DNA from: an uncultured Gammaproteobacteria bacterium | GTDB taxonomy: Bacteria > Patescibacteriota > Patescibacteriia > UBA1558 > GWA2-36-10 | DNA length: 64,000 bases | Assembly: GCA_964633905.1 (NCBI GenBank) | Contig: CAZWIT010000001.1 | Coordinates: 65,535-129,534, forward strand | Reading direction: 5' to 3' | In this document: one piece after another, positions 1 to 64,000 of the stretch | Layout: each line of letters starts with the position of its first letter | Position numbering within the stretch: the first letter of the stretch is position 1 | Notes under the pieces: generated by a model | What the model saw: the letters and a program-made list of their open reading frames with translations, nothing else | The model's database searches: none | Told to the model about the DNA's origin: nothing | Position numbers and translations under genes: made by a program

Positions 1-211
1 TAAAAAAGAAAAAACCGCAGTTTCAGAAGCCAGAAAGATGAAAGTGCCGGTCATTGCTTTGACTGATACCAATGTTAATCCCGAATTAGTAGATTATGCT
101 ATTCCGGCTAATGATGATGCCGTAAAATCAATTGAAGTTATTACTAATTTAGTAGCTGCTACTATCAAAGAAGCAAAAGCTGCTAGAACTCTTGCTACTC
201 CCACTAAATAA
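1..211 (+). CDS. rpsB: 30S ribosomal protein S2, C-terminal fragment (5' end lies outside the window)
   Basis: In-frame ORF ending at TAA 209-211 immediately upstream of tsf. Conserved rpsB-tsf gene order. C-terminal S2-like sequence (…LTDTNVNPELVDYAIPANDDAVKSIEVI…). Confidence 0.7.
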   Translation, partial: KKEKTAVSEARKMKVPVIALTDTNVNPELVDYAIPANDDAVKSIEVITNLVAATIKEAKAARTLATPTK

Positions 212-236
212 GATTAACAATCTCAAAAATAAAATT

Positions 237-1013
237 ATGCCAAATTTAGAATTAGTTAAAAAAATTAGAAATATTACCGGTGCCGGCATGTCGGACATTA
301 ACAAGGCTTTAACTGAAGCTGAAGGTGATGAAACTAAGGCGATTGAAATTTTAAGAAAAAGCGGACAAAAGATTGCTGCTAAAAAAGCTGATCGTGCTAT
401 TAATGAAGGAGCGATTGCTTTAGCGCAAGTTGCTAATAAGATTGCTGTAGTTGGGCTTGGTTGTGAAACTGATTTTGTTGCTCAAAACCAAGATTTTATT
501 GATACGGTAAATTCTTTAGCTCAAGAATTAATGCAAACTGGCAAAGAAGCTTTTGTGGAATCGGCTAATCACAAAATTCAAAATGAACTGATTGTTAAGA
601 TTGGTGAAAATTTACAACTGGCTAATTTTGATTTAATTGAAGGCAGTATTTTAGGCAGCTATCTGCACTCTAATAAAAAAGTGGCAGCCGTGGTAGTTTT
701 GGCCAGTGGCAGTGCAGAACTTGCTAAGGACATTGCTATGCATATTGCTGCTATGGCACCAAAATATTTACGTCCCGAAGATGTGCCAGCTGAAATTGTA
801 GCCAAAGAAAAAGAAATCTATACTGAGCAGTTAAAAACGGAAGGCAAGCCAGAAGCCATGTGGGATAAGATTTTGCCTGGAAAACTAGCTAAATTTTATA
901 GCGAAGTTTGTTTATTAAAACAGCCTTATATTAAAGAAGATAAACAAACGATTGAACAATTATTATCTGCTAATAAAGCAGTTCTAGAAAAATATTATTA
1001 TTTCTCATTATAA
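237..1013 (+). CDS. tsf: Elongation factor Ts
   Basis: The ORF-track ORF begins at 192; the likely true start is ATG 237 (MPNLELVKKIRNITGAGMSDINKALTEA…). UBA-like N-terminus and EF-Ts core motifs are present, and the gene follows rpsB. Confidence 0.9.
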   Translation: MPNLELVKKIRNITGAGMSDINKALTEAEGDETKAIEILRKSGQKIAAKKADRAINEGAIALAQVANKIAVVGLGCETDFVAQNQDFIDTVNSLAQELMQTGKEAFVESANHKIQNELIVKIGENLQLANFDLIEGSILGSYLHSNKKVAAVVVLASGSAELAKDIAMHIAAMAPKYLRPEDVPAEIVAKEKEIYTEQLKTEGKPEAMWDKILPGKLAKFYSEVCLLKQPYIKEDKQTIEQLLSANKAVLEKYYYFSL

Positions 1014-1116
1014 AATAAATTTAAAAAACCACTCTGTTTATTAGGGTGGTTTTTGTTTACCCTTGTTATTATCGATGTTATTTGCCATAATGTTAGTGCT
1101 AAATAACATATATATG

Positions 1117-1944
1117 CGCATTGCTAAAATACAATTACATAAACTAGATAAAGACTATTATTTTTTACCAGAATTTTCTACTAATAATGCCCAAGCTCAA
1201 GTTGGGCAGATGGTAGTAGTAAATACTCCTTTAGGTGAGGACATTGGTAAGATTATTTTTATTGGTGAAAATGATAATCAAGATTTAGATCCAAAAGAAG
1301 AATTGAGTTCTTTATTGCGCCCAGCTAGTAGTAAGGAATTGGAGCAGCTGAAAGAGAATGAAAAAAATTATCCTCATTATTTGAAGGTGTGCCGCCAGCT
1401 ACTCGAACAAAGTAAACTCAAAGAAATGAAGTTAATTGAAGTAGCTGAATCTTTTGATTCTAGTCGTTTAACTTTTTATTTTATTGCTAATACCAGAGTA
1501 GATTTTCGAGATTTGGTTAAAGGCTTGGTGTCTAATTTTCATAAAAAAATTAGATTACAGCAGATTGGTGTTAGAGATGCAGCTAAAGCCGAGGGCGATT
1601 TTGGTCCTTGTGGACTTAATCTTTGTTGTCGTTCTTGGTTGCATACCTTGGGCAATGTTAATCCTGACTTAATCAAGAATCAGTCTTTATCACATCGAGG
1701 TTCAGATCGTTTGACTGGTGTTTGTGGTCGCTTGAAGTGCTGCTTGCGCTTTGAAGATGAAAGTGATCGTTGGACAGATGGTAAGGTGCCACAAGTAGGT
1801 GATAATATGAAAATTAAAATTGGTAGTGGTAAAGTGGTAGCTGTTCATCCTGAAAAATTAACAGTTGATTTAGAGATTAATGGCGATATTGTGGAATATC
1901 CTTATACCGAAGGTAATCAATGTAAAGTAGCAAAAAGTAAATAA
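1117..1944 (+). CDS. PSP1 C-terminal domain protein (YaaT/RicT-like)
   Basis: Conserved PSP1 block: RLTFYFIANTRVDFRDLVKGLVSNFHKKIRLQQIGVRD…CGRLKCCLRFE with cysteine cluster. The likely start is Met MRIAKIQ (1117), not the track start 1063. Confidence 0.75.
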   Translation, partial: RIAKIQLHKLDKDYYFLPEFSTNNAQAQVGQMVVVNTPLGEDIGKIIFIGENDNQDLDPKEELSSLLRPASSKELEQLKENEKNYPHYLKVCRQLLEQSKLKEMKLIEVAESFDSSRLTFYFIANTRVDFRDLVKGLVSNFHKKIRLQQIGVRDAAKAEGDFGPCGLNLCCRSWLHTLGNVNPDLIKNQSLSHRGSDRLTGVCGRLKCCLRFEDESDRWTDGKVPQVGDNMKIKIGSGKVVAVHPEKLTVDLEINGDIVEYPYTEGNQCKVAKSK

Positions 1945-1977
1945 ATTTGTTATACTATTAGAGTAAAAATAAAAAAT

Positions 1978-2982
1978 ATGGCAAAAAAAACAATCAAAGT
2001 AGCAATTAATGGTTTTGGTCGCATTGGCCGAGCCGCTTTTAAAATAATGCAAGAATCACGTCGTTATCAGGTAGTAGCGATTAATGACTTAGCACCAGCA
2101 GATACCCTTGCTTATTTATTGAAATACGATACAGTTTATGGCCGTTATGATAAGAAAATTTCCGTAGTAGCAGGTAATATTATTGTTAATGGTAAAAAAT
2201 ATTTAGTAACAGCTATTCCTGAGCCAAAAAAATTACCTTGGAAAAAATTAGGCGTAGATGTAGTTTTAGAATGCACGGGTAGATTTGTCAAAGGCGATGA
2301 AGCCATTGACCATATTAAAGCTGGTGCTAAAAAAGTAATTTTATCTGCTCCAGCTAAAGGCGGTAGCACGGAAACTTTTTTATTGGGAGTTAATGAACAT
2401 AAGTATGCTGGCCAAAAAATAATTTCTAATGCTTCTTGTACTACTAATTGTATCGCACCAGTAGCGCAAATCATGGTTGATAAATTTGGGGTGGAAAAAG
2501 CCATGATGACCACAATTCACTCTTTTACAGCTGATCAAAAATTAGTTGACAGTCCTCACAAAGATGCTCGGCGTGGTCGGACAGCTAGTCAAAATATTGT
2601 GCCAACTTCAACGGGCGCGGCTATTTCTACTGGCCAAGTAATTCCGGAAATGGAAGGTTTATTTGATGGCTTATCAATTAGAGTCCCAACCCCAGTAGTA
2701 TCTTTAGCTGATTTTACTTTTGTTTTGAAAAAAAATGTGACAGCTGAAGAGGTTAACCGAGCTTTAAGTCGGGCGGCTAATATGCCTAGATTTAAAGGTA
2801 TTTTAGGAGTTACCGATGAAGCAGTGGTTTCCTCTGATTTTATTAAAGATTCAAGAAGTTCAATTGTTGATTTATCTCTGACTAAAGTAGTAGGTGGTAA
2901 TATGGTAAAAATTATTGCTTGGTATGATAATGAATGGGCTTATTCTAATCGTTTGGTGGAAATGATTGGGCAAATTCAATAA
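1978..2982 (+). CDS. gap: Glyceraldehyde-3-phosphate dehydrogenase
   Basis: NGFGRIGR Rossmann motif, active-site SCTTNC and the length (334 aa) are all diagnostic. Confidence 0.95.
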   Translation: MAKKTIKVAINGFGRIGRAAFKIMQESRRYQVVAINDLAPADTLAYLLKYDTVYGRYDKKISVVAGNIIVNGKKYLVTAIPEPKKLPWKKLGVDVVLECTGRFVKGDEAIDHIKAGAKKVILSAPAKGGSTETFLLGVNEHKYAGQKIISNASCTTNCIAPVAQIMVDKFGVEKAMMTTIHSFTADQKLVDSPHKDARRGRTASQNIVPTSTGAAISTGQVIPEMEGLFDGLSIRVPTPVVSLADFTFVLKKNVTAEEVNRALSRAANMPRFKGILGVTDEAVVSSDFIKDSRSSIVDLSLTKVVGGNMVKIIAWYDNEWAYSNRLVEMIGQIQ

Positions 2983-3057
2983 AATAAATAAAAATCGCCT
3001 ATTAGGCGATTTTTTGTTATAATTTATTGGTAAGTATTTATTTTAAAATTTTAAATT

Positions 3058-3744
3058 ATGGTAAAAGTTAAAAAAGTAGTGGCTTCTTTACGAGAAATTG
3101 TTTTTGGTTTGGAAGATGGTATGGTATCTACTCTGGGTGCAATCACCGGTATTGGTATTGGCAGTAATAATCATTATGTGATTATTTTGTCTGGCTTGGT
3201 AATTATTTCAGTAGAGTCTGTTTCTATGGCAGTTGGTGCATATCTAGCTAATCGTTCAGTAATCGAAGTAGAAAAAAGAGAAATCAAACAAGAAAAAGAA
3301 GAGGTGAACAGTAAGCCTAGACAGGAGCGTCATGAGCTAGAACATATTTATCGTCAGTTAGGTTGGCCAGCAAAACTAGCTACTGATATGGCGCAAGTGG
3401 CTAGTAAAAATAAGAAATTATTTTTAGAAGAGATGATTAGTCATGAATTGCGTTTGCCTTTGCGCCCTAAAGATCATTCTTTGCTTTCGGCTTTTTTTAT
3501 GTTTATTTCTTATATTTTAGGAGGACTAATACCACTATTTCCTTATTTTTTTTGGTCTAATTATCTAGCGATGTTTTTGTCTATTATTTTTACTATGCTC
3601 GGTTTATTTATGTTAGGAATTTGGACAACTAGAATTACTGGCCAGAGTTGGTGGAAAGTTGGTATGCGCATGATTTTATTAGGGGGAGTAGCCATAATTA
3701 TTGGTTGGTTAGTAGGGCGGTTGTCACCACTAGCCATTGGATGA
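3058..3744 (+). CDS. VIT1/CCC1-family membrane protein (putative iron/manganese transporter)
   Basis: N-terminal FGLEDGMVSTLGAITGIG motif typical of the VIT family. C-terminal TM helices. Confidence 0.7.
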   Translation: MVKVKKVVASLREIVFGLEDGMVSTLGAITGIGIGSNNHYVIILSGLVIISVESVSMAVGAYLANRSVIEVEKREIKQEKEEVNSKPRQERHELEHIYRQLGWPAKLATDMAQVASKNKKLFLEEMISHELRLPLRPKDHSLLSAFFMFISYILGGLIPLFPYFFWSNYLAMFLSIIFTMLGLFMLGIWTTRITGQSWWKVGMRMILLGGVAIIIGWLVGRLSPLAIG

Positions 3745-3756
3745 TAAGATAAGCCT

Positions 3757-5139
3757 ATGCCAATTTATTTTTATAATAGTTTAAGTAAGAAAAAAGAAGA
3801 GTTTAAGCCCATCAAAAAAGGGCAAGTTGGTTTGTATACTTGCGGACCAACGGTTTATAGTTATCCGCATATTGGTAATTTTGTGCCTTATATTTATTGG
3901 GATGTTTTAAAGCGTTTTTTAATATCACAAAAATATAAAGTTAAGCACATAATGAATATTACTGATGTTGGTCATTTAGTTTCGGATGGTGATGAGGGTG
4001 AAGATAAGATGGAAAAGGCCAAAAAAATAGAGAGTAAAACTGCTTGGGAAATTGCTGATTATTATCTTAATATTTTTGAAAGTGATGCTAATAAATTAAA
4101 TATTTTAGCACCAACTAAAACTTTACGTGCTACCAAAACTATCAAAGAGCAAATAGATTTTGTAAAAATTTTGGATAGTAAAGGATTTTTGTATAAGACT
4201 AGTGATGGTATGTATTTTGATACTAGTAAGATTGATGACTATGGCGTACTGGCTAATTTGCAAAATGTAGATTTACAAGAAGGGGCGCGGGTAGAAAAAA
4301 ATAAAGAGAAAAAAAATCCTACTGATTTTGCGGTATGGAAATTTTCGCCTAAAGACAGTCAACGTGATATGGAGTGGGATAGTCCTTGGGGCAATGGTTT
4401 TCCGGGTTGGCATCTAGAATGTTCGGTTATGAGTCGGATGACTTTGGGCGATACTTTTGATATTCATACGGGTGGTATGGATCATTTGACTGTGCACCAT
4501 CCTAATGAAATGGCGCAATCAGAAGCAGTGACAGGCAAATTGCAAGCCAATTTTTGGTTGCATAATGCTTTTATGAAATTTGATAATCAAAAGATGTCCA
4601 AATCTCTTGGTAATATTATGACTTTAACTAATTTAGAGGCTAAGCAGATTTCACCTTTAGCTTATCGTTTTTTACTTTTGCAAAATAACTATCGTACGCC
4701 TTTAAATTTTTCTTGGGAATCGCTTATGGCTGCTCAGACTGGCTTGATTAATATTATTAAGACAATTGCTTTTTTAGATAAGGCTACTAAGCCCAGTAAA
4801 AAAGTTATGGCCGATTTTTATGAAGCCTTAGCGGATGATTTAAATACTGCTAAAGCTTTAGCAGTATTACAAAGTTTATTAACAAGTTCCGAAAGCAGTG
4901 GTGTAAAATTGGCTACAGTTTTTAAGATGGATGAAGTCTTAGGCTTAGACCTAAAGGAATATCAAAAGCAAGCTTTGCAAATACCAGTACTAGCTAAAGC
5001 TTTGTTAAAGCAAAGAATTTTAGCTAGACAAAATAAAGATTATCAGCAAGCTGACCAGCTTAGAAAAGATTTACAGAGTTTGGGCGTAGAAGTGCAAGAT
5101 ACAAGTAAAGGGCAGCAAGCAATTAATATTAAATTTTAA
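3757..5139 (+). CDS. cysS: Cysteinyl-tRNA synthetase
   Basis: Class I HIGH-like (HIGNFVPY) and KMSKS (KMSKSLGN) motifs. Zn-binding CGPTVY. 460 aa. Confidence 0.95.
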   Translation: MPIYFYNSLSKKKEEFKPIKKGQVGLYTCGPTVYSYPHIGNFVPYIYWDVLKRFLISQKYKVKHIMNITDVGHLVSDGDEGEDKMEKAKKIESKTAWEIADYYLNIFESDANKLNILAPTKTLRATKTIKEQIDFVKILDSKGFLYKTSDGMYFDTSKIDDYGVLANLQNVDLQEGARVEKNKEKKNPTDFAVWKFSPKDSQRDMEWDSPWGNGFPGWHLECSVMSRMTLGDTFDIHTGGMDHLTVHHPNEMAQSEAVTGKLQANFWLHNAFMKFDNQKMSKSLGNIMTLTNLEAKQISPLAYRFLLLQNNYRTPLNFSWESLMAAQTGLINIIKTIAFLDKATKPSKKVMADFYEALADDLNTAKALAVLQSLLTSSESSGVKLATVFKMDEVLGLDLKEYQKQALQIPVLAKALLKQRILARQNKDYQQADQLRKDLQSLGVEVQDTSKGQQAINIKF

Positions 5140-5295
5140 ATAAAAAAAACAGCTCAGCTTTTCCTTAAAAACTGGGCTTTTTTGTGTACAATTTTTATAT
5201 TGACAAAAATTATAGGAGTGCTAGCATATAGGCTTATCTAGCATAAAGGATGCTAAGTTCTTCGGAAGTAGTATCAAGGGGGTATAGGCAATTTG

Positions 5296-5370
5296 CCGCG
5301 CGTAGCTCAGCTGGACAGAGCACTCTCATTACGAAGAGAGAGGTCGGAGGTTCAAGTCCTTCCGCGTGCC
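5296..5370 (+). tRNA. tRNA, probably Val (anticodon TAC)
   Basis: Cloverleaf: D-arm GCTCAGCTGGACAGAGC, T-arm GGAGGTTCAAGTCCTTC, anticodon region CTCTC-ATTACGA(A)-GAGAG resembling E. coli tRNA-Val(UAC). The anticodon loop appears to be 8 nt and the acceptor stem has a mismatch, so it needs a tRNAscan check. It overlaps a spurious ORF 5250..5876. Confidence 0.6.
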
Positions 5371-5372
5371 CC

Positions 5373-5420
5373 CGGGCTCGCTGGCGTAAAAAAACGTCAG
5401 CGAGCCCTTTATTTTTGACA
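5373..5420 (+). terminator. Rho-independent terminator after the tRNA
   Basis: GGGCTCGCTGGCG-taaaaaaa-CGTCAGCGAGCCC stem followed by TTTATTTTT. Confidence 0.7.
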
Positions 5421-5504
5421 AAAATTTTTAATTATGTTAATTTTGCTTGTCGATTGTTATTTGTAAATTCCTTACTATTAGTCTCAAAACAAGGGAGGGT
5501 AAGC

Positions 5505-5876
5505 ATGTCTTTTGAATTGAAGATGGGCTTGTTTACATTAGCCATACTACTATTTACCTTAGGTTTATTGGTAATTTTGCGTATTAAATATCGGCGCGAT
5601 CGGCGTCCTTTTCGGGCGCGCCAAAGAGCAATGACTTTTACTTCTGCAACTTGGAAAATCTATGAAATCAAGATTTCTAGGATTTTTATTACAGCGACGA
5701 TTCGCTTGGCACATAATCCTAGTTTGCGTTGTGAAGAGTTGGAGTTTGCTTTGGATCATCCTGATACTAAGCTTTTGCGGCAAAAGATGGCTTTAGAACT
5801 AATTAATTTTACACATACCGATGAGGCAGTAAGTAAGGATTTATCCAAGCGCAGTAGCTATCTGCGCGTAGCTTGA
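5505..5876 (+). CDS. Small membrane-anchored basic protein, unknown function (SD-bearing cassette)
   Basis: Strong SD AAGGGAGGG 6 nt before ATG 5505, which is unusual for this genome. One TM helix then an Arg-rich region. Own promoter-like TTGACA(5423)-17-TAATTT and terminator at 5898-5930. The ORF-track ORF 5250..5876 is an artefactual 5' extension through the tRNA. Confidence 0.5.
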   Translation: MSFELKMGLFTLAILLFTLGLLVILRIKYRRDRRPFRARQRAMTFTSATWKIYEIKISRIFITATIRLAHNPSLRCEELEFALDHPDTKLLRQKMALELINFTHTDEAVSKDLSKRSSYLRVA

Positions 5877-5895
5877 TTGTTACTCAATTTTTTGG

Positions 5896-5935
5896 ACCCT
5901 AGTGGTAGTGCTAGGGTTTTTTATTTTAGCTAATA
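5896..5935 (+). terminator. Intrinsic terminator
   Basis: GACCCTAGTGGTAGTGCTAGGGTTTTTTATTTT hairpin plus T-run. Confidence 0.6.
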
Positions 5936-6006
5936 TATTTTGACTGAAAAAATATTTTGTAGTATTATTCACATAATATCAAACAAAATCTTATTATCAA
6001 CAAGTT

Positions 6007-7050
6007 ATGTCAAAACAAGAAAATTCAGCAAAAAAGGAGCGTATTTTAACTGGCATGCGACCAACTGGCAGTCTGCACCTGGGACATTATGTTGGCGCTT
6101 TAGAAAATTGGATTAAATTGCAGAATGAGTATGACTGTCATTTTTTGATTGCTGATTATCAAGCCTTTGGTGATTATGCGGATAATATTTCTAAAATCAG
6201 AGATTCGGTTATCCAAGTAACAATAGATTGGTTGTCAGTTGGTTTGGATCCAAATAAAAATACTTTTGTTATTCAAAGCTATGTGCCAGAACACGCAGAG
6301 CTAGCCATGCTTTTGAGTATGATTACTCCTAGGGTATTAATTGATCGTAATCCAACTTTAAAAGACGAATCAGCTTTACAAAAAGATATTTCTTTAGGTT
6401 TTTATAATTATCCGGCTAGCCAAGCGGCTGATATACTTTTACCAAAAGCAAATTTAGTGCCAGTAGGCGAGGATCAGTTGCCTCACATTGAGCTTACTCG
6501 GGAAATTGCTAGAAGATTTAATCGTATGTACGGCGAAATTTTTCCTTTGCCCAAAGCTTTAGTAGGTAGGGTGCCGCGTTTAATAGGGATTGATGGTAAG
6601 GCTAAGATGAGTAAGAGTTTGGGTAATTGTATTTATTTGTCAGATAGTGCTGATTTGGTCGAGAAAAAAGTCAAAAAAATGTACACTGATCCAACTAGAC
6701 TTAAAGCCACTGATCCAGGTCATATTGAGGGTAATGTAGTTTTTACTTATTTAGACGCTTTTTATCATGACAAAACAGAGCTTGATAATTTAAAGAAAGA
6801 ATATCGGGCTGGTAAGCTAGGCGATGCTCAAGTAAAGAGTCTTTTGACAGGAATATTAAATAATTTTTTGGAGCCAATTAGAGAAAAAAGAGCTTTTTAT
6901 CAAGCTCATCCAGAAATGATTAAAGATGCCTTAATTGAAGGTACGCAAAAAAATAAAAAATTAGCAGCAACTACCATGGCCGAAGTTAAAGAAGCTATGA
7001 AAATAACAGCTTACGAAGACATTAAAAATATTAAAAAAATAATTTTATAA
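6007..7050 (+). CDS. trpS: Tryptophanyl-tRNA synthetase (housekeeping copy)
   Basis: TGSLHLGHYVGAL (HIGH-like) and KMSKSLGN motifs. AT-rich native codon usage. No SD. Confidence 0.95.
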   Translation: MSKQENSAKKERILTGMRPTGSLHLGHYVGALENWIKLQNEYDCHFLIADYQAFGDYADNISKIRDSVIQVTIDWLSVGLDPNKNTFVIQSYVPEHAELAMLLSMITPRVLIDRNPTLKDESALQKDISLGFYNYPASQAADILLPKANLVPVGEDQLPHIELTREIARRFNRMYGEIFPLPKALVGRVPRLIGIDGKAKMSKSLGNCIYLSDSADLVEKKVKKMYTDPTRLKATDPGHIEGNVVFTYLDAFYHDKTELDNLKKEYRAGKLGDAQVKSLLTGILNNFLEPIREKRAFYQAHPEMIKDALIEGTQKNKKLAATTMAEVKEAMKITAYEDIKNIKKIIL

Positions 7051-7059
7051 ATTATAAAA

Positions 7060-7106
7060 AGAGTCCACCTCCGCCGTTTGGCGGATGGCGGACTCTTTTT
7101 TGGTTG
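7060..7106 (+). terminator. Intrinsic terminator after trpS
   Basis: GAGTCCACCTCCGCC-GTTT-GGCGGATGGCGGACTC followed by TTTTTT. Confidence 0.7.
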
Positions 7107-7213
7107 ACATTATTGTCTATTTTTTATAATCTATATTTAGTTTTATATGATCTTTAACATATATATATTTTGTTTTTTGTGGGGCTGGCACAAAAGAGAA
7201 AGGTAGGTGCTCC

Positions 7214-8356
7214 ATGGTTGGTGTAGATAGAGAAAGGTTAATTAATTTATTTTTTGATCTAGTTAGGATAAAAAGTCCTTCTGGCGAAGAGAGGGAGTTA
7301 GCTGTATTTATTTCAAATCTGTTGGAGCAATTGGATTTTTCGGTTACCAGTGATGCTTATGGGAATATTGTAGCCAAGCTTGCAGGCATTGGCGAGTCAA
7401 TAGTATTGTGTAGTCACATGGATACTGTGCCTATTGGTGGTGATTTTATTAGGCCGCAGATTGTTGATGGAAATAAGATTACTAGTGATGGTAATACTAT
7501 TTTAGGTGCGGATAACAAAGACTCGATAGCTGCTATTTTTGAAAGTATTTTTTTGGCTAGAGAAAATAAGTTATCTCATAGGCCAATAGAGCTAGTTTTT
7601 ACTAGGCAGGAAGAGTTGATTTCTCTTGGTGCTAAACAGCTAGATATGTCACTTATTTCTGGAAAGAATTGTATTATTTCAGATAATGCCGCGCCCTATG
7701 GCTTGATTACTTTAGGTGCGCCATATAATTATAGATTTAATATTGTGATCAATGGTAAGCGTTCTCATGTTAAAGAGCCAGAGCGTGGGGTTGATGTTTT
7801 TAAGATTTTGGCTAGGGCGATCGCTGTAGAAGGGTTACCCTTGGGCAGAATTGATGATTGGACTACTTCTAATTTAGCTCAGGGCTTTCTTGGTTTGGAT
7901 GGAGAGATAACTAAGGCAGATTTGAAGGTAGAAAATTTGTCAGACTATCCTAGAAATACTGTGCCAGACATTTGTTGCCTATTTGGAGAATTAAGAAGTT
8001 TAAAAGTTGAATCTTTGAAATTAGCTACAGATAATATTCGTATAGCCTTAGAAAAAGCAACAGCTTTTTATGGTGGCACCATTGATTTCCAGATTAATTC
8101 CGTAGCTGACGGATATTTGTATGATAAAGAAGATCCTCTAGTTGTTGAGATTGTATCCATTTTTAAAGATCAAAATATCGAGCCTCGATTTTTTGAATCA
8201 GTTGGCGGATCTGATGCCAATGTTTTAATTCATAAAGGCCTTAAGACCGTAGTCATTAGTTCGGCACATAGAGATAACCACAAAAAGACAGAATTTGTTT
8301 TGATAGATGAACTTGTATTGTTAGCAGATTTTTATTTGCGCGTAATATGCTCTTAA
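7214..8356 (+). CDS. M20-family metallopeptidase (ArgE/DapE/PepT-like)
   Basis: N-terminal LVRIKSPSGEE…, HMDTVP metal-binding motif, overall M20 architecture. Upstream TTGACA(7104)-TATAAT promoter. Confidence 0.75.
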   Translation: MVGVDRERLINLFFDLVRIKSPSGEERELAVFISNLLEQLDFSVTSDAYGNIVAKLAGIGESIVLCSHMDTVPIGGDFIRPQIVDGNKITSDGNTILGADNKDSIAAIFESIFLARENKLSHRPIELVFTRQEELISLGAKQLDMSLISGKNCIISDNAAPYGLITLGAPYNYRFNIVINGKRSHVKEPERGVDVFKILARAIAVEGLPLGRIDDWTTSNLAQGFLGLDGEITKADLKVENLSDYPRNTVPDICCLFGELRSLKVESLKLATDNIRIALEKATAFYGGTIDFQINSVADGYLYDKEDPLVVEIVSIFKDQNIEPRFFESVGGSDANVLIHKGLKTVVISSAHRDNHKKTEFVLIDELVLLADFYLRVICS

Positions 8357-8413
8357 CAATATAATTAAGCTATTTTTTGAAAAACCGATGTGATATCACA
8401 TCGGTTATTATAT

Positions 8414-9226
8414 TTAAGTAATTTTATTAATTATTTTTTTTACTTTATTTTTGGAAATTCTTTGTTGCCAGCCTTTGACGTTGATTTCATTATTTTTATT
8501 ATTACCTTCTTTTAGAGAAGTGCTGACAATAACTCCATTAGCATATTGTAATAATGTTTTAATATTTTTATGGTCAGCTCCGCTACCGATAAATATTGGG
8601 AAATTACCAACGCTATTTCTTAATTTTTTTAACTCATCAAGATTAGGCGCTTGGCCAGTCCAATTGCCAGTAATAATTAAAGCATCAGAGCCGCTCTTAA
8701 TTGCCATTTTTGCAGATTGATATAAATTGTATTTTGATAATATTTTTGAGTGCTTAACGTGAATATCGGTAAAAAGTAAAATATTATTTGCTTTTAATTG
8801 TTGGCGGTATTTAACAGCTTGTTTATATACAGGCTCAACTAAACCGCAACTGGTACGAACTTTATCTACAAATACAGGTATTCTAATAAATTTTAAATCT
8901 AAAGTTTTGGCAATGCTTAAGCTTGTTTTATAGTCATTCCACAGGGTGCTAATGCCGATTGGTAATGTGCTTTGTTTTTTAATTTTTTCTCCTAAATAAG
9001 TCATGGCGACAATAGTTTCAGGGTTTACCATTATTTGGTGGGGGATATCGTAATTATTTTCAAAAATAACAGCATCAACTCCACCATCACTAAAGGCTTT
9101 AAGATCACTTAAGGCATTCTGGCTAGCGATTTTAAAACCAGGGAAATCAGGATAAGCTAAAAGTGGGGGAAAATGCAGAGCCCCAATGATAATATTTTTA
9201 TTTTTTTTGAATATTTTTTTTAACAT
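8414..9226 (-). CDS. BtpA/SgcQ-family TIM-barrel protein
   Basis: Start MLKKIFKKNKNIIIGALHFPPLLAYPDFPGFK… is typical of the BtpA family (PF03437). Native AT-rich composition. Confidence 0.75.
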   Translation of the reverse strand: MLKKIFKKNKNIIIGALHFPPLLAYPDFPGFKIASQNALSDLKAFSDGGVDAVIFENNYDIPHQIMVNPETIVAMTYLGEKIKKQSTLPIGISTLWNDYKTSLSIAKTLDLKFIRIPVFVDKVRTSCGLVEPVYKQAVKYRQQLKANNILLFTDIHVKHSKILSKYNLYQSAKMAIKSGSDALIITGNWTGQAPNLDELKKLRNSVGNFPIFIGSGADHKNIKTLLQYANGVIVSTSLKEGNNKNNEINVKGWQQRISKNKVKKIINKIT

Positions 9227-9278
9227 AATTTATTATTTATAATAATAGCATAAAATTTAAAATGTATATATATTTAAA

Positions 9279-9308
9279 TGCGCTAGGCAAGTGTGAACTT
9301 GCCTAGCG
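9279..9308. terminator. Perfect 12-bp stem hairpin between convergent/tandem minus-strand genes
   Basis: GCGCTAGGCAAG-TGTGAA-CTTGCCTAGCGC. Lies just downstream (on the minus strand) of the TrpD-like gene stop. Confidence 0.6.
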
Positions 9309-9323
9309 CATTGTATCACAATC

Positions 9324-10487
9324 TTAATTTGGTAACATCTTAGCTACCAATCTCATCGTTTCAAGGGCTTGGCCACTTTTGAGAGCAGCTTCAGCCATTT
9401 TGAAACCTTCGGCAAAAGATTTGCAATAACCAGCTAGGTAGTAGAGCAAGGAAGCGTTCGCATAGACAGTGCTCATGCGTTCGCCGTTAATTTCTCCAGA
9501 CAGGAGCTGGAGCGAATATTCGCCTTTATTGCCAATCGGGCGCACAGCTTCCAGTGGGATAGGGTGAATACCAAAATTTTCGGCACTAAGCTCGTATTCC
9601 AAAATTTCTTCATTACGCAATTCAGCAACTTGAGTACCACCATGGCACACAGAAGCTTCGTCCATACCAAAGATTCTTGATTCATCAGCAAAACCACGAA
9701 TAAATAGGCCGTGCTTGAGATGTGTTAAGCCTTTCTGATTAAGAATCAAATAAACTTCAGCTACGACGCGAGGCGGGATCAGTTGATTCACGCCCAGAAC
9801 ACGCCTGGTCATGAGTTTAGTGGATATAGGATTAGTGATGGGTCCGATGATGTCATTCATATGGGGTAGTTTAGCAAAGCTATGGGTTTGCAAATGAATC
9901 TTTTTGTAGCGAGTATCAAGTGCTTCCGTATACCCAAAATTATATTTTCTCAATGCTTCCATTACTTTGTCTTTGTCGGCAAAAGTATTAATGCGACAAA
10001 TTTTAGAAACAAAATCAGAACTACCATAAAGACCTTTATCAGCATTGGCAGGGGAACCGTGTTTGCACATCGGTATGCCATCAGAGGCAGCAATAAATGC
10101 TGACACCGTGCTAATATTAGCGGTAACGATCAGATCGCCACCCATGCCGCAATTATCCATTGCAAATTCCATTTCCGGGTTCAAGAATCCAAATTCGGAT
10201 TTAGCAATATCATGTTCAAAAATAGCAGCACAGATACCAGCAATTTGTTCAGCTGGACTCTTGGGCAGTGGATGACCGTGATGTTCTTCAAGACGCTTGT
10301 TCCATTGCCAGTTATAGGTAGCTTGGCTGTGCAGAGCGCAAAGGACAGCCACGCTTTGTATCTGCGCAAGGGCATTACCAGCGCATCCATCTAGCGTGTA
10401 GACACCCAAGGCGTAAGCTTCGTCATATGTCAAAGGAATATTCTGATAAGCATGATCTTTGAGTAGGTGCTTGACATCGATGGGCAT
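9324..10487 (-). CDS. Glycosyltransferase family 3 protein, anthranilate phosphoribosyltransferase (TrpD)-like paralog
   Basis: GMGGDL (the TrpD GTGGD PRPP motif) and CKHGSPANADKG (TrpD KHGNR region). SD AAGGAG 8 nt before ATG (MPIDVKHLL…). Elevated GC (~48%). The track ORF 9324..10532 includes a 5' extension. Confidence 0.7.
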   Translation of the reverse strand: MPIDVKHLLKDHAYQNIPLTYDEAYALGVYTLDGCAGNALAQIQSVAVLCALHSQATYNWQWNKRLEEHHGHPLPKSPAEQIAGICAAIFEHDIAKSEFGFLNPEMEFAMDNCGMGGDLIVTANISTVSAFIAASDGIPMCKHGSPANADKGLYGSSDFVSKICRINTFADKDKVMEALRKYNFGYTEALDTRYKKIHLQTHSFAKLPHMNDIIGPITNPISTKLMTRRVLGVNQLIPPRVVAEVYLILNQKGLTHLKHGLFIRGFADESRIFGMDEASVCHGGTQVAELRNEEILEYELSAENFGIHPIPLEAVRPIGNKGEYSLQLLSGEINGERMSTVYANASLLYYLAGYCKSFAEGFKMAEAALKSGQALETMRLVAKMLPN

Positions 10488-10519
10488 TGTTGGTGCTCCT
10501 TCTTTTAGGCTAGTTGCCT

Positions 10520-11023
10520 TTATCCCAACCACTCTATTAGCTTGTCCATTCCTAGTCTCACGGTATTGTGAATAGATATTATAACCATTTGATGAGATTC
10601 GGAATCTTTATTTCCATTAGGGTCTATTATGTCACTAACATCAGTGGATAATTCCCCGAATAATCTTATTTTATAAAAATATTGGGGGAATTGTTCTTTA
10701 AGTTTAGTCAGTATGTAAGAATCCATGGCCAATATTTGTTCAGCCTGGTGAATTATGTCGTTATCTATCGGAGTAGATTTTTTATCAATAGGTATTTCTA
10801 TACCTATATTATCCAGGTATGGTTTAGCCAAATTATATTCTTCTGAGTAATCACGAAGATTAAGATGTTTTGGTAAGGGTAGACCCATTGTGCCTTGTAA
10901 GCTTCTAGAAACTACACTTATAGTATCTTCTTTGCCTATTTTTTTTATTTCTTTTTGCATACATAATTCAGCAATCACTGAGCGATATATATTGCCTTTG
11001 CAGACTATTAAAATGGTTTTCAT
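10520..11023 (-). CDS. Low-molecular-weight protein tyrosine phosphatase / ArsC-like (CX5R P-loop)
   Basis: VCKGNIYRS P-loop near the N-terminus and a C-terminal DP motif. SD AAGGAGG 8 nt upstream. First gene of a minus-strand operon with the TrpD-like gene. Confidence 0.7.
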   Translation of the reverse strand: MKTILIVCKGNIYRSVIAELCMQKEIKKIGKEDTISVVSRSLQGTMGLPLPKHLNLRDYSEEYNLAKPYLDNIGIEIPIDKKSTPIDNDIIHQAEQILAMDSYILTKLKEQFPQYFYKIRLFGELSTDVSDIIDPNGNKDSESHQMVIISIHNTVRLGMDKLIEWLG

Positions 11024-11149
11024 TTCTTTAGCCTCCTTGTTTTGCGGGAAATTTGTAATATCGTTTTACAACCTAAGCTATAATGTTAAAGAGCAAGTCG
11101 ATAAATTAAACATAAATGTACGAAAAAGTCAATAAAAAAACTTCTTATC

Positions 11150-11425
11150 CTCTTGTTACAAATATAATATTTGTACTAAAAGGACGAGAAGCTTCCCGTG
11201 GTACCACCTTTATTATTTTGATTGTTATGACAAATTAAAAAATCTGTCAGTAAAACAGATCAAAATCACTTTTACCGACTCAAGCCCCATTAGCTTATGC
11301 TTATGGCGACATCAGTTAGCCCATGATTACGGAGGCTGCCGAGTTATCACTAACGCAATAACCATCTCTGCGTGCCCAACCCCGCAATTTGCGGGACACG
11401 CTTCATAGATTTTGTAATTTTCAAA
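11150..11425 (-). ncRNA. Candidate T-box riboswitch leader (minus strand) upstream of the phosphatase/TrpD-like operon
   Basis: The minus-strand RNA contains AAUAAAGGUGGUACCACGGG. This matches the T-box antiterminator consensus AAUUAGGGUGGUACCGCGG at 18/20 positions. It lies in a GC-richer, hairpin-dense ~270-nt leader between a candidate minus-strand promoter (TTGACA at plus 11460-11465 as complement) and the ATG at 11023. A terminator helix could not be folded convincingly by eye. Confidence 0.4.
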
Positions 11426-11480
11426 GTATTAATATTATCTTATATTTTATTATTATTTTTGTCAAGCTTGTTATTAATGC

Positions 11481-11515
11481 CTTGACATAAGCCTTTTTTT
11501 ATGTATAATACCATT
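11481..11515 (+). promoter_or_regulatory. Consensus sigma70 promoter for tRNA-Trp (TTGACA-16-TATAAT)
   Basis: cTTGACAtaagcctttttttatgTATAATacc, ~20 nt upstream of the tRNA 5' end. The minus-strand -35 TTGACA (complement of plus 11460-11465) lies just upstream, ~16 nt away (back-to-back, not overlapping). Confidence 0.6.
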
Positions 11516-11537
11516 ATATTTAGTTCATGTCATTGGT

Positions 11538-11612
11538 GGGCGCGTCGGTTAATTGGTAAACCACTGGTCTCCAAAACCAGGACTGGGGGTTCGAGTCCCT
11601 CCGCGCCTGCCA
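11538..11612 (+). tRNA. tRNA-Trp (anticodon CCA), CCA encoded
   Basis: Acceptor GGGCGCG/CGCGCCU, D-arm GGTTAATTGGTAAAACC, anticodon stem-loop CTGGT-CTCCAAA-ACCAG, T-loop TTCGAGT, discriminator G, 3' CCA. Confidence 0.85.
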
Positions 11613-11634
11613 CCCTAAAATATGGCTCAGATCT

Positions 11635-11660
11635 AGCTCAGATTTGAGCTTTTTATTTTT
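11635..11660 (+). terminator. Intrinsic terminator after tRNA-Trp
   Basis: AGCTCA-GATT-TGAGCT followed by TTTTATTTTT. Confidence 0.6.
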
Positions 11661-11827
11661 GACAATTATTTAGAATTATGGTAATTTCATAGGCAATTTA
11701 AGGTACATTGATAATATAAAGAAAGTACCATTTTCTATACAAAAACTGATATTTTTAGCGATTTTGGAAATATAGTTTTTACTTGTTAACTTCACCACAA
11801 CTAACACAGGAAAACGGAGGTGATGAC

Positions 11828-12862
11828 ATGCAAAATAAGCGTATCCTGACAGGTATGCGTACGACCGGCAGATTGCACCTTGGTCATTTTGTTGGCGCGT
11901 TGCATAGTTGGCTGGAATTGGAAAGAGAATATGAATGTTATTTTTTGTTAGCTGATGTTCAAGCTCTTACTACTCATTTTGATCGCGTGGCTGAGATTGA
12001 GGAATCAGTACGACAAGTGGTCATTGACTGGTTGTCGGTTGGCCTTGATCCCAAGCATTCTGCTTTTGTACTGCAATCAGCAGTGCGGGAATATCCGGAA
12101 CTTACTACCTATTTAGCCTTGCTAACCAGCATGGCTGAGCTAGAGAGAAATCCTACGCTAAAGGACGAGATCAAGCAACACGGCATGTCTTCAGTGAATT
12201 TGGGATTTATGATGTATCCTGTTTCACAGGCAGCTGATATTTTGCTATTCACTCCTGATCCCAGTGATCCGGAAGCTGAACTGCTAGTGCCAGTTGGCGA
12301 AGATCAGGTGCCTCATATTGAAATGAGTCGCGATTTGGCGCGGGCTTTTAATCGCCAATATGGCGATACTTTTGTTTTGCCTAAAGCTAAGGTTGGTTTT
12401 ATTCCGCGTTTGGGTGATTTGAGCGGTGGTCAGAAGAAGATGGGTAAAAGCTATGGTAATGCTATCTACCTATCTGATAATAGTAGCGATGTTTCAGAAA
12501 AAGTTCGTCTGGGTACCACTGATCCTAATAAGGCTAGAAAAAATGATCCGGGTAATCCTGACATTTGTCCAGTTTTTTCTTATCAGCAAATCTTTAATGA
12601 ATCAGAAGAGTTTCAGATTCGTAAGGATTGTATAGCTGGTAGTTTGGGTTGTGTTGATTGTAAGGCCCGCTTGGCTCAATCAATCAACACTTTTCTAGAG
12701 CCAATGCGTGATCGTAGATCAGATGTTGAACAAAAACCCGATATTGTTGCTGAAGCTGTTTGGTCCGGCACCAACCGTGCTTGTGAAATTGGTCAGAGGA
12801 CCATGGAGGAAGTGCGGCGGGTAATGCACCTGGACTACCCAAGTCTTCCCAAGCCGTCCTAA
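11828..12862 (+). CDS. Second tryptophanyl-tRNA synthetase paralog (TrpRS-II), higher GC, KMGKS variant
   Basis: TGRLHLGHFVGAL and KMGKSYGN (KMSKS→KMGKS). ~60% identity to the copy at 6007. RBS GGAGGTGA 5 nt before ATG 11828; the track ORF 11783 is a 5' extension. GC ~45% against ~35% background. Confidence 0.9.
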   Translation: MQNKRILTGMRTTGRLHLGHFVGALHSWLELEREYECYFLLADVQALTTHFDRVAEIEESVRQVVIDWLSVGLDPKHSAFVLQSAVREYPELTTYLALLTSMAELERNPTLKDEIKQHGMSSVNLGFMMYPVSQAADILLFTPDPSDPEAELLVPVGEDQVPHIEMSRDLARAFNRQYGDTFVLPKAKVGFIPRLGDLSGGQKKMGKSYGNAIYLSDNSSDVSEKVRLGTTDPNKARKNDPGNPDICPVFSYQQIFNESEEFQIRKDCIAGSLGCVDCKARLAQSINTFLEPMRDRRSDVEQKPDIVAEAVWSGTNRACEIGQRTMEEVRRVMHLDYPSLPKPS

Positions 12863-12877
12863 GGGAGGTTAGTGGTC

Positions 12878-14281
12878 ATGGAAGAAACCAAAATGTTTTC
12901 CGGTCGATGGCCCCTGGTGGGGGCCAAAGACGACACGATCCGAGCTTTCTTGGATCAGCAGTTTAAGGAAACTATTCGTTGGGGTGAAAGCGAAGTCCTG
13001 GGTTTTCCCAGTATGTCGCCACACCCTTTGGGTTTGGATATTTTGCAACAGGGTTTTCTGTTGCACGCTAACAATATTATGACCCTGACTCGTAGTAGGG
13101 GAGAAAAAGGTTTTGCTGGTTTTCAAAATATCGAGCGTGATTTGATTAATATGGTTGGCAACCTGTTGGGTGCCAAGCAAGTTGACGGCTACGTTACTTC
13201 TGGTGGAACTGAAGCTAATATGATGGGTTTGTGGGTTGGTCGTGAGAAGCTACGGCACACTGTTGTTGATCCGAGTGATAATCGGGTAGCGGTGTTAGCT
13301 TCGTCAGCTTCCCATTATAGTCTGCGTAAGGCTTGTAATCTTTTGGATTTGGGCGAGGGTATTTGGACTCCTTGTGCCAAGCCTTGCTTGGATCCTATTG
13401 GTAATAAGCCGATTAAGCATGTTTTTCATCCGTCAAACAATGGCGGTGGCCTGCATTTCATCAAGTGCGATGAAAGTGGTCGTATCGATGTTGTTGAATT
13501 GGAACGACGCATTTGTCATTTGCGTGAGCATTACGGCATTCGTCGTTTCCTGATTTTTTTGAATGAAGGTACGACTTTGACTGGCGCTATGGACAATGTC
13601 CAAAGCGTCGGCTCTCTAGTTTCTTGTTTGCGTAATGAAGTTTCGCAGCAGTGGGATTTTTATATTCATGTTGACGCTGCTTATGGTGGCTTTGTTTACC
13701 CCTTCTTGCGTGAAACGCAAGACATGAATTGGGGTTTTCGAGTGCCTCAAGTTGATTCTATGACAGTTGATCCGTATAAGATGGGGCAGTGCCCCTTGGC
13801 TGAAGGGATTTTCTTGTGTCGGCGTTCCGAACAAGGTGATGGTCCGCAATGCTATATCGAGCGTTCGGCTCATTATGTTGATGGTGCTCAAGATGATACT
13901 TTGATTGGTTCGCGTGCCGGCGCTTTTGCCGCAGCTTGCTGGGCTGTTTTCCAGCGAGAGGGTTCGAGCGGCTTTGCCGGTATGCATTCCGCATCTTTGC
14001 TGCAACGTGACTATTTGGCTGATCGTTTGGCCAAGTTGTCTTTGCAACCTCAGTGTCATTTGAATATGGTATCTTTCTATTTTCCTCAAGATCTGAATAG
14101 TGCTGTTTGGCGTCGGATGGCTGATTTGGTTACCGACTATCGTTTGATGTGGGATTGGTTTAGCCGTGATCCTGAGGATCCGGAAGATCATCCCCGCAAG
14201 ATCGTCAAGTTTAATATTACTCGTGACGTAAAAAGCGAGTGGATTGATAACTTCATTTCCGATTTGGAGAAGATTTTTTGA
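12878..14281 (+). CDS. PLP-dependent group II amino-acid decarboxylase (aromatic/tyrosine-decarboxylase-like)
   Basis: SGGTEANMMGL (S-G-G-T-E-[AS]-N signature) and TVDPYKMG (PLP-lysine region of MfnA/SPL-like decarboxylases). SD AGGGAGG 9 nt before ATG. GC ~52%. Translationally coupled to the upstream trpS paralog (16 nt gap). Confidence 0.8.
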   Translation: MEETKMFSGRWPLVGAKDDTIRAFLDQQFKETIRWGESEVLGFPSMSPHPLGLDILQQGFLLHANNIMTLTRSRGEKGFAGFQNIERDLINMVGNLLGAKQVDGYVTSGGTEANMMGLWVGREKLRHTVVDPSDNRVAVLASSASHYSLRKACNLLDLGEGIWTPCAKPCLDPIGNKPIKHVFHPSNNGGGLHFIKCDESGRIDVVELERRICHLREHYGIRRFLIFLNEGTTLTGAMDNVQSVGSLVSCLRNEVSQQWDFYIHVDAAYGGFVYPFLRETQDMNWGFRVPQVDSMTVDPYKMGQCPLAEGIFLCRRSEQGDGPQCYIERSAHYVDGAQDDTLIGSRAGAFAAACWAVFQREGSSGFAGMHSASLLQRDYLADRLAKLSLQPQCHLNMVSFYFPQDLNSAVWRRMADLVTDYRLMWDWFSRDPEDPEDHPRKIVKFNITRDVKSEWIDNFISDLEKIF

Positions 14282-14417
14282 TAATTCCTGATTTTACAAA
14301 GGAAATATGCAAAGGGGGCACTTAAAGTGCCCTCTATTTTTATTATTTTTTCTTGACAATCTTTATTCAAAATTGTATCTTTAAACAAGACGGCTTAATT
14401 ATTTAGACGGCTTAATT

Positions 14418-15803
14418 ATGTTGCTATCAACATTTATCTTACTGCTTGTTTGGCTAATAAATTTTTCCTTATTGATATTTATTTTAGTTCAAAAAAATCG
14501 TCCGCGGCGCTGGCCAATATTTACTATGGTAGCGCTGCTTTTTATTTGGCAAGCTTCAGAGTTAGCTAATATTTTTTTATTTTTGGACAGTCCTTATCTC
14601 TTGTTGTCTGTACGTTTTGGTCTGCTGCCAACTTTATATTTAGCGCCAACTTGGGTTTGGCTAACTTGGTCGCTATTTGATCACTGGTCGACAACTAAGC
14701 TATTTAAAAAAATATTATGGTTTGTGCCAGCTATTATTTTGTCGCCATTGGTTTTTACTGACTATAATTTGAGCAAAGTTATTTTTGATAAAGGAGAATT
14801 ATCTTATGTACCTGGTCCGATTTATATTTATTTTGTTTTATATTTTGCCTTATTGATGGCCTATGGTTTGTATTATTTAATTCGTAATCGCAAAACAGCA
14901 GCTAGTATTGTCAAAAGACAAATTGATTATATTTTTATTGCCACTGCCTTAGTAGCTCTTTCTGCTATTTTGTTAAACGTAGTTTTACCTTTATTAGGTG
15001 TTTCTAATTTATATTATATTGGTGTTAATGTTTCTATATTTTTCACAGCTATTGTTACTTATGCCTTATTTCATGAAAGATTTTATGATTTAAGGATAGC
15101 TAGTTATCGGACAGTAGTTGATTTGTGGCGTTTGTTTATTACTGGTGCTATTTTTTATTTATTATTTATACTGCTTAAGCAGGTAATAGTAGTAGACTTT
15201 AATCAAGGTGCCAATATTATTGTTGGCTTCATTGTTTTAGGACTATTAGCACCAATTGTGTTTGAGGGAGTGAGTCGTTCTTTGGATTATTTGATTGTGA
15301 ATCCAGCTTGGGACTACACGCAAGCCCTGGATAATATTGCTAAAATTTTACGTTCCAGCCAAGATTTAAATTTTTTACTAGCTAATCTTACTAAGGAAAT
15401 TAGTCATATTATTGATTATAATGATATTTATTTGTATTTATCTAAGCGCCATAAGCCTGATATTTTTTATCAAGTCTTTCCTAGCGGTGAAAGATTATTG
15501 GCTCTTAATGAAAATCTCTGGCTACAAAAATTAGCTCAAGATAAAGAAATTAAGCAAACTGCCGAATTGGTTTATTGGCAAGGGGATTCGCAAATCACGG
15601 CCGAGCTTTTAAATAGTCATATTGACATTGCTTTGCCAGTGTTTTATAATCAACAGCTTTTGGGAATATTGTTAATAGATAATAAACAAAAACTATTATC
15701 CATACAACAATTGGAATTTTTAATTGAAGTTAATAAATATCTAGATATTGCCATTGGCAGTTTATTATTGTATGAGCAGGCCTTAGTAGGAAAGCAATCG
15801 TAG
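14418..15803 (+). CDS. Membrane protein: histidine-kinase-type 7TM sensor domain + C-terminal GAF domain, no kinase output
   Basis: N-terminal ~7 TM helices homologous to the N-terminus of the HK at 23314, then a GAF-like region (…QQLLGILLIDNKQKLLSIQQLEFLIEVNKYLDIAIGSLLLYEQA). Confidence 0.65.
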   Translation: MLLSTFILLLVWLINFSLLIFILVQKNRPRRWPIFTMVALLFIWQASELANIFLFLDSPYLLLSVRFGLLPTLYLAPTWVWLTWSLFDHWSTTKLFKKILWFVPAIILSPLVFTDYNLSKVIFDKGELSYVPGPIYIYFVLYFALLMAYGLYYLIRNRKTAASIVKRQIDYIFIATALVALSAILLNVVLPLLGVSNLYYIGVNVSIFFTAIVTYALFHERFYDLRIASYRTVVDLWRLFITGAIFYLLFILLKQVIVVDFNQGANIIVGFIVLGLLAPIVFEGVSRSLDYLIVNPAWDYTQALDNIAKILRSSQDLNFLLANLTKEISHIIDYNDIYLYLSKRHKPDIFYQVFPSGERLLALNENLWLQKLAQDKEIKQTAELVYWQGDSQITAELLNSHIDIALPVFYNQQLLGILLIDNKQKLLSIQQLEFLIEVNKYLDIAIGSLLLYEQALVGKQS

Positions 15804-15833
15804 GAAGAAATAATATTATATTAATATAATAAA

Positions 15834-16532
15834 ATGGAAAAATTTTTAATACAACAAAATTTAGTTTTATTTATTGTTGGCCTAGTTAATTTATTAATGG
15901 GCGTGTTTATTTTTAGTCGCGGAGTAAAGAATAAAATAAATTTGTATTTTAGTTGCATGACTTTGGCTAATTTTTTTTGGTCTTTAAGTTTAATACTTTT
16001 TAATTTAAGTTCCAATCAAGAGACATTGAGATTTTTTGCTAGCCTGCCCTATGCCTTTGCTTTTTTAGTGGTGGTATTTTTGTTTTATTTTTCTATATAT
16101 TTTCCTTATAAAATTTTTAATTTACCAAAAATTTATAAATGGTTATTAAACTTTATTGTGGTTATTGTGTTAGTTTATACTACCGTTTTTTATAGATTGT
16201 TCGTTGTAGAAACAATAATCTGGCCTGGTAATATGGCAAATTTTAATTTATTATCTTATGTAATATACACTTTATTATTAGTTTTATTAATGTTGGCGGC
16301 TCTTATATTTTTATTTTATAAATATCGTTTGGCGGAGGGTTTATTTAAATGGCAATTAAAAGTTGTATTTTGGGGAGTATTTTTAGGTACTTTTTTTGGC
16401 AGTTATTTTAATTTATTCTCAATGTATAATGATGATTTTGATTATGTTCATTTAGGCCCTTTATTTACATTATTTATTAATTTTATAGTTTTAGGTTTTA
16501 TTATAATGCCAAAGGATAAAATAAATAATTAA
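15834..16532 (+). CDS. Stand-alone 7TM sensor-domain membrane protein (paralog 1)
   Basis: 232 aa, all TM. Shares the KYRLAEGLFKWQLK… motif with the HK N-terminus and with the adjacent paralog. Confidence 0.6.
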   Translation: MEKFLIQQNLVLFIVGLVNLLMGVFIFSRGVKNKINLYFSCMTLANFFWSLSLILFNLSSNQETLRFFASLPYAFAFLVVVFLFYFSIYFPYKIFNLPKIYKWLLNFIVVIVLVYTTVFYRLFVVETIIWPGNMANFNLLSYVIYTLLLVLLMLAALIFLFYKYRLAEGLFKWQLKVVFWGVFLGTFFGSYFNLFSMYNDDFDYVHLGPLFTLFINFIVLGFIIMPKDKINN

Positions 16533-16535
16533 TTT

Positions 16536-17237
16536 ATGAATATTTTTTTAACAGTACAAATTATAACATTAACCTTTGCAACTTTAATTAATTTGTTGAT
16601 GAGTATTTTAGTGGCTAAGCGTGGCTTAAAAAATAAAATAAATAGGTATTTTAGCATTGTAACATTTTTTAATTTTTTATGGAGCTTTACAGTAATATGT
16701 GCTTTTTCTGGAGTTGCAATAGAGTTAGTTAATTTTTTTGATAAAACCACTAATTTTCTTAGTATTGGTATTATTTTATCTTTGTTTTATTTTTCTTTAC
16801 ATTTTCCCTATCAAAGAGAAGAAATAGATAAAGTTAAAACTACTATAATTTGGTTATTTACTATTTTATTATCCAGTATAATTTATACTAAGTGGTTTAT
16901 TATTAGTACTGTTTGGAGAATGAGACCATTTGATTATATTTCGTATTTTAATAGATATGGCTATTTTATTTATGTTACTTATTTTTTTATGTTAGCAATT
17001 TGGTCAATTTATTTATTATTTGTTAAATATAAACATGCTGAGGGTTTAGCTAAAAAGCAATTAAAATGGTTAATTTTAAGCATTAGTATTGGCTTATTTG
17101 GTGGCGCCTATTTTAATATATTGTTAAATTACTTAGGAGAATTTAGTTTAGGTTGGCTTGGTCCAATTTTTACTTTATTTATGAACATTACTGTTTTCTA
17201 TTTTATTATATCCTCTAAAGATAAGATTAATGACTAG
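16536..17237 (+). CDS. Stand-alone 7TM sensor-domain membrane protein (paralog 2)
   Basis: 233 aa. KYKHAEGLAKKQLKWL… motif. Tandem to the paralog at 15834. Confidence 0.6.
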   Translation: MNIFLTVQIITLTFATLINLLMSILVAKRGLKNKINRYFSIVTFFNFLWSFTVICAFSGVAIELVNFFDKTTNFLSIGIILSLFYFSLHFPYQREEIDKVKTTIIWLFTILLSSIIYTKWFIISTVWRMRPFDYISYFNRYGYFIYVTYFFMLAIWSIYLLFVKYKHAEGLAKKQLKWLILSISIGLFGGAYFNILLNYLGEFSLGWLGPIFTLFMNITVFYFIISSKDKIND

Positions 17238-18219
17238 AGCCAGGAAAAAAATATTATTACTATTGGCTGGTGGCACTTGGATTTCAGATAAGAATCAACG
17301 CTTATTAAGCATCCAAGAAAAAACAGACGTCCTGCCTTGGCTTAGTGTTTTGCCGGAATTATCAATTATGGCTGACTTAGAGCCTGTTTTTATCAGCGGC
17401 GAAGCAGAAACTTTGAATCCTTTAATTTGGGAAAAAATGGCTAAAGTTATTTTAGCCAAACAAGCAGAAGCAGATGGCTTTATTATTGTGAGTCGCAATG
17501 AGCAACTAACTTACACGGCTAGTGCTTTAGCTTTTTCATTGCCTAATTTTTCTAAAAATATTATTTTAACTGCTAGTTATTTAAGTGGCTTAGAATGGCA
17601 ACGCAATAAAGAATATTTAGTCAAGATTAAGGCTAAATATAGTGGTTTGGGCTTAAAGGCTAATTTAATTAATGCAATTCAGGCCTTAGATTATAAGTTG
17701 CCGCAGCCAGCTATTATGTTTGGCACGCGTTTGTTGCCTGGCTTGCGGGCTAATTTTGAGCCTAATAGTGATTTAAATTTATTTAGCAGTCTTGATAATA
17801 ATTATTGGGGTAGAGTTGATTTTGGTGTTAATATAAAAACAAATTTGCCGAATTATAAAACAAATTTGCCGAATTATAATAAATTACAAGCTGAAATTTT
17901 AATTTTAAATAATGTTAGTGGCTTGCCCTGCTTATTTTCCAAAACAGAAATAAAAAAGTATAAAGCTATAATCATCAAGGGTGAAGATGGGGCAATTTTA
18001 GAGCCCAGTAAATTAAAACAAATAAAAGATTGGACTAGACCAGTGGTTTTATATAATTTTGTTAATCACAATAATCAGGCTGGTATATTTTTTATTAATA
18101 ATTGCACTTGGCCAGCTGCTGTAATTAAAACTATGTGGCTGGCAGCTAATGTAAAATCAAATTTAGAGTTTGGTAAATTATTAAATAAAAATTTGATGGG
18201 TGAATATTTATTATATTAA
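17230..18219 (+). CDS. L-asparaginase family protein (type I asparaginase/GatD-like)
   Basis: N-terminal ILLLLAGGTWIS (asparaginase GGT motif). Confidence 0.75.
   Translation: MTRARKKILLLLAGGTWISDKNQRLLSIQEKTDVLPWLSVLPELSIMADLEPVFISGEAETLNPLIWEKMAKVILAKQAEADGFIIVSRNEQLTYTASALAFSLPNFSKNIILTASYLSGLEWQRNKEYLVKIKAKYSGLGLKANLINAIQALDYKLPQPAIMFGTRLLPGLRANFEPNSDLNLFSSLDNNYWGRVDFGVNIKTNLPNYKTNLPNYNKLQAEILILNNVSGLPCLFSKTEIKKYKAIIIKGEDGAILEPSKLKQIKDWTRPVVLYNFVNHNNQAGIFFINNCTWPAAVIKTMWLAANVKSNLEFGKLLNKNLMGEYLLY
17836..17877 (+). repeat. Perfect 21-nt tandem duplication inside the asparaginase CDS
   Basis: aaaacaaatttgccgaattat ×2, giving the TNLPNYK-TNLPNYN peptide repeat. Confidence 0.9.
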
Positions 18220-18263
18220 TTGAAGATCCGCCCAGTTAAATAAATTTAAATTTTTATAATATT

Positions 18264-18521
18264 ATGTCATTCTACACTTATGTATTGTTGAGTAAAGAGG
18301 ATAATAAATTTTATATAGGTTATACTAAAAATTTAAATTTAAGATTTAAGCAACACTTAGCAGGTCAAGTAGAATCAACTAAAAATAGGAGGCCATTAAA
18401 GATAATTTATTACGAAGTATGCTTAAATCAACAAGATGCAATAAAAAGAGAAAAATATTTAAAAACTTATTTAGGTAAATTATTTATATATAAGAGGCTT
18501 AAATCTTATTTAACGGGGTAA
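18264..18521 (+). CDS. GIY-YIG nuclease-domain small protein (UPF0213-like)
   Basis: FYTYVLLS…KFYIGYTKNLNLRFKQH GIY-YIG motif. Confidence 0.7.
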   Translation: MSFYTYVLLSKEDNKFYIGYTKNLNLRFKQHLAGQVESTKNRRPLKIIYYEVCLNQQDAIKREKYLKTYLGKLFIYKRLKSYLTG

Positions 18522-18523
18522 AT

Positions 18524-19096
18524 ATGAAAATATATTTTTACAGTCCACAAGCAAGTAGCGAGGCTAGTTTAGTGAGTAATTATTTAAAGCAGGCAGGTGT
18601 TTCATTACTTAGTAATTTAGCGCCGGTTTTGAAAAAAAACAAAGATAATAGCGAAGGCGCGTTGAAAGTAGATGCTTTGTTGATTTTAGCTAAAAATTTA
18701 GATACACAAGCAGCCTATCTATTGGCTTTAGTTTTGGCCCAAAATCGTCCAGTTTTATGTTTGTTGCCCAAAGGATCTAAATTAGATAGCACTTTGGAAA
18801 ACCTGAATCAACAAGCCAATTTTGCTAAAAAATTGCAAATTAGCTTTTATCAAGACAGCGATTTAAAACAACAAGTTATTGCCTGGTTGCAAACTTTAGA
18901 TCAGGGTAAATTGCGCAATTTATTTAATATTAAATATACTTTGCGTTTGTCAGGAAAAATTTCTGATTATTTAAATTGGAAAGCAAGTGATGCTAATATG
19001 TCAGGAGCAGATTGGTTGCGGCAGTTGATCCAAGATAATATGGATAACGACACTGCTTATCAAACAGTTTTAAAAAATAAATATAAGCTTAATTAA
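18524..19096 (+). CDS. Hypothetical protein, possibly nucleoside 2-deoxyribosyltransferase-like fold
   Basis: N-terminal KIYFYSP… and VDALLILAKN…NRPVLCLL resemble the NDT/DUF4406 pattern. This is a weak call. Confidence 0.35.
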   Translation: MKIYFYSPQASSEASLVSNYLKQAGVSLLSNLAPVLKKNKDNSEGALKVDALLILAKNLDTQAAYLLALVLAQNRPVLCLLPKGSKLDSTLENLNQQANFAKKLQISFYQDSDLKQQVIAWLQTLDQGKLRNLFNIKYTLRLSGKISDYLNWKASDANMSGADWLRQLIQDNMDNDTAYQTVLKNKYKLN

Positions 19097-19099
19097 ATT

Positions 19100-19918
19100 A
19101 TGATGGAAAATCAGCATCCGGTTAAGAATTTTTATGATTTGGATTATCAAGTTTCACTAAAGGCTAAACCTTTTTTTATCAAAGCCAAGGAAAATAATAA
19201 TACTTTAATTATTTTAGTGCATGGTTTTTCTAGTTCGCCTTATGGTTTGCATAAGCTAGCTGATAATTTGGCCAACTTAGGTTGGGACGTAGAAGCGATA
19301 TTATTAAAGGGTCATGGCGGCAGCTTTGAAGCTTTGAGGGATAGTAACAGTTTGCAGTGGTATCATTCTTTAGAACAGGTCTATTTTAAATATGCTAATA
19401 TTTATGAAAATATTTTTATAATTGGTGATTCTTTTGGGGCTAACATGTGTATGCAGTTAGCTTATCATCATCCTCGTATCAAGGGTATTGTAGCGATTAA
19501 TCCAGCTATTTTTATTAATAAAGAGCGCTATATTCGTTTAGCATTGCCACTGGCACGAATATTTATGAAGCGCTATAAAAAAAATTGGCATCAAGTTGCG
19601 GATTTAAAAAATGTTCGCGAAGCTGGTCGCCATGTTTATTTGCCAATTAAAAGCATTGTTCAGTTTTATCATTTTATTGACCATTTTACTAAAAAGACAG
19701 TAGCTCAAATATCAGTGCCGATTTTGATTATTCATTCTCGGCAAGACTCTGTTTCTAGTCCGCGTAGTTCGCAATGGATTTATGATAATTGGGCCAATGC
19801 TGATCGGCAATTATTTATTTTACAAAAAAGCAAACATGGTTTTGGCATGATTAATTCCAGTCGGCATGATTTTATTATGAATAAGATTGATAATTTTATT
19901 AGTAGGCGTTGTGTTTAA
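19100..19918 (+). CDS. Alpha/beta-hydrolase (esterase/lipase)
   Basis: LIILVHGF, nucleophile elbow GDSFG. Confidence 0.75.
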   Translation: MMENQHPVKNFYDLDYQVSLKAKPFFIKAKENNNTLIILVHGFSSSPYGLHKLADNLANLGWDVEAILLKGHGGSFEALRDSNSLQWYHSLEQVYFKYANIYENIFIIGDSFGANMCMQLAYHHPRIKGIVAINPAIFINKERYIRLALPLARIFMKRYKKNWHQVADLKNVREAGRHVYLPIKSIVQFYHFIDHFTKKTVAQISVPILIIHSRQDSVSSPRSSQWIYDNWANADRQLFILQKSKHGFGMINSSRHDFIMNKIDNFISRRCV

Positions 19919-19921
19919 ATT

Positions 19922-20227
19922 ATGTTAGCTAAAAAATTTCAACGTCATATTGAGGATTTTATTTGTGAGCATTGTGGTATTAAAGTACAAGGAAATGGCT
20001 ATACCAATCATTGTCCCAAGTGTTTATGGAGCAAGCATGTAGATATTAATCCTGGAGATAGAGCTTCGGCTTGTCAGGCCTTGATGAAGCCTATTGATTT
20101 AGAATCAAAAGGTGATGGACAAGTTATTACTTACCATTGCCTTAAGTGTGGTTTTGAAAGAAAAAATAAGGTAGCAGAGACTGATGATTTAGAAGAATTA
20201 ATCAAACTAAGTACTATTAAATTATAA
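19922..20227 (+). CDS. RNHCP-domain zinc-ribbon protein
   Basis: CEHCG…YTNHCPKCL…HCLKCG: paired CxxC motifs and an NHCP signature. Confidence 0.55.
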   Translation: MLAKKFQRHIEDFICEHCGIKVQGNGYTNHCPKCLWSKHVDINPGDRASACQALMKPIDLESKGDGQVITYHCLKCGFERKNKVAETDDLEELIKLSTIKL

Positions 20228-20319
20228 TAAAGAATTGCCCCGAAGTATAAAACAGCGGGGCAATTTTACTATTGTGGTAAAAAGTAAAATTATGGTAAAA
20301 TAATATTGAAAAAATAGAC

Positions 20320-22032
20320 ATGTCACAGACAATTACGGATGTTTTTAAGGAAAGCGTGGAAAAGTATGGTAAGCGAAATGCTTTGGCTTTTTTAAGTAAC
20401 AAAAAATACCAAACTATTACTTATCAAGCTTTAGATAATTATCGTTTGCAGATAGCTAAATGGTGGCAAGAATTGGGCCTACAAAAAGGGGAAAAAATAG
20501 CTATTATGTTACCTAATTCTCCAGAGTGGATTATTGCTGATTTAGCTGCTGCTAGTCTTGGTCTAGTAATTGTGCCAGTGCATAGTACTTTTAGTGGTAG
20601 TTATTTAGCCAATTTAGTTAAACATGCTCAGGCTGATTATTTATTGATTGATGGTACTAACTTTGCTAAACATAAAGATACAGTTAAAAATTTGTCTTTT
20701 AAAAAAATATTTTTAGTGAATAAAGAAGGTGAATCGCAGCATTTGTCCTGGCCAGTTTTAGACGCTGGGCTTTGTCCAGAAATCAAAAAGCCTAATATTA
20801 AGGCAAACGATTTACATATTATTATTTATACTTCTGGCACTACCGGTGATCCCAAAGGTGTGATGTTATCGCATCATAATATAGTGACTGATGCCTTGTC
20901 TGCTATTCGGCGCGTGCCGATCAATTGTCAGGATAGATTTTTTTCTTTTTTGCCTTTATCACATGCTTTTGAGCGTATGGCTGGCTACTATTGTCCGATT
21001 TTTGTTGGTGCTAGTATTTATTTTGCTCAAAGTCCTAAAACCATGGTTGCTGATATTAAGTTAGCCAAGCCTACGGTTTTGCCTAGCGTGCCTAGAATTT
21101 TTGAAAAGATTTACGATAAGATTTACGATAAGATTAGGAGTTCAGGGCAAATGCGCAAACAATTGTTTTATCAGGCAATTGATTTAGCGAGAGCTAGACG
21201 ACATGGTCGTTTGCCTTGGTCACAATTAATAAAATACAAAATTTTAAATATTTTGGTTTTAAAAAAGTTGCGTCAAATTTTTGGTGGTAGTTTACGTTTA
21301 GCAATTTCTGGCGGATCTTCATTAAATCCTATGATTGGTAAATTTTTTGAAAATCTTGGCATTAAAAATATCGAAGGTTATGGTTTGACTGAAACCAGTC
21401 CGATTGCGGCTATTAATAAATTGGATTTTTATAAGTACGGCACGGTTGGTCCAGCTATAGATTGTAATCGCATTAAGATTGCGGAGGATAAAGAGATATT
21501 AATAAAAGGCGATAATGTGATGTTAGGGTATTATAATAACCCTGAGGCTACAGCTGATGTGATGGTAGATGACGGCTGGTTTAAAACTGGTGACCTTGGT
21601 TTTATAGACAATGATGGTTTTCTGACCATTATTGGTAGGGCTAAAGATATGATAGTACTGTCTACTGGTAAAAAAGTATTTCCAGAACCAATTGAAAATG
21701 TTTTAAATGCTAATAAATATATTAGCCAAAGCATGGTTTATGGTAGTAACAGCAAACATATTTCTGCCTTGATTGTGCCGGATAAAGAGGAATTATCCAA
21801 GTGGTGCCAAAAGTCTGATTTGCAGTTTGCTTGGCCTGAAATTTTAGAAAAAACAGAGTTAAAAGAGTTTTATCAACAGCAAATAACTAAAGCTTTAGAG
21901 CACTTGGCAAATATTGAACAAATTAATCATTTTCAATTGTTAAATGAAGAATTTAGTCAGGAGAATGGCATGTTGACATTAACATTGAAATTGAGACGGC
22001 CTCATATTATGTCCAAATATATAATTAAGTGA
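20320..22032 (+). CDS. Long-chain-fatty-acid--CoA ligase (AMP-binding family)
   Basis: YTSGTTGDPKGV AMP-binding signature. 570 aa. Confidence 0.9.
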   Translation: MSQTITDVFKESVEKYGKRNALAFLSNKKYQTITYQALDNYRLQIAKWWQELGLQKGEKIAIMLPNSPEWIIADLAAASLGLVIVPVHSTFSGSYLANLVKHAQADYLLIDGTNFAKHKDTVKNLSFKKIFLVNKEGESQHLSWPVLDAGLCPEIKKPNIKANDLHIIIYTSGTTGDPKGVMLSHHNIVTDALSAIRRVPINCQDRFFSFLPLSHAFERMAGYYCPIFVGASIYFAQSPKTMVADIKLAKPTVLPSVPRIFEKIYDKIYDKIRSSGQMRKQLFYQAIDLARARRHGRLPWSQLIKYKILNILVLKKLRQIFGGSLRLAISGGSSLNPMIGKFFENLGIKNIEGYGLTETSPIAAINKLDFYKYGTVGPAIDCNRIKIAEDKEILIKGDNVMLGYYNNPEATADVMVDDGWFKTGDLGFIDNDGFLTIIGRAKDMIVLSTGKKVFPEPIENVLNANKYISQSMVYGSNSKHISALIVPDKEELSKWCQKSDLQFAWPEILEKTELKEFYQQQITKALEHLANIEQINHFQLLNEEFSQENGMLTLTLKLRRPHIMSKYIIK

Positions 22033-22041
22033 TTTAAAAAT

Positions 22042-23304
22042 ATGTTTTTTTCAAAATATAATTATATTAAAAATATTTTATTATCTAGAATTAAAAAAAA
22101 TGTTAAATCTGATTTAGAAATCATTAATATATTAAATTTATTAAAAAATAGTGTAGGCTATCCTGATATTAAGGTTTTAGAGTCTGCTACTGGTTCAGAG
22201 GTATTTGTTGATAATAAAAAAATATTAATGTTTGGGTCTTATAATTATTTAGGCTTAGCTAATAGAAAAGAGGTTATTGATAGTGCCGTTAATTATGTAA
22301 AAAAATTTGGCATTGGTACGGGCGGTGTGAGATTGTTGACTGGTAGTATGGTTATTCATGAAGAAATGGAAAATTTAGTTGCTAATTTTACAGGTCACAA
22401 TAACTGCGTTTCTATAGCTTCTGGTTTTGGCACTAATGCAGGTATTATTCCAGCTGTTTCTAACCTTCTAGGGTTTGGTAAATTAATATCAGCTAGAAAG
22501 TTGGTAATTTTTAGTGATGAATATAATCATGCAAGTATAGTTGATGGTTGTAGATTAAGTAAGGCTAAAGTATTAGTATATAAACATAATAATATCATTG
22601 ATTTGGAGGAAAAATTATCTAGGTATAAATATAATAGAAAGTTAATTATAACGGATGGCGTTTTTAGTATGGATGGTGATATAGCTAAGCTTGATAAAAT
22701 TCTAGATTTAGCAAAAGAATATAATGCTTTAACCATGGTAGATGATGCTCATTCAATTGGTGTTTTTGGAAAAACTGGTTCCGGAACAGCGGAACATTTT
22801 AATAGAATAGGAGAGGTTGATATTAATATGGGAACGTTTAGTAAGGGCTTGGGTGTATCAGGCGGCTTTGTTTCTTGTAGTAAGGATTTAGCAGATTATT
22901 TTAGAGTAGCTTGTAGAACATATATGTTTTCAGATTCATTATCGCCAGCCATTGTTGGTGGTGTTATTGGCTCTATTAATTATATAAAAGAGCATCCTGA
23001 AATTAGAGAAAAACTTCGAACTAATTATGAATATTTTAATAGTAATTTAAAAAAAATGGGTTTTGACACTTTTAATAGTAATACGCAAGTGGTGCCACTT
23101 TTAGTAGGTAGTGATTATAATACAATGTTATTTTTTAAAAAATTATTTGATTATGGTTTATTTGCGCCAGCTGTAAGATGGCCAGCTGTTCCAAAGAATA
23201 CTGGTAGGATAAGATTTTCAATAATGTCATCTCATAACAAAACACAGATAGACACAGCTTTAAATATGATAGAAACGGTTGGTAGACAATTACATATTAT
23301 TTAA
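22042..23304 (+). CDS. Alpha-oxoamine synthase family PLP enzyme (AONS/serine palmitoyltransferase/CqsA-like)
   Basis: Class-II aminotransferase fold. GTFSKGLGVSGGF PLP-lysine motif. 9-nt gap to neighbours on both sides. Confidence 0.85.
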   Translation: MFFSKYNYIKNILLSRIKKNVKSDLEIINILNLLKNSVGYPDIKVLESATGSEVFVDNKKILMFGSYNYLGLANRKEVIDSAVNYVKKFGIGTGGVRLLTGSMVIHEEMENLVANFTGHNNCVSIASGFGTNAGIIPAVSNLLGFGKLISARKLVIFSDEYNHASIVDGCRLSKAKVLVYKHNNIIDLEEKLSRYKYNRKLIITDGVFSMDGDIAKLDKILDLAKEYNALTMVDDAHSIGVFGKTGSGTAEHFNRIGEVDINMGTFSKGLGVSGGFVSCSKDLADYFRVACRTYMFSDSLSPAIVGGVIGSINYIKEHPEIREKLRTNYEYFNSNLKKMGFDTFNSNTQVVPLLVGSDYNTMLFFKKLFDYGLFAPAVRWPAVPKNTGRIRFSIMSSHNKTQIDTALNMIETVGRQLHII

Positions 23305-23313
23305 AAATTTTTT

Positions 23314-26121
23314 ATGTTTGGTTTGATTTTAGTTAGTTTTATAGTGATTGCTAGTTTTATTTTACCGTTTTTTGTTTTAAAGCAAAATACTAAGAGTAGA
23401 CTGCATCAATTATTTTTTATATTTGCTCAAACAAATACAGTATGGGCTATTGATAATTTGCTTACAGGGATTTATCCATTAGAGATATGGGTAAGAGGAA
23501 TGTATGGCATAGGAGCCCTTTTAGTTTCTAGTGGATTGGCTTGGTTTTTTTATCTATTAGAAGGTAAAATTAATATATTTAAATATTGTTTTGTTTATTT
23601 TTTTGGTTTTTTATTCTTTTTTCTATCCTTATTTACAGACTATGTTGTAAAAAGTGTCGATAAAATTTATTTTGGTTATTTTGATGGTCAGTTTGGGTCA
23701 CTTTTTTATATTTATAGTATTTTTTTATCTGGATCTTTAATATATATAGTCTTTAGACTTTTTAGAGCAGCTCATAGGAGTATTGGTATAAAAAAATTGC
23801 AGATGATGTATGTAGCAACAGGAGCTTTTATATTTGCATTTTTTGCAATAATATTAAGTTTTATTTTTCCAATTATATTTACTAACTTCTTTAGTCAGTT
23901 TGATTTGACTGGTTCTTTTATATTTTTACTTTTTATATCTTATTCCATAGTAAAGTATAGGCTAATGGATATAAGAGTAGTTTTAATTAGGAGTATTTTA
24001 TATACTTTTCTTGTTGCTATGGTTGCCAGTTTTTTTGCATTATCAGTTTTTTTATCTACTACTTATTTAGGTGAAGAAAATAAATCTAGTAACATTATTG
24101 TTTACATAATTACTTCTTTTATTATAGTTATTTTTTTAGATCCTTTAAAAAGAGCTTTTGCTAAAATTACAGACAGAATTTTTTATAAAGACCGCATTGA
24201 TTACCAAAAAGTTTCACAAAAAGCCAGTGCTGTTGTTGCTAAAGAAATTGATTTAGATAAACTTTCTTATGCCATATCTCATCTGCTAGCAACAGAATTA
24301 AAAATTAAAGAAGTTTCAACTTTAATTGCTAAAGATAAAAATTTCGTTTTACTTTCCAGTTCTCAAATCAGTAAGTCAGACTTTAAATTGAGCCCTAGTT
24401 TTATTAATTTTATCCAAGAGCATAGGGAATTTATTATTGTTGAAGAATTAATTAGAGAGCAGGGTGATATAAATAATGAGTCCCCATATTATCAGACTTT
24501 GGATATTTTTATCAGAGAAGCCGAAAGTTTTAATGTAGAAATGGTAGTACCAATTGCCGATGATAATAATATTGTAACAGCCATATTGTTATTTTCTGCT
24601 AAAAGTTCTGGCGATTTATATAATCAAGATGATATTAACTTTTTAAAAGTCTTAGTGCCACAAATTGGTACGGCTATCACTAAGTCTAAATTGTATGAAG
24701 AAGTTCAGATCTTTAATCGTGAATTACAGGCTAAGGTAGAGGACAGAACCAAGAGTTTACGCGAGGCCAATATTGGTTTAGAAGAGCGTAATAAATTTTT
24801 GACTACTATGCAGGTGGTGACTAATATGGTTAGTCGCACCCTAGATTTAAAGCAAGTTAATCAAAATATCGCCAATAGTATTGCTTTGGAATTAGGTTAT
24901 GTGGGTGGTATTTTAAGTTTTATTGATGAATCTAAGCATACTCTAAAAATAGGCGCTATTACTGATAATGAAAAAACGAAAGATGTTATTAGTATTTTGG
25001 GTCGTGATCCTAAAACTTTTGAAGCTCAACTTAATCCGGAATTTTCTTTGGGCGCGCAAACTGTTTTGTCTGGTAAAATAAATTTTTCCGATAAAATGTC
25101 TGATTTTTTCTCACCGCCGGTTGAAGTTGCGGCGATTGATAAAATACAGAAATTTTTAGGAGTTAAAACAGTGGTGGGTTTGCCAATTTTTTCAGAAAAC
25201 AAAATTATCGGTGTGATACATTTTTTGATGGCAGTAGAACGCCATCATATTTCGGCTTTGGATATTGAGACTATGACCGCTTTGACTAATCAAGTTGGAA
25301 TCGTGTCTCGTAATTTATATTTATACAATAATTTACAATCAGCCAATGCCGAATTACAAGAAGCTAATTTGCGTTTACGCGAGCTTGATCGGGCTAAATC
25401 TGAATTTTTATCAATTGCTTCGCATCAATTGCGCACTCCAATCTCGGCTCTCAAGGGCTATTTATCCATGATGATTGACGGAGATTTTGGTCCAGTGCCG
25501 GATAAAATTAAAGTAGTTATTAAAGATTTATTTGAGAGCGCTTCGCGTTTAGCACGTTTAATCAATGTCTTTTTAAATGTTTCCCGGATTGAGTCAGGTC
25601 GATTAAAATTAGACAAACATGAAGTTCAAGTAAATGATTTGATAGTTAGTGTTGTTAAGGAATTAAATAACCAGGCTTTACAGAAAAAATTAGAGTTGCT
25701 TTATGAAGAGCCTAAAAAAACCTTGCCTTTGATTAATGCTGATAGTGATAAATTAAGAGAAGTGATTTTGAATTTGATTGATAATTCTATTAAATACACC
25801 TTGACTGGCTCGGTAAAAATTTCAGTCAGTGTTGAGGCTAATGATTTTCATTTTGTGGTCAAGGATACTGGTATTGGCATTGATCCAGAAGAAGCCAAAA
25901 CTTTATTTAGAAAATTTGTCCGTGGCTCGGGTGTGGCGCAAATTCATACTGGCGGCTCTGGTTTAGGTTTATTTATTGCCCAAAAGATTATCAAAGAGCA
26001 TGGTGGTAAAGTTTGGGCGGAAAGCGAAGGCAAAGGTAAGGGTAGTACTTTTCAATTTGTTATACCAATCGATGGTAATGGTGAGATGGTAAAGATCGCT
26101 AGCGCTGAAGAATTTAAGTAA
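23314..26121 (+). CDS. Sensor histidine kinase: 7TM N-terminal sensor + GAF domains + HisKA + HATPase_c
   Basis: Multi-TM N-terminus. H-box ELDRAKSEFLSIASHQLRTPISALKGY. N/G-box region DNSIKYT…DTGIGI…GGSGLGL. No receiver domain. Confidence 0.9.
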   Translation: MFGLILVSFIVIASFILPFFVLKQNTKSRLHQLFFIFAQTNTVWAIDNLLTGIYPLEIWVRGMYGIGALLVSSGLAWFFYLLEGKINIFKYCFVYFFGFLFFFLSLFTDYVVKSVDKIYFGYFDGQFGSLFYIYSIFLSGSLIYIVFRLFRAAHRSIGIKKLQMMYVATGAFIFAFFAIILSFIFPIIFTNFFSQFDLTGSFIFLLFISYSIVKYRLMDIRVVLIRSILYTFLVAMVASFFALSVFLSTTYLGEENKSSNIIVYIITSFIIVIFLDPLKRAFAKITDRIFYKDRIDYQKVSQKASAVVAKEIDLDKLSYAISHLLATELKIKEVSTLIAKDKNFVLLSSSQISKSDFKLSPSFINFIQEHREFIIVEELIREQGDINNESPYYQTLDIFIREAESFNVEMVVPIADDNNIVTAILLFSAKSSGDLYNQDDINFLKVLVPQIGTAITKSKLYEEVQIFNRELQAKVEDRTKSLREANIGLEERNKFLTTMQVVTNMVSRTLDLKQVNQNIANSIALELGYVGGILSFIDESKHTLKIGAITDNEKTKDVISILGRDPKTFEAQLNPEFSLGAQTVLSGKINFSDKMSDFFSPPVEVAAIDKIQKFLGVKTVVGLPIFSENKIIGVIHFLMAVERHHISALDIETMTALTNQVGIVSRNLYLYNNLQSANAELQEANLRLRELDRAKSEFLSIASHQLRTPISALKGYLSMMIDGDFGPVPDKIKVVIKDLFESASRLARLINVFLNVSRIESGRLKLDKHEVQVNDLIVSVVKELNNQALQKKLELLYEEPKKTLPLINADSDKLREVILNLIDNSIKYTLTGSVKISVSVEANDFHFVVKDTGIGIDPEEAKTLFRKFVRGSGVAQIHTGGSGLGLFIAQKIIKEHGGKVWAESEGKGKGSTFQFVIPIDGNGEMVKIASAEEFK

Positions 26122-26287
26122 AGCTTGACGGTTATTTTTTCTTAGGTATATAATAAGTTTAGCTTAAGAAAAGCGACAAGATGGCAATTGTCAGATTTAA
26201 TTTAGGATATTTTACAGGCAATTATTTTAGATTGTTTTTTTAATATAAACAAAAACACAGGCAAGCTTTAATTATTAATTTAAAGTT

Positions 26288-27460
26288 ATGCCTCAAAAGA
26301 AAAGCGATTTTAATTATTTATTTTTAGTATCGATCTTTTTATTTATTTTTTTGCCGCAACTTTCTTTGGCTCTTGGGTCAAAGCAAAAAATAATACAGGA
26401 CAGTACCAAATACGTAGATAAATATTTTAGTAGTAATTTAAAAACAGGCGATCAGGATTTTATCTATTTAGGCGAACAAAAAATAGCCACCGTAGATGCT
26501 CAAGGCAATGTTTTTTACAATTTAGATGACCATTTGGCTTCGCCGACTTTGATAACTGATTCAGTTGGTCAAATTGTCTCTAGTCTTGATTATCAGCCTT
26601 TTGGCAAATTAAATTCGGCTGTTTCTAGTACTAATGATCATTATCAATTTAGTGACAAAGAGTTTGATGCTGAAAATAATTGGCAGTATTTTGGCGCTCG
26701 TTATTATGATAATATTTTGGGTCGTTTTAGCTCGCTTGACCCCGTTTATCTACAAAATGTTGGGCAATATTTGGCTGATCCGCAGCAGCTCAATAGCTAT
26801 GCTTATGCTCGTAATAATCCAATTAAGTTAATAGACAAGTCTGGAGAGAAAGTTTCGGAATACCAGCCATATAAGGCTAAAAATAATTTTTATAATGTAG
26901 GCGAAGCTTTTGGCGTATATCGTGGCTTAACATTAAAAAGCGGGGGAGAATTTACCGGCAGTGATAAGCACGAGTATCAATGTGTTGCTCTGGCTAAGGA
27001 CTTTGTCAAGCAACAATTTGATGTTACTATTGGCAGGATAGGGAGCGGTAGTAATTTTGGTAAGCAAGAAATACTTAATAGTTTTAAAAATGCAGGTAAT
27101 TTTGAGGTTTATAAAAATGGTGCTACAGTTATGCCGCAAGAAAATGATATTATTTCTTGGCAGGGCGGTGGCTATGGTCATGTAGGTGTTATTGCGGAAA
27201 TAAGTTTTGATCCAAAATCAGGCAGTGGTTATGTGTATACGCTAGAACAAAATGCTAGTAAAAATAGCGCTTTGTTTGCCCAAACACTGCAAAGAAATTA
27301 CAATAAAGCTGGTCAGGCTACTTATACTATTGGTGACCGATGGCAGAGTTATCAGGTGCAGGCCTGGGCTCGCTATGGAAACCAAAGCCAATTACCAGCT
27401 GAAAATTATTCACCAATTTTATATACGCCAGCTCCTAATTTATCAAAATATTATGAATAA
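26288..27460 (+). CDS. Secreted mini-RHS protein: signal peptide + terminal YD repeats/RHS core tip + C-terminal CHAP (amidase/peptidase) domain
   Basis: Signal peptide MPQKKSDFNYLFLVSIFLFIFLPQLSLALG. RHS core tail YFGARYYDNILGRFSSLDPV…NSYAYARNNPIKLIDKSGE. CHAP-like Cys (HEYQCVALAKDF) and His (GHVGVIAEI). Confidence 0.7.
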   Translation: MPQKKSDFNYLFLVSIFLFIFLPQLSLALGSKQKIIQDSTKYVDKYFSSNLKTGDQDFIYLGEQKIATVDAQGNVFYNLDDHLASPTLITDSVGQIVSSLDYQPFGKLNSAVSSTNDHYQFSDKEFDAENNWQYFGARYYDNILGRFSSLDPVYLQNVGQYLADPQQLNSYAYARNNPIKLIDKSGEKVSEYQPYKAKNNFYNVGEAFGVYRGLTLKSGGEFTGSDKHEYQCVALAKDFVKQQFDVTIGRIGSGSNFGKQEILNSFKNAGNFEVYKNGATVMPQENDIISWQGGGYGHVGVIAEISFDPKSGSGYVYTLEQNASKNSALFAQTLQRNYNKAGQATYTIGDRWQSYQVQAWARYGNQSQLPAENYSPILYTPAPNLSKYYE

Positions 27461-28151
27461 AAAATTATTATTTTTTTTAAGCCTAGTTTTTTTGTTAGCG
27501 ATTACTGTGGCTTTGTTAGTATATTATTTAAATAAATCAACGAATTCACATTTAACAAATCAAGTAAATAATATTTCTTGGTTAACATATAAAAATGAAT
27601 CTTTAGGTTTTCAGATTAATTATCCACAACAGATGGAGTTGTGGAATGGTAATTGTATCTTAGAAGATGGTCAGGCAAAAATTACCAATGGCTTAGTACC
27701 TACCAAAATGTTCGTTGATACTGCGGCGGTTTGGATTTCCTATGAATATTTTTATGAAAATGTTAATGGAGCTTGCAAAAGAATTGATAACTCAATAGCT
27801 CTCCTAAAGGAACAAAGTGCTTGGAAAATTGTTATAGCTGATAATATTAATAATGATAAAGATCTAGATATTTTTATTAAAAAATTCTATAAAAATTTTG
27901 GTAATTGTCAATTAGAAGAAAAGCGTCCTGCTATACAAAATGGCGTTTATGATGTTTTTACAGCTTATGATGGTAAGGACTTAGGAGAGTCAGAATGTTT
28001 TATTAATACTTGGTCAGTTATTAAATATTATCCAGCTAATAAAAAAGTGATTGCTTGGACAATTGGGCAAGAGCCATACTTTTGGTCTGACAATAGGGGA
28101 GCGATTACATTTGATCAAGCTATGGCTGATAGTTTTATGTTTTTACAATAA
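27453..28151 (+). CDS. Candidate immunity protein for the CHAP toxin (N-terminal TM/signal anchor)
   Basis: ATG 27453 overlaps the upstream stop (ATGAATAA). MNKKLLFFLSLVFLLAITVALLVYY… The track ORF 27252 is a 5' extension inside the upstream gene. Confidence 0.45.
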   Translation: MNKKLLFFLSLVFLLAITVALLVYYLNKSTNSHLTNQVNNISWLTYKNESLGFQINYPQQMELWNGNCILEDGQAKITNGLVPTKMFVDTAAVWISYEYFYENVNGACKRIDNSIALLKEQSAWKIVIADNINNDKDLDIFIKKFYKNFGNCQLEEKRPAIQNGVYDVFTAYDGKDLGESECFINTWSVIKYYPANKKVIAWTIGQEPYFWSDNRGAITFDQAMADSFMFLQ

Positions 28152-28314
28152 TATTCCAAATTTAAAAATCAGAAAAACTAAAAGCCTCTAGTATTAATTA
28201 GGGGCTTTTAATATTTGACAAGTTTTTTGCTTAAGCGTATATTTAATGTAGCTAGTATAGACGGCTTAAATTCTTGCGACGGCTATACAAATTGTCCGCT
28301 AAATTTAAATATTT

Positions 28315-28512
28315 ATGTTAAGAATAGCAAAAAGTAATTTATTATCAAAAATATATTGGCCTTTTGTCTTTATTTTGATAATTTTAATTTCTTTATTATT
28401 TTTAATATTTGGCTGGATTTTTTATTTAGCTGATTGTTTATTTTTTCAAAAATCTTTAGAGCGTAAAATCAAGAAAAGCGTTTTGGAGGATAAAATTATT
28501 TTAAACAATTAA
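28315..28512 (+). CDS. Small hydrophobic protein (65 aa)
   Basis: Single long TM segment. Its 3' end is part of the 64-bp direct repeat DR1. Confidence 0.35.
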   Translation: MLRIAKSNLLSKIYWPFVFILIILISLLFLIFGWIFYLADCLFFQKSLERKIKKSVLEDKIILNN

Positions 28513-28537
28513 TCAAAATTATATGTCGAGGTTAAAA
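28474..28537 (+). repeat. Direct repeat DR1 (64 bp)
   Basis: aaaagcgttttggaggataaaattattttaaacaattaatcaaaattatatgtcgaggttaaaa, 62/64 identical to 31140..31203. Confidence 0.9.
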
Positions 28538-28551
28538 TTATTTAATACCTT

Positions 28552-31068
28552 ATGTCTTTAAATAAAGAATCATCATTTAGTTTTGATAACGTTTTTAATG
28601 AAAAAACGGAGTTTGTGCAATATACTCTGGATACTTATAACCGTATTTATAATTTACCTACAATCAAATACGAGGGGGATGTTTCGGATGAATTATTTGC
28701 TTATGTGCAAAAAAGGAATTTTTTTGTACTTTTAGTTATCTATGATGGGAGTGGTCGTATATTTCTGGAAAGAAATTTACAAGAACAACTTTACTGGTCT
28801 TTGCCTGGTGGTAGCATTTTAAAAAATGAAGATATTCATACGGCGGTTAGAAGAATTTCTGAGAGAATACAAACAGATGGTAATAAAATGATTTTAGGTG
28901 AGATTGAACCAATTGCTTTTATCAAGAATAAATTTAATTGTCAGGATAATAGTTTTGTGCATCATGGTATAGCCTTTACTGCTAGGATTAGAAATTTTAA
29001 AGAGATTAATTGTGACGAATCTTTGGGGGCATTTATTCATCCAACTGATCAAGAGATTGATAAAATTAATAGGTATGCTAATCAGCAGGTGGTAAAATTA
29101 GTCTTGAGCAGATTAAAGTTTTTTGATACGCCTTTTCCAGAAATAGAGGTTGCTACTAATGAAAATTGTGCTTGGCGATATTTTATTCATAATAAGTTCG
29201 TTAAAAAATTTATTTTAACTTCAAGAATCAAGAAAAGATCAGAATTTTTAGATAAAATAAAAAATCTAATCGGTGAAGCTGGTAGTTTCATAGATGTCTC
29301 TTGTGGTGATAGTGATATTATTAATAGTGTTAATAATGAAAAGTTTAATTATTTGGTGGCTAATGATATTAGTTGGAGTCAAATAAAGTCTATTCAGAGT
29401 AACGATAAGAAAATTATTTTTACTAATCATAATGCGACTTATTTACCATTTAAGGAAAATTCTTTTGCTGTAGCATATTGCGCTAATACCTTGCACCACA
29501 TGTCTTCTAAAAAAGAGTTGTTAAAATTATTGGATAGTATTTTTAGAGTTGCTGAAAAATTGATTATTGTAGAGATAGAAAAACCAAATAATTCAGGCCT
29601 TATTCCATATTTTTTACATAAATATTGGTATGCCGGTTTTTTAAAAGATGTTGGTGGCGCTTATCTATCACGTCAAGATTTTTATAGTATCATTTCTTCA
29701 CATTTTGAAAAAAATGCTAGTATAAAATTTGATAATTTTTCCAATATTCAAGGAAATTATTTGATAGCCGAAATATCAAAAAAGAAAAAATCAGACTTAT
29801 CAACTCGAAAAATTATTGAGGTAGAGGCTAAATATATTTGTAAGGATATTTTAGCATTAATTAAAGAGTGCCAAAAAAAAGGTTTTATTTTACAAAAAGA
29901 CTTGTTGGAAAAAGATGAATATTTTACTGATATTAATGGGCAATTTGTTAAAGATAGAACTTGTTTAAGATTGCGTAGTAATAATGATAAACTGGAGTTG
30001 ACTTTTAAGGGCAAGTCCCAAGTGCCATCTAATTTTTATTTGAAAGAAGAGCATAATATTATTTTAGACATTAGACAATATAATGATTATCAAGAGATGA
30101 TTAATTCTTTAGGTTATCATAATTATGTTGAGGTCAAGAAAAAGCGTCGGGTATACCTTAAACAAGAAGTAGACTTTGCTATAGCTGTAGTTTTAGATGA
30201 GTTGCAAAATATTGGTTCATTTGTAGAATTTGAGATTAGTTATATTCGCGGCCAAAATTCACATTCAGAGGATGATTTTGTCAATATTTTTGATAAAATA
30301 GTAGATGAATTTAAGGTTTGTGGTTTAACGCCAGCGGACGAACCTTATCGGGATTATGTCGCGAAATTTTATGCTAATAATATTTTAAATAAAGATAAAT
30401 TAAGCACTATTTTATTTGATTTTGATGGCACAATCGCTCCATCTGAACAGATTTTTTTTGATGCTTACAAAAAAACAGCGACAGAGTTTTTTGGGCAACA
30501 AATCTCAATAGATGATTATCGTAAATTTGAGTTGGATCAAGAAGGCTGGTTATTTGATCATCTTTCAGCTGGTTCCATAAATGGCAATAGGATTTTTGGC
30601 AAAGAAACATTTATGGAGGCAGTTTATCTTGAATACGAAAATTTATTAGTTAAAATATTTAATAATAATAGTTTATTTTTAAATTTACATGGCATAGAGA
30701 TGCTAAAAAAGAAAGGCTATAAATTAGGGTTGGTTTCTTCCTCTAAAAGAAAATATATTGATTTAATATTAAATAATCTAAATCAAAATGGATTATTTGA
30801 TGTTATTATAGCCAGAGAAGATGTTGATAATTTGAAGCCTACACCTGATCCTTATTTGTTAGCTATGGATAAATTAGCAGTTAAAGCAGATGAGTGTCTG
30901 GCTGTAGAAGATTCTAACAAAGGTATTATGGCAGCAACCCAAGCTAAAATTAATTGTGTATCAGTTCGTAAAGATTCTATTTATGAAGAATATAATAATA
31001 GTAAATACGGTGATAGATCATTTGCTAGCGTTTTGCAAATTTGTTTGATTTTGTTATATGCAGATTAA
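28552..31068 (+). CDS. Multidomain protein: Nudix-like + class I SAM-methyltransferase-like + CYTH (triphosphate tunnel) + HAD hydrolase
   Basis: Nudix-like LPGGSILKNEDIHTAVRRISERI. CYTH start IEVEAKYICK. C-terminal HAD motifs ILFDFDGTIA … LGLVSSS … VEDSNKG. Confidence 0.7.
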   Translation: MSLNKESSFSFDNVFNEKTEFVQYTLDTYNRIYNLPTIKYEGDVSDELFAYVQKRNFFVLLVIYDGSGRIFLERNLQEQLYWSLPGGSILKNEDIHTAVRRISERIQTDGNKMILGEIEPIAFIKNKFNCQDNSFVHHGIAFTARIRNFKEINCDESLGAFIHPTDQEIDKINRYANQQVVKLVLSRLKFFDTPFPEIEVATNENCAWRYFIHNKFVKKFILTSRIKKRSEFLDKIKNLIGEAGSFIDVSCGDSDIINSVNNEKFNYLVANDISWSQIKSIQSNDKKIIFTNHNATYLPFKENSFAVAYCANTLHHMSSKKELLKLLDSIFRVAEKLIIVEIEKPNNSGLIPYFLHKYWYAGFLKDVGGAYLSRQDFYSIISSHFEKNASIKFDNFSNIQGNYLIAEISKKKKSDLSTRKIIEVEAKYICKDILALIKECQKKGFILQKDLLEKDEYFTDINGQFVKDRTCLRLRSNNDKLELTFKGKSQVPSNFYLKEEHNIILDIRQYNDYQEMINSLGYHNYVEVKKKRRVYLKQEVDFAIAVVLDELQNIGSFVEFEISYIRGQNSHSEDDFVNIFDKIVDEFKVCGLTPADEPYRDYVAKFYANNILNKDKLSTILFDFDGTIAPSEQIFFDAYKKTATEFFGQQISIDDYRKFELDQEGWLFDHLSAGSINGNRIFGKETFMEAVYLEYENLLVKIFNNNSLFLNLHGIEMLKKKGYKLGLVSSSKRKYIDLILNNLNQNGLFDVIIAREDVDNLKPTPDPYLLAMDKLAVKADECLAVEDSNKGIMAATQAKINCVSVRKDSIYEEYNNSKYGDRSFASVLQICLILLYAD

Positions 31069-31139
31069 TTATTGATAAGTACATAAAAGTAGTCATTTTT
31101 TAAAAAATATATATTTATTAAAGTAACTTTATAAATAAT

Positions 31140-31203
31140 AAAAGCGTTTTGGAGGATAAAATTATTTTAAACAATTAATCAAAATTATATGCTGAGGTTA
31201 AAA
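31140..31203 (+). repeat. Direct repeat DR2 (64 bp), contains the start codon of the giant RHS gene
   Basis: Same 64-mer as DR1 with tc→ct at the ATG(c/t)(t/c)GAGG position. ATG 31189 of the RHS ORF lies inside it. Confidence 0.9.
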
Positions 31204-34200
31204 GCAAAATTTAAAATGAAAATAAAAATTTTTAGTTTGGCTATTTTATTGCTGCTCAATAATTTTGCTTATTTACCAAAAGTAAGCGCGCAGGCAAAAA
31301 TAGTTGAGCCAGTAATGCCAGCGGATTTAAATATAGACGAATCAGTTTTGTCTTTGCCAATACCAGAAGAAGTAAAGCCAATTTTGATTGATCCTGATTT
31401 AAAACCGGATTTATTGCCAATAGAAGAGCCTGGTGATATTTTGGCAATAGAGCCAAAGCCAGGCAATCTAGAAATAGAGACTTTGACCGAAGAAGATCCT
31501 GAACCAAATTTTGATAAAGGCGAAAACAAAATTTCTTTAGAAAAATTAAATTTAAAAACCGAAGGCAATTCTGGGGCTTTGGTTTATGATTTTCCTTTAG
31601 CTATTCCTCAAGGCAGAAATGGTTTGCAGCCCAATCTTGCCTTAAGCTACAATAATCAAGATACAGAAAAATTAAATCAGTTTGGCTATGGGTGGTCTTT
31701 AAATCTTCCCAGTATCAAAAGAATTAATAAAAAAGGTTCGGATAATCTCTATGCTGAATCTTTTTTTAGTTCTTCCTTATCGGGTGAATTAAAATTAGTA
31801 AATTCCCTTGATGGTCTGCATGGTGAATATCAAGCTGAAGTAGAATCTGGTGATTTTATTAAATATGAATTAACTGAAAGTAATTATTGGCAAGCAACTG
31901 ATAAAACAGGTAATATCTATACTTTTGGTGTTGCTACCAGTTCTCGTCAAGATAATCCTAGTGATCAAGCTCAGATTTACCAGTGGTTTTTAAGTGAAAC
32001 TCGGGACACTAATGATAATTATATAAAATATGAATATTTTAAGGATGCTGGTCAGATTTATCCTGATACCATAACTTATACTGGTAATGATACAACAGAT
32101 GGTATTTTTACTATTGAGTTTTTAAGAGAAACAAGAGCTGATAATTTAGACTCTAATAACACTGGTTTTAATGTTATTAATAATTATCGTATTTCGGAAA
32201 TAGATATTAGTATTAATGATAATTGGGTTAAAAAATATGAACTGGATTATATTACTAGTAATAACGGTCAAAGCTCATATTTAGATACTATTTTAGAAAG
32301 TGCTAAAGATGAAAGTAATAATATAGTTAGTTTACCAATAAATGACTTTGATTATCAGGAAACTGTTAAAAGTTTTACCTTAGAAGAAAATTATGAGTTT
32401 CCTTTAATTTTTCATTATGATTACGGTAACACTGAGAAAGACCAGGGTGTAAGATTGGCTGATGTTAACGGCGATGGATATATAGACGCAGTCCATGCTT
32501 ATTATCGTGAATATTATCAGGAAGAGCAGCACTACGTTCTTGATTATAAAGATGTATATATAAATGACGGCAATGGTCATTGGAATTTAGATGAAACTTA
32601 CAATTTCCCAGAGTATTTTTTATTTTATGATGGTGATCAGGGTGTTAGATTAGATGATGTTAATGGCGATGGCCTGGCTGATGTGGTCAGGGCTTATTAT
32701 CGTGAGTATGACCAAGAGGGACAACATTATATTAATGACTATAAATATGTTTACATTAATAATGGTCATGGTTGGGATTTAGATGAAAACTATGAACTAC
32801 CAACTTATTTTATTTCATATTACAAAGAAAGAGGCGTGAGATTAACGGATGTAAATGGGGATGGCTTAGTAGATTTTGCTAAATCTTACTATGTTTGGAA
32901 CGGTAGTACAGAGTATATATATAAAGAGGTCTATATAAATGACGGCAATGGTAATTGGAATTTAGATGAAAGTTATGATATTCCTGTATATTTTAATTAT
33001 ATGAGCTGGGGTACAGACAGCAATCAAGGTGTGGAATTAGCTGATGTAAACGGAGATAATTTAGTCGATATTTTAAGATCATCCCATATTGTAAATAGTA
33101 ATGAATATATTATTAAAGAGGTCTATATAAATGACGGCAATGGTAATTGGAATTTAGATGAAAGTTATGATATACCAGTGTATTTCTACTATATTAGTTG
33201 GAGTACTGTAGTTGATGAGGGTGTAAAGTTAATGGATATCAATAAAGATAATTTAGTTGATTTTGTAAAATCTTATGGAGTATCTAGTAACGAATATCAA
33301 GAAGTATATATTAACAATGGTCATGGTTGGGATTTAGATGAAAGTTATACTTTACCAATAGATTTTTCTAGAAGTGGAGATAGAGGTGTACGAATAGGAG
33401 ATGCTGATGGAGATGATATAGGGGGTTTGATTCAGGGTTTGCGTTGGTGGAATTCACAAGGGTCTCATGATGAACAAAAGGTTTATCTTAACAACGCCAA
33501 AATCGAATCTCTCTCTACTATTAAAAACAGTCAAGGCTCAGAAATAAATATTAGTTATCAGCCATCTACACAATATAAAGATCAAAGTGGCAATCTACTT
33601 AATCCTAACCTGCCTTTTGTAGTGCAAACAGTTAAACAAATCACTATTAATGATGGTTTAGATAATGAATCAACTATCGATTATCAATATAGTGATGGTC
33701 AGTATTATTATAATAATCCCGAGCAAAGAAAAGTAGCTGGCTTTGGTCAAGTAGAAAAAATTATTGATGATACTAAAACCATTACTTATTATCACCAAGG
33801 CAATGAATCAAATTCTAGCCAAGGCGAATATCAAGATAGCTATTATAAAATCGGCAAACCATATCGTAGTGAAACTTATGATAATAATAGTAATAATTTG
33901 CTTTCTCAAGAATTATATAAATGGGAAGAAACTGATTTAGGTCATAATAATAAATTTGTTTATAACACTTTAAAATCTAGCACTGACTTTACTGGAGCTA
34001 CTAAGTCAACAGCTATCCAATATAATTATGATTTAACTTCAGGAAATTTGTTAACGGAAAATAATCTGGGTGAAGTAGTTGTTAATACTGATACTGGTGA
34101 AATCACTAGTCAACTAACTGGTGATGAAAAAGATACAGCTTATGCTTATGCTGAAAATATAGAGGATCATATTTTAGCAGCACCAATGACTAAAGTAATT

Positions 34201-37200
34201 AGTGATAACTCGGATAGTAAAGAGCAAAATCTTTATTATGATAACTCTTTGGTTTTAGGACAAGTAGAAAAAGTAAATTTAACCAAAGAGGATTATCTTG
34301 AGCAAGATGTTGAAGTTAATAGAAATTTTAACAATCTTGGCTTAGTAACTGAAGAAATATCGCCTGAAAATGCTACTACCACTATTGCTTACGATAGTAA
34401 TAATTTATATCCAGCTTCTTCTACTAATGCTTTAAACCAAGTTAGTTATACAGAGTATAATTTACTCAATGGTCAAGTAGCAACTACAACTGCTTCTAAT
34501 GGACTGACAACAGTTAATAAATATGATGCTTTTGGTAGGTTAAAAGAAGTATGGATTTCTAATCCTGATAGTCCTTCAAATTTAATTAAAAAACAAGAAA
34601 TCAGCTATCAGGATATTACTTTACCAAGATATAAAGAAAGCAAAGATTATTTTGATAATAATCTCTACACTACTACGCGCGAGTATTACGACGGTTTAGA
34701 CAGAGTTATTCAGAAAAAAAGCAGCTTAGCTAGCACAAATGAGTTTACTACCCTTGATATTAGTTATGATTCACAAGGCAGGGTAGCTAGACAATCTTTG
34801 CCGTATATTACTAGTAGTATTGTCTACAGTAGTGCTGATTTATCAAAGCCTGCCAAAACTTATACCTATGACGCTTTAGGCAGAGTTTTGACAGAAGTAA
34901 CACCAGTGGGGGCTACTAACTATGATTATAATGGTTTTACTACTCAAATTACTGATGCTAATAATAATCGTAAGGATTTGACTAAAGATGCCTACGGTAA
35001 TTTAGTGCAAGTCAAAGAATACAATGGCGCCAGTGTCTATACTACAAATTACGAATATACTTTGACTAATAAGCTGAAAAAGATTACTGACTCGTCTGGT
35101 AATATTAGAAACTTTAGCTATGACGCTCTAGATAATCTAGCTTGGCAAGATATGGTGCACAAAACATCGGTTAGCAATCCGGCTAAGATTCAATACACCT
35201 ATGATAAAAATGGCAACGTCTTAACGGAAACATCTTTTAAGAATGATGCTATATCTTACACTTACGATGATATTAATCGACCCTTATTAGAAAAATTAAG
35301 TGGCAATACTAAAATTAGTTATACTTATGATCAACATGGCGATATTGGCCAGCTAAGTTTTGCCGATTATGGCAATGGCAATTCTAAGGCCTATGATTAT
35401 GATATTTTGGGTAGAGTCAAAACAGCTACTACCACCATTGCCAATGAAGTATTTGTCATGGAGTTTGACTATAATTTAGCTGGCGCTTTAAAGATAATAA
35501 AGTATCCAGACAATAAGACAGTTAGCTACAACTTTAATGCTATTGGTCAAGTAAGCGGTGTGAATTTAGCTACTTCTACTTTGGCTACAAATATCACTTA
35601 TAATCAAAACGGCCAGATGACGCATGTAGAAAGGGCTAGTGGCGTGACTACTGATTATACTTATGATCCAGCGCAAGCTTTTCGCTTAACTAGAATTTTA
35701 TCTACCCAAGCTACTTCCACTTTGCAAGATCTTAATTATACTTATGATAACGTAGGTAATATTTTGACTTTAGTTGATAATGCTAATATGGATCTTAAAA
35801 AATCAGCTACTTATGCCTATGATGATTTAAATAGGCTACTCACAGCCACGGTCAGTTATCCTAATCATCCTGATAAAAATTATACGCAAAGCTTCACTTA
35901 CGACAGTATTGGTAATATGACCAGTAATTCTGACTTAGGCACTTTAAACTATAACAATGGTCAGCCACATCAATTATCTAGCTATGGTTCTAGAAACTTC
36001 CAATATGATGCAGCTGGTAATATGACTAGAAACGGCGGTATTAATAAATTCTCTTGGGACTATCGTAATCGTTTAAGTCTGTCTAACGACATTGTCTCAA
36101 ATAATAATACTTATTACCAATATGATCATAATAACCAAAGATTCTTAAAATATACTGAAGACTATGTCTTTATCCCTCCAGATATTGAAGAAACACCAAC
36201 GGTACAAGGCAGTATGATGCAGGCAGAAGGTTTGGATGGTGGTGAAGAACAGCTAGATGGAGTCGGTCATTGGGAATGGCAGAGGATAAAAGAGGATAAG
36301 TATATTGAAAATTATTTTGAAAAAAATGAGACTGATCAGACTAAAGCACATATTTATTTAAACTCTATCAAGATAGCAACTATTAATAATAATGATAATC
36401 CATATTATATTTTAGGAGATCATCTGAATTCTAGTTCAATATTAACAGATGGCTCTGGTGCTACGGCTCAATTGTCAGATTACAAGCCATTTGGTAGTAT
36501 TAACTATGATAACAAGCTCGTTGATTTGAAAAATGATTATAGTTTTACTGGACAGGAGTATGACGAAGAGTCTAGTTTGCAGTATTATGGGGCTCGGTAT
36601 ATGGATAATGAGATAGGGAGGTTTACTAGTGTAGATCCAGTAATAATTCAAGTAGAGTCTTTATCTAAAATATTAGCAGATCCTCAATCCCTAAATAGCT
36701 ATGTTTATAGCAGAAATAACCCAATAATATTAGTAGATAAAGATGGTAATTTTTGGCAAATATTTACAGCCGGAGTTGGGGCAGTAGGTGGTGCTATTTG
36801 GGGCGCCAAAGATAGCTATAACATGGTTAAGAATACTTTTCAGGGTAATTTTGACGCCGCTGCATATTATAGTGAAAGATCATTAAATAAATTAGGTACA
36901 GGTTTTATGGTAGGTCTTGGAGTTGGTGAGTTGGCCAAGCCATTTGTACAGACTTATGCGCCTAATACTTATAATGCTATAAATGGCAGTAAGTCTTTGC
37001 CTGTGTTAACTGATAAAGTTGGCGATCCTGGTCAAGGGTATTATCCTGGAAGAAATACGGGATTTAAATTAGATTCACAAGGGAGAATCTTAGACGGTAA
37101 AAATTTAGCTAATGGTAATTATAAAGTAGTAGTAAAAAATAACAATGTTATATTTGGCAAGGAAAAAAGCATTCCGGGCGGTGGTGATGACTTTAGTCAT

Positions 37201-37386
37201 GCAGATTTAGTAAATGGAGGAGATGTTAATTTTGCTGGTACTATGAGATTTAAAAATGGTCAACTACAATCATATAACGAATGGTCTGGGCATTATCAAG
37301 GAAAAGGTAATCAATGGGTGTTAGAGCAACAATTTGAAAAGTCCGGAATAAATTATAGAAATAAATTTGTAGATGTTTCGTATTAA
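31189..37386 (+). CDS. Giant RHS/YD-repeat polymorphic toxin (SpvB/TcB-like N-domain + FG-GAP propeller + YD repeats + RHS core + variable C-terminal toxin domain)
   Basis: Signal peptide. SpvB-like GNSGALVYDFPLAIPQGRNGLQPNLALSYNNQ…GYGWSL. Repeated DVNGDG FG-GAP blades. Many YD repeats. RHS core QYYGARYMDNEIGRFTSVDPV…NSYVYSRNNPIILVDKDGN. ~270-aa C-terminal domain of unknown type. Confidence 0.9.
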   Translation: MLRLKAKFKMKIKIFSLAILLLLNNFAYLPKVSAQAKIVEPVMPADLNIDESVLSLPIPEEVKPILIDPDLKPDLLPIEEPGDILAIEPKPGNLEIETLTEEDPEPNFDKGENKISLEKLNLKTEGNSGALVYDFPLAIPQGRNGLQPNLALSYNNQDTEKLNQFGYGWSLNLPSIKRINKKGSDNLYAESFFSSSLSGELKLVNSLDGLHGEYQAEVESGDFIKYELTESNYWQATDKTGNIYTFGVATSSRQDNPSDQAQIYQWFLSETRDTNDNYIKYEYFKDAGQIYPDTITYTGNDTTDGIFTIEFLRETRADNLDSNNTGFNVINNYRISEIDISINDNWVKKYELDYITSNNGQSSYLDTILESAKDESNNIVSLPINDFDYQETVKSFTLEENYEFPLIFHYDYGNTEKDQGVRLADVNGDGYIDAVHAYYREYYQEEQHYVLDYKDVYINDGNGHWNLDETYNFPEYFLFYDGDQGVRLDDVNGDGLADVVRAYYREYDQEGQHYINDYKYVYINNGHGWDLDENYELPTYFISYYKERGVRLTDVNGDGLVDFAKSYYVWNGSTEYIYKEVYINDGNGNWNLDESYDIPVYFNYMSWGTDSNQGVELADVNGDNLVDILRSSHIVNSNEYIIKEVYINDGNGNWNLDESYDIPVYFYYISWSTVVDEGVKLMDINKDNLVDFVKSYGVSSNEYQEVYINNGHGWDLDESYTLPIDFSRSGDRGVRIGDADGDDIGGLIQGLRWWNSQGSHDEQKVYLNNAKIESLSTIKNSQGSEINISYQPSTQYKDQSGNLLNPNLPFVVQTVKQITINDGLDNESTIDYQYSDGQYYYNNPEQRKVAGFGQVEKIIDDTKTITYYHQGNESNSSQGEYQDSYYKIGKPYRSETYDNNSNNLLSQELYKWEETDLGHNNKFVYNTLKSSTDFTGATKSTAIQYNYDLTSGNLLTENNLGEVVVNTDTGEITSQLTGDEKDTAYAYAENIEDHILAAPMTKVISDNSDSKEQNLYYDNSLVLGQVEKVNLTKEDYLEQDVEVNRNFNNLGLVTEEISPENATTTIAYDSNNLYPASSTNALNQVSYTEYNLLNGQVATTTASNGLTTVNKYDAFGRLKEVWISNPDSPSNLIKKQEISYQDITLPRYKESKDYFDNNLYTTTREYYDGLDRVIQKKSSLASTNEFTTLDISYDSQGRVARQSLPYITSSIVYSSADLSKPAKTYTYDALGRVLTEVTPVGATNYDYNGFTTQITDANNNRKDLTKDAYGNLVQVKEYNGASVYTTNYEYTLTNKLKKITDSSGNIRNFSYDALDNLAWQDMVHKTSVSNPAKIQYTYDKNGNVLTETSFKNDAISYTYDDINRPLLEKLSGNTKISYTYDQHGDIGQLSFADYGNGNSKAYDYDILGRVKTATTTIANEVFVMEFDYNLAGALKIIKYPDNKTVSYNFNAIGQVSGVNLATSTLATNITYNQNGQMTHVERASGVTTDYTYDPAQAFRLTRILSTQATSTLQDLNYTYDNVGNILTLVDNANMDLKKSATYAYDDLNRLLTATVSYPNHPDKNYTQSFTYDSIGNMTSNSDLGTLNYNNGQPHQLSSYGSRNFQYDAAGNMTRNGGINKFSWDYRNRLSLSNDIVSNNNTYYQYDHNNQRFLKYTEDYVFIPPDIEETPTVQGSMMQAEGLDGGEEQLDGVGHWEWQRIKEDKYIENYFEKNETDQTKAHIYLNSIKIATINNNDNPYYILGDHLNSSSILTDGSGATAQLSDYKPFGSINYDNKLVDLKNDYSFTGQEYDEESSLQYYGARYMDNEIGRFTSVDPVIIQVESLSKILADPQSLNSYVYSRNNPIILVDKDGNFWQIFTAGVGAVGGAIWGAKDSYNMVKNTFQGNFDAAAYYSERSLNKLGTGFMVGLGVGELAKPFVQTYAPNTYNAINGSKSLPVLTDKVGDPGQGYYPGRNTGFKLDSQGRILDGKNLANGNYKVVVKNNNVIFGKEKSIPGGGDDFSHADLVNGGDVNFAGTMRFKNGQLQSYNEWSGHYQGKGNQWVLEQQFEKSGINYRNKFVDVSY
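32923..33171 (+). repeat. Intragenic duplication inside the RHS propeller region
   Basis: A 57-nt identical stretch, aaagaggtctatataaatgacggcaatggtaattggaatttagatgaaagttatgata, occurs at 32923-32979 and 33115-33171, 192 nt (one blade) apart. Confidence 0.85.
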
Positions 37387-37408
37387 TTTAGATAAATAAT
37401 ATTAAATT

Positions 37409-37948
37409 ATGGACATAAAAGAAATTTATAAAAAAATTATTGAACTATCATCGCAGATTTTTAATAATGATGAAGAGCAACATAAGATTGATAATAAGAT
37501 AGAAAGATTGATTGAAGAGGTTAATATAAAACTAAGATCTTTAACTGATGAGGAAAAGGATAGATTGTTATTGCCATTTTTAAATGACTTCCATAGGTTT
37601 AAATATAGAACTTATATATTAAGGACTTTGGAAAATGTTTCCACATTTAATATTAACAATTTTTTATTAGGTGAGATTTTGTTGGAAAATGATGTGTCAG
37701 GGGTAATCCCATATTTACGTATTGTTTCTTTATCAACCGGTAAAGATATTATTAAGAATCAAATAAATGATATTTATATTTCTAACAAAGTTATTCCCGA
37801 AACAAAAGAATTTAATAATCTTTGTGTGTTACTATTTTATATTGGTATTAGACAAGATGTTGCTAATAAAATGAAGCAAGATATTAATAAATTAGGTCCG
37901 AATTCAAAGAAATTCATAACTCATATATTAGAGAACTATAAGTCATAA
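37409..37948 (+). CDS. Candidate RHS immunity protein 1 (hypothetical, 179 aa)
   Basis: Small AT-rich cytoplasmic ORF 22 nt downstream of the RHS toxin gene. Confidence 0.45.
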   Translation: MDIKEIYKKIIELSSQIFNNDEEQHKIDNKIERLIEEVNIKLRSLTDEEKDRLLLPFLNDFHRFKYRTYILRTLENVSTFNINNFLLGEILLENDVSGVIPYLRIVSLSTGKDIIKNQINDIYISNKVIPETKEFNNLCVLLFYIGIRQDVANKMKQDINKLGPNSKKFITHILENYKS

Positions 37949-37963
37949 TTTAAAATAGATATT

Positions 37964-38386
37964 ATGTTAAATTATGAAAATGTTTTAGAAAAATTATTAG
38001 ATTATGTCCCTAAATTGAATAATTATAATGATTATAAGTATATTTCTGACAATGGAAATAGGAATAATCAGTATGTAGTTTTTGGTGTATTGCAGAATTT
38101 TTTTAAAGAAGTCTTTAAGGAAAAGAAGATTAAGATTTTAGAAAGTATATCAAAATTTTTAGAAGAAGCCTGTTCATCTGACGATCTTAAACTTAAAGAA
38201 TTAGGGATGTTCGGATTTATGGAGAATCTTTACGGAAATCCTGAAGATTTTGATAAAGATATGTTGGATTACTTTGGTAAAAATACTAAACAAGTATTAA
38301 TTGATACAGTAGAACACAACTCCAAAATAGGCATGGAAGATAAGGAAAAAATTTATAAACTATTCGGTGATAAATTGAATAAATAA
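37964..38386 (+). CDS. Candidate RHS immunity protein 2 (hypothetical, 140 aa)
   Basis: Second small ORF immediately downstream, the typical toxin-immunity arrangement. Confidence 0.4.
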   Translation: MLNYENVLEKLLDYVPKLNNYNDYKYISDNGNRNNQYVVFGVLQNFFKEVFKEKKIKILESISKFLEEACSSDDLKLKELGMFGFMENLYGNPEDFDKDMLDYFGKNTKQVLIDTVEHNSKIGMEDKEKIYKLFGDKLNK

Positions 38387-38513
38387 ATATTAGATAATTG
38401 CTCAAAGAAGTAGTTAAATCAAAAATCTTTTCCCTTTAAAAATAATCTCAAAAATGTTATAATACCTCTGCCTCTAGTAGAGGTATTAGCCTTTAATTTT
38501 AAAGAAAAATACT

Positions 38514-38885
38514 ATGAAAATAAGCCAATCGGCTTCTTATTTTCTGATTATTTTGATCAGCTTGGCTTTGATTTTTACTTTTGTTAGTAATAAAAGTAAA
38601 AAAGAAGATAAAATATTATTACAGACATTGAGTTGTCAATCTGATAAAATTGATCAATCTATTTTAAGTTTAAACGCCAAAACTACTTTGATTGGCGCTT
38701 ATATTAATTTTAAAAAAGTGCCAATTACTCAAGCAGAAAAAGATCAGCTTAATAAATTAAAAGTTATGATTGATGAAAAAAGCTGGATTTTTGAAAGAGC
38801 GCAAGCACAAATTCCGACTGCTAGTTTATGCGAATTAATTCAATCGGAAAACATTGATTATATTTTTATTCCTCAATTCAACTAA
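38514..38885 (+). CDS. Hypothetical small membrane-anchored protein
   Basis: N-terminal TM (SYFLIILISLALIFTFV). Ends 1 nt before pgk. Confidence 0.4.
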   Translation: MKISQSASYFLIILISLALIFTFVSNKSKKEDKILLQTLSCQSDKIDQSILSLNAKTTLIGAYINFKKVPITQAEKDQLNKLKVMIDEKSWIFERAQAQIPTASLCELIQSENIDYIFIPQFN

Positions 38886-38886
38886 T

Positions 38887-40050
38887 ATGCAATTAAAAAC
38901 AGTTCAATCAATTGAAAAGCTAGAAGGGCAAAGAGTTTTGTTGCGCTTAGATTTAAATGTGCCTTTAAAAGATGGCCAAGTTGCCAAAGATGGTCAAGAG
39001 AGGATTATTAGATCTTTAGCAACTATCAAATATCTGCAAGACAAGGGTGCTAAAGTTATTATCGTAGCTCATTTAGGGCGTCCAGAGGGTAAGGCTGTCA
39101 AAAAATATTCTCTAAAGCCAGTGGCTTTAAGCTTGTCTAAGTTTTTGAAAACTCCAGTAGCTTTGTGGGATAAAGATATTGTTAGTTATCGTAAGGCCAG
39201 CGAGGAACTCGAGCCTGGTCAGGTTGTATTATTGGAAAATATTCGTTTTCAAGAACGTGAGCAAAAAAATTGTAAAAGATTAGCTAAAAAATTAAGCTCT
39301 TTAGCTGATGTCTATGTTAATGATGCTTTTGCTAATATTCATCGCCAAGATACTTCCATGTATACTATTACTTATTTTTTACCTAGTTATGCCGGCTTGC
39401 TTTTACAAGAAGAAATAAAATATTTAAGCAAAGCACAAGCCGAAGAAGCTGGTTTAGTAGTATTACTAGGCGGGGCTAAAGTTTCTACTAAAATTAAATT
39501 AATTAAAAAATTTATTTTATCAGCTGAAAACATCATGATTGGTGGCGCTATTGCTAATACTATGCTAGCGGCCAAGGGTTTGAGTGTAGGTAAATCAGTC
39601 AAAGATAAAGATTATTTAGATGTGGCTCGGCAATTATTGTATCGCAAAGTGCTGTTGCCAGTTGATGTGGTAGTTGCTTCTTCTTTAGACGGTCGTAGCA
39701 CTAGGATAGTGCCAGTTGATAAAATAGCAGCCAGTGATGTGATTATTGATATTGGACCGCAGACTGTCAGGCAGTATTTGAAAATACTAGCCAAAGCAAA
39801 GCTTATAGTTTGGAATGGTCCTTTGGGTTATTTTGAAAACAGTCAGGGCAGGCAGGGCTCTAGCACTATTATGAAAGTAATTTCCAAATATCGGGCCCAG
39901 ACTATTATTGGCGGCGGTGAAACAGTGGAACTAGTTAATTTATTAAAATTAAAAAATAATTTTTCTTTTATTTCTACTGGTGGTGGTGCTATGTTGTCTT
40001 TTTTGCAGGGTGACGTTTTACCGTCTTTAAATAGGTTAAAGAAAACTTAA
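38887..40050 (+). CDS. pgk: Phosphoglycerate kinase
   Basis: MQLKTVQSIEKLEGQRVLLRLDLNVPLKDGQ… The likely true start is ATG 38887; the track ORF 38854 is a 5' extension. Confidence 0.9.
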   Translation: MQLKTVQSIEKLEGQRVLLRLDLNVPLKDGQVAKDGQERIIRSLATIKYLQDKGAKVIIVAHLGRPEGKAVKKYSLKPVALSLSKFLKTPVALWDKDIVSYRKASEELEPGQVVLLENIRFQEREQKNCKRLAKKLSSLADVYVNDAFANIHRQDTSMYTITYFLPSYAGLLLQEEIKYLSKAQAEEAGLVVLLGGAKVSTKIKLIKKFILSAENIMIGGAIANTMLAAKGLSVGKSVKDKDYLDVARQLLYRKVLLPVDVVVASSLDGRSTRIVPVDKIAASDVIIDIGPQTVRQYLKILAKAKLIVWNGPLGYFENSQGRQGSSTIMKVISKYRAQTIIGGGETVELVNLLKLKNNFSFISTGGGAMLSFLQGDVLPSLNRLKKT

Positions 40051-40088
40051 AATGTAATTCTTGAGATTATAATTTAATAAGAAAAGCG

Positions 40089-40313
40089 ATGGATAAACAA
40101 TATTTTGTTTATATTTTGAGTAATCAGAATAATAATGTGCTATATGTAGGAATTACTAATGATTTAGAACGTAGGATTTTTGAACATAAACATAAATTAA
40201 TAGCCAGTTTTACAAAAAAATATTATGTTAATAAATTAGTCTACTATGAAGAATATGATAATGCTTATGATGCTATAGTTCGTGAGAAACAGTTGAAAAA
40301 TTGGCATAGGTAA
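40089..40313 (+). CDS. GIY-YIG nuclease-domain small protein (second copy)
   Basis: YFVYILSNQNNNVLYVGITNDLERRIFEH. Confidence 0.65.
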   Translation: MDKQYFVYILSNQNNNVLYVGITNDLERRIFEHKHKLIASFTKKYYVNKLVYYEEYDNAYDAIVREKQLKNWHR

Positions 40314-40387
40314 TGGAAAATTAATTTAGTAGAATCGGTTAATAAAAATTGGGAAGATTTAAGTAAAGAATTTATATAAATATCAAT

Positions 40388-40465
40388 TAGTCATCCTGAA
40401 CTTGTTTCAGGATCTCCAATTAACTATAGTAACTTGGAGATGCCGAAATAAATTCGGCATGACAA
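40388..40465 (+). repeat. Structured hairpin repeat element, copy 3 (GTCATCC-stem-ACTTGnT-stem-GGAT family)
   Basis: GTCATCCTGAACTTGTTTCAGGAT plus two further interlocked hairpins (ATCTCCAA…TTGGAGAT; ATGCCGAA-ATAAA-TTCGGCAT). 19/24 match to the copies at 48821 and 60790, with compensatory stem changes. Confidence 0.6.
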
Positions 40466-40483
40466 AAATAAATAATTAAACTA

Positions 40484-41755
40484 ATGCCGCTTAAAATAAA
40501 AAAAATAAGTGCTCAAGAAATTTTAGACTCACGGGGCAATCCAACCCTCGAGGTTAGTGTTGAGTTGGCTAATGGTTTTGTGGCTAGCGCTGGCGTGCCT
40601 TCTGGGGCTTCCACGGGCCGTTGGGAAGCTTTTGAATTAAGGGATGCAGATCAACATCGCTATGATGGTCTCGGTGTTTTAAAAGCGCTTAAAAACGTTA
40701 ATACTATTTTAAATGAAGAATTAAGTGGTTTGCAAGTTACTGAGCAAGCTCAAATTGACCAACTAATGATTGAGCTGGATGGTACTAAAAATAAAAGTAA
40801 CTTAGGGGCCAATGCTATTCTAGGTGTTTCTTTGGCAGTAGCCAAAGTTGCGGCTAAGGCTAATAATCTGCAACTCTATCAGTACTTGCGTCAATTGTAT
40901 AATAATAAATTAACTAAATATACAATGCCTACGCCAGTAGTCAATGTGATTAATGGTGGTAAGCACGGCAGTACTAATATTGATTTGCAAGAATTTTGGC
41001 TAGTGCCACATCAAGCTCATACTTTTGCTGATAAGCTAAGGCAAGCTAGTGAAATATTCCATGAGCTAGCAAATGTATTACATAATGTTGGTATGGATAT
41101 TGATCTGGGTAATGAAGGCGGTTATTCACCGGAAGCTAAAAGTCATCATCAAATTTTTGATTTATTGATGCAAGCAATCCATAAGAGTGGTTTTTCGGCA
41201 CCCGATGATATTGTTTTAGGTATTGATGCGGGGGCATCAGTATTTTATGATGAGATGGCAAGTACTTATCAATTAAAATTAGAAAAGAAAAAATATAGTT
41301 CGGATGAGCTAGCTGATTTTTATACTGAATTAATGCAAGCTTATCCTTTGCGTTTTTTAGAAGATCCTTTTGATCAAGAAGATTGGTCTGCTTGGCAGCA
41401 TTTTACTAAAGATGATTTTGTGACTAACCATAAAGTAAAAATTATCGGCGATGATTTATTTGTGACTAATGTTAGTCGTTTGCAAAAAGGTATTAAATTA
41501 AAAGCTGCTAATACAATTTTGATAAAACCAAACCAGATTGGAACGCTGACAGAAACTTTAGCAGCGATCAGTTTAGCACAAGCAAGTAACTACCAAATAA
41601 TGATTTCTCATCGTAGCGGTGAAACTACAGATACTACTATTGCCGATCTTGCAGTAGCTGTAAATGCTGAGTATATCAAAACTGGCTCTACTGCAAGGGG
41701 TGAGCGGATTGCTAAATATAATCGTTTATTAAGTATTGAAACTAGACTCAAGTAA
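40484..41755 (+). CDS. eno: Enolase
   Basis: EILDSRGNPTLEVSVEL…, 423 aa. Confidence 0.95.
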   Translation: MPLKIKKISAQEILDSRGNPTLEVSVELANGFVASAGVPSGASTGRWEAFELRDADQHRYDGLGVLKALKNVNTILNEELSGLQVTEQAQIDQLMIELDGTKNKSNLGANAILGVSLAVAKVAAKANNLQLYQYLRQLYNNKLTKYTMPTPVVNVINGGKHGSTNIDLQEFWLVPHQAHTFADKLRQASEIFHELANVLHNVGMDIDLGNEGGYSPEAKSHHQIFDLLMQAIHKSGFSAPDDIVLGIDAGASVFYDEMASTYQLKLEKKKYSSDELADFYTELMQAYPLRFLEDPFDQEDWSAWQHFTKDDFVTNHKVKIIGDDLFVTNVSRLQKGIKLKAANTILIKPNQIGTLTETLAAISLAQASNYQIMISHRSGETTDTTIADLAVAVNAEYIKTGSTARGERIAKYNRLLSIETRLK

Positions 41756-41762
41756 ATAATTT

Positions 41763-43346
41763 ATGCCAAGAATAAATTTTCATCGCAATGATAAAACAAG
41801 TGGGCCGGTAGTTTTGGCTATTTTAGATGGCTGGGGTATTAGTAAGGAAAATACAGGTAATGCTTTTGTTTTAGCTAAAAAACCAACTTTTGATAATTTA
41901 TTTAAAAAGTATCCACATGCAAAACTAGCCGCGTCTGGTGTCGAGGTTGGTTTGCCTGCTGGTCAGCCCGGAAATTCAGAGGCTGGTCATATGAATATTG
42001 GTGCTGGTCGGGTAGTTGAGCAGGATGCTGTTACTGTTTCCCGTTCTATTAATAATGGTACTTTTTTTAAGAACCCAGCTTTTTTGCAAGCCATCAAGCA
42101 TGTGAATAAACATAAATCTAGTATTCATCTGATGGGTTTGATTTCCAATGTTTCTAGCCCGCATTCTGATACTGATCATCTTTTATCTTTGTTAAGCTTG
42201 TTTCAACAAAAAACTAAACAACCGATTTATTTGCATTTATTTACTGATGGCCGTGATAGTCCAATTTTTGCTTCAGCTAAAATTTTAGCTCACTATCGTC
42301 ATATTTTTGATTCAGAGCGCGTGCATATTGCTACTATCATGGGTCGTTTTTATGCTATGGATAGAAAAAAGGCTTGGGATAGGACAAGGGCTGCTTATGA
42401 GGCTATGACTTTAGCCAAAGCCGAATTTTTTGCAGCTAATGCCGAGTCTGCTGTATCAGCGGCTTATGCTAGAGGTGAGAGTGATGAGTTTATCAAACCC
42501 ACAGTTATTTTAAATGGTAAAAAACCAGTAGCTACTATTGGTAATAATGACTCGGTAGTATTTTTTAATTTGCGTTCTGATCGAGCGCGACAGTTGAGCA
42601 AAGTTTTTGTTCAAGCTGATTTTGTCAAAAAAAATCCAGGTGCTTTTAAACCCAGTAAAGTTTTAAATAATTTAGTGTTTGTGGCTTTGACTGACTTTGG
42701 GCCAGATTTAGATAGTATTTTGACTGCTTATCCAGGTATAGATTTAGCTGATACTTTAGTGGCCAGTCTAAAAGATAAACGTCAGCTTTATATTGCTGAA
42801 ACCGAAAAATATGCCCATGTTACTTATTTTTTTAATGGCGGTTATGATCATGCGATTGTTGGTGAGACTAGAGTCAATATTCCTAGTCAAGAAGTAGATT
42901 CTTATGATATGTCTCCAGCTATGTCAGCATCACAAATTAGCAAATATATTGTTGATGTCTTACAAAATAAGCAATTTGATTTTGTAACTGTTAATTTTGC
43001 TAATCTTGATATGGTTGGACATACTGGCAATCTCCAGGCTGCTATTAAAGCCATTGAAGCAGTAGATTTGGCTTTAACTGATATTTTAAAAGCAGTTTTT
43101 GATCATAATGGTACTTTAATAGTTACAGCTGATCATGGTAATATAGAAGAGATGATAAATTTAAAAACTGGCGAAATTGATACCGAACATTCTATTAATC
43201 CAGTGCCATTTATTGTTGCTCAAAAAAATATAAAATATAAAATAAAAAGTAATGGCAGTTTGAGTAATATTGCTCCAACTATTTTAGAAATTATGAATGT
43301 TGATAAACCACTGGCCATGACTGCTAAATCTTTAATTATAAAATAA
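41763..43346 (+). CDS. gpmI: 2,3-bisphosphoglycerate-independent phosphoglycerate mutase (copy 1)
   Basis: ILDGWG, GNSEAGH (catalytic Ser), YAHVTYFFNGG, ADHGN. Confidence 0.9.
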   Translation: MPRINFHRNDKTSGPVVLAILDGWGISKENTGNAFVLAKKPTFDNLFKKYPHAKLAASGVEVGLPAGQPGNSEAGHMNIGAGRVVEQDAVTVSRSINNGTFFKNPAFLQAIKHVNKHKSSIHLMGLISNVSSPHSDTDHLLSLLSLFQQKTKQPIYLHLFTDGRDSPIFASAKILAHYRHIFDSERVHIATIMGRFYAMDRKKAWDRTRAAYEAMTLAKAEFFAANAESAVSAAYARGESDEFIKPTVILNGKKPVATIGNNDSVVFFNLRSDRARQLSKVFVQADFVKKNPGAFKPSKVLNNLVFVALTDFGPDLDSILTAYPGIDLADTLVASLKDKRQLYIAETEKYAHVTYFFNGGYDHAIVGETRVNIPSQEVDSYDMSPAMSASQISKYIVDVLQNKQFDFVTVNFANLDMVGHTGNLQAAIKAIEAVDLALTDILKAVFDHNGTLIVTADHGNIEEMINLKTGEIDTEHSINPVPFIVAQKNIKYKIKSNGSLSNIAPTILEIMNVDKPLAMTAKSLIIK

Positions 43347-43347
43347 A

Positions 43348-44925
43348 ATGAAAAGACCTCGCCCAGTAGTTTTGCTTATTCTTGATGGTTTTGGTATTGC
43401 GCCACCTTCGCGCGCTAATGCTATTTCTTTAGCTAAAACCCCAAATTTTGATAAATATTCGGTGCATTATCCAATCATGCCCATTGCTGCTTCGGGTGAA
43501 GCGGTAGGCTTGTCTTGGGGCGAGATGGGTAATAGCCAAGTCGGACACTTATCTTTGGGCTCAGGTTTAATTCCTTATCAAAATTTACCTAGGATTAATA
43601 AATCAATTACCGACGGCAGTTTTTTTAATAACGAAGCATTTTTAGCAGCCATCAAGCACACTCAAGACCATAATAGTGCTTTGCATATTTTAGGTTTAGT
43701 AAGTTCTGGTGGTGTGCATAGCTATAATGAACATCTTTATGCTTTGTTAGAATTAGCGCGTAAGCATAAAGTCAATCAGGTTTATGTGCATGCTTTTTTG
43801 GATGGTCGCGATACGCTCTATAATAGCGGTGTTAATTTTATTTCTAAATTACAAGAAAAATTAAGAAGTATTGGCGTCGGAGTTATCGCAACTGTGGGAG
43901 GGCGTTTTTATAGCATGGATAGGGATAATCGTTGGGATCGGGTTGCTAAAGCTTATGAGGCTATGGTTTTGGGTCAATCTCAAGATAAATATGACGATCC
44001 TATTACTGCTATTCAAGAGTCTTACAAAAAAAATATTTTCGATGAAGAAATGGTGCCCAGTGTTATTATTGATGACTTGGGGCAAGCTAAAGGTAAGATT
44101 AAAGACGGTGATGCAGTAATATTTTTTAATTTTCGTTCAGATCGGGCCAGACAAATGACAGAAGCTTTGACTGTTCCGGGTTTTGAAAAATTCCCTCGTG
44201 AATATTTTAAAGATTTATTCTTGGTGACCATGACCGAATATGAAAAGGATTTGCCAGTTAAAGTTGCTTTCCCACCATTGATAATCGATACGCCACTAGC
44301 TAAAGTAATTTCAGATGCTGGCTTAAAACAATTGCATATTGCTGAAACCGAAAAATATGCACACGTTACTTACTTTTTTAATGGCGGGCAAGAGCAAATT
44401 TATGCAGGTGAAGATAGGATTTTGGTGCCTTCTCCCCAGGTTGTGTCTTATGATCAAAAACCAGCTATGTCAGCACGGGAAATTACTAATAAGATTAATC
44501 AGGCTATTAAAGAAGGTAAATATGATTTTATTGTTGCTAATTTTGCTAATCCTGATATGGTGGCTCATACCGGTAATTTGCAGGCGACAATTGAAGCTAT
44601 TGAATTATTAGATCAATTAATTAATGAAATTGTAGAGGTTACTTTGTCTTATGAGGGCGTTGTTTTAATTACCGCCGATCATGGCAATGCTGAAGGTTTA
44701 TTTGATTTACAAACTGGTGAAATCGAAAAAGAGCATAGTAATAGTCCGGTGCCTTTATTTATCATTGGTTCGGAATTTGCTGGTAAAAGCGTTTTAACTG
44801 GTCTTACAAGCTCGGATCTTAGTCGCATTACGCCAGTTGGTGTTTTGGCTGATGTGGCCCCCACAATTTTAAAAATTATGGGTATTAAAAAACCACCAGC
44901 TATGACTGGCAGTTCCTTAATTTAA
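43348..44925 (+). CDS. 2,3-bisphosphoglycerate-independent phosphoglycerate mutase (tandem paralog, copy 2)
   Basis: ILDGFG, GNSQVGH, YAHVTYFFNGG, ADHGN. ~40% identity to copy 1. 1-nt intergenic gap. Confidence 0.85.
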   Translation: MKRPRPVVLLILDGFGIAPPSRANAISLAKTPNFDKYSVHYPIMPIAASGEAVGLSWGEMGNSQVGHLSLGSGLIPYQNLPRINKSITDGSFFNNEAFLAAIKHTQDHNSALHILGLVSSGGVHSYNEHLYALLELARKHKVNQVYVHAFLDGRDTLYNSGVNFISKLQEKLRSIGVGVIATVGGRFYSMDRDNRWDRVAKAYEAMVLGQSQDKYDDPITAIQESYKKNIFDEEMVPSVIIDDLGQAKGKIKDGDAVIFFNFRSDRARQMTEALTVPGFEKFPREYFKDLFLVTMTEYEKDLPVKVAFPPLIIDTPLAKVISDAGLKQLHIAETEKYAHVTYFFNGGQEQIYAGEDRILVPSPQVVSYDQKPAMSAREITNKINQAIKEGKYDFIVANFANPDMVAHTGNLQATIEAIELLDQLINEIVEVTLSYEGVVLITADHGNAEGLFDLQTGEIEKEHSNSPVPLFIIGSEFAGKSVLTGLTSSDLSRITPVGVLADVAPTILKIMGIKKPPAMTGSSLI

Positions 44926-44929
44926 AAAA

Positions 44930-45361
44930 TTAGTTAGGCCAAATATTGATTAGTAAAAAAGTAGTTACTAGACCCAAGATAATACCGACTAGTACTTCGC
45001 TGTTTTTGTGGCCAAAACGTTCTTCTAAAACCGGATAGTGATATTCCTTATTATCAGGTAGCTCTTTGATCAATTGGTTTATTAATTTGCTGTTTTTACC
45101 AATTTGCCAGCGGATACCAGTAGCATCACGGATAGTCAGCAGGGCTAAAATTAAAGCTAAAGCAAAGCTAGGCGAATCAAAGCCTTGAAATTTAGCCATT
45201 AGATAAACTAGGGAAGTAACAACTGCAGCGTGAGAAGAGGGCATGCCGCCGTAGCTAAGTATTGAAAACCAAGTAAATTTGCCTTGAAACATTTCAATGA
45301 CAACCTTGATTAATTGGTTTAAAATCATTACTATAAGGGGGATAAGAAATAGTTGATACAT
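44930..45361 (-). CDS. Divergent PAP2/DUF212-family membrane protein
   Basis: YGGMPSSHAA signature. Confidence 0.7.
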   Translation of the reverse strand: MYQLFLIPLIVMILNQLIKVVIEMFQGKFTWFSILSYGGMPSSHAAVVTSLVYLMAKFQGFDSPSFALALILALLTIRDATGIRWQIGKNSKLINQLIKELPDNKEYHYPVLEERFGHKNSEVLVGIILGLVTTFLLINIWPN

Positions 45362-45410
45362 AAGTTTTTATTATAATATAATCATTATAACAAATAATTA
45401 CTAAAATACA

Positions 45411-46166
45411 ATGAATTGGTGGCAGAGTATAATTTTGGGTATTAGTCAGGGCATTACTGAATGGCTACCCATTTCTAGTGACGGACATTTGGTTTTGCTA
45501 GAAAAAATAATGGCTGTGCAAGTTAATATTGCTTTTGATATTTTTTTACATCTAGGTAGTTTACTAGTAATCATTATTTTTTTCCGAGAGCAACTTAAAA
45601 ATTTCGTAAAAGATTTTTTTAAAAAACCAAGTAACTGGCCTGAGGACAGAAAAAAATGGTGGCAGTATTTTTTGATAAGTACTTTGCTTACTGGGATAAT
45701 TGGTTTGAGCATTTATCCTTTTATCGAAAATTTACGCACCTTAGAAATAGCTGCTTATGGTTTTTTATTAACTAGTTTATTTGTAGGGGCTAGCTTTTGG
45801 TCTAAAGAAAAAAGAGATTTTGGCTATATAATTGCTATTTTAATTGGCATTGTCCAAGGTTTGGCAGTCTTACCAGGTGTTTCTCGTAGCGGTTTAAGTT
45901 TGTCAGTAGCTTTACTATATGGCTTGAAGCGCCAAGCCGCCTTTGATTACGTTTTTATACTAGCGATTCCAGCGATCATTGCTTCTTTTATTTTATCAGT
46001 CAAAGATTTAGCTTGGCAGCCGGTTTATTTATTGGGATTTTTTACCACAATTATCGTTGGTCTACTAGCTTTAAATTTACTTAGGAAAATTGTCCAGCAT
46101 AATAAATTTTATCAATTTTGTTTTTATACTTTAGTATTAGGTATAGTAATTTTAGTTTTAAATTAA
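45411..46166 (+). CDS. uppP: Undecaprenyl-diphosphatase
   Basis: GISQGITEWLPISSDGHL motif. Confidence 0.85.
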   Translation: MNWWQSIILGISQGITEWLPISSDGHLVLLEKIMAVQVNIAFDIFLHLGSLLVIIIFFREQLKNFVKDFFKKPSNWPEDRKKWWQYFLISTLLTGIIGLSIYPFIENLRTLEIAAYGFLLTSLFVGASFWSKEKRDFGYIIAILIGIVQGLAVLPGVSRSGLSLSVALLYGLKRQAAFDYVFILAIPAIIASFILSVKDLAWQPVYLLGFFTTIIVGLLALNLLRKIVQHNKFYQFCFYTLVLGIVILVLN

Positions 46167-46167
46167 T

Positions 46168-47169
46168 ATGAAGATTTTTAAGAAGATATTATCACTCATT
46201 TTTTTAGGAGTATTAGTTTTTGCGCTTTGGTTTGCTTATAATCTATTTTTCAATAATGCTTTAAGTAAAGATCAGAGTTTTAGTATTGAAACTGGTCAGG
46301 GCGTTAATCAAATAAGCGCCAATTTATTTGATCAAGGTATTATTAGAAATAAATTTGTTTTTGAAACTTGGCTATGGTTAAAAAGGGAAGAAAATAAAGT
46401 AGTGGCCGGAGTTTATGATCTGCCGAGGGGGATTAGTATTTATCGTTTAAGTAATACGATCACTAAATTACCAGCCAATAGTCAACGTTCAGTTTTGCTG
46501 CCCGAAGGTTTAGACCGTAGGAGTGTTGCTGAAATTTTAAAAAATAAAGGTTTTGATGCCGATAAATTTTTATTAATTAGTGGTGATAAAGGGGAGTGGC
46601 AGACAGAATTTACTTTTTTGCGGGATGCTCCACGCATTGCTAGCTTAGAAGGTTATATTTTTCCAGACACTTATTTTGTTGATAAATATACAACAGTTGA
46701 GGATTTTATTAAGAAGACTTTAGCTAATTTTGATCGGAAATTAAGTGATAAATTAAGAGCGGAAATTGTTACTCAAAATCAAACCATCTTTGAAGTAGTC
46801 ACTTTGGCTTCTATTATTGAGCGTGAAGTGCCTAATGACTCTGACAAAAAAATGATTGCTGATATTTTTTTAAAGCGCTTAAAGATTAATATGGCTTTGC
46901 AGTCGGATGCCACTGTTAATTTTGTGACTGGCAAGGGTTTAGCTCAGCCGACCTATGCAGATTTGGAAGTTGATTCACCTTATAATACTTATAAAAACCC
47001 AGGCTTGCCTCCGGGCCCTATTTCTAGTCCAGGTATTAGTAGCATTGAAGCTGTTTTATATCCAACTCCTAATGATTATTATTATTTCCTAACTGATAAA
47101 GAAGGTAAAGTTTATTACGCCAAAACTTATGACGAACATTTAGCTAATAAGGCAAAATATTTAGACTAG
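46168..47169 (+). CDS. mltG: Endolytic murein transglycosylase MltG/YceG-like
   Basis: N-terminal TM plus YceG-like domain (…VTLASIIEREV…). Confidence 0.75.
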   Translation: MKIFKKILSLIFLGVLVFALWFAYNLFFNNALSKDQSFSIETGQGVNQISANLFDQGIIRNKFVFETWLWLKREENKVVAGVYDLPRGISIYRLSNTITKLPANSQRSVLLPEGLDRRSVAEILKNKGFDADKFLLISGDKGEWQTEFTFLRDAPRIASLEGYIFPDTYFVDKYTTVEDFIKKTLANFDRKLSDKLRAEIVTQNQTIFEVVTLASIIEREVPNDSDKKMIADIFLKRLKINMALQSDATVNFVTGKGLAQPTYADLEVDSPYNTYKNPGLPPGPISSPGISSIEAVLYPTPNDYYYFLTDKEGKVYYAKTYDEHLANKAKYLD

Positions 47170-47192
47170 GTTTTATTTATAATCTAAAATTA

Positions 47193-47225
47193 AAAAAAGA
47201 AGCCCGTCGCGTGTGCAACGGGCAA
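47193..47225 (-). terminator. Intrinsic terminator for the GC-rich cassette gene (minus strand)
   Basis: Minus-strand GCCCGTTGCACACGCGACGGGC followed by TTCTTTTTTT. Confidence 0.65.
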
Positions 47226-47257
47226 TCATTGAGACTTGCTCGGGGCCAGAGACTCTC

Positions 47258-47491
47258 TTAGTACTCGTCATCGATAGGAGTCAATTTTCCTTCGATGTGG
47301 TGGAAGTCCCCCACGCCGAGGTATTTTGCATCGTCCCAGTTGCTGGAGGGGGTTGCTTGGCCTTCCTCCACGGTCTTAGCCTCGGTAATCTCGACCACTT
47401 TACCTTCGATCTGGTAGAAGACTTTGTGATCCTGGTACGTCGCTACGACCTCGGCCTGTTTGGCCGAATAGAAGAGGTGAGTTTTCTTCAC
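47258..47491 (-). CDS. Hypothetical 77-aa protein, GC-rich (~55%) foreign-looking cassette gene 'A'
   Basis: SD AGGAGG upstream of GTG 47491. Codon usage and GC are unlike the host. Own promoter and terminator. The plus-strand ORF 47213..47548 is its shadow. Confidence 0.55.
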   Translation of the reverse strand: MKKTHLFYSAKQAEVVATYQDHKVFYQIEGKVVEITEAKTVEEGQATPSSNWDDAKYLGVGDFHHIEGKLTPIDDEY

Positions 47492-47548
47492 GGCCTTAGC
47501 CTCCTAGTTGGGGAACAAACTAACTTGACCAGTTTAGTTTTAAACTAA

Positions 47549-47577
47549 ACTATATCATATTATATTTATTTTGTCAA
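47549..47577 (-). promoter_or_regulatory. Promoter P1 (minus strand): TTGACA-17-(TG)-TATAGT
   Basis: Minus-strand TTGACAaaataaatataatatgaTATAGT. Extended -10 TGaTATAGT. Confidence 0.6.
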
Positions 47578-47603
47578 TAGTATAGTTATTACAATAATTT
47601 TTC

Positions 47604-47632
47604 TTGACAAATATTATTTTTTGCCTTATAAT
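47604..47632 (+). promoter_or_regulatory. rplJ operon promoter (TTGACA-17-TATAAT)
   Basis: TTGACAaatattattttttgcctTATAAT, perfect consensus. Confidence 0.7.
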
Positions 47633-47730
47633 ATTGCTACAATTTAGTAAATAGCCGCAGATAGTGGGTTTTTAGCTAATATTAGCTAGATATAAATCCT
47701 GCCGAGGTAAAAATTTCTTAGTTTTTATTG

Positions 47731-47754
47731 TCTGCGCTATGACGCAGATTTTTT
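47731..47754 (+). promoter_or_regulatory. L10-leader-like attenuator hairpin immediately upstream of rplJ
   Basis: TCTGCG-CTATGA-CGCAGA + TTTTTT, ending 16 nt before the rplJ ATG inside a ~140-nt 5' UTR. Confidence 0.5.
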
Positions 47755-47769
47755 AATAACAACAATAAT

Positions 47770-48294
47770 ATGCCCCAGAATAAACAACAAAAAGGCGAGG
47801 TTTTACAAAAAATTCAGGAAAAGATTGCTAAAAGCAAAACTATTTTGTTTTCGGCTGATCAGGGTTTAAATGTAAAAACCGTTGAAGATTTACGTAAAGC
47901 TTTAAAAGCAGAAGGCGCTGAGTATTTGGTAGCTAAAAAAACTTTAATTAAAATGGCCACCAAAGAATTAATGCCTAACGAAGAGTTAGATAAAATTGAT
48001 GGTTCAGTTGGTATGACTTTGTCTTATGAAGATGAAGTTAGTGGTGCTAAAATTTTACACAAGTTTGCCAAAGCTAACGAAAAATTAAATATTAGCGGTG
48101 GTATTTTAGAAAACAAGTACATTGATACCAGTGTGGTTCAACGTTTAGCTAGCTTGCCTTCCAAGCATGAACTACTTGCTAAATTAGTTGGTACTATTCA
48201 AGCTCCAGTTTCAGGTTTGGTAAATGTCTTAAGTGGCAATTTACGTAACTTGGTAGGAGTTTTGGGAGCTATTAAAGATAAAAAAGCAAATTAA
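47770..48294 (+). CDS. rplJ: 50S ribosomal protein L10
   Basis: MPQNKQQKGEVLQKIQEKIAKSKTILFSADQGLNVKTVEDLRKAL…. Confidence 0.9.
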   Translation: MPQNKQQKGEVLQKIQEKIAKSKTILFSADQGLNVKTVEDLRKALKAEGAEYLVAKKTLIKMATKELMPNEELDKIDGSVGMTLSYEDEVSGAKILHKFAKANEKLNISGGILENKYIDTSVVQRLASLPSKHELLAKLVGTIQAPVSGLVNVLSGNLRNLVGVLGAIKDKKAN

Positions 48295-48330
48295 TTAAAT
48301 ATTTTAATCAATAATTAAAAAATTAATATT

Positions 48331-48732
48331 ATGTCAGAAGAAAAGAAAGAAATAACAGTGCCAGCTAAATTTAAAGGCATTGTTGAAGAGATTGAAAAAA
48401 TGTCAGTTTTGGATTTATCTGAACTAGTTTCTATTCTAGAAGATAAATTTGGTGTTTCAGCTGCTGCCCCAATGATGATGGGTGCTATGGCTGCTGCTCC
48501 AGCCGCTGCTGCTGAAGAAAAAACTTCTTTTAGCGTTGAGTTAACAAACGCTGGTAGCAACAAAATTGGCGTTATCAAAGTAGTACGTGAACTTACTCAA
48601 TTAGGCTTAAAAGAAGCCAAAGATCTAGTTGATGCTGCTCCTAAGATGGTTAAAGAAGGTGTCTCTAAAGAAGATGCTGAAAAAATCAAAGCCCAATTAG
48701 TAGAAGCTGGTGCTACTGTCAATTTAAAATAA
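48331..48732 (+). CDS. rplL: 50S ribosomal protein L7/L12
   Basis: Ala-rich hinge [11 protein letters not shown] and C-terminal [25 protein letters not shown]…EAGATVNLK. Confidence 0.95.
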
Positions 48733-48745
48733 ATTTTTCTATTCA

Positions 48746-48860
48746 AAAACTGACCCATCTACGTCATTCCCGCGAAAGCGGGAATCCCATTGTTCTGGCA
48801 TATAGTCAAATTAATGGTAGATCCCGCATCAAGTGCGGGATGACACAAGGGTCAGTTTTT
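48746..48860. repeat. Structured hairpin repeat element, copy 1 (nested inverted repeats)
   Basis: Outer IR AAAAACTGACCC…GGGTCAGTTTTT. Inner hairpins GTCATTCCCGC-GAAA-GCGGGAAT and ATCCCGCA-TCAAG-TGCGGGATGAC (48821-48844). Sits between convergent rplL and the 694-aa gene. Confidence 0.65.
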
Positions 48861-48872
48861 ATTTGTTTAAAT

Positions 48873-50957
48873 TTATTGATTAACGGCTAGTAAATAGAGA
48901 TGTTGACCATTGAGTAAATAAATTGCTTGTTCGTTAGGGTCAATGGTTAGATCAAGTAATTGATCAAATTTTAGGGAAGTATATTGGTCTTTAATATTAC
49001 CGTCTTTATTTAAAATAACTACGCGTTGGTTACTGGGATCAATAATATAGAGATATTTAGAATCACGGAAAGTTTGGATAGTAGCCTGAGCGCCAATTTT
49101 TGGATTGGGTGTTTGGTAGTTAAATTCTTCTGTTTTTCCTTTGGTAAATTTTTTGATCTGACCTTGGTTATCAATAGTATAAATACTGCCATCAACTGTA
49201 AAACTAGAAACATCTTGTAGATTTACCGTTTCTTTTAACCAAGCTTGACCATTGCTAAAGCTATTTGCATTTTCTGGGTATTTAAAAAATTGATTGCCTT
49301 TAGCGTCTAAAACATAGAGATTGTTGCTATAGATGTTTAAATCTTGGACGCTAGTATTGCCGGAAGATTGGGATAAGGGGAAGTTAGCTTGTTTATTTTC
49401 GGTAATATCATAAATAAAAAATTGTTCACTATTACCAACTACTAGGCGTTGACTTTGGGGCCAGTCCGCTAAAAATTTGCCTTGATTAAAGTCAGAAACA
49501 GCGTTTAAGTTTCGGTCTTTTAGTAAATAAATTTTTTGACTATCCAAGATATAAAAATTGCCATCTTTTTGAACAATTTGTTGGGGGTTTACTAAAGTAC
49601 TTAAACTACTTAATTCTAATGGCTCGGGAACATCGTGAATGCGTCGCACTTCATTTAATTGTTTGCGAGTCTTTTCTTTAAAGGTAGCAATTTCTTCTTC
49701 TTGTTGTTTGCTAGTGAGTTTTAAGTTTTCTAAGGTTGTTTGGATTTCTAGTAGGATGGTTTCAGCGGCTATTTGGTCATTGTAAATCAGTTTACTATCA
49801 GCTTCAGCAAATTTACCATCAATTGAACTTATTAATTCTTGATAAACTTTATCTTTTTGACTAACTGATTTTTTTTGAGTTAAAAAAACTAAACTTTGAA
49901 TAAATATTAAGACTGTAGCCAGTAAACCGACTAAAGCAATTTTTTGGGCAGACTTTAATCTTTGCCACCAATTATATTTTTTATCAAAGGTATTTTTTAC
50001 TTCTGATAATACTTGCTCTTCCTTTTGTTTGCGCCAGTGTGGTGAAAAAATAAACAAAATACTATTTTTTATTTGGCGGTATAAAAATCTTAATACTTTA
50101 TAGACACTGATAAAAAATAAAGCTATTAAGGCAAAAAATCTTTTTATTTTTTGTAAAGGATTATTATTGTGTTTATGCTCAAAGTCTAAGCTAGCTTGGT
50201 GATGACTAGGTGTTTTAGGTCGATGATAACTAATAAGATCTGACTTTTTCTTTATTTCATCATTTGCTTCAATAGTAGTATTTGCTGAGGCTACTTGATC
50301 ATAATCTCCAGGACCACTATTTTTTATTACCACAGCGTTAAAGCTAACAAAATCAGGCACAGTAGCCAGGAGTGAATTAAGTTTGATTACTGTAGCTTGT
50401 GGGGTATAGCGTTTGGCTATTTGTCTAATTTTTTCTTGGGCAATATAGTCAAGGAGTGAGTTGGTAGAAATAATAAAAACATCGCCTTCTTCAAGTAAAC
50501 CGCTGTGAATGTCAGTAAAAGCTTTGCTGGGGCTAAAGTTTTGTTTTTTATGTAAAACAGCTTCTAGGCGGTGGCGTGATAGAGCAAGTCCGTTGATCTG
50601 ACCAATGTTTGATAAATGAATAGCTTCATTATTAAAAATGCCAATAGCCATATCTAAACCATATAACCAGTTGCGAATTTTGCTAGCGGCGCTTAATTCT
50701 GGTAATAGGCTGTTTATTTTTTGCAAGATATCTTCTAAAACAATCTCTGGATTAGAATTTTTGCTAGAACTAAGGATATTACTAGCTTCGCTGATAATTT
50801 GTTCTAAAAGTGCTTGCTGGTCTATTTTATTTTTTTGGACTTCTAGTACGATAAAAAGACGACCACAGGCCGCAGCATCGCTAATATAGTTGACAGATAA
50901 TTCACGAGCACTAAAGGCGTCGTGGCGGAATAATCTGTGATATCTTAAGTCCGGCAT
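48873..50957 (-). CDS. Large membrane protein: degenerate PPM/SpoIIE-like N-domain, 2 TM, coiled coil, C-terminal beta-propeller-like repeats
   Basis: …EEGDVFIISTNSLLDYI… (PP2C-like GDxxxxxSDGL pattern). TM helices FFALIALFFISVY / IALVGLLATVLIF. Repeated [FY]x[IL]D…N units in the last 250 aa. Confidence 0.5.
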   Translation of the reverse strand: MPDLRYHRLFRHDAFSARELSVNYISDAAACGRLFIVLEVQKNKIDQQALLEQIISEASNILSSSKNSNPEIVLEDILQKINSLLPELSAASKIRNWLYGLDMAIGIFNNEAIHLSNIGQINGLALSRHRLEAVLHKKQNFSPSKAFTDIHSGLLEEGDVFIISTNSLLDYIAQEKIRQIAKRYTPQATVIKLNSLLATVPDFVSFNAVVIKNSGPGDYDQVASANTTIEANDEIKKKSDLISYHRPKTPSHHQASLDFEHKHNNNPLQKIKRFFALIALFFISVYKVLRFLYRQIKNSILFIFSPHWRKQKEEQVLSEVKNTFDKKYNWWQRLKSAQKIALVGLLATVLIFIQSLVFLTQKKSVSQKDKVYQELISSIDGKFAEADSKLIYNDQIAAETILLEIQTTLENLKLTSKQQEEEIATFKEKTRKQLNEVRRIHDVPEPLELSSLSTLVNPQQIVQKDGNFYILDSQKIYLLKDRNLNAVSDFNQGKFLADWPQSQRLVVGNSEQFFIYDITENKQANFPLSQSSGNTSVQDLNIYSNNLYVLDAKGNQFFKYPENANSFSNGQAWLKETVNLQDVSSFTVDGSIYTIDNQGQIKKFTKGKTEEFNYQTPNPKIGAQATIQTFRDSKYLYIIDPSNQRVVILNKDGNIKDQYTSLKFDQLLDLTIDPNEQAIYLLNGQHLYLLAVNQ

Positions 50958-51128
50958 TTTACATTTGTTACGAATAATATTATACTATATTCAGCCGTTT
51001 TAGTAAATCACGTTTAAAAATTCACCTTTGAAATTTTGACCACAATTAGTAGTGGTAAGTAATAAATAATAGCTTATTTATTATTAAAAGATTTTATAGT
51101 AATTTTTTTACGTGATAAATATTTTTTT

Positions 51129-51749
51129 ATGCTTGAACAAATTTTTGGTTCAACAGCCAGAACAGAAATTTTAAAATTTTTTTGTGTGCATGCCCAGGAT
51201 AAAGTTTTTATGCGAGAGCTAGCACGGCTTTTAAATTTACAACTAAATTCCATTAGAAGAGAGTTGGATAATCTAGAAAATTTTGGTTTTTTGCATTCAG
51301 CAGAGGAAGGTGGCAAGAAATTTTATTATACTAATCAAGATTTCCCCTTATTTTTGGAAATAAAAAATTTAGTGCTTAAGGCTATTACTTTGGATGATAT
51401 GTATTTAGCTGATAAGATGTCTAAAATTTCTGGTTTAAAGCTTTTGGTTTTTACTGGTATGTTGACCAAGGCTCCGACTTTGACTGATGTTTTGATTGTT
51501 GGTAAAGTGAAAAAACAAGATTTTGAAAAGTATTTAAAGAAAATTTCGGAAGGCTTAGCTCATGATTTAAGATTTACTTATCTTAGCACCGAGGACTATC
51601 TTTATCGTTTGGCGGTAGTAGATAAATTTTTGTATGATATTTGGGCACATAATAAGATAGTGGTAGTTGATAAGCTTTCCAAAGAACCAAAACTAAGCAC
51701 TATTTCCGATTATAATTTTAAGCATTTTAAGGAGAATGAACAAAAATGA
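51129..51749 (+). CDS. Winged-helix transcriptional regulator
   Basis: N-terminal HTH ARTEILKFFCVHAQDKVFMRELARLLNLQLNSIRRELDNLENFGFL. Confidence 0.55.
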   Translation: MLEQIFGSTARTEILKFFCVHAQDKVFMRELARLLNLQLNSIRRELDNLENFGFLHSAEEGGKKFYYTNQDFPLFLEIKNLVLKAITLDDMYLADKMSKISGLKLLVFTGMLTKAPTLTDVLIVGKVKKQDFEKYLKKISEGLAHDLRFTYLSTEDYLYRLAVVDKFLYDIWAHNKIVVVDKLSKEPKLSTISDYNFKHFKENEQK

Positions 51750-52174
51750 TTTTAGTTTTAAATATCAAAGTTAAAGAACAGGCGCTTTGGCAGCTTTATC
51801 AAGATGATAAGTTGATAGCCAGTCAATTAGTTGCTAAATTTGAGCAGAATGATAGTTTTTTAGCTTCTTTAGACAAGCTTTTTGAAAAAACTGGCAAAAA
51901 TTTAAAATTAGTTAAATCTTTTATTTTATTAGTAAAAGAAGCTAGTCTAACACAGCTAAAATTAGCGACGGCTATTATCAATGCCTTGGCTTGGCTAGAG
52001 GCAAAACCAATAGCAGGTGAGTTTTTTTATCATTTAACTGAAGCTGAAGTTTTAAGTCAGCAGTTTGTTAAAATATCAAAGATAAAAGAGTTTACACCTT
52101 TAAAAGTTGAGTATTTACGGCCAGTTGATATTACCATTAGTAAAAAAGTTAATAAATTTAAGTTAACTAATTGA
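51746..52174 (+). CDS. Hypothetical protein (142 aa), 4-nt overlap with upstream regulator
   Basis: ATGA overlap. No recognisable motif. Confidence 0.4.
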   Translation: MILVLNIKVKEQALWQLYQDDKLIASQLVAKFEQNDSFLASLDKLFEKTGKNLKLVKSFILLVKEASLTQLKLATAIINALAWLEAKPIAGEFFYHLTEAEVLSQQFVKISKIKEFTPLKVEYLRPVDITISKKVNKFKLTN

Positions 52175-52377
52175 TCCGGGTATAAATTGGTAATAAGAAT
52201 ATATAAAAACAGTCATTATTGTCTGTTTTTTTATTTAAAATGGTTTACTAGACTGCTTGCGCCGTAAGGAGCTTAGTGGCTATATGGTGTGGATAAGTTA
52301 TTTTTTTTGATTTGGCAAAAAAGTTAAAAAATTGTTTAACATAAGCATTATTGTGGATAAGTAAAGCCTTTATTTTA

Positions 52378-52407
52378 TTGACATTTGCTTAGTCAGTGGG
52401 GTATAAT
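52378..52407 (+). promoter_or_regulatory. mraZ/dcw promoter TTGACA-17-TATAAT
   Basis: TTGACAtttgcttagtcagtgggGTATAAT. Confidence 0.65.
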
Positions 52408-52423
52408 GTATTAAGAAAGTAGA

Positions 52424-52440
52424 AAAGTGGTAAAAAGTGG
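52424..52440 (+). promoter_or_regulatory. MraZ-type operator repeats (AAAGTGG ×2, 10-bp periodicity) in the mraZ 5' UTR
   Basis: AAAGTGGtaaAAAGTGG between -10 and the start codon. This matches the Firmicutes/Mollicutes MraZ box AAAGTG[TG] with 3-nt spacers. Confidence 0.5.
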
Positions 52441-52472
52441 GGAATAACTAGTTTGAGCTGTGGATAAGTTTT

Positions 52473-52904
52473 ATGTTTATTGGCGAATACAAATACAACT
52501 TAGATGAAAAAAATCGCTTGGCTATACCTAGTAAGTTTCGCCAGCAATTTTCTGATGGCTTAGTTATTACCAAAGGTTTGGATAACTGTTTGTTTATTTA
52601 CACTGCTAAAGAATGGCAAAAATTAGTTGATAAATTAACCAATTTGCCGATCAGCCAAGCTAAATCCAGAGCTTTTTCTCGTATGATGTTAGCTGGTGCT
52701 ATGGATGTAATGCTTGATAAACAAGGTAGAGTAGTCTTGCCGGATTATTTAAAGGAGTTTGCTTCTTTAAATAAACAAATAGTTATAGCTGGTCTTTATA
52801 ATCGTTTAGAAGTTTGGGATGATAAATTATGGGCTAGGTATCAAAGAGTGGCTGATAAAGACAGTAATAATATAGCTGAGAGCTTGATTGATTTGGGTAT
52901 TTAG
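52473..52904 (+). CDS. mraZ: Transcriptional regulator MraZ
   Basis: MFIGEYKYNLDEKNRLAIPSKFR… with two SpoVT/AbrB-like halves (DKQGRVVLP). Confidence 0.9.
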   Translation: MFIGEYKYNLDEKNRLAIPSKFRQQFSDGLVITKGLDNCLFIYTAKEWQKLVDKLTNLPISQAKSRAFSRMMLAGAMDVMLDKQGRVVLPDYLKEFASLNKQIVIAGLYNRLEVWDDKLWARYQRVADKDSNNIAESLIDLGI

Positions 52905-52905
52905 T

Positions 52906-53874
52906 ATGCCGCCATTTAAACACCAGAGTGTTTTAAGTAAGGAGTTGATAGCTTATTTAAAACCACTTAGTAATCAGAATTTTATTGATGGTACCTTGGG
53001 TGGTGGCGGGCATAGTAAAGCAATTTTGCAAAAGACTGGGCCCAGTGGCAAAGTTTTAGCTTTTGAACTTGATGTAAGGGCATTGACGGCAGCTAAGCAG
53101 TATTTGAGTGAATATAAAAATCGTTTAATAGTTGTTCACGATAGTTACGCTCATTTAAAAAAGAATTATCAGGAACATAAAAATTTTGGTGCCGTTTCCG
53201 GCATTATTGTAGATTTAGGTTTATCCTCTGATCAATTGGATCAAGCGCAGCGTGGTTTTTCTTTTAAAGATCAAGGCAAGCTTGATATGCGTTTTGATGC
53301 TACTCAAGATAGTTTGACTGCTAGCGATATTATTCTGAACTGGTCGGAAGCAAATTTATTTAAAATATTCAAGGAGTATGGCGAAGAATTGCAGGCTAAG
53401 CGCCTGGCTAAAGGTTTAGTCCTTTGGCGAGAAGCTATATCAAAACAAAAACAAAAGTATATAGAGACTCCCATGCTTGTCTCCGCCATACTTCGAATAT
53501 TAAATATAAAAGAAAGTGATTTAAAAAAATTCCGTCGCCATCCCGCTACTAAAGTTTTTCAGGCTTTGCGGATAGCGGTTAATCAAGAATTAACAAATTT
53601 ACAAGCTTTTTTGCCACAAGCAGTTGAAATCTTGGCCCCAGGCGGACAGCTGGCTGTAATCAGTTTTCACTCCCTTGAGGATAGGATAGTGAAACAATTT
53701 TTTCAGAAATCAGCTCGTCCTTGCATCTGTCCGCCTGCTTCACCTCAATGTGTTTGCGGCTTAAAACCCAGTTTAAAAATAATTAGCAAAAAGGCAGTCA
53801 AGCCCAGTGAAGAGGAGATTTCCTTAAATCCTCGTAGTCGTAGTGCAATCTTAAGGCTTGCACAGAAAATATAA
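52906..53874 (+). CDS. rsmH: 16S rRNA (cytosine1402-N4)-methyltransferase RsmH
   Basis: HQSVLSKE…DGTLGGGGHS SAM motif. The likely start is ATG 52906 (MPPFKHQ); the track start is 52888. Confidence 0.9.
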   Translation: MPPFKHQSVLSKELIAYLKPLSNQNFIDGTLGGGGHSKAILQKTGPSGKVLAFELDVRALTAAKQYLSEYKNRLIVVHDSYAHLKKNYQEHKNFGAVSGIIVDLGLSSDQLDQAQRGFSFKDQGKLDMRFDATQDSLTASDIILNWSEANLFKIFKEYGEELQAKRLAKGLVLWREAISKQKQKYIETPMLVSAILRILNIKESDLKKFRRHPATKVFQALRIAVNQELTNLQAFLPQAVEILAPGGQLAVISFHSLEDRIVKQFFQKSARPCICPPASPQCVCGLKPSLKIISKKAVKPSEEEISLNPRSRSAILRLAQKI

Positions 53875-53897
53875 AAATAAAAACAAAAATAAAAAAT

Positions 53898-54218
53898 ATG
53901 TTAAAATCACAAACTTTATCAAAAATGTTGACAATTTTAAAAAAACGTAATGGTTTATGGTTGGCAATGATAGTCTTGTTGTGGATGTTTGGCTTAGTAG
54001 CTTCTAATCTTTCTACTAGTCAAAATTTAGAGCGTAATGAGTTAAGCAAGAATATTAGAAAATTAGAAGACGAGCAACGTATTTTGGATGCGGCCGTTAG
54101 TCAATTACAGGCTTTAGACCGTATTGAAAATGCCAGTCAGCGTTTAAATTTAGTGAAAGTTGATAATAAAAATGTAGCATATTTGACAGTGTCTGATGAT
54201 AAAGTGGCTTTAAAATAA
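53898..54218 (+). CDS. ftsL: Cell division protein FtsL-like
   Basis: Small bitopic protein with a coiled-coil between rsmH and ftsI. Assigned by position and topology. Confidence 0.55.
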   Translation: MLKSQTLSKMLTILKKRNGLWLAMIVLLWMFGLVASNLSTSQNLERNELSKNIRKLEDEQRILDAAVSQLQALDRIENASQRLNLVKVDNKNVAYLTVSDDKVALK

Positions 54219-54242
54219 ACTAAAAATTAGTTTTGGTAATCT

Positions 54243-56051
54243 ATGAATTGGGGACGCAACAGCTTTAATCAAACTATTATTACCAGAACTAATATTTTAC
54301 AGAGTATTATTTTTTTATTTATACTAGCGGTCATTGGCCGCTTGTTTTATTTGCAAATTATTAAAAATAAATATTATTTTGACTTAGGTTTATCACAACG
54401 TGGTGTTGAACAAGAAGTAAAACCTGAGAGAGGGAGAATATTAGCTTTAAGTTCTGAAACAGAAGCAGAACAGTTTTATCCTTTGGCAGTCAATAAAGTT
54501 TATTATGAGGTCATTTTAAATCCTAGTAAAATTACTCGACCTCAGAATATGGCGGATATTTTAGCTGAGACTTTAGAAATGGATAAAAATCTTGTTTTAG
54601 AAAAGGTGAAATTAGTTGATAAACGTTATGAATTGCTTGCTAAAAATATCAGTGAAGATAAAATTATCACTATTAAATCAAAACTAGAAGAGATTTTAAC
54701 TGATGTTAATCAGGGTAAATCAAGTAAAGATAAATTAAGGACAATTGAAGAATTAGGCATTAGTTTTAATAAAAGTGTTTTGCGTTATTATCCCGACAAG
54801 GAAGTAGGTGCTCATATTTTGGGTTTTTTAGGTTTTGCTGAAGATGGAGTAAGTCGCGTTGGTAAATATGGTTTAGAAGCCTATTTTGAAAAAGATTTAT
54901 CAGGCCAAACTGGTTGGGTTTTAGGTGAAAAAGATGTAGCTGGAGTACTACTTGCTGATAGCCAAGCCGAAGCAGCGGTTAATGGGGCTGATTTAGTTTT
55001 GACCATTGATCACACTGTTCAATACAAAGCTTGTAAGATGTTAGAAAAATCAGTAATAAAACACAGTGCTGATAGGGGTTCTTTGATTATTTTAGATAGT
55101 AGCACAGGAGCTATTCGGGCTATGTGTAATTATCCTAGTTTTGATCCTAATGAATACAATAAGGTAAGTGATGCTAATGTTTATAATAACTTAGCTGTTT
55201 ATCAAGCCTATGAGCCTGGTTCAGTTATGAAAGCTCTTGCTATGGCTATTGCTATTGACCAGGGTAAGGTCAATCCAACTACCATGTATGAAGACAAGGG
55301 TGAAATTAAATTCGCTAGCGGTCAAGTTATTCGTAATGCTGGTAATAAGACCTATGGTTTTGTTGATATGAAAAAAGTCTTAGCTTATTCTATTAACACT
55401 GGTATTGTTCGTGCTACTTCAGATGTGCCTAACAAAGTATTTCATGATTATATGAAAAATTTTGGTTTTGGCGAAGCAACTAATATTTATTTAAGTCAGG
55501 AAGTCAAAGGCGATATAGATGAATTAGAAAAAAAAGGTGATATTTATAAAGCTACTGCTTCTTATGGTCATGGTATTACAGTTACGCCTTTGCAAATGGT
55601 TAATGCTTTTAATGTTATTGCTAATCGTGGTAATCTGATGCAGCCTTATATTATTAACTCAGTTCGCTATAATGATAAAGTAATTGCTCAATATGAGCCT
55701 AAAATTTTACGTCGAGAAGTAATTTCTACGCAAACAGCCTCAACTCTATCTGCAATGTTGGTACACGTAGTAGATAGCGAACACGCTGTTGGCGCTCGCG
55801 TGCCAGGATATTTTGTTGCTGGTAAATCAGGCACAGCTCAAGTTGCTAGTATTGGAGCTAAAAAATATGATAGCAGTGTTACTATTCATAGTTTTATTGG
55901 TTTTGCTCCTAATGAAAATCCTAAATTCACCATGTTAGTAAAATTAGATAACCCTAAGACTGCTCAATACTCTGAAGCCACGGCTATTCCTTTATTTGGC
56001 GAAATTGCTAAATTTCTGTTAGAATACTATCGCATTCCACCCAGTCGTTAA
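54243..56051 (+). CDS. ftsI: Penicillin-binding protein (FtsI/PBP2-type transpeptidase)
   Basis: N-terminal TM, dimerisation domain, transpeptidase motifs (SVMK…, SIN, KSGT). Confidence 0.85.
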   Translation: MNWGRNSFNQTIITRTNILQSIIFLFILAVIGRLFYLQIIKNKYYFDLGLSQRGVEQEVKPERGRILALSSETEAEQFYPLAVNKVYYEVILNPSKITRPQNMADILAETLEMDKNLVLEKVKLVDKRYELLAKNISEDKIITIKSKLEEILTDVNQGKSSKDKLRTIEELGISFNKSVLRYYPDKEVGAHILGFLGFAEDGVSRVGKYGLEAYFEKDLSGQTGWVLGEKDVAGVLLADSQAEAAVNGADLVLTIDHTVQYKACKMLEKSVIKHSADRGSLIILDSSTGAIRAMCNYPSFDPNEYNKVSDANVYNNLAVYQAYEPGSVMKALAMAIAIDQGKVNPTTMYEDKGEIKFASGQVIRNAGNKTYGFVDMKKVLAYSINTGIVRATSDVPNKVFHDYMKNFGFGEATNIYLSQEVKGDIDELEKKGDIYKATASYGHGITVTPLQMVNAFNVIANRGNLMQPYIINSVRYNDKVIAQYEPKILRREVISTQTASTLSAMLVHVVDSEHAVGARVPGYFVAGKSGTAQVASIGAKKYDSSVTIHSFIGFAPNENPKFTMLVKLDNPKTAQYSEATAIPLFGEIAKFLLEYYRIPPSR

Positions 56052-56062
56052 ATATTAGTAAA

Positions 56063-57340
56063 ATGAGTAAAATTTTGAGAAAACCATTGTTTTGGCTATT
56101 AAAGTTACTGGCTAAGGCAACTATCAAAAAATACCAACCAAAAGTGATTGGCATTACTGGTTCAGTTGGTAAAACATCGGCAAAATTTGCAACTGCTGTT
56201 GTTTTGGCATCAAAATTTTCTATTCGTTATGGTAAAAAGAATTATAATAACGAAATTGGTTTACCGCTCACTATTTTAGGAGATGATCTTACTGCTGGAA
56301 AAAATATTTTTGTTTGGTTTAGGATTTTTTTAAGGGCTTTAAAAAATTTATTATTTACAGATAAAAAATATCCTCAAGTTTTAATTTTAGAAATGGGTGC
56401 AGATCGTCCAGGTAATATTGATTATTTGGTTGATATTGCGTCACCACATATAGCAGTAATTACAGCAATTGGTGCTAGTCATTTAGAGTTTTTTGGCAGC
56501 ATTGATAAAGTATTAATTGAAAAATCTAAGATTTTTAAAAAATTAAAATCAGGCGATTGGGCCGTTTTAAATAGTGATGATGTTTATTTACAAAAAATTA
56601 TTCCTCAGATTAAAAATAATATTCACACCTTTGGCACTAGTGCGGATAGTAGTTTGCAGATTGAACAAGTGCATTTAAGTAAAAAGAATGACAGTTATGG
56701 TACTAGTTTTAAATTAAAGTTTAAAGGTGCTGAAGCGCCAGTATTTTTGCCTAATGTCTTGGGTAAACAGCAGGCCGCAGCTAGCGCTGCCGCTGCCTCT
56801 GTTGGTTTGCTTATGGGTTTAAATTTAGTAGAGATTAGTCAATCTTTGATTAATTATAAATCAGCTTTAGGCCGCACTAATTTAATTAAAGGCATAAAAA
56901 ATACTTGGATTATTGATGATACTTATAATGCTTCACCGCAATCTTGTTTGGCAGCTTTAGAAATTTTAACAAATTTTCCGCTAGCTGGTAGAAAAATAGC
57001 AGTTTTTGGTGACATGAGAGAATTGGGTAATTTTAGCGAAGAAGGGCATAGGCAAGTAGGTGAGGCAGTAGTTAAATTTAAAATAGATTATTTATTTGTT
57101 ATTGGTGAAAAATCACGCGATATTGCTCGTAGTGCGCAAGACCAGGGCATGCCCGAAGATCATATTTATCATTTTCCGCAGACAATAGAAGCAGGTATTT
57201 TTTTACAAGAGAGGTTAAAAGACAATGATATAATTTTGGTTAAGGGTTCTAGGGGTAGTAAGATGGAGCAGGTGGTGTATGAGATTATGGCTAGACCATG
57301 GGATGCGGATGAATTATTAGTTGCTAAAGTTAGTCGTTAG
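56063..57340 (+). CDS. murF: Mur ligase (UDP-MurNAc-pentapeptide synthetase MurF-like)
   Basis: GITGSVGKTS P-loop, Mur ligase middle/C domains, position after ftsI. Could alternatively be MurE. Confidence 0.7.
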   Translation: MSKILRKPLFWLLKLLAKATIKKYQPKVIGITGSVGKTSAKFATAVVLASKFSIRYGKKNYNNEIGLPLTILGDDLTAGKNIFVWFRIFLRALKNLLFTDKKYPQVLILEMGADRPGNIDYLVDIASPHIAVITAIGASHLEFFGSIDKVLIEKSKIFKKLKSGDWAVLNSDDVYLQKIIPQIKNNIHTFGTSADSSLQIEQVHLSKKNDSYGTSFKLKFKGAEAPVFLPNVLGKQQAAASAAAASVGLLMGLNLVEISQSLINYKSALGRTNLIKGIKNTWIIDDTYNASPQSCLAALEILTNFPLAGRKIAVFGDMRELGNFSEEGHRQVGEAVVKFKIDYLFVIGEKSRDIARSAQDQGMPEDHIYHFPQTIEAGIFLQERLKDNDIILVKGSRGSKMEQVVYEIMARPWDADELLVAKVSR

Positions 57341-57397
57341 TAAGTTAGTTTTGATTGACAAAGATTTATTTTTTTGTTAGAAATATTAAAGTTTTTT

Positions 57398-57472
57398 GGC
57401 CCTATCGTCTAACGGTTAGGACGCGTGGTTCTCAACCATGCAATCAGGGTTCGATTCCCTGTAGGGTCACCA
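57398..57472 (+). tRNA. tRNA-Glu (anticodon CTC), CCA encoded
   Basis: GGCCCTATCGTCTAACGGTTAGGACGCGTGG-TTCTCAA-CCATG…GGTTCGATTCCCTG-TAGGGTC-A-CCA. Similar to E. coli tRNA-Glu. Confidence 0.85.
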
Positions 57473-57473
57473 A

Positions 57474-57550
57474 GGTCGCATGGCTCAGCTGGTTAGAGCG
57501 TCGCATTCACATTGCGAAGGTCCCTGGTTCGAATCCAGGTGCGACCACCA
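57474..57550 (+). tRNA. tRNA-Val (anticodon CAC), CCA encoded
   Basis: Acceptor GGTCGCA/TGCGACC, D-arm GCTCAGCTGGTTAGAGC, anticodon stem-loop TCGCA-TTCACAT-TGCGA, T-loop TTCGAAT. 1-nt spacer from tRNA-Glu. Confidence 0.85.
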
Positions 57551-57565
57551 TTATTGAGTAATTAA

Positions 57566-57592
57566 AAAAATCAACCGATCTGGTTGTTTTTT
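57566..57592. terminator. Bidirectional terminator between the tRNAs and the GC-rich cassette
   Basis: Palindromic CAACCGATCTGGTTG flanked by A-run and T-run. A further hairpin AAGACCC…GGGTCTT (57606-57634) and GC-rich hairpin (57652-57685) serve the minus strand. Confidence 0.6.
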
Positions 57593-57700
57593 GGTATAAA
57601 AAACAAGACCCTTATTTATACTCCTTGGGTCTTAGGTAGGAGTTGGTGGTAGGCGGGCCCGAAGCTTGCAGCTTCGAACCCGCCGTACCGGTCGGAGGTG

Positions 57701-58525
57701 CTAGCCGCGCCGCGCCTTGGCAGCCGCGAGCAGCTGGTTGGCGATGACACGGGCCTCGCCGTTCACGGGCTTCAGCGGCTCGTGATCCAGCTTGGCAATG
57801 GCTTCATCCTGCACCGTGAGGTCACGGATGACCTCGTCGATGCTCTCGACGTCCGGGATCGCGATCGCGATCCCCATGCCGCCGTGGTCTCTCATGCAGA
57901 CCAGGCAGAGCCTCCAGACCTTGTCGCCGAGCGGAACCTGGGGCACGCCGTTCTTCCCGAACACGGGAATCCCGGCCTTGCCATCGATGCCGGTGCCCAG
58001 CTTGGTGACCATCTGCAGGGTGTCGGCCTCGTCTTCGCTGCGCTTCGTCTTCATCTGTGAGACGAACTCGCAGACACGGATGAAGACGCGGTCGGACGGG
58101 TAGTCCGGGTTGGTGGCGTAGAAGGCCAGCGCCGCGTTGATGTCCTTGGCGTACTGGTCGTTCTCCATCGCCATCGCCGACTTCTGCTGCTGCAGAGCCT
58201 CGATGCAATCGCGGACCCGGTCGTGGTCATGGTTCATCATGCCCACGGCCTCGTCCTGGTCGGGCCAGATCCGCATGACGAGCATGCGGTAGCCGTCGCC
58301 CGGAACCTGCAGGCCGCGCCGACGGTCGTCGATGACGACCGACAGGGGCTTGGCGGTGCCGATGCCGTGTTCGGCCGCGCCGTCTTGGACGTACACGACG
58401 CCGTAGGCGTTGCGGTACTCGCTGCGGGTGTTGCCGGTGGCGGTGGTCGGAGCGGTGGCGGTGGTCGGAGCGGTGGCGGCGGGAGCAGCGGCCTTGGGGG
58501 CCTTGGTGTTGGTCTTACGAGCCAT
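57701..58525 (-). CDS. Hypothetical 274-aa protein, ~65% GC foreign cassette gene 'B' (Ala/Pro/Thr-rich N-terminal tail)
   Basis: Coherent high-GC3 codon usage on the minus strand. SD AGGAGG 8 nt before ATG. Own consensus promoter P2 and downstream hairpins. The N-terminus MARKTNTKAPKAAAPAATAPTTATAPTTATG… is low-complexity. No motif recognised. Confidence 0.6.
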   Translation of the reverse strand: MARKTNTKAPKAAAPAATAPTTATAPTTATGNTRSEYRNAYGVVYVQDGAAEHGIGTAKPLSVVIDDRRRGLQVPGDGYRMLVMRIWPDQDEAVGMMNHDHDRVRDCIEALQQQKSAMAMENDQYAKDINAALAFYATNPDYPSDRVFIRVCEFVSQMKTKRSEDEADTLQMVTKLGTGIDGKAGIPVFGKNGVPQVPLGDKVWRLCLVCMRDHGGMGIAIAIPDVESIDEVIRDLTVQDEAIAKLDHEPLKPVNGEARVIANQLLAAAKARRG

Positions 58526-58623
58526 CTTGCTTACCTCCTGAAAATTAGAATGTGCACATCCCCTAAAGTGACAACAGTACCAACAGTCAGTACGTTTATT
58601 AGGGGATTTTTCATTATATCATA

Positions 58624-58652
58624 TATACAAATATTTGTCAAGGGTATTGAAA
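58624..58652 (-). promoter_or_regulatory. Promoter P2 (minus): TTGACA-17-TG-n-TATAAT
   Basis: Minus strand TTGACAaatatttgtatatatgaTATAAT. Confidence 0.65.
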
Positions 58653-58713
58653 AGCCCCGGCACTAGGTGCGTCGGGGCTTGGGGCGAAGTGGTACAACAC
58701 AGTCGGCTTGCTA

Positions 58714-59091
58714 CTAGATGTAGCAATTGATCTTGACCCTGGAAATGACTTCTCCAGAGACGCGATCACGAAGTAGTACTTCGTAATTGCCCACCACCAA
58801 GGTGGCTTTGGGATCGTTCATGACTTTAGCCAACAAGCGGCCATTCTTATAGATTTCCATGTAGGCCAGCTTCCTGGCCTGGTTGGATACCATGCAGATG
58901 GGCTTTTCATCAGCCAAGCGGAGGCGGATCGAATCGCCATCGACACAGACGTAGCTAGTATCGATATAGCGCGGGTTGGGCCGAACCAGGATGGTCGCTT
59001 CCCCAGGCTTGGTGATCGGCTGCGAATTGCAGGCGGCAAGCAGAGTCAGCGAAAGAAACAGCAGGCTGGCGATCAGGAAGAACTTACGCAT
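58714..59091 (-). CDS. Putative lipoprotein, GC ~55%, foreign cassette gene 'C'
   Basis: Signal peptide plus lipobox LLAAC. SD AAGGAGG 6 nt before ATG. Own promoter P3. Confidence 0.55.
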   Translation of the reverse strand: MRKFFLIASLLFLSLTLLAACNSQPITKPGEATILVRPNPRYIDTSYVCVDGDSIRLRLADEKPICMVSNQARKLAYMEIYKNGRLLAKVMNDPKATLVVGNYEVLLRDRVSGEVISRVKINCYI

Positions 59092-59143
59092 CTTAACCCT
59101 CCTTGGTTTTTTGCCACTTCAATTGTCCTTAAAGAGCTTATAT

Positions 59144-59172
59144 ATTATATCATATATATTGATTATTGTCAA
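59144..59172 (-). promoter_or_regulatory. Promoter P3 (minus): TTGACA-17-TG-n-TATAAT
   Basis: Minus strand TTGACAataatcaatatatatgaTATAAT. Shares the 14-mer ATATATGATATAAT with P2. Confidence 0.65.
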
Positions 59173-59303
59173 ATATAATATATTAATCTTTTATAGCATT
59201 GACCCGCCTATGCTAAAGCTTCGGCGGGCGAGATGTGGTTTTTAAGAATAAATAGAAGTAGAGATGAGGTGTATTTTCTTATTAATGATTAGTTCTATTA
59301 ACC

Positions 59304-59397
59304 TTGACAATTAGCTTATTTTTTGTTAACATTTACCCCGTTAAATGCCGCGTGCGGCAATCGCGTTAAACGCGATTATTTAACGGGGTGAACCCCG
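59304..59397 (+). promoter_or_regulatory. rplU promoter + L21-leader-like structured 5' UTR
   Basis: TTGACA(59304)-17-TAACAT. Then CCCCGTTAAAT[GCCGCGTGCGGC][AATCGCGTTAAACGCGATT]ATTTAACGGGG. The GGGG can alternatively pair with the downstream CCCC (GGGG-TGAA-CCCC), giving mutually exclusive structures. Confidence 0.5.
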
Positions 59398-59420
59398 TAT
59401 TTATAAATTATTATATTATT

Positions 59421-59738
59421 ATGTTAGCAGTAATAAAAACTGGTGGTAAACAATACCCAGTCAAAGTTGGCGACAAATTATCAGTCGAAAAATTAGCAGT
59501 TACTGAAAATGGTGCTAAAGTTATTTTTGATGAAGTTTTACTTGTGATTGATGATAAAGATCAGGTAACTGTTGGTAAACCATTACTTGATAAAGTTAAA
59601 GTAGAAGCTAGTTTAGTTAAAAACTATAAAACTAAAAAAGTGGATGTCTTAAAATATAAAAATAAGACTCGTTATCGTAAACGTTTTGGACATCGTCAGC
59701 AACAAGCTGAAGTCAAAATTGAAAAAATTATCTTATAA
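59421..59738 (+). CDS. rplU: 50S ribosomal protein L21
   Basis: MLAVIKTGGKQYPVKVGDKL… The true start is 59421; the track ORF 59388 is an extension. Confidence 0.9.
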   Translation: MLAVIKTGGKQYPVKVGDKLSVEKLAVTENGAKVIFDEVLLVIDDKDQVTVGKPLLDKVKVEASLVKNYKTKKVDVLKYKNKTRYRKRFGHRQQQAEVKIEKIIL

Positions 59739-59741
59739 TAA

Positions 59742-59782
59742 AAAAGCCGTCCATTCGACTATGCTCAGGACGGTTTTTTTAT
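59742..59782. terminator. Bidirectional terminator between rplU (+) and recR (-)
   Basis: AAAAAAGCCGTCC-…-GGACGGTTTTTTT. Confidence 0.65.
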
Positions 59783-59786
59783 TTGT

Positions 59787-60383
59787 TTATAATTCTTTTC
59801 TATTCTGTAGAGCGGAACTTAAGGTAGCCTCATCGGTGTATTCAATATTTGCCCCCATAGGTATACCACGGGCTAGTTGGCTAATTTTGATGGGATATTT
59901 TTTAAGGAGCTTGCTCAAGTATAAAGTAGTAGCTTCTCCTTCTAGGCTTTGATCTAAAGCTAAAATTATTTCTTGGATATTATTTTTACTTAAACGAATT
60001 TCTAATTCTTTGATTTTGAGTTTATCAGGGGTTACTCCTTCTAAAGGGCTTAAGTAGCCGCTAAGTAAGTGGTAGGTGCCATTAAATTCTCCAGTTTTTT
60101 CAATAGCTTCTACATCCTGATTATGAGCTACAATACAAATTAGATTTTGATTCCTTTTAGGATCAGCGCAGATATTGCACAAACCTTGATCGCTTAGATT
60201 AAAGCATTGAGGGCAAAAACTGACTTGTGAATAGGCATCATCTAGAGCTCGAGCTAATTCTTTCATATCGGCTTTGCGGTGCAATAAATCAAAAGCTAGC
60301 CGGGTGGAAGTTTTAGGTCCAATACCCGGCAGTTTATCAAATTCGTTTATTATTTTTTGGATAAAGTCTGGTAAGTAAGCCAC
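59787..60383 (-). CDS. recR: Recombination protein RecR
   Basis: HhH N-terminus (LPGIGPKTSTRLAF), C4 zinc finger (CPQC…CNIC), Toprim. Confidence 0.9.
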   Translation of the reverse strand: MAYLPDFIQKIINEFDKLPGIGPKTSTRLAFDLLHRKADMKELARALDDAYSQVSFCPQCFNLSDQGLCNICADPKRNQNLICIVAHNQDVEAIEKTGEFNGTYHLLSGYLSPLEGVTPDKLKIKELEIRLSKNNIQEIILALDQSLEGEATTLYLSKLLKKYPIKISQLARGIPMGANIEYTDEATLSSALQNRKEL

Positions 60384-60394
60384 TTGCTTATAGA

Positions 60395-60688
60395 TTATTT
60401 TAAGCCAGACAAATCAAAGCCACCGTTTTGTTGCATAACAGTAGCCATTTTTCTCTGGATTTTTTTAATGCATTCAGCCAAGCCATCTTTGATAGCTTTT
60501 TCTAATTCAGCTTTTTTGTCAGGTGATAAAAATTCTTTTTTAATATCAATAGATTTTAATTCTTGATTGCCATCCATGACAATTTTGACAGCACTATTTT
60601 CGACTTCGACTATTTCTTTAGCTAAAATTGATTTTAAATCATTTGCTTGTTTGCGTAAGTCGTTAAATTGTTTTAATTTGTTGAACAT
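60395..60688 (-). CDS. ybaB: Nucleoid-associated protein YbaB/EbfC
   Basis: 97 aa, characteristic MQQNGGFDLSGL C-terminus. Lies upstream of recR. Confidence 0.85.
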   Translation of the reverse strand: MFNKLKQFNDLRKQANDLKSILAKEIVEVENSAVKIVMDGNQELKSIDIKKEFLSPDKKAELEKAIKDGLAECIKKIQRKMATVMQQNGGFDLSGLK

Positions 60689-60711
60689 ATTTTTATTAAT
60701 TATCCTTTCTT

Positions 60712-60815
60712 GTCATTCCCGTTCCGTATCAAGTACGGGATAAACTCCAGCGGGAATCTAAATTTTTATTTTTTAATTATTTTTTTGGGATCCAGCATCA
60801 AGTGCGGGATGACAG
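60712..60815. repeat. Structured hairpin repeat element, copy 2
   Basis: GTCATTCCCG…CGGGAATC and ATCCAGCATCAAGTGCGGGATGAC (60790-60813). Same two-module order as copy 1. Lies between dnaB and ybaB. Confidence 0.65.
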
Positions 60816-60820
60816 CGGGA

Positions 60821-62275
60821 CTAAGGGATATTTTGCCAGCCTAAGGTGGTTGGTAATTCTTCGCTACTTAAAGTTAAATCTATTTCACCGTGATTGGCTG
60901 GAGGCGGAGGAGTGTTTTGATTTTGTCCTTCACGCTCAGTATCTAAATTTTTGAAGCTGACTTTGTTTTCATCAAAGAATAAACGGACAACGCCAGTAGG
61001 GCCATTACGGTGTTTATCAACATGAATTTCGGCTAAATGTTTTTCTTCTTCTGGGCAGTCACCTCTAGTTTTATCTTTGGCGCGTCTATAAATAAACATT
61101 ACCACATCGGCATCTTGCTCAATTGATCCAGATTCACGTAAATCAGCCAGTTTTGGTATAGCCGGGGATCTATTCTCAACAGCACGGGATAGCTGAGAAA
61201 GCGCAAGTACAGGAATATCAAGTTCTCTAGCAATTTGTTTTAAGGCTCTGGAAATTTCTGATATTTCTTGCACTCTATTTTCTTGACGACCACCGCCATC
61301 CATTAATTGTAAATAGTCAACCACTAAAAAGCCAAGATTGTGTTCCATTTTTAAGCGTCTAGCTTTAGTGCGGATTTCCATGATATTAGCATTAGCAGAA
61401 TCATCTATAAAAATTGGTGCTTCTGAAAGTACCCCCATAGCCCTACCAATGCGAGGGAAGTCGTCGTCATCTTCTTTATCAGATAGTCTGCCGGTGCGCA
61501 TTTTCCATAAATCAACTTGAGCTTCTGAAGCAAGCAAACGATCGACTAGCTGTTCTTTTGACATTTCTAAAGAAAAGATGCCGACCGCTACTTTGGAATT
61601 TACGGCAATATGTCTTACCATATCTAGGGCAAAGGTGGTTTTACCCAAAGAAGGTCGAGCAGCTAAAATTACTAGATCGGAATTTTGTAAACCAGATAAA
61701 AGTTTGTCTAAAGCTGTGTAACCAGTGGGAATACCACGGGTACCTAAGCCACCCATTTTGTGTAGTTCGTCAATACGAGTAAAGGCTTCGCCCAAGACGG
61801 TTTTAATAGGTATAAAATTCTTTTTCAAAGATTCTTGAGAAATGGAAAATAGCTTTTGTTCGGCTCTATCTAATAGTTTTTCTACATCTTCAGATTCACT
61901 AAAGCTAAATTCGCTAATTTCTGAAGCAGCTTGTTCTAATTTTCTTAAAGTAGATTTTTTGCGAATAATATTAGCATAGGTCAAGACATGAGAAGCATTG
62001 GGCACAGCTGCAGTTAGATCAGCTAAGTAGGCTTTGCCACCAACCATTTCTAATTGTTTTTTTTCATTTAAGCGATTAGCTAGAGATAAAATATCAATTG
62101 GCTCGTGTTTTTCAAACAAATCTAAGATAGTTTGGTAAATAATACCATTAATATCTTTGTAGAAATCGCTAGGTTTTAAAGTATCACCAATTTTAATAAC
62201 AGCATCTTTATCGATGAGTAGAGCGCCTAAGATACTAGCCTCGGCTTCTAAATTTTGGGGAGGAATTTTTGGCAT
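60821..62275 (-). CDS. dnaB: Replicative DNA helicase DnaB
   Basis: N-terminal DnaB domain, Walker A ARPSLGKT, 484 aa. Confidence 0.9.
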   Translation of the reverse strand: MPKIPPQNLEAEASILGALLIDKDAVIKIGDTLKPSDFYKDINGIIYQTILDLFEKHEPIDILSLANRLNEKKQLEMVGGKAYLADLTAAVPNASHVLTYANIIRKKSTLRKLEQAASEISEFSFSESEDVEKLLDRAEQKLFSISQESLKKNFIPIKTVLGEAFTRIDELHKMGGLGTRGIPTGYTALDKLLSGLQNSDLVILAARPSLGKTTFALDMVRHIAVNSKVAVGIFSLEMSKEQLVDRLLASEAQVDLWKMRTGRLSDKEDDDDFPRIGRAMGVLSEAPIFIDDSANANIMEIRTKARRLKMEHNLGFLVVDYLQLMDGGGRQENRVQEISEISRALKQIARELDIPVLALSQLSRAVENRSPAIPKLADLRESGSIEQDADVVMFIYRRAKDKTRGDCPEEEKHLAEIHVDKHRNGPTGVVRLFFDENKVSFKNLDTEREGQNQNTPPPPANHGEIDLTLSSEELPTTLGWQNIP

Positions 62276-62377
62276 GGGAAATATTGTAGTCTTAGCTTAA
62301 CCTATTTTGTTTATTTTTTCAAGCTAAAATATAGACAGTTTATACTCATTTTAAATACAGCTTAAATAAATTTACCT

Positions 62378-62406
62378 TGACAATTGTCAAAAAATAATTT
62401 ATAATA
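62378..62406 (+). promoter_or_regulatory. Consensus promoter TTGACA-17-TATAAT upstream of the tRNA-Lys region (overlapping palindromic TTGACAATTGTCAA)
   Basis: TTGACAattgtcaaaaaataattTATAAT. The palindrome also gives a minus-strand TTGACA for divergent dnaB. Confidence 0.6.
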
Positions 62407-62429
62407 TTTCCGTATTTTTTAATTTTTTT

Positions 62430-62490
62430 GCGCCTAAGCTTAAGTCGGTAGATCCGCCAGCTGGCGGACTATTAAGCAAACGGTCGTAGG
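62430..62490 (+). pseudogene. tRNA-Lys 5' fragment / degenerate duplicate with a palindromic insertion
   Basis: GCGCCTAAGCTTAAGTCGGTAGATCCGCCAGCTGGCGGACTATTAAGCAAACGGTCGTAGG aligns to the first two-thirds of the intact tRNA-Lys 98 nt downstream. The D-stem is disrupted, and the palindrome CCGCCAGCTGGCGG replaces the anticodon-stem 5' side. No T-arm or acceptor 3' strand. Confidence 0.6.
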
Positions 62491-62527
62491 CGTGCATTGA
62501 ACATCAAAATTTATACTTTATTTATAT

Positions 62528-62603
62528 GCGCCTATAGCTCAGTCGGTAGAGCAGTTGCCTTTTAAGCAAACGGTCGTAGGTTCGATTCCTACTGGGCGCA
62601 CCA
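62528..62603 (+). tRNA. tRNA-Lys (anticodon TTT), CCA encoded
   Basis: GCGCCTA-TA-GCTCAGTCGGTAGAGC-A-GTTGC-CTTTTAA-GCAAA-CGGTC-GTAGG-TTCGATT-CCTAC-TGGGCGC-A-CCA. Confidence 0.85.
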
Positions 62604-62731
62604 TTCTTACAGCTTCATGGCTGTTTTTTTATTTATTAAAAATCCTTGACTAAGTATCTTTTTTATTTTATAGTATTTACCTATTTTGTTCCCCCCAGAA
62701 AGTAAAACCCAAAACGAAGGAGCGGATTGCT

Positions 62732-63118
62732 ATGCCAACTGACCTGCTGGATATTTTTCATATTATTAGTAACGGTTGTAAAGTAAAAGTTACTGAAGAA
62801 AAGACTAAAGAGATTAGGAAAAAAATTCGCACACTGGATGATCCAGAACAAATCAGGTCTTGCCTGCGTATTCTCTTGAGCTATTATCCAGAAGAAAGTT
62901 TGATCGAATTTTGTTTGGATAGCTTGTTTATGAATGCTCGTCCTAATTACTTGAGTGGTCCTAAGCATGATATTTGGATCAGAGAAGTGTGTAAATTAGC
63001 TGAAGCCATCAAAGATCTTCGTGTCCCATATTGGGAATTTGTTATGTATAGAAAGGTTAATTTCTATTGTCCGCAATTGGTAGATAAAATCTGGAAAGAT
63101 GGGGTGCCTGCTGGTTAG
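62732..63118 (+). CDS. Hypothetical 128-aa protein (SD-bearing, ~43% GC)
   Basis: Promoter TTGACT-17-TATAGT at ~62647-62675. SD GAAGGAG 9 nt before ATG. No motif recognised. Confidence 0.5.
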   Translation: MPTDLLDIFHIISNGCKVKVTEEKTKEIRKKIRTLDDPEQIRSCLRILLSYYPEESLIEFCLDSLFMNARPNYLSGPKHDIWIREVCKLAEAIKDLRVPYWEFVMYRKVNFYCPQLVDKIWKDGVPAG

Positions 63119-63253
63119 TAGCGCCTAAGGATATGACCCTGTTGTGTTTGAAGCGACAGGGTTTTTATTTGCCTAATTTTTTTTTAGCTTTAAAATTATG
63201 GCGAGTCTTTGTTTCTTTGTCAGCACATCTCTAGACAAGCAGGAGGTTGATCA

Positions 63254-63850
63254 ATGTTTTCCAGTGAAGTACTCAACACCAAGTGGTTGTTTACAAATAT
63301 TTTTGAGTGTTTGCAAATCAAGTTTGATGCACAAGAGATTAGCCTAGATAGGCCGATTCGGGCAGTTATTACTGCTAATAACACAGAACAAAGGCTTGAA
63401 AATCAACGTATGCAATATAATCGTTTTTTGTATCTACGTTTGGCTAAAAAAATATGGATTTTGTGTTTGGGTGCTAATGAAACCGATGATGGTGTTAATT
63501 ATATAGCAGATTTATCTGCTTTGCGTATTTTTGATACCAAATTGCAAGCTATGGAAACTATTGCTGAAATTAAGGCTAGACTTAGGTCTAGTCGCACTTT
63601 TCATTATTCCTTGCTTTGTGCTCGGGCTAGTAATGATTTACTTTTTCCTTTAGAAAGTATGCATTATGAAATGATGCAGGTTTTTTCTGATGTTGATCCA
63701 AATATTTTTTGGGTAGAAGCTCGTCATCGTGATCTTAGTTTTGGTGATAATCAATTTCGTGATCCTCATTTACAAGCTGGTTTTTATAAAGAAAATGCTT
63801 TGACACATTTTGTCAATTTAATGGCTAATGTTTTGGTAACGCCTGACTAA
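63254..63850 (+). CDS. Hypothetical 198-aa protein (SD-bearing)
   Basis: SD AGGAGG 7 nt before ATG. No motif recognised. Confidence 0.5.
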   Translation: MFSSEVLNTKWLFTNIFECLQIKFDAQEISLDRPIRAVITANNTEQRLENQRMQYNRFLYLRLAKKIWILCLGANETDDGVNYIADLSALRIFDTKLQAMETIAEIKARLRSSRTFHYSLLCARASNDLLFPLESMHYEMMQVFSDVDPNIFWVEARHRDLSFGDNQFRDPHLQAGFYKENALTHFVNLMANVLVTPD

Positions 63851-64000
63851 ATTTTGTGTAGAGATAAAATTTTGATAAAGTCTAGCCACTCTGGCTAGAC
63901 TTTTTATTTAAAATAAGCATTGACTTTGTTTATTTTTTATGTTATAAAATTTTATGCATTTTATCAGTCCCTTTCACTTGTTGGTCAAGCAAAACACGGA

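Follow-up and report, generated by a model that had tools for sequence, protein, structure and literature searches.

Two kinds of translation start in one genome

Two classes of genes were distinguished in the window, the whole 64,000-nucleotide stretch analysed here: a backbone without Shine-Dalgarno (SD) sequences and a discrete minority led by canonical SDs. Comparisons with related genomes indicate that this minority consists of long-standing residents, not of recent imports bearing donor signals. We curated 58 genes and calculated the duplex energy of positions -20 to -1 against the anti-SD 5'-ACCUCCUUA-3', calling an SD at dG ≤ -8 kcal/mol. The energies were bimodal: 46 genes, without anti-SD complementarity, lay between +2.0 and -6.3 kcal/mol, and 12 scored ≤ -8, eight of them ≤ -10. 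Among all 1773 ATGs of the window, 1.7% reach -8 (binomial p = 2e-10), and so do 1.4% of 20-nt windows within genes of either class; shuffles of the 30 nt ahead of each SD gene gave p = 0.001-0.06. Composition does not account for the SD motifs: very few windows inside these same GC-rich genes pass the cutoff, and the shuffling results are significant. The GGAGG/AGGAG cores have their 3' end 6-10 nt ahead of the start codon. The dichotomy, already claimed in an earlier note on this DNA, is confirmed far beyond chance. One of the 12 strong scorers, at 51746, carries an SD-like motif that is not conserved and was rejected as a chance hit.

The backbone comprises 47 genes without SD between 237 and 62275, including tsf, gap, cysS, trpS, pgk, eno, gpmI, rplJ, rplL, rplU, mraZ, rsmH, ftsL, ftsI, murF, recR, ybaB, dnaB, an RHS-type protein and 7TM kinases. 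A+T makes up 82% of their leaders, which are rich in A between -12 and -3 and have T at -1 in 76%. Upstream GC is 0.18 in the backbone and 0.45 in SD genes, and the median start-region folding energy is -3.8 versus -8.8 kcal/mol (p = 3e-4). The backbone stays SD-less even when every candidate start within the first 40 codons is considered and the best SD chosen. The leaders of rplJ and rplU are long and structured, yet without SD, and rplJ is not preceded by rplK-rplA in the window.

The best matches of the DnaB in the window are Patescibacteria MAGs (Magasanik-, Uhr-, Falkow- and Moranbacteria), and the genome is that of a member of the Patescibacteria (CPR), an ultra-small bacterium. Across 80 DnaB loci from Patescibacteria, SD use is mostly 0-15%, whatever the GC of the locus; SD-less initiation, which the earlier note had treated as a feature of this host, extends to the lineage as a whole. 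In these loci a GC3 excess above +0.1 was found in 22% of SD genes versus 4% (p = 0.002).

In the window, dG correlated with GC3 (Spearman rho -0.48, p = 1.5e-4), and codon usage formed a gradient. SD genes are GC-elevated on average (median GC3 0.37 versus 0.25 in the others, Mann-Whitney p = 7e-5), but LMW-PTP, h198 and M20 are native in composition (0.24-0.27). SD presence is therefore no clean marker separating acquired from backbone genes, as had been proposed, and the reading of SDs as marks of acquired genes is partly supported. Six of the 11 SD genes matched no Pfam family (lineage-restricted ORFans), with the starts of four ORFans assigned by promoter-SD-ORF-terminator architecture only.

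SD-led genes form self-contained units

Consensus sigma-70 promoters, native in style, were found on every SD unit tested, and the three GC-richest units share TTGACA-N17-TGnTATAAT. Unit 1 (5415-5876, +) lies directly 3' of a tRNA gene (5295-5373, +; Rfam tRNA 42 bits) that had been named tRNA-Val; its anticodon loop has 8 nt, and ARAGORN ('tacg') assigns no identity. The unit has a TTGACA-N17-TAATTT promoter (5415-5443), the SD GGGAGGG (5493-5499, dG -11.8) and a CDS (5505-5876) for a 123-aa ORFan without Pfam match, with an N-terminal TM segment and GC3 0.36; an aminotransferase takes its place in the syntenic relative L087. Unit 2 (7104-8356, +; promoter 7104-7132) encodes an M20-family peptidase (7214-8356) of native GC3 (0.27) behind the SD-like AAGGTAGGTG (7200-7209, dG -9.1). 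Its L087 orthologue is preceded by the SD CCGGAGGT (dG -10.2).

Unit 3 (9324-11465, -) is a T-box-controlled operon with its promoter at 11437-11465 and a leader (11177-11415; T-box 58 bits, E 7e-12) containing a terminator with U7. LMW-PTP (10520-11023) follows the SD AAGGAGG (11032-11038) and a TrpD-like gene (9324-10487) the SD GAAGGAG (10496-10502); L087 keeps the T-box and the TrpD-like gene and lacks the PTP gene. A tRNA-Trp(CCA) gene (11482-11612, +) with its own promoter is the first element of the trpS2 module, and also stands ahead of trpS2 in L087 and L084. Unit 4 (11659-14281, +; GC 0.44-0.46) has a promoter at 11659-11687 and a leader of ~140 nt. It encodes a second TrpRS (trpS2, 11828-12862; SD GGAGGTGAT, 11816-11824), 47% identical to the native trpS at 6007, and a PLP-dependent decarboxylase (12878-14281; SD GGGAGGT, 12863-12869); SDs and GC excess are retained in L087 and L084.

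Unit 5 (47258-47577, -) neighbours rplJ, with no adjacent tRNA. Its promoter, TTGACA-N17-TGATATAGT (47549-47577), and SD AGGAGG (47500-47505, dG -10.2) precede a 77-aa CDS with a GTG start (47258-47491, GC3 0.68) and a downstream terminator. In L094 a distant SD-led homologue lies among small co-directional ORFs, two of which match PHROG families.

Unit 6 (57590-58641, -) is abutted at its 3' end by a tRNA-Glu(CUC) and tRNA-Val(CAC) pair (57398-57550, +), which occupies the matching position in L081 and L093. It consists of the promoter TTGACA-N17-TGATATAAT (58613-58641), a structured 5'UTR of ~70 nt, the SD AGGAGGT (58533-58539), the h274 CDS (57701-58525; 274 aa, GC 0.67, GC3 0.90) and a conserved 3'UTR (57590-57700) with CACCUCC straight after the stop, two hairpins and a U-tract. 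Homologues occur at the matching locus in L081, L082, L083, L090 and L093, and the family has eight representatives among 1.84 billion proteins. Unit 7 (58660-59172, -) repeats the promoter TTGACA-N17-TGATATAAT (59144-59172), followed by the SD AAGGAGGG (59097-59104), a lipoprotein-like CDS (58714-59091; 125 aa, LAAC lipobox, GC3 0.70) and a terminator hairpin (~58660-58700, -). L090 has an orthologue with an identical SD, and L093 a positional analogue with an SD and GC3 0.72. The earlier note was right that genes beyond this tRNA pair are SD-led, but had counted three where there are two, both on the minus strand; the plus-strand ORFs are antisense shadows, given the minus-frame GC3 of 0.90 and substitutions at codon positions 3 > 1 > 2.

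Unit 8 (62646-64000, +; promoter 62646-62674) lies directly 3' of tRNA-Lys(UUU) (62528-62603, +). It contains h128 (62732-63118, 128 aa; SD AAGGAG, 62717-62722), h198 (63254-63850, 198 aa; SD AGGAGGT, 63241-63247) and a third SD-led gene on the plus strand, with a promoter after 63850 and a GGAGG beginning at the final bases of the window; it is seen as a 135-aa gene (h135) in L089, from the same strain. All three SDs are kept in L090. The strong SDs reported before at 5505, the PTP/TrpD-like/trpS2/decarboxylase block and 62732/63254 were recovered; the GC-rich, SD-led 47258-47491(-) and the SD of M20 (7214) had been missed.

SDs and composition are kept across relatives

Backbone proteins share 95-97.5% amino acid identity with L090, ~80% with L087 and 59-72% with L093. 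In all three, SD genes occupy matching loci and still have their SD, their promoter and their GC excess. SDs are retained gene by gene while flanking bases have turned over: those of lipo, h128, h198 and h135 in L090, those of trpS2, the PLP-decarboxylase and M20 in L087 (the trpS2 module also in L084), and, in L082 and L093, that of the h274 family. Backbone 4-fold sites differ at 52-77% between the window and L087, which is saturation. Against L090, dS of SD genes (0.47-0.96) is similar to that of the backbone (0.17-1.15), whereas dN/dS is 0.12-0.23 versus 0.01-0.07 and amino acid identity 76-84% versus 95-97.5%. Because SDs and odd composition are kept across related genomes, the SD genes are not simply fresh foreign DNA.

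At 4-fold sites, G/C in the window became A/T in L090 in 57% of backbone cases, 1% in h274 and 15% in lipo, and G<->C changes made up 2% in the backbone versus 22% in h274. From this pattern, active maintenance and not decay appears to shape the GC-rich codon usage of at least the pair at 57.7-59.1 kb. The 5' and 3' UTR structures of h274 are more conserved than its CDS, and four lineages keep a motif with CCUCC immediately behind the stop.

Origin and maintenance of the SD-led minority

We lean towards the explanation that one genome holds two kinds of translation start, of which the SD-led minority is a set of maintained long-term residents. Core genes, whose leaders are short, A/U-rich and unstructured, would initiate with no SD pairing. 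The SD class consists of self-contained units (consensus sigma-70 promoter, leader of ~50-140 nt, GGAGG placed 6-10 nt before the start, terminator). Their products are accessory proteins that evolve fast and are restricted to the lineage, and the units lie at operon junctions, often just 3' of tRNA genes. Most likely the lineage once acquired these units by horizontal transfer and has kept them for a long time since, the evidence for transfer being their composition, their ORFan status and a single weak phage-like homologue; no donor of the SD genes was found.

Since the SDs are conserved in relatives, we infer that they are functional and kept by selection. SD genes would be unable to use the A/U-rich route because of the higher GC and stronger structure of their initiation regions; this GC-driven structure could not be the sole reason for an SD, as three SD genes are native in composition. 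Functional SDs would in turn predict a ribosome that keeps a usable anti-SD, unused by most of its own genes, and we predict that this organism's 16S rRNA retains it. The 16S 3' end was found neither in the window nor in the 93 loci examined. Counter to the explanation, the anti-SD motif is reported missing from roughly half of Parcubacteria, having been detected in only 48% of their 16S genes (PMC9297842).

An unlikely alternative is that recent islands integrated at tRNA genes, leaving SDs and composition as neutral relics of SD-using donors. Islands are common in Patescibacteria, where together with transferred genes they occupy ≤13% of genome length, the source being mostly other Patescibacteria (PMC12455944). 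GC3 excess with foreign codon usage, ORFan status and the absence of hyp123 and LMW-PTP from L087 also fit, as does an SD gene as the downstream neighbour at all four tRNA loci (hypergeometric p ~0.001). The tRNA adjacency noted before holds for these loci but not for 47491(-) and 7214, or for h242/HATPase in L090, which lie away from tRNAs. Because no integrase domain was found among SD-led proteins, no tRNA-derived direct repeat or att repeat was found, and SD genes also occur elsewhere, adjacency is not supported as an island signature. Native-style promoters, conserved loci, backbone-like dS, lack of decay to A/T and SDs kept over saturated divergence also oppose recent islands, which are largely refuted for units 3, 4, 6, 7 and 8. 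The earlier note had offered donor relics or a need for SD-dependent initiation in a normally SD-less host; the former does not agree with these data and the latter fits better.

Just as doubtful is a translationally insulated regulon, in which conditional anti-SD availability would act as a post-transcriptional on/off switch, possibly also dependent on decoding genome-rare G/C-ending codons; this idea is purely inferential. In Flavobacteriia, bS21, bS18 and bS6 sequester the 16S tail, and bS21-less ribosomes favour SD-led mRNAs. The long-term maintenance of SD and GC3 in the same genes, the strongest possible promoters paired with atypical codons, the conserved UTR structures and the CCUCC-containing motif would suit such a switch. 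In composition and function, however, the SD genes are a mixed set, and the adjacent Glu-CUC and Val-CAC tRNAs are no particularly good match for the dominant codons (GTC > GTG, GAG only 58%).

Less probable still are local recombination hot spots, in which units with conserved flanks (tRNAs, promoters, terminators) would frequently recombine between strains and GC-biased gene conversion would lift GC3; the SDs would then be a by-product of leaders richer in GC, or come from an outside pool of GC-rich alleles. Flanks more conserved than the CDS, high protein divergence and 4-fold G<->C changes at ~10x the backbone frequency agree with this, but composition does not explain the SDs, dS is not above backbone, and GC3 of 0.90 on a background of 0.25 would be extreme for bacterial gene conversion. 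Chimeric joins or contamination at GC-rich segments, or mis-called starts, are very improbable: the contrast is extreme (67% versus 33% GC) with sharp boundaries, and the L090 contig end (1-195) looks chimeric with a GC-rich dehydrogenase gene, but an independent Logan assembly shows the same junctions, as do contigs of other samples and assemblies, the GC-rich CDSs adjoin native AT-rich promoters and UTRs without a break, and the backbone lacks SDs at alternative starts too.

Comparison with known systems

SD-less core genes are expected here, because anti-SD loss is known in a subgroup of Parcubacteria, reportedly overlapping the uL1-lacking group (Tsurumaki et al. 2022, RNA 28:1041; PMC9297842). 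These bacteria share the superphylum with the window, and a further point of resemblance is the window's rplJ, which has no rplK-rplA ahead of it; that study covers the rRNA motif only, and per-gene SD usage and the SD minority come from the window. SD conservation in relatives argues that the lineage belongs to the anti-SD-keeping half.

Like tRNA-associated islands and integrative elements, SD units show atypical composition, ORFans and positions directly 3' of tRNA genes; unlike them, they have no integrase or att duplication, hold 1-3 genes with native promoters, and are present and co-diverging in relatives.

SD-poor translation in Bacteroidota such as Flavobacterium johnsoniae has reportedly been described by Jha et al. 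in 2021 (NAR), Baez et al. in 2019 and McNutt et al. in 2023. As in the window, most genes there are SD-less, with A-rich, unstructured leaders and position-specific preferences, few retain strong SDs, and the anti-SD would need to be present but little used. The phylum differs, and the known SD-led gene of Bacteroidota is rpsU (autoregulation), whereas the SD set in the window is accessory or ORFan with deviant, maintained GC3; 16S-tail sequestration, known from Flavobacteriia, would be hypothetical in the window. The amelioration model of horizontally transferred genes, said to be that of Lawrence and Ochman in 1997, resembles the SD genes in their composition gradient, from GC3 0.90 down to native. 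The substitutions run opposite to it, with h274 nearly free of the G/C-to-A/T change that pervades backbone 4-fold sites.

Two classes of translation start in the window

We calculated the duplex energy (dG) of positions -20 to -1 against the 16S tail ACCUCCUUA at every candidate start and at the chosen starts of 58 curated genes. The energies fell into two groups, with 46 genes at +2.0 to -6.3 kcal/mol and 12 at -8 kcal/mol or lower, and 46 of the 47 backbone (core) genes had a dG above -6.5. A dG of -8 was attained by 1.7% of all ATGs in the window and by 1.4% of windows inside coding sequence, backbone and Shine-Dalgarno (SD)-led alike. The excess of strong SDs over chance was significant (binomial p = 2e-10), and when each gene's own leader was shuffled, the SD was significant for nearly all. 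The SD-like motif at 51746 falls within the preceding gene and has no counterpart in the related locus L093 (GCA_964455165.1; backbone identity 59–72%), so it was taken as the one expected chance hit.

The leaders and the codons of the two classes also differed. Backbone leaders were 82% A+T from -20 to -1; A made up 50–65% between -12 and -3, 76% of these leaders had T at -1, and G was at 15% or less at every position. In SD leaders, G reached 50–83% at -12 to -8. Predicted start-region structure was -8.8 kcal/mol in SD genes versus a median MFE of -3.8 in the backbone. SD energy was correlated with GC3 (rho -0.48), and median GC3 was 0.37 in SD genes versus 0.25 in the backbone (p = 7e-5), with values of at least 0.33 in 8 of 11 SD genes and a backbone range of 0.14–0.34. 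Codon usage of the three GC-richest genes departed strongly from the backbone (CTG, 50% versus 4%; TTA, 0% versus 54%). As SD motifs are not found at comparable frequency in the backbone and the SD set is compositionally distinct, the observation of the earlier note, that host genes lack SDs whereas a discrete minority bears them, stands, and the dichotomy is real and striking. That the SD marks genes of acquired appearance was correct on average for elevated GC, and was wrong for the LMW-PTP, h198 and M20 genes, which have an SD at native GC3.

Two simple explanations were rejected. The SD is not a by-product of GC-richer leaders, given the 1.4% of intra-gene windows and the significant shuffles; nor does every long or structured leader need one, because no SD precedes rplJ, rplU, mraZ and trpS, each of which has a promoter and a leader. 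The SD is thus not a mere consequence of having a leader. The window shows a clean two-class system in one genome, in which the presence or absence of an SD is a sequence-only rule for accessory, fast-evolving genes.

Much of bacterial diversity belongs to the Patescibacteria, yet almost nothing is known of how translation starts in them. A DnaB search gave matches only in Patescibacteria/CPR genomes, the best (60–66% identity) being Patescibacteria-group, Magasanik-, Uhr-, Falkow- and Moranbacteria MAGs. Strong SDs preceded 0–15% of the genes in most of 80 Patescibacteria DnaB loci (1.3 Mb), at any GC content, and GC3 was more than 0.1 above the locus median in 22% of SD genes versus 4% of the others (p = 0.002). 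SD genes of the closest relatives among these loci were Cys/Trp/Arg-rich hypothetical proteins. The SD-less backbone is a lineage trait, consistent with existing knowledge. According to the one paper found on this subject, CCTCCT is detectable in 48% of the 16S genes of Parcubacteria, and its loss overlaps the uL1-lacking group (PMC9297842). The rplJ-rplL genes of the window (46168-47770) are preceded by mltG and an SD-led 77-aa gene, not by rplK-rplA, a context that may bear on this reported overlap.

Anatomy of the SD-led units

The window has about 33% GC over 64 kb, and its plus strand carries nearly all genes; the minus strand holds 5 of 11 SD-led genes versus 6 of 47 backbone genes. Compositional outliers were seen at 12-14.3 kb (46% GC) and 57.6-59.1 kb (up to 76% GC per 100 nt). 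There are also two very AT-rich gene runs (15834-17237 and 37409-38885; GC 0.23–0.27). One is a pair of paralogous 7TM proteins; the other consists of small ORFs, possibly immunity-type genes, right after an RHS-type protein of 2065 aa.

After tRNA-Glu/Val, where the earlier note had placed the SD genes A, B and C, the real genes proved to lie on the minus strand. They are h274GC (57701-58525; 274 aa, GC3 0.90) and lipo125GC (58714-59091; GC3 0.70), whose 125-aa product is lipoprotein-like. The plus-strand GGAGGTG at 57692-57698 is the reverse complement of CACCUCC past the h274GC stop codon. The SD-led, GC-rich 77-aa gene (47258-47491, minus strand), located between mltG and rplJ with no adjoining tRNA, had been missed. 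An SD is also present at the M20 peptidase gene (7214), and the gene just past the window end is SD-led as well. Every SD unit tested had its own sigma-70-type promoter, a type also located before the tRNAs, trpS, mraZ, rplJ and rplU, and leaders of the units were ~50–140 nt. The three GC-richest genes had TTGACA-N17-TGnTATAAT with a common ATATGATATA stretch.

In the h274GC 3'UTR (57590-57700, minus strand), CACCUCC stands directly past the stop and is followed by two hairpins and a U-tract; the anti-SD-like post-stop motif of the family is CCCUCC in L093. The whole h274 3'UTR was better conserved than the coding sequence across the window, L093 and the contigs L082 and L083 from other samples, and pairing of its anti-SD-like motif with the SD of the same gene is conceivable. 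Near the N terminus of the 274-aa protein, three 18-nt tandem repeats (58435-58488, minus-strand coding) encode a stretch rich in Pro/Thr/Ala, whose length varies among homologues. An AlphaFold2 model of h274GC from a 3-sequence alignment was unusable (pLDDT 33).

Related loci carry SD genes at the same places

We compared the window with related loci at increasing divergence. In L090 (GCA_964533435.1), where rplU, recR, ybaB and dnaB are 95–97.5% identical to the window, lipo125GC, h274GC (partial), h128 (62732), h198 (63254) and the next gene were kept at the same places with the same SDs at 76–84% identity, and two further SD-led GC-rich genes were located elsewhere. Between the window and L090, dS was 0.47–0.96 for SD genes and 0.17–1.15 for the backbone, and dN/dS was 0.12–0.23 and 0.01–0.07, respectively, which indicated that the SD genes encode genuine proteins under constraint, which evolve faster than the backbone and diverged together with the genome. 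At L090 1-195 (CAZHLU010000007.1), within a GATCGCGATC-rich stretch, the h274 homologue turns into a GC-rich short-chain-dehydrogenase-like frame. The contig probably ends in a chimeric join here, and the gene annotated in the public record is on the wrong strand.

In L087 (GCA_964540095.1), synteny runs from PSP1 to the 7TM kinases; gap, cysS and trpS are 80–87% identical to those of the window, and backbone 4-fold sites are 52–77% different, that is, saturated. This locus had BtpA, the TrpD-like gene, the putative T-box, tRNA-Trp, trpS2 and the decarboxylase in the window's order, with SDs on trpS2, the decarboxylase and M20, and with the GC excess. In L093, two GC-rich genes (GC3 0.72 and 0.75 versus 0.27–0.41 in neighbours) lie between rplU and tRNA-Val/tRNA-Glu/murF, both with GGAGG-type SDs and TTGACA-N17 promoters (the first TGATATAAT, the second TTATAAT). 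The second is a member of the h274 family (32% identical), and homology of lipo125GC to the L093 gene at its position was undetectable. In L082 and L083, the promoter, 5'UTR, SD and a 100-nt 3'UTR were better conserved than the h274 coding sequence. As these contigs exist and the window junctions were reproduced in an independent Logan assembly, a private chimera is excluded.

A reading of the SD genes as fresh acquisitions carrying donor signals is contradicted by the same loci and SDs in L090, L087 and L093, the backbone-like dS and the lack of A/T decay. Rather than fresh islands, the SD genes are best seen as an accessory class that is conserved and fast-evolving, bears its own expression signals and has an atypical composition under active maintenance. 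Gene finders trained on one start class will mis-call the other: public calls lay a plus-strand gene over a minus-strand GC-rich gene in L090 and leave one GC-rich gene uncalled in L093.

GC composition is maintained

The window-L090 pair was used as an internal control for changes at 4-fold sites. Changes from G/C in the window to A/T in L090 amounted to 57% in the backbone, 1% in h274GC and 15% in lipo125GC, and G<->C changes to 2%, 22% and 12%, respectively. Among the window, L082 and L083, 75% of 4-fold differences were G<->C, and the Trp module had a weaker yet persistent GC excess. Transferred genes undergoing amelioration are expected to drift to host composition, whereas the synonymous sites of h274GC and lipo125GC had no such drift. 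Either G/C at synonymous sites is kept in this lineage by selection or biased conversion, or a GC-rich pool supplies the alleles; none of these readings is ordinary amelioration. The persistence of a gene with GC3 of 0.90 in a 33% GC genome while neutral sites turned over contradicts the usual picture of amelioration, and suggests that synonymous sites of this streamlined symbiont are subject to selection or biased conversion.

tRNA neighbourhood of the SD units

Five tRNAs were found in the window by Rfam and a tRNA scan, and Rfam at gathering score returned no other family over the whole window. The tRNA adjacency described in the earlier note was seen at four of four tRNA loci, each with an SD gene immediately downstream (p ~0.001), and did not extend to all SD units, some of which are away from tRNAs. 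A tRNA-targeting integrative island is expected to have an integrase, an att repeat and empty sites, none of which was found for these units. Pfam and PHROGs gave no integrase domain among SD-led proteins, and blastn-short of each tRNA with a repeat search gave no att-like direct repeat of any tRNA. In the empty-site test, the LMW-PTP/TrpD-like, trpS2/decarboxylase, h274GC, lipo125GC and h128/h198 units (units 3, 4, 6, 7 and 8) were present in L090, L087 and L093; only hyp123 (5505-5876) and PTP were missing from L087. The simplest reading is that tRNAs and small independent units share the few breaks between long operons. The idea that tRNA-Glu(CUC) and tRNA-Val(CAC) serve the codons of their GC-rich neighbours was considered and found unconvincing on codon usage.

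The sole tRNA-like copy in the window is a degenerate tRNA-Lys-like sequence (62430-62500, plus strand) between the promoter at 62377-62405 and the intact tRNA-Lys (62528-62603), with which it has 19 identical anticodon-arm bases and part of the 5' end in common. The tRNA gene at 5295-5373 (plus strand) has an 8-nt anticodon loop, an ARAGORN anticodon 'tacg' with no amino acid and an Rfam tRNA score of only 42 bits. The syntenic L087 lacks this tRNA gene and has an aminotransferase gene in its place.

A conserved Trp module with a putative T-box leader

The LMW-PTP/TrpD-like operon (9324-11023, minus strand) has upstream a putative T-box leader at 11177-11415 (minus strand), matching RF00230 at 58 bits (E 7e-12), under the gathering score of 93. 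Seen in this leader are a terminator with U7, the GGUGGUACCACG box and a Stem I that is unusually short and has UGG in its 3' internal loop, the likely specifier position. The leader is kept in L087 at about 9290-9500 (minus strand). A literature search pairing T-box riboswitch with Candidate Phyla Radiation found no paper.

A conserved Patescibacteria module, located at 8414-14281 in the window, 7083-12482 in L087 and 9186-15107 in L084, combines tRNA-Trp with genes for a second TrpRS, which shares 47% identity with the native enzyme (6007), for a PLP-dependent decarboxylase, for a TrpD-like protein of phosphoribosyltransferase fold and for BtpA. In L084, a Trp-repressor gene lies near the module. 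The module may serve Trp-related salvage or make a tryptamine-type product. The trpS2 family is Patescibacterial (a subfamily at 60–69% identity), and the module is compositionally at home in L084, a more distant lineage with 49% GC.

Origin of the SD genes

An earlier horizontal origin is plausible, considering the composition, the ORFan status and how common islands are in the phylum (PMC12455944). It is also suggested by a weak homologue of the 77-aa gene, itself SD-led, in a contig with two PHROG-matching ORFs. For the ORFans no PHROG or PADLOC matches indicating a phage or defence origin were obtained, LMW-PTP giving the sole PHROG match of that search (function unassigned), and no viral contigs with h274GC or h198 were found. 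Close homologues of h274GC numbered two among 5.8 billion proteins, an exhaustive profile search gave eight representatives, none with a taxon name, and JGI metagenomes gave nothing; none of these searches found a donor.

A predicted anti-SD and a possible second translation channel

In eight genes, each compared over two to four lineages, the SD cores persist at the right spacing amid changed flanking bases, and survival of the cores across saturated neutral divergence would be very unlikely without selection. Since the sole function of the SD motif known to us is pairing with the 16S tail, this conservation predicts a retained anti-SD that core genes do not use, and we infer that the 16S tail keeps CCUCC though core genes ignore it. 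No rRNA gene was found in the window by Rfam or in related loci by motif scans, and no rpsU, rpsR or rpsF in the window or 93 related loci.

The GC-richer, more structured start regions of SD genes would be barred from the A/U-rich route, and would hence need the SD. GC-driven structure as the cause is our inference from these start regions, and the three SD genes of native composition show that more must be involved. A further proposal, which we consider improbable, is that SD-dependent initiation on a working anti-SD is reserved, together with a selected use of G/C-ending codons and with conserved UTR structures, for a few strongly promoted, fast-evolving accessory genes that may act in host interaction. 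If true, it would give the lineage a built-in second translation channel and with it separate control of the SD gene set.

The pattern belongs with known SD-poor genomes that have a small SD-led subset. The few genes with an SD at canonical spacing, and the A-rich, weakly structured and position-biased start regions, resemble Bacteroidota-type SD-independent initiation. The proposed second channel would itself be comparable to the SD use of Flavobacteriia that depends on bS21-lacking ribosomes, and to the rare-codon control by bldA in Streptomyces.

Follow-up and report, generated by a model that had tools for sequence, protein, structure and literature searches.

Why a member of the ultra-small Patescibacteria carries two genes for tryptophanyl-tRNA synthetase (TrpRS) in one stretch of DNA, the second lying between a tRNA-Trp gene and an amino acid decarboxylase gene, is the question raised by this locus. 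The first-pass annotation described a tryptophan-centered accessory island, and the genes, motifs, tRNA-Trp, and Shine-Dalgarno (SD) sites that it listed were all found in the window (the whole 64-kb stretch that was analyzed). The tryptophan-centered part of that description was strengthened by a Trp-specific T-box on the TrpD-like operon, but the accessory island was not upheld. We favor, at roughly 50% probability, a model in which the block is a conserved Patescibacteria tryptophan homeostasis cluster: the decarboxylase would produce tryptamine, the second synthetase (TrpRS2) would keep tRNA-Trp charged, and the first (TrpRS1) would be extra. The features are as follows.

6007..7050 (+): trpS1, TrpRS (TIGR00233, 290 bits), with KMSKS and without the four-Cys motif
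7214..8356 (+): M20-family metallopeptidase/amidohydrolase (PF01546)
8414..9226 (-): BtpA/SgcQ-family phosphate-binding (beta/alpha)8 barrel (PF03437, 198 bits; TIGR00259, 199 bits)
9324..10487 (-): TrpD-like phosphoribosyltransferase (PF00591, Glycos_transf_3), with GMGGD and KHGS
10520..11023 (-): LMW phosphatase-family gene (PF01451, 47 bits), first gene of the T-box-controlled operon
11134..11415 (-): T-box leader (RF00230) with UGG (Trp) specifier and terminator hairpin
11437..11509 (both strands): divergent promoter pair (consensus scan, pattern matches only)
11538..11612 (+): tRNA-Trp, anticodon CCA, G73, encoded CCA (ARAGORN; Rfam, 60.6 bits)
11828..12862 (+): trpS2, TrpRS (TIGR00233, 262 bits; cutoff, 177), with HLGH and KMGKS
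12878..14281 (+): group II PLP-dependent amino acid decarboxylase, MfnA-like branch (PF00282, 79 bits)
14418..15803 (+): HisKA_7TM membrane protein (PF16927), first of three paralogues reaching to 17237

A Trp-specific T-box and the minus-strand operon

How the minus-strand operon may be controlled is indicated by its leader. A short Stem I, the T-box sequence AGGUGGUACCACG, and a terminator hairpin (dG, -25.7; z, -7.5) followed by a U7 run were recognized, and the leader matched RF00230 over the full-length model at 58 bits (E=5e-10, whole window), which lies under the gathering score of 93. It was the single T-box returned by the RF00230 search of the 64 kb. The UGG (Trp) specifier was present in 16 of 16 distinct T-box copies of relatives, and among the copies compared, both Stem I helices covaried and the R-Y-UGG-G bulge was invariant; the copy in L092 had the canonical GAA-UGG-A layout. 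Moreover, the base pairing with the discriminator was C in 5 and U in 11 of the 16 copies and never another base, which fits G73 of the adjoining tRNA-Trp genes. T-boxes also lay upstream of TrpD-like operons in L001, L003, L007, L087, L094, L095, and many metagenome loci.

Uncharged tRNA-Trp would pair through its CCA anticodon with the UGG specifier and through its G73-CCA 3' end with the antiterminator bulge (UGGU). With tRNA-Trp bound, the terminator would not form, and the phosphatase/TrpD-like operon would be transcribed, for which the consensus scan gave a candidate minus-strand promoter (TTGACA-17-TAAGAT, a pattern match only). As the T-box would read through when tRNA-Trp is uncharged, the operon appears to be a response to tryptophan starvation. 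The tRNA-Trp(CCA) gene, located upstream of trpS2 as annotated, has its own candidate plus-strand promoter (TTGACA-16-TATAAT, 12/12, likewise only a pattern match in the scan) and its own terminator-like hairpin on the 3' side (11624-11650) and is therefore taken as a separate transcription unit. It would be transcribed divergently from the T-box operon, with a promoter region common to both, and its product would be both T-box ligand and TrpRS substrate. The cluster would then comprise three transcription units, the T-box operon on the minus strand and, on the plus strand, tRNA-Trp and trpS2 with the decarboxylase.

What the T-box-controlled operon may do is hinted at by its proteins. The SD-bearing LMW phosphatase and TrpD-like genes were as described: the former retains the C-X5-R-S active-site motif (VCKGNIYRS) and has AAGGAGG before its ATG at 11023, and the latter, within an ORF at 9324-10532(-), has a corrected start at ATG 10487 preceded by GAAGGAG. 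The two genes do not overlap after this correction, and P0456 is a natural LMWPc::TrpD-like fusion. A bona fide anthranilate phosphoribosyltransferase was considered and rejected, as the TrpD-like protein scored 140 bits against a TIGR01245 cutoff of 199. The PRPP/Mg motifs are retained, a His aligns to the anthranilate-carboxylate Arg, and KHGN has become KHGS; in Patescibacteria, relatives with 58-73% identity fall into more than 120 clusters. In every locus, BtpA, probably the last gene of the operon, lies downstream of the TrpD-like gene and shares its strand; the PDB matches to its family profile were all generic phosphate-binding barrels. We infer that the operon may perform a PRPP-dependent transfer in which something other than anthranilate is the acceptor, with subsequent steps on sugar phosphates.

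The two TrpRS copies

Which TrpRS is the additional one was at first misjudged. TrpRS2 had been taken as a divergent extra copy, but it has Patescibacteria affinity, and TrpRS1 is Chloroflexi-like instead. The two are 47% identical. TrpRS2 belongs to a monophyletic decarboxylase-linked clade (60-69% identity) that is sister to mainstream Patescibacteria TrpRS in the phylogeny, and among solved structures, 2g36 and 1yi8 are its best relatives. TrpRS1 shares 64-66% identity with TrpRS of Dehalococcoidia/SAR202, 45-50% with that of mainstream Patescibacteria, and 86% with the orthologue in L001, a closely related genome. Its gene is host-like in composition (GC3, 0.25) and has no strong SD, in agreement with the AT-rich, SD-less trpS first reported. 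Judged by sequence, TrpRS1 looks like an added copy of Chloroflexi-like origin that was gained in this lineage, and TrpRS2 is, on the same grounds, the cluster-native copy in the canonical place beside tRNA-Trp.

The trpS2 ORF spans 11783-12862(+), with the real start at ATG 11828 behind a GGAGG SD; the KMGKS motif, the strong SD, and a G+C content near 45% (measured, 44.5%) had been read correctly. The catalytic motifs of TrpRS2 are intact, and its Trp pocket is canonical. Neither the pocket nor the indolmycin-resistance position differed among TrpRS1, TrpRS2, and nearly all relatives, which argues against a resistance-type TrpRS2, and the TrpRS2 pocket held no change that would account for insensitivity to tryptamine.

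The decarboxylase and its pairing with trpS2

What the decarboxylase acts on is suggested by its company. The ORF spans 12872-14281(+), with the real start at ATG 12878 behind GGGAGG, and the PF00282 match together with the SGGTEAN and DPYKMG motifs supported its assignment to group II; it fell under every NCBIfam equivalog cutoff. An AF2 model (pLDDT, 89.5) had MfnA (3f9t; TM, 0.86) as its top fold match; the PLP Lys, His, Asp, and loop Tyr were invariant, and the nearest characterized relatives act on Tyr/Asp, His, Ser, Ala, and Met. Contrary to the claim of a fused pair, trpS2 and the decarboxylase gene are separate, nonoverlapping ORFs with a 15-nt spacer; they would be cotranscribed, and a terminator-like hairpin lies 3' of the decarboxylase gene (14313-14335). 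Three clusters of natural TrpRS::decarboxylase fusion proteins were found. Moreover, a search of other genomes for the pair, as had been proposed, placed tRNA-Trp within 10 kb of the decarboxylase gene in 13/13 Patescibacteria-type loci and trpS in 12/13, whereas neither was near it in the 78 loci from Bacteroidota or elsewhere. The association spans four TrpRS lineages (the TrpRS2 clade, L005, L007/L008, and archaeal/eukaryotic-type fusions) and is kept despite differing orientations.

The closest known analogue is found in lactic acid bacteria, in their tyrS-tdc (tyramine) and hisS-hdc clusters (PMC3315439, PMC12607914), and aminoacyl-tRNA synthetase genes adjoining tyramine and histamine decarboxylase clusters have been called "a general feature." Cluster-linked tyrS forms its own clade, with more than 80% mutual similarity versus 52% to the other tyrS of the same genome (PMC3315439); for TrpRS2 the corresponding values are 60-69% within the clade versus 47% to TrpRS1. 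By analogy, the most likely substrate of the decarboxylase is tryptophan, which would yield tryptamine and CO2. Tryptamine is a competitive inhibitor of TrpRS (PMC12607914), and coexpressed TrpRS2 would maintain charged tRNA-Trp during the drain on tryptophan and the buildup of tryptamine. The regulatory wiring is unlike that of tyrS-tdc, however, as the T-box controls the TrpD-like operon and not trpS2, and among the window ORFs and their Pfam matches no TyrP/HdcP-type precursor/product antiporter adjoined the pair. The first-pass annotation had overlooked both the T-box riboswitch and this analogue.

Conservation, composition, and competing explanations

The block had been read as horizontally acquired as a unit. 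G+C is 34% in the window, 44.5% in trpS2, 46% in the decarboxylase gene (not the ~52% first given), and 44% in the TrpD-like gene, but a host-like 32.5% in the phosphatase gene, such that enrichment was confirmed for three of the four genes. GC3 is 0.37-0.43 in the block versus a window median of 0.255, such that the deviation reaches synonymous sites. Strong SDs precede 9 of 51 long ORFs, including 4/4 block genes (hypergeometric p ~5e-4), as annotated. The raised G+C and GC3 and the concentration of strong SDs would suit a horizontally acquired island that either makes a secondary metabolite derived from Trp or tryptamine or confers Trp-analogue resistance, with TrpRS2 as the self-resistance copy. 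The lower GC3 of the window copies than of those in L001 (0.50-0.58), as amelioration after transfer from a higher-GC donor predicts, would also suit it, and in L092, PvcA/DIT1-like and CofD genes adjoin the pair and follow a Trp T-box. We consider such an island unlikely. L001 has the exact gene order and flanks of the window, with divergence matching that of the flanking genes, every component family is Patescibacteria-wide, and the foreign-looking synthetase is TrpRS1, not TrpRS2 with its unaltered pocket. High GC3 in these three gene families is also seen in other lineages (all three in L007, trpS and TrpD-like in L101), so the anomaly is a property of the gene families rather than a mark of arrival. 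Finally, no biosynthetic or secondary-metabolite genes were found in the block in the 64-kb window. Across loci, the recurrent order is T-box(Trp), [LMW phosphatase], TrpD-like, [HAD, PfkB], BtpA, beside tRNA-Trp and trpS, and the TrpD-like/BtpA/T-box module is represented by more than 120 protein clusters in Parcubacteria, Falkowbacteria, Nomurabacteria, and others. Many such clusters lack the decarboxylase, which is thus accessory and not core; in L101, a membrane protein takes its position.

Alternatively, the decarboxylase might act on something other than free tryptophan, providing or converting an intermediate in a tryptophan supply pathway shared with TrpD-like, BtpA, PfkB, HAD, and M20 proteins, its adjacency to trpS reflecting one Trp regulon. 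The T-box turns its operon on in starvation, which suits supply and not drain; the decarboxylase neighbors TrpD-like/BtpA in the window, L001, L003, L007, L087, L093, L094, L095, and L114; it lies under all equivalog cutoffs; and HAD phosphatases and methyltransferases are fusion partners of homologues (P0082, P0110, P0026, P0030). We nevertheless find this reading doubtful, if the most serious competitor, because the decarboxylase gene lies outside the T-box-controlled unit in all loci with a T-box found, its closest linkage is to trpS (14- to 19-nt spacer, natural fusions) rather than to TrpD-like, TrpD-like clusters mostly lack it, and in L090 and L092 the pair occurs with neither TrpD-like nor BtpA. 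A further proposal, drawn from sequence motifs, is that the two synthetases differ in cofactor need, with TrpRS1 as an iron- or oxidant-insensitive backup unrelated to the decarboxylase. TrpRS2 has the four-Cys motif (C-x20-C-x6-C-x2-C) of the Thermotoga iron-sulfur TrpRS, with 2g36 its best solved relative; the motif occurs in 24/25 members of its clade and 70/103 other family members and is absent from TrpRS1 and its Chloroflexi-like relatives, and TrpRS1 is the most conserved window/L001 gene. As a rival this is improbable, for it leaves the conserved pairing, the fusions, and the tRNA-Trp linkage unexplained, and it is compatible with the homeostasis model rather than exclusive of it. Far less credible still is a PLP enzyme acting on aminoacyl-tRNA-Trp from TrpRS2, in the manner of SepCysS, SelA, and SepSecS, which remodel a tRNA-esterified amino acid. 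The enzyme always adjoins tRNA-Trp and TrpRS genes, and it has N-terminal partners: in the fusion proteins a whole, tRNA-binding TrpRS, and in L007 and L008 a zinc-ribbon extension with four CxxC that is possibly RNA binding. Decarboxylation, however, is impossible on an esterified carboxylate, and all decarboxylase catalytic residues are kept, including the protonating loop Tyr. Moreover, the fold neighbors are free-amino-acid decarboxylases throughout, TrpRS2 has the pocket of an ordinary TrpRS, and the T-box also accounts for the presence of the tRNA gene.

We note that the cluster has further recurrent neighbors. M20 genes occur in or beside it in L001, L005, L008, L094, and L101. The HisKA_7TM neighbor, also present in L001 and L002, is common to TrpRS2-clade loci, and L003 and L087 encode a full 7TM-GAF-HisKA-HATPase kinase.

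Gene order and conservation of the tryptophan cluster

In the first-pass annotation, four genes around a tRNA-Trp gene were described as a private, horizontally acquired island. ORF, tRNA, and Pfam/NCBIfam searches recovered the four ORFs, the tRNA, and the sequence motifs where they had been placed, and several starts were corrected to ATG codons behind Shine-Dalgarno (SD) sequences.

Genes and elements of the cluster
9324-10532, minus strand: TrpD-like phosphoribosyltransferase (Glycos_transf_3); start corrected to ATG 10487 behind a GAAGGAG SD
10520-11023, minus strand: low-molecular-weight (LMW) phosphatase (PF01451, 47.3 bits against a cutoff of 23.2)
11415-11177, minus strand: T-box leader
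11783-12862, plus strand: trpS2, the second tryptophanyl-tRNA synthetase gene (TIGR00233); start corrected to ATG 11828 behind GGAGG
12872-14281, plus strand: group II pyridoxal phosphate (PLP) decarboxylase (PF00282); start corrected to ATG 12878 behind GGGAGG
14313-14335: terminator-like hairpin ending the two-gene unit of trpS2 and decarboxylase

The trpS2 stop codon and the decarboxylase ATG are 15 nt apart, and the phosphatase carries the C-X5-R-(S/T) loop of its family, read in translation as VCKGNIYRS. The claim that the block favors SD sites held up, as just 9 of the 51 long ORFs have a strong SD, the four block genes included (hypergeometric p ~5e-4). The claim of raised G+C content held for trpS2, the decarboxylase, and the TrpD-like gene (44-46% versus 34% for the window) but failed for the phosphatase, which is host-like at 32.5%.

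We conclude that the block is a conserved Patescibacteria cluster and not a private island. The close relative L001 (GCA_964540095) has the exact order of the window, namely, trpS1 (the first synthetase gene), M20, BtpA, TrpD-like, T-box, tRNA-Trp, trpS2, decarboxylase, and 7TM. Identities between the two loci are 86% for TrpRS1, the most conserved gene product of all, 56% for M20, 73% for BtpA, 66% for TrpD-like, 69% for TrpRS2, 59% for the decarboxylase, and 51% for 7TM, so that block and flanks have diverged at a similar pace. Moreover, the families occur across the phylum. The decarboxylase orthologues form a small group (46-60% identity), and the TrpRS2 group (60-69%) is followed by a gap to at most 56%; relatives of the two share contigs as trpS2-decarboxylase pairs with spacers of 14 to 19 nt, so that the gene pair, which the first-pass annotation had proposed to seek in other genomes, does recur. 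The TrpD-like gene is far more widespread, with more than 120 clusters at 58-73% identity in Parcubacteria, Falkowbacteria, Nomurabacteria, and others, and its sampled contexts contained BtpA and a Pyridoxal_deC gene in three of three cases and trpS in two of three.

A systematic scan of loci, read over 10 kb on either side of the anchor gene, resolved the cluster into two modules. Module A, the widespread core, has the order T-box(Trp) -> [LMWPc, GATase or EamA] - TrpD-like - [GNAT - M20] - [HAD - PfkB] - BtpA - [M20 or AstE], where LMWPc is the LMW phosphatase. Module B consists of tRNA-Trp and trpS, with the decarboxylase directly after trpS in a subset of loci; in locus L101, a 10-TM membrane protein occupies the slot after trpS instead. 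A literature search for a trpS-decarboxylase/TrpD-like cluster found none, and a paper on horizontal gene transfer in Patescibacteria makes no mention of the cluster genes.

The loci vary in further details. The tRNA-Trp gene beside trpS is doubled as two identical tandem copies in L003 (5092-5434), and two copies also lie beside trpS in the Portnoybacteria-like loci L100-L102. A Trp_repressor-family gene (PF01371) sits 7 kb from the cluster in L087 (19215-19538, minus strand). Directly 3' of the decarboxylase, the window encodes three consecutive paralogues that consist only of the HisKA_7TM region of histidine kinases (14418-17237, plus strand), and a complete 7TM-GAF-HisKA-HATPase kinase lies upstream of the same cluster in L003 and L087. 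It may serve the cluster as a sensor. The idea that small ORFs lying between tRNA-Trp and trpS2 in L003 and L087 encode precursor peptides found no support; the one scanned, a 104-aa ORF of L087, matched no family, and nothing comparable exists in the window.

The raised G+C content extends to third codon positions. GC3 was 0.39 in the TrpD-like gene, 0.37 in trpS2, and 0.43 in the decarboxylase against a window median of 0.255, and it was ordinary in BtpA (0.24), the phosphatase (0.27), and trpS1 (0.25). Amino acid composition was rejected as the cause of the raised G+C because GC3 was raised too. The same three families are GC3 rich in L001 (0.50-0.58), whose values exceed those of the window, and in L007 (0.52-0.59), and trpS and the TrpD-like gene are also GC3 rich in L101, a locus without the decarboxylase. 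The GC3 excess is therefore a property of the gene families throughout the phylum and is no evidence of recent arrival in this genome. In L001, L007, and L101, the GC3-rich genes sit inside single operons whose remaining genes are host-like, a mosaic that suggests either gene-by-gene exchange or gene-specific codon selection on the TrpD-like gene, trpS, and the decarboxylase. Gene-specific exchange within Patescibacteria could account for the pattern, as could an ancient transfer from a lineage of higher G+C with partial amelioration afterward. One operon of L007 (11735-15916, minus strand) reads GATase 0.30, TrpD-like 0.52, HAD 0.43, PfkB 0.25, and BtpA 0.32. For the scanning of genomes, the lesson is that raised G+C and SD usage together did not mark a recent island here. 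Unlike the tryptophan cluster, a segment of strikingly foreign composition at 57701-59091 (minus strand), directly after tRNA-Glu/tRNA-Val, has the look of a truly recent insertion; its contents are a 274-aa ORF (GC3 of 0.84, Ala/Thr/Pro-rich N terminus, no Pfam match) and a 125-aa lipoprotein-like ORF, each with a strong SD.

The T-box leader and the TrpD-like operon

The first-pass annotation missed a T-box leader in the 760 bp that separate the phosphatase gene from trpS2. The leader was detected by a permissive Rfam scan (E-value thresholds, short region), as Rfam at gathering thresholds reported no regulatory RNA in the window. The match to RF00230 is full length (1-219) and scores 58 bits (E=5e-10 for the whole window); the short Stem I (24 nt versus 76 in the model) keeps it under the gathering score of 93. 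It is the sole T-box in the 64 kb, and a search upstream of trpS1 and trpS2 found none. The T-box sequence reads AGGUGGUACCACG, a bulge of 7 nt lies in the antiterminator, and a long terminator hairpin (dG of -25.7 kcal/mol, z of -7.5 versus shuffles) is followed by U7. An AAGGAGG SD and the phosphatase ATG lie ~80 nt beyond the terminator. Just upstream of the T-box, pattern matching found a promoter-like TTGACA-17-TAAGAT, back to back with a perfect TTGACA-16-TATAAT directed toward tRNA-Trp.

The leader has the functional layout of a T-box, with a Stem I specifier, a bulge that can pair with the tRNA 3' end, and an antiterminator and a terminator that exclude each other. The T-box sequence, the bulged antiterminator, and the terminator with its U run are those of known T-boxes (RF00230; Firmicutes Trp leaders and actinobacterial leaders with a short Stem I), as are the specifier codon followed by a purine and the UGGN bulge that fits the tRNA discriminator. 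Unlike the RF00230 model, Stem I is truncated and the leader therefore lacks the distal platform, in which it presumably resembles actinobacterial ileS T-boxes. Since it ends in an intrinsic terminator, the T-box is of the transcriptional kind. Moreover, unlike known T-boxes, it governs genes without a known role in tryptophan metabolism. No literature pairing the term "T-box riboswitch" with Patescibacteria was found.

The same leader precedes the TrpD-like operon in L001, L003, L007, L087, L094, and L095, despite quite different gene orders, and in many metagenome loci anchored on the TrpD-like gene alone. Among 16 distinct copies, the lower helix of Stem I (variants GCGU/ACGC, GCUAGA/UCUAGC, and GAUCAG/CUGAUU) and the upper helix (CCCGC/GCGGG, CCUGG/CCAGG, and CCCCU/AGGGG) covary, and the specifier is UGG in all 16. 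The 3' bulge of Stem I is invariably R-(U/C)-UGG-G except in L092, the only copy whose Stem I is long and canonical, where it reads GAA-UGG-A. Opposite the discriminator, 5 copies have C, 11 have U, and none has A or G, which demands a tRNA with G73, and the tRNA-Trp genes adjoining T-box-bearing clusters indeed have G73. The alternative registers UUG (Leu) and GGG (Gly) would call for A73 and U73, respectively. Together, the helix covariation, the constant UGG bulge, the C/U discriminator base, and the demands of the alternative registers establish specificity for tryptophan at the level of sequence.

Not every operon behind the leader contains the TrpD-like gene. The T-box precedes LMWPc - PvcA/DIT1-like - CofD in L092, GCS2 - AstE/AspA in L090, and, in L008, an unclassified protein of 234 aa (about the size of the L101 GNAT protein) followed by M20. 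The common denominator of these operons is predicted induction by uncharged tRNA-Trp. In known regulons, induction by a T-box marks supply functions, whether synthesis, uptake, or charging. We note that the L092 operon (12625-16818, plus strand) contains a second PvcA/DIT1-like gene of the isonitrile-synthase family after CofD and adjoins a trpS2-decarboxylase pair.

The TrpD-like protein shares with anthranilate phosphoribosyltransferase (TrpD) the fold family and all of the PRPP/Mg2+ motifs GxGGD, N-x-S-T, KHG, GPxxNP, and GMDE (here GMGGD, N-I-S-T, KHG, GPITNP, and GMDE in alignment with the solved TrpD structures 9ucw, 1kgz, and 4gtn). It scores 140 bits on TIGR01245, under the anthranilate phosphoribosyltransferase cutoff of 199.05, and the anthranilate-binding residues are not kept. 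The Arg that we take to bind the anthranilate carboxylate, R164 of Sulfolobus solfataricus TrpD, aligns with His, and KHGN, whose Asn we likewise assume to have a role in binding, is KHGS. Given that the PRPP motifs are retained while these residues are replaced, we expect PRPP-dependent transfer onto an acceptor other than anthranilate. Unlike TrpD, the protein is partnered by BtpA, PfkB, HAD, and the LMW phosphatase. A natural fusion of LMWPc to the TrpD-like protein (cluster P0456; L095, 9001-10818, plus strand) lies behind a Trp T-box and supports joint function of the two adjacent genes of the window. A search of the window for trpB, the only other trp gene sought there, gave no match; in the relatives, the Pfam tables contained a TrpB-like gene in L008 only (15884-17101, minus strand, 2 kb from the Trp T-box) and no other trp gene. 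BtpA is a phosphate-binding (beta/alpha)8 barrel without closer assignment. A specific relationship of BtpA to TrpA was considered on a single-sequence match to 3tha and rejected, as the family profile did not sharpen that match and fits generic phosphate-binding barrels. A literature search on BtpA/SgcQ function returned nothing useful.

The second TrpRS and its decarboxylase

TrpRS2 is a bacterial-type TrpRS, and aminoacylation is predicted from its family and motifs. It scores 262.3 bits on TIGR00233 against an equivalog cutoff of 176.75, and its class I motifs are HLGH and KMGKS, the latter of which retains both lysines. KMGKS is found in 24 of 25 members of the TrpRS2 clade versus 8 of 103 others, and the signature of the clade is the replacement of a universally conserved Gly by Asp nine residues upstream of KMSKS (25/25 versus 0/103).

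The suggestion that TrpRS2 might be a self-resistance enzyme of the indolmycin/chuangxinmycin type found no support in the active site. The tryptophan pocket (YPxSQAAD and GEDQ) is identical to that of TrpRS1 and, at every pocket column, to at least 97 of 106 relatives. Gln occupies the His43-equivalent position, presumably the one whose mutation makes Bacillus TrpRS resistant to indolmycin, in TrpRS1, in all 25 members of the TrpRS2 clade, and in 100 of 106 others. Because the pocket and the indolmycin position are unchanged, the enzyme bears neither a resistance signature nor any sign of a new substrate. Moreover, the block carries no biosynthetic genes in the window.

Of the two synthetases, which are 47% identical, it is TrpRS1 that looks like the gained copy. 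TrpRS2 is encoded in the canonical position beside tRNA-Trp, and its clade is sister to mainstream Patescibacteria TrpRS in a neighbor-joining (NJ) tree of sequences sampled by similarity to TrpRS2. A four-cysteine motif is present in TrpRS2, in 70 of 103 other family members, and in Thermotoga 2g36 and is absent from TrpRS1. In addition, TrpRS1 is 64-66% identical to enzymes labeled Dehalococcoidia/SAR202 versus 45-50% to Patescibacteria TrpRS. It is the missing cysteine motif, the Chloroflexi-type similarity, and the host-like GC3 that give TrpRS1 the appearance of a later gain. The best solved relatives of TrpRS2 are the Fe-S TrpRS of Thermotoga maritima (2g36; E=7e-81), with which it has the four cysteines in common, and TrpRS II of Deinococcus radiodurans (1yi8 and 2a4m; E=9e-77). 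The same broad subfamily also includes TrpRS1, so the resemblance does not single out TrpRS2. Unlike Deinococcus TrpRS II, TrpRS2 has no NOS partner, and its clade-specific changes relative to both solved enzymes sit on the KMSKS loop.

The decarboxylase scores 79.4 bits on PF00282 (gathering threshold of 27) and falls under all NCBIfam equivalog cutoffs, the nearest models being MfnA and histidine decarboxylase; scores were 162.8 against 299.4 for MfnA (TIGR03812) and 39.9 against 905.3 for the enterococcal tyrosine decarboxylase TDC (TIGR03811). The best structural matches of its AlphaFold model (pLDDT of 89.5, pTM of 0.91) are all group II enzymes, led by MfnA 3f9t (TM score of 0.86) and followed by Met, Ala/Ser, Glu, and His decarboxylases. 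The PLP lysine K301, the ring-stacking H146, the pyridine-nitrogen D266, and the catalytic-loop Y333 are invariant in all cluster-linked homologues. The predicted fold and the invariant catalytic residues therefore indicate a genuine, amine-yielding alpha-decarboxylase. The L007 and L008 enzymes have an N-terminal extension with four CxxC pairs and a weak Zn_ribbon match.

The substrate is not readable from the sequence, and tryptophan is inferred solely because the gene is linked to trpS and tRNA-Trp. With the alignment of the decarboxylase as the query, GTDB representative genomes yielded no close orthologue and mostly Bacteroidota paralogues at 27-33% identity, from which the cluster-linked Patescibacteria enzymes are separate as a clade of their own, and the paralogue loci served as a negative control. 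Among 13 nonredundant loci with the Patescibacteria-type enzyme, tRNA-Trp lay within 10 kb in 13 and trpS in 12, counts that are not phylogenetically independent, whereas neither was present in any of 78 control loci (Bacteroidota and others). The linkage spans four TrpRS lineages in the NJ tree (the TrpRS2 clade, L005, L007/L008, and an archaeal/eukaryotic-type TrpRS) and several orientations, trpS and the decarboxylase being codirectional in either order or, in L007 and L008, divergent. Finally, TrpRS::decarboxylase fusions make up three clusters at 50% identity, P0104, P0241 (74% identical to P0104), and P0242 (49%), and these natural fusions argue that the coupling is functional. P0104 (L006, 369-2762, plus strand) joins an archaeal/eukaryotic-type TrpRS to the decarboxylase on a contig of 25% G+C, beside a tRNA-Trp gene with A73 (83-156, minus strand). 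A giant-virus origin was considered for that lineage, and an IMG/VR scan gave no match. A putative fourth fusion, P0243 (793 aa), was rejected, as Pfam resolved two tandem TrpRS domains and no decarboxylase. A literature search on the Clostridium sporogenes tryptophan decarboxylase found nothing on its family.

Possible functions of the cluster

Patescibacteria, a mostly uncultured group, represent a large part of the diversity of bacteria and are believed to rely on hosts for amino acids; many are believed to lack amino acid biosynthesis. Two questions arise, namely, what the trpS2-decarboxylase pair makes and what the T-box operon supplies. For the pair, we favor a tryptamine-producing decarboxylase with a protective TrpRS2, by analogy with tyrS-tdc and hisS-hdc, and assign that reading a probability of about 0.5. 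As read from sequence and context, the tryptophan T-box gates the operon of the phosphatase, the TrpD-like protein, and probably BtpA, tRNA-Trp is transcribed divergently from the shared promoter region, and trpS2 and the decarboxylase form a tight two-gene unit. By the analogy, the decarboxylase would form tryptamine and TrpRS2 would shield translation. The main rival, that the decarboxylase serves a tryptophan supply pathway of a so far unrecognized kind, seems less likely.

The protective reading draws on the tyramine (tyrS-tdc-tyrP-nhaC) and histamine (hdcA-hisS) clusters of enterococci and lactobacilli. Cluster-linked synthetases there form a separate clade and are thought to secure charged tRNA during decarboxylation (PMC3315439, PMC12607914), and tryptamine is a competitive inhibitor of TrpRS (PMC12607914). 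Cluster-linked tyrS genes are more than 80% similar to each other versus 52% to the genome's other tyrS (PMC3315439), and the TrpRS2 clade stands apart in the same way (60-69% versus 47%). As in those clusters, the synthetase directly adjoins the decarboxylase and the locus includes a T-box for the cognate tRNA; adjacency and a distinct synthetase clade are what an aminoacyl-tRNA synthetase-linked biogenic amine cluster would have. The differences are several. The amino acid is Trp rather than Tyr or His, the decarboxylase is a 467-aa MfnA-like protein rather than a TDC of ~620 aa or a pyruvoyl histidine decarboxylase, and the T-box controls the TrpD-like/BtpA operon and not the synthetase. 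No precursor/product antiporter of the tyrS-tdc type adjoins the pair in the window, and EamA-type or unclassified membrane proteins are present in some relatives' clusters. A tRNA gene within the cluster, a Patescibacteria host, and synthetase-decarboxylase fusions likewise set this system apart. The Tyr and His arrangement was already known, and the tryptophan version, the other branch of decarboxylase, the fusions, and the inclusion of a tRNA gene are new. The arrangement found in lactic acid bacteria is thereby extended to a third amino acid in a distant phylum. If the product is the TrpRS inhibitor tryptamine, it could matter for the effects of epibionts on their hosts.

The more interesting question is what role the T-box-controlled TrpD-like/BtpA operon has in organisms thought to lack tryptophan synthesis. 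A riboswitch that reads tRNA-Trp charging offers a handle on function, as the operon is wanted when tryptophan is short. We speculate, tentatively and with less confidence than for the tryptamine reading, that many Patescibacteria may carry a previously unrecognized, starvation-induced route of tryptophan acquisition in the T-box operon, with tRNA-Trp, trpS, and the decarboxylase as the consuming and balancing arm of the system. Members of the route might include the TrpD-like protein with its nonanthranilate acceptor, the BtpA barrel, the PfkB-like kinase, the HAD and LMW phosphatases, and the M20/GNAT enzymes. A set of "hypothetical" enzymes is thereby turned into a testable hypothesis of tryptophan acquisition.

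Two further RNA elements of the window were observed. Between cysS and trpS1 (5295-5373, plus strand) lies a tRNA-like gene (Rfam tRNA, 42 bits; 62% G+C) whose anticodon loop, according to ARAGORN, has 8 nt ("tacg," Val or Arg) and whose acceptor stem is mismatched. At 47637-47763 (plus strand), a ribosomal protein L10 leader was matched at 40 bits against a gathering score of 44 (E=0.006).

Follow-up and report, generated by a model that had tools for sequence, protein, structure and literature searches.

A TrpD paralogue and a BtpA/SgcQ-family protein behind a tryptophan-specific T-box: a possible tryptophan supply or salvage module of ultra-small symbionts

In chlamydiae, a 'tryptophan recapture' operon (trpR-trpD-trpC-trpBA, along with kynU and prsA) was reportedly described by Xie, Bonner and Jensen in 2002. 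AMP phosphorylase is known in the nucleotide salvage of CPR bacteria and archaea. The BtpA/SgcQ family is known from a cyanobacterial photosystem I 'biogenesis' protein and from the sgc operon of E. coli; the literature searched contained nothing relevant on a biochemical function for this family. The same literature contained no description of TrpD (anthranilate phosphoribosyltransferase), BtpA or a T-box in connection with CPR/Patescibacteria, and none of a pathway combining a phosphatase with a TrpD-like protein, in agreement with what the sequence-only reading had supposed. A large part of microbial diversity belongs to the CPR bacteria and DPANN archaea, which are believed to obtain all their amino acids by import. 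Their genomes are described as lacking amino-acid biosynthesis, and the Minisyncoccus genome paper in which this is stated does not mention tryptophan, anthranilate or BtpA (PMC12281837).

The window, meaning the whole 64,000-nt stretch of DNA that was analysed, carries on its minus strand, in 5'→3' order, a Trp T-box, a low-molecular-weight (LMW) phosphatase gene, a gene for a TrpD-like GT3 protein, here called TrpDL, and then a BtpA gene. The two minus-strand open reading frames first noticed in the sequence, 10520-11023 (167 aa) and 9324-10532 (402 aa), are both present; neither BtpA nor the Trp (UGG) specifier of the T-box was mentioned at that stage. The features of the locus and its flanks are as follows.

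6007..7050, plus strand: tryptophanyl-tRNA synthetase (TrpRS) copy 1 (TIGR00233, 290 bits)
7214..8356, plus strand: M20 metallohydrolase, PepT-like / ArgE-DapE-type (profile matches)
8414..9226, minus strand: BtpA/SgcQ-family phosphate-binding TIM barrel (PF03437, TIGR00259)
9277..9312, minus strand: strong hairpin between TrpDL and BtpA (RNAfold, -28.6 kcal/mol)
9324..10487, minus strand: TrpDL, 387 aa (Pfam, TIGR01245, homologue alignment, AlphaFold)
10520..11023, minus strand: LMW phosphatase (LMWPc), 167 aa (Pfam PF01451)
11128..11197, minus strand: predicted intrinsic terminator of the T-box, long hairpin and U7 (RNAfold)
11177..11415, minus strand: T-box leader, tRNA-Trp specific (Rfam RF00230 match)
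11437..11465, minus strand: putative sigma-70-type promoter of the leader, TTGACA / 17-nt spacer / TAAGAT (10 of 12 consensus matches)
11538..11612, plus strand: tRNA-Trp (CCA, G73), predicted T-box ligand, divergent from the leader
11783..12862, plus strand: TrpRS copy 2 (TIGR00233, 262 bits)
12872..14281, plus strand: Group II PLP-dependent decarboxylase (PF00282 and MfnA-like matches, below cut-off)

The tRNA-Trp gene has a perfect consensus promoter at 11482-11509 in a consensus scan. The second TrpRS probably starts at ATG 11828 and sits in a block of 45-48% GC; its pairing with the decarboxylase is seen in the window and in the maps of several other loci.

The mechanical ORF of TrpDL (9324-10532, 402 aa) begins at GTG 10532. 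The true start is almost certainly ATG 10487, giving 387 aa, because all homologues begin with M-x-(I/D)-(V/I)-K-H at this point and the ATG is preceded, at a distance of 8 nt, by a GAAGGAG ribosome-binding site. Therefore, the phosphatase and TrpDL genes probably do not overlap and are 32 nt apart. The N-terminal extension of about 60 aa proposed earlier does not exist. The extra length has three sources: the wrong start accounts for about 15 aa, an insertion in the N-terminal helical domain for about 22 aa, and two short C-domain insertions for the rest. The AlphaFold model (pLDDT 93.6) aligns with TrpD over the full length and has the two-domain GT3 fold with its N-terminal helical domain; Foldseek gave TM values of 0.74/0.86 against 1KGZ over about 387 columns, and TrpD was every one of the 50 Foldseek matches listed. 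The only Pfam match of the sequence is Glycos_transf_3 (PF00591, 119 bits), PF02885 being undetected at the sequence level. Against the TrpD equivalog TIGR01245 the protein scores 140 bits, short of the cut-off of 199, over model positions 67-328 of 330. Homologues 55-73% identical to TrpDL number in the hundreds and come from Patescibacteria (CPR) and archaea of the DPANN type, and BtpA likewise has hundreds of homologues at about 60% identity. With so many relatives, these are real genes and not chance ORFs. Similarity searches also mark TrpDL as a tight family clearly separated from canonical TrpD: 24 representatives are found at E<=1e-30, after which the scores fall to the TrpD level of about 100 bits. 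Among the longer homologues (436-506 aa), additional Pfam domains were sought and none was found, so that there are no informative fusions beyond those with LMWPc described below.

Judged from the alignment of 58 homologues, TrpDL keeps every PRPP- and Mg2+-binding element of TrpD, and the residues that hold anthranilate are replaced. The motifs GMGGD (114-118), NIST (124-127), KHG (142-144), GSSD (155-158) and DE (276-277) are invariant or nearly so. In Mtb TrpD, the anthranilate-binding residues are N138, A179/P180/H183 and R193. Where TrpD has KHGNR, TrpDL has K142-H-G-S-P-A-N148, with S145-P146 at the Asn and Arg positions. The AP of FAPxxHP falls in a two-residue gap (EA--LDTRY), and xRTxFN is changed to PHMND, with P208-H209 at the position aligned with Arg. 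The remodelled acceptor site, made up of KHGSPAN, K195-x-I-H198-x-Q-T-H202 and P208-H-M-N-D212, is thus a set distinct from that of TrpD, and it is invariant across the homologues. The earlier observation that GxGGD (G114-M-G-G-D118) and KHG are kept and that KHGSPAN (K142-N148) stands in place of KHGNR is correct. So is its conclusion that TrpDL is not a canonical anthranilate phosphoribosyltransferase: what was found is not an ordinary TrpD with intact anthranilate residues in a fragment of a trp operon, but a protein below the TIGR01245 cut-off, with replaced acceptor residues and no trp genes nearby.

The leader matches RF00230 from end to end (model positions 1-219 of 219; E 7.7e-12), with a score of 58 bits that falls short of the gathering score of 93. 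Its stem I is short, 24 nt compared with 76 nt in the model. The specifier is UGG+G in the context GGGG-UUGGG-CAC, i.e. a Trp codon followed by a purine. The T-box core GGUGGUACCACG, at about 11208, is part of the leader and contains the UGGN bulge. A terminator of -25.7 kcal/mol followed by UUUUUUU and an antiterminator of -7.6 kcal/mol (RNAfold) are mutually exclusive, and specifier plus purine, UGGN bulge and competing terminator and antiterminator are the features expected of a T-box. A UGG-specifier T-box occupies the same place ahead of the operon in 25 of 51 independent loci (L001-L051, the basis of the counts out of 51) and also in L052, one of the additional loci L052-L059 that bring the survey to 59. 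UGG is kept in 14 of 15 aligned leaders; UGG+G is conserved and the base 5' of UGG is variable. The N of the bulge is U or C, either of which pairs with G73 of tRNA-Trp, and 23 of the 35 consensus pairs show compensatory changes. These comparisons indicate that the putative T-box is genuine and Trp-specific, with tRNA binding and antitermination predicted. Such T-box leaders, in which stem I is very short, form a family in Patescibacteria. In L050, the same T-box also precedes an amino-acid dehydrogenase and an aminotransferase, as controlled genes. A family of small ORFs upstream of TrpDL ('c18'), considered as a RiPP precursor, was rejected as the antisense image of the T-box. Co-transcription of TrpDL with the CX5R phosphatase behind the T-box, as first proposed, is supported by this genuine T-box, by its terminator and antiterminator and by the 32-nt gap between the genes.

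The phosphatase matches PF01451 (LMWPc) with 47.3 bits (cut-off 23.2) and has the C8-X5-R14-S15 P-loop and a D134-P general acid. A search for its homologues returned only the query itself because the protein is fast-evolving, and the alignment was built from 11 locus-derived copies. All 11 cluster-associated homologues, fusions included, keep these motifs, and the sequence is otherwise weakly conserved. The same 11 proteins contain no conserved additional cysteines of the ArsC redox type (Cys82/Cys89 type), so the suggested ArsC-like character is not borne out. Present in about 9 of the 51 loci (about 18%), the phosphatase is an accessory member of the module and not its defining partner. In several genomes LMWPc is fused to TrpDL or to an EamA transporter. 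Of the pairing of phosphatase and TrpDL put forward earlier, the adjacency in the window stands and is echoed by the fusions elsewhere, but the constant partner of TrpDL is BtpA.

BtpA is adjacent to TrpDL in 44 of 51 loci, i.e. it is a near-constant partner, and in many operons the core genes are separated by inserted pathway genes. TrpDL occurs without BtpA in L005, L049, L051 and L058, and BtpA without TrpDL in L054. The window protein scores 198 bits against PF03437 (cut-off 30) and 198.6 bits against TIGR00259 (cut-off 153.4); against the cyanobacterial BtpA equivalog it reaches 183 bits and not the cut-off of 400. It is a phosphate-binding (beta/alpha)8 barrel of the same superfamily as TrpF/C/A, and its PDB sequence matches are to TrpA only. 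Downstream of the hairpin at 9277-9312 the sequence is AT-rich and has -10-like boxes; the hairpin is predicted to act as a terminator or attenuator within the operon or to stabilise the mRNA. In other loci, the spacer of about half of the adjacent TrpDL-BtpA pairs contains a comparable GC hairpin and U-run, often with a promoter-like box. This combination of terminator-like hairpin and promoter-like box suggests that BtpA may be outside T-box control.

The smallest form of the operon consists of TrpDL and BtpA alone. A TrpRS gene is found no more than 8 kb from TrpDL in 28 of the 51 loci. In some loci a TrpR-like gene takes the place of the T-box: it is directly upstream of TrpDL in L018, L037 and L040, which have no T-box, and just downstream of BtpA in L045, where the T-box is also absent. 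To our knowledge, archaea have no T-boxes; the archaeal gene orders are TrpDL-BtpA-TrpRS (L059), TrpDL-HAD-IUNH-AstE-TrpRS (L049) and aaRS-Ib x2 / BtpA / TrpDL (L055). The Trp specifier, together with the linkage to TrpRS and TrpR across two domains of life, ties the module to tryptophan. Recurrent accessory genes encode a pyrimidine-5'-nucleotidase-like HAD protein (one accessory HAD weakly matches RuBP 5-phosphatase), an IU nucleoside hydrolase, a ribokinase-like PfkB and a NUDIX protein. The clusters also include EamA transporters, GNAT proteins, AstE-type deacylases and M20 metallohydrolases, the latter in 11 loci and in archaeal L055/L056. Two TrpRS copies near the cluster are found in the window and in several loci, a single TrpRS in most loci; in the TrpRS tree, PLP-decarboxylase-linked copies are not separated from methyltransferase-linked copies. 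The family 'c17' (about 300 aa) and a small PfkB-like kinase have marginal PDB matches (ribulokinase, E 0.29; ribokinase, E 0.004), and c17 has a Pfam hint of fructosamine kinase (E 0.03). The orf208 region of the window was considered as a decayed aminotransferase like that of L004, and tblastn found nothing. A motif scan, a weaker test than one with profiles, detected no TrpA, TrpB, TrpC, TrpE or TrpF in the window and L001-L051, and the called genes of L052-L059 contain no trp-gene Pfam family. Thus none of trpF/C/A/B/E was found within 8 kb in the 59 loci, the stretches that the search covered.

We propose a Trp-starvation-induced, PRPP-dependent module of ultra-small symbionts, built on a neofunctionalised TrpD paralogue with a substrate other than anthranilate, which supplies or salvages tryptophan; we give this proposal about an even chance of being right. 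Uncharged tRNA-Trp would bind the leader RNA through the UGG specifier and through pairing of the UGGN bulge with its NCCA end. The bound tRNA would stabilise the antiterminator over the terminator, allowing transcription of the phosphatase and TrpDL, and BtpA would be transcribed by read-through of the internal hairpin or from its own promoter. TrpDL may transfer a 5-phosphoribosyl group to an acceptor other than anthranilate as bound by TrpD or, in reverse, remove it. BtpA could then act on the ribose-5-phosphate part of the product as an isomerase, lyase or aldolase, in the manner of TrpF/TrpC/TrpA/HisA, and the phosphate would be removed by the LMW phosphatase here and by HAD phosphatases in other genomes. 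The nucleotidase-like HAD, nucleoside hydrolase, PfkB and NUDIX proteins plausibly feed ribose-5-phosphate/PRPP, and the EamA transporter may import the precursor. The net effect would be more tryptophan for the neighbouring TrpRS, either salvaged or made from a host-derived precursor by a short, non-canonical route. With no TrpA/B/C/E/F found in the window or loci, the weak point of this reading is how two core enzymes would yield tryptophan, and the HAD, nucleoside hydrolase, PfkB and NUDIX genes suit general nucleotide or pentose salvage equally well. Also weighing against it are the hairpin that often parts BtpA from TrpDL, the loci that have one of the two without the other, the low frequency of the phosphatase and the sub-threshold Rfam score of the T-box. 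More tentatively, and less likely than not, CPR and DPANN might share a so far unrecognised tryptophan-supply pathway independent of tryptophan synthase, in which TrpDL and BtpA convert a host-derived precursor to Trp or its immediate precursor, with an uncharged tRNA-Trp switch in bacteria and TrpRS as neighbour in archaea. If true, this would be the first enzymatic role for the BtpA/SgcQ family. A highly conserved enzyme pair under a Trp riboswitch in bacteria and linked to TrpRS in both domains suggests active making or salvage of tryptophan, and it bears on the host dependence and cultivation of CPR and DPANN organisms. It also provides a testable functional context for a widespread family, BtpA/SgcQ, and an example of a rebuilt acceptor pocket in a TrpD paralogue.

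The TrpD fold and PRPP/Mg site, Trp T-box control typical of trp operons, and the barrel superfamily that BtpA shares with TrpF/C/A, with TrpA as its only PDB sequence match, could also be explained if TrpDL were a divergent anthranilate phosphoribosyltransferase in anthranilate salvage, with BtpA replacing TrpF and/or TrpC and with TrpA/TrpB elsewhere in the genome. In addition, a class-I glutamine amidotransferase lies ahead of TrpDL in 3 loci, like trpG ahead of trpD. However, this amidotransferase is GuaA/PRK09065-like and not TrpG-like, the score of 140 bits is below the TrpD cut-off, and the anthranilate-contacting Asn, Arg and AP..H segment are swapped for other, invariant residues. We consider this explanation unlikely, given also that trpF/C/A/B/E were not found in the surroundings of TrpDL in the 59 loci, where TrpRS, TrpR and the T-box do cluster, and that CPR and DPANN genomes lack amino-acid biosynthesis (PMC12281837). 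In another alternative, TrpDL would act as a (pyro)phosphorylase of nucleotides or nucleosides in pentose-bisphosphate-type salvage, like AMP phosphorylase in archaea and CPR. BtpA, HAD phosphatases and a PfkB kinase would handle the ribose phosphates, and the Trp link would be regulatory or incidental. AMP and thymidine phosphorylases are members of the GT3 family, the HAD, nucleoside hydrolase, PfkB and NUDIX neighbours and the weak RuBP 5-phosphatase match fit such a role, and the hosts, as far as we know, lack de novo nucleotide synthesis. Yet the UGG T-box, the TrpR-like gene and the TrpRS adjacency in bacteria and archaea would be left unexplained, the minimal operon is TrpDL and BtpA alone, and TrpDL is nearest to TrpD in sequence and structure and has no phosphorylase C-terminal domain. 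The nucleoside-phosphorylase activity entertained by the sequence-only reading is therefore quite improbable.

A role in defence or detoxification, directed at an inhibitor of TrpRS or at a toxic analogue of tryptophan or of a nucleoside, would make use of the EamA transporter as exporter, the GNAT acetyltransferase, the M20 and AstE-type deacylases and a second, resistant TrpRS, such as the two copies in the window and several loci; inhibition of TrpRS would also trigger T-box induction. We regard such a role as very unlikely: conservation of the core enzymes is very strong over hundreds of lineages and in both domains, suggesting housekeeping metabolism, most loci have a single TrpRS, the TrpRS copies form no 'resistance' clade, and TrpR-type control responds to Trp itself. 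Also very unlikely is a nucleic-acid-directed TrpDL like TrpD2/YbiB, with tRNA-Trp as its target or TrpRS as its partner, for instance in PRPP-dependent tRNA ribosylation. The TrpRS linkage is tight, the tRNA-Trp gene is close in the window, and TrpD2 proteins are reported to bind nucleic acids (PMC10123104). Against this, TrpDL has a calculated pI of 6.1, its small-molecule PRPP site is intact, its remodelled acceptor pocket is invariant, and only TrpD is found among the 50 Foldseek matches listed. The L042 locus also has a separate YbiB-type gene (GT3+PF02885) next to lexA, distinct from its TrpDL gene, so that a TrpD2/YbiB-like assignment, also raised initially, does not fit.

Among known systems, TrpDL is closest to TrpD (TIGR01245; PDB 1KGZ, 1ZYK and the Mtb 1ZVW series), with which it shares the GT3 fold over its full length, the GxGGD, NxST, KHG, GS(S/A)D and DE motifs for PRPP and Mg2+ and, in many trp operons, Trp T-box control. 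It differs from TrpD in its 17-30% identity, extra insertions and sub-cut-off score, in the changes of KHGNR to KHGSP and of xRTxFN to PHMND and the loss of AP from FAPxxHP, and in having BtpA as neighbour instead of trpE/G/C/F/B/A. Like TrpD2/YbiB, which is LexA-controlled and nucleic-acid-binding, TrpDL is a TrpD paralogue outside the standard pathway; unlike it, TrpDL is acidic, without lexA linkage or a basic nucleic-acid surface, and has a different conserved pocket, and L042 contains both genes. The nucleoside phosphorylases II (TP / PyNP / AMPpase) belong to the same GT3 superfamily and share ribose-1 chemistry, but TrpDL lacks PYNP_C, with only PF00591 detected, is about 390 aa long compared with 430-500 aa, and matches only TrpD among PDB sequences and the listed Foldseek matches. 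The phosphatase has the CX5R(S) P-loop and Asp general acid of LMW-PTP (PF01451) and differs in the change of the second P-loop Cys to Tyr or His and in lacking ArsC-type cysteines; its fusion to TrpDL or EamA in some genomes suggests a small-molecule substrate. The BtpA protein is a clear member of BtpA/SgcQ by TIGR00259, and its coupling to a TrpD paralogue and TrpRS is not described in the literature searched. Finally, the chlamydial recapture operon differs in its canonical downstream enzymes, absent here, whereas the partner here is BtpA and the acceptor site is not one for anthranilate. In both cases, a Trp-responsive, PRPP-dependent step is found in a host-dependent organism, and the accessory genes may supply PRPP here as prsA does there.

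The window (GC about 34%) belongs to a CPR bacterium, since its closest protein relatives come from Parcubacteria/Patescibacteria MAGs. The sequence-only reading had placed a low-molecular-weight phosphatase and a TrpD-like glycosyltransferase-family-3 protein (TrpDL) together in one operon. Both open reading frames were confirmed on the minus strand, and a BtpA/SgcQ-family gene (BtpA) lies 97 nt downstream of the TrpDL frame.

TrpDL cluster and its control elements (window positions)
11465-11437, minus: promoter-like site, read in the leader sequence
11415-11177, minus: T-box leader (RF00230, sensitive Rfam scan)
10520-11023, minus: low-molecular-weight phosphatase, 167 aa; Pfam LMWPc, 47.3 bits
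9324-10532, minus: TrpDL, mechanical ORF, 402 aa, GTG start; Pfam Glycos_transf_3, 119 bits
9324-10487, minus: TrpDL, corrected gene, 387 aa; internal Met and GAAGGAG
9312-9277, minus: strong hairpin between TrpDL and BtpA, -28.6 kcal/mol
8414-9226, minus: BtpA, 270 aa; Pfam BtpA, 198 bits

All TrpDL homologues start at the internal Met, which GAAGGAG precedes in the window; therefore we adopt the corrected gene, whose start lies 32 nt past the phosphatase stop. Glycos_transf_3 is the sole Pfam domain found in TrpDL. Its AlphaFold model (pLDDT 93.6) superposes end to end on TrpD structures (TM 0.74/0.86, 17-25% identity), and TrpD alone appears among the 50 Foldseek matches listed. Aligned with canonical TrpDs, TrpDL keeps some motifs and replaces others.

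Motifs in canonical TrpD and in TrpDL
PRPP/Mg motifs: GTGGD, NxST, KHG, GSAD, DE in TrpD; GMGGD, NIST, KHG, GSSD, DE in TrpDL (kept)
Segment after KHG: KHGNR in TrpD; KHGSP(A)N in TrpDL
FAPxxHP segment: present in TrpD; AP pair deleted in TrpDL
Arg motif: xRTxFN in TrpD; PHMND in TrpDL
New invariant motif: none in TrpD; K195-x-I-H198-x-Q-T-H202 in TrpDL

The alignment thus agrees with the earlier observation of KHGSPAN in place of KHGNR beside retained PRPP elements. The proposed N-terminal extension of about 60 aa did not hold, as the extra length lies in insertions. The replaced segments are those that we take, from the Sulfolobus and M. tuberculosis structures, to line the anthranilate channel of TrpD. 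Together, alignment and model show that TrpDL has the TrpD fold, that its PRPP/Mg site is intact and that its acceptor pocket is rebuilt yet invariant. HMMER, run exhaustively against 1.84 billion cluster representatives, scored 24 of them at 158-400 bits (E<=1e-30); the next scores are about 100 bits, the level at which ordinary TrpDs start. By this measure TrpDL is a discrete family apart from ordinary TrpD. Its members are spread across many lineages of Patescibacteria (CPR) at 55-73% identity, remoter ones (38-52%) occur in MAGs labelled Nanoarchaeota and 'Marsarchaeota', and loci were also recovered from Woesearchaeota and Nanohaloarchaea.

No T-box was returned by the Rfam scan of the window at the gathering threshold; the sensitive scan matched RF00230 over model positions 1-219 of 219 (58 bits, E 7.7e-12). 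The leader has a K-turn base followed by a very short stem I with UUGGG in its 3' bulge, and its T-box core is GGUGGUACCACG. The antiterminator (-7.6 kcal/mol) is rivalled by a terminator (-25.7 kcal/mol) followed by U7. Compensatory changes affect 23 of 35 consensus pairs. When the loci were searched with a leader profile, 25 of the 51 independent ones had the element directly 5' of their TrpDL operon, as did a further locus, L052. The T-box that had been put forward is therefore upheld. Across the leader alignment UGG and then G are constant, and the preceding base varies (U, C, G). In the UGGN bulge N is U or C, and either one pairs with G73, the discriminator base of the window's own tRNA-Trp. 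Bacterial tRNA-Leu (UUG) carries A73 and tRNA-Gly (GGG) carries U73, so that a Leu or Gly specifier is disfavoured. The specificity is therefore read as tryptophan, and these features show a Trp-specific T-box as the predicted control of the phosphatase and TrpDL. T-box cores of another sequence class (L003:13019, L032:14107) precede an argininosuccinate-lyase-type gene and an Asp/Asn/Lys-type class II aaRS, so T-boxes seem widely used in these CPR genomes. A conserved 'ORF family' of 76-102 aa, 5' of TrpDL on the opposite strand (L046, L047, L048, L021), was rejected as an antisense image of the leader, an annotation trap; several of the loci concerned carry, just upstream, genes for a radical SAM/SPASM protein, a flavin reductase and the chorismate-mutase-like methyltransferase.

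Other features of the window
5295-5373, plus: tRNA gene (Rfam 42 bits; ARAGORN four-base anticodon 'tacg', 8-nt anticodon loop)
11482-14281, plus: consensus promoter, tRNA-Trp(CCA), terminator, tryptophanyl-tRNA synthetase (TrpRS) copy 2, group II PLP decarboxylase
14418-17237, plus: three tandem HisKA_7TM paralogues (7TM region of histidine kinases)
31189-37386, plus: SpvB/RHS-repeat/FG-GAP protein, 2065 aa, toxin-like; putative episymbiont genome

The tRNA-Trp promoter is a perfect consensus, with a terminator 3' of the tRNA. TrpRS copy 2 (probable start ATG 11828) gives the window two TrpRS genes within 6 kb, and the block that it forms with the decarboxylase has 45-48% GC, in surroundings of about 34%. 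The tRNA at 5295-5373, probably of Arg(ACG) type, sits within a mechanical ORF (5250-5876) that had no Pfam match and whose 5' end is probably not genic. The two short HisKA_7TM paralogues lack the kinase domain; several further loci carry homologues close to the cluster. The small ORFs past the SpvB/RHS protein include a DUF7674 protein.

For the neighbourhood survey, ORFs were called and clustered in 50 species-representative loci plus the window, and cluster representatives were annotated; since L001 belongs to the organism of the window, 51 loci count as independent. BtpA was found in 44 loci, nearly always directly downstream of TrpDL on the same strand, and TrpRS within 8 kb of TrpDL in 28. 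The phosphatase occurs in only about 9. Its pairing with TrpDL stands in so far as the two co-occur and are fused (L013, L050, P0018 and P0025; in L021 the phosphatase is fused to EamA); the more constant partner is BtpA. Other neighbours are a small PfkB-like kinase, a chorismate-mutase-like plus methyltransferase fusion and a PLP decarboxylase (12 loci each), an M20 hydrolase (11), a pyrimidine-5'-nucleotidase-like HAD (10, with a second HAD cluster in 4), a Cof-type HAD (6), TrpR-family and radical SAM/SPASM genes (5 each), IU nucleoside hydrolase, NUDIX and GNAT (4 each), AstE/AspA-type deacylase and GuaA-like amidotransferase (3 each), and an EamA transporter directly upstream (at least 4). 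In many CPR loci TrpDL has a TrpRS-decarboxylase or a TrpRS-(chorismate-mutase-like plus methyltransferase) pair beside it.

From the T-box onward the operon core runs from TrpDL to BtpA, with HAD, PfkB, c17 (a family of about 300 aa), GNAT or M20 inserted between. Three T-box-free loci (L018, L037, L040) have a TrpR-like gene immediately 5' of TrpDL, and a fourth (L045) has one just downstream of BtpA. In L050 one T-box heads a Glu/Leu/Phe/Val-type amino-acid dehydrogenase, a class I/II aminotransferase and then the fusion. Reverse look-ups from BtpA were mixed: L052 has a T-box, a divergent TrpDL and BtpA, adjoined by the methyltransferase fusion and TrpRS; in L053 TrpDL is truncated; L054 lacks TrpDL. 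The two genes are thus strongly but not invariably coupled. A motif scan of the window and L001-L051 found no TrpA, B, C, E or F, and so gave no sign of a standard trp operon fragment.

Window BtpA scores above the NCBIfam cut-off for the BtpA/SgcQ subfamily, and in its model (pLDDT 92.5) it folds as a (beta/alpha)8 barrel whose phosphate-binding end is the standard one (G214-S-G, S235-T). In other loci (L002, L008, L011, L016, L019, L026, L028, L030, L033, L034, L048 and others) the TrpDL-BtpA spacer holds a hairpin rich in GC, mostly accompanied by a U-run, and a TATAAT-like box 6-12 nt ahead of the BtpA start codon. Such an arrangement suggests an internal terminator and a leaderless-type promoter; BtpA may thus be expressed apart from the T-box.

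The archaeal loci lack T-boxes and retain the linkage. The gene order is TrpDL-BtpA-TrpRS in L059 (Nanoarchaeota) and TrpDL-HAD-nucleoside hydrolase-AstE-TrpRS, with overlapping genes, in L049 (Nanohaloarchaea). L055/L056 (archaeal MAG, label Marsarchaeota) carries M20, EamA, a SAM hydrolase-like gene, two class-Ib aaRS, BtpA, TrpDL and CysRS, strikingly like the window (CysRS, TrpRS copy 1, M20, BtpA, TrpDL); the window, L004 and L026 likewise have CysRS beside the cluster. This mirroring of the bacterial neighbourhood points to cross-domain transfer of the entire cluster or to strong selection for linkage. Across two domains of life, gene neighbourhoods link TrpDL with BtpA as well as with TrpRS, TrpR or a T-box.

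Public records name TrpDL 'hypothetical' or 'anthranilate phosphoribosyltransferase', and it might be a divergent true TrpD, given its fold and PRPP motifs. However, it scores 140 bits against the TIGR01245 (TrpD, NCBIfam) cut-off of 199 and the anthranilate-channel segments are replaced, in keeping with the earlier view that it is no canonical anthranilate enzyme. The suggested TrpD2/YbiB affinity, and with it a TrpD2-like RNA function, meets a different difficulty: one locus (L042:7609-9290) encodes a YbiB/TrpD2-type protein with N-terminal PF02885, directly upstream of lexA, in addition to TrpDL-BtpA, and the two paralogues are therefore distinct. A nucleotide phosphorylase and a detoxification module are further, unlikely readings. 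The phosphatase of the cluster retains the LMW-PTP catalytic Cys, Arg and Asp, is otherwise poorly conserved and lacks the ArsC cysteines.

Beyond regulation and cofactor binding, we infer a mechanism in which TrpDL would use PRPP to ribosylate, or in reverse deribosylate, a substrate that is not anthranilate in the way TrpD binds it, BtpA would act on the ribose-phosphate moiety, and LMW or HAD phosphatases would perform the last step, the module perhaps serving tryptophan supply. Literature searches returned no account of the TrpDL paralogue, the TrpDL-BtpA pairing or Trp T-boxes in CPR. Accessory genes of the nucleotidase, nucleoside hydrolase, ribokinase-like and NUDIX kinds may just feed ribose-5-phosphate/PRPP, the part ascribed to prsA in the chlamydial trp operon.
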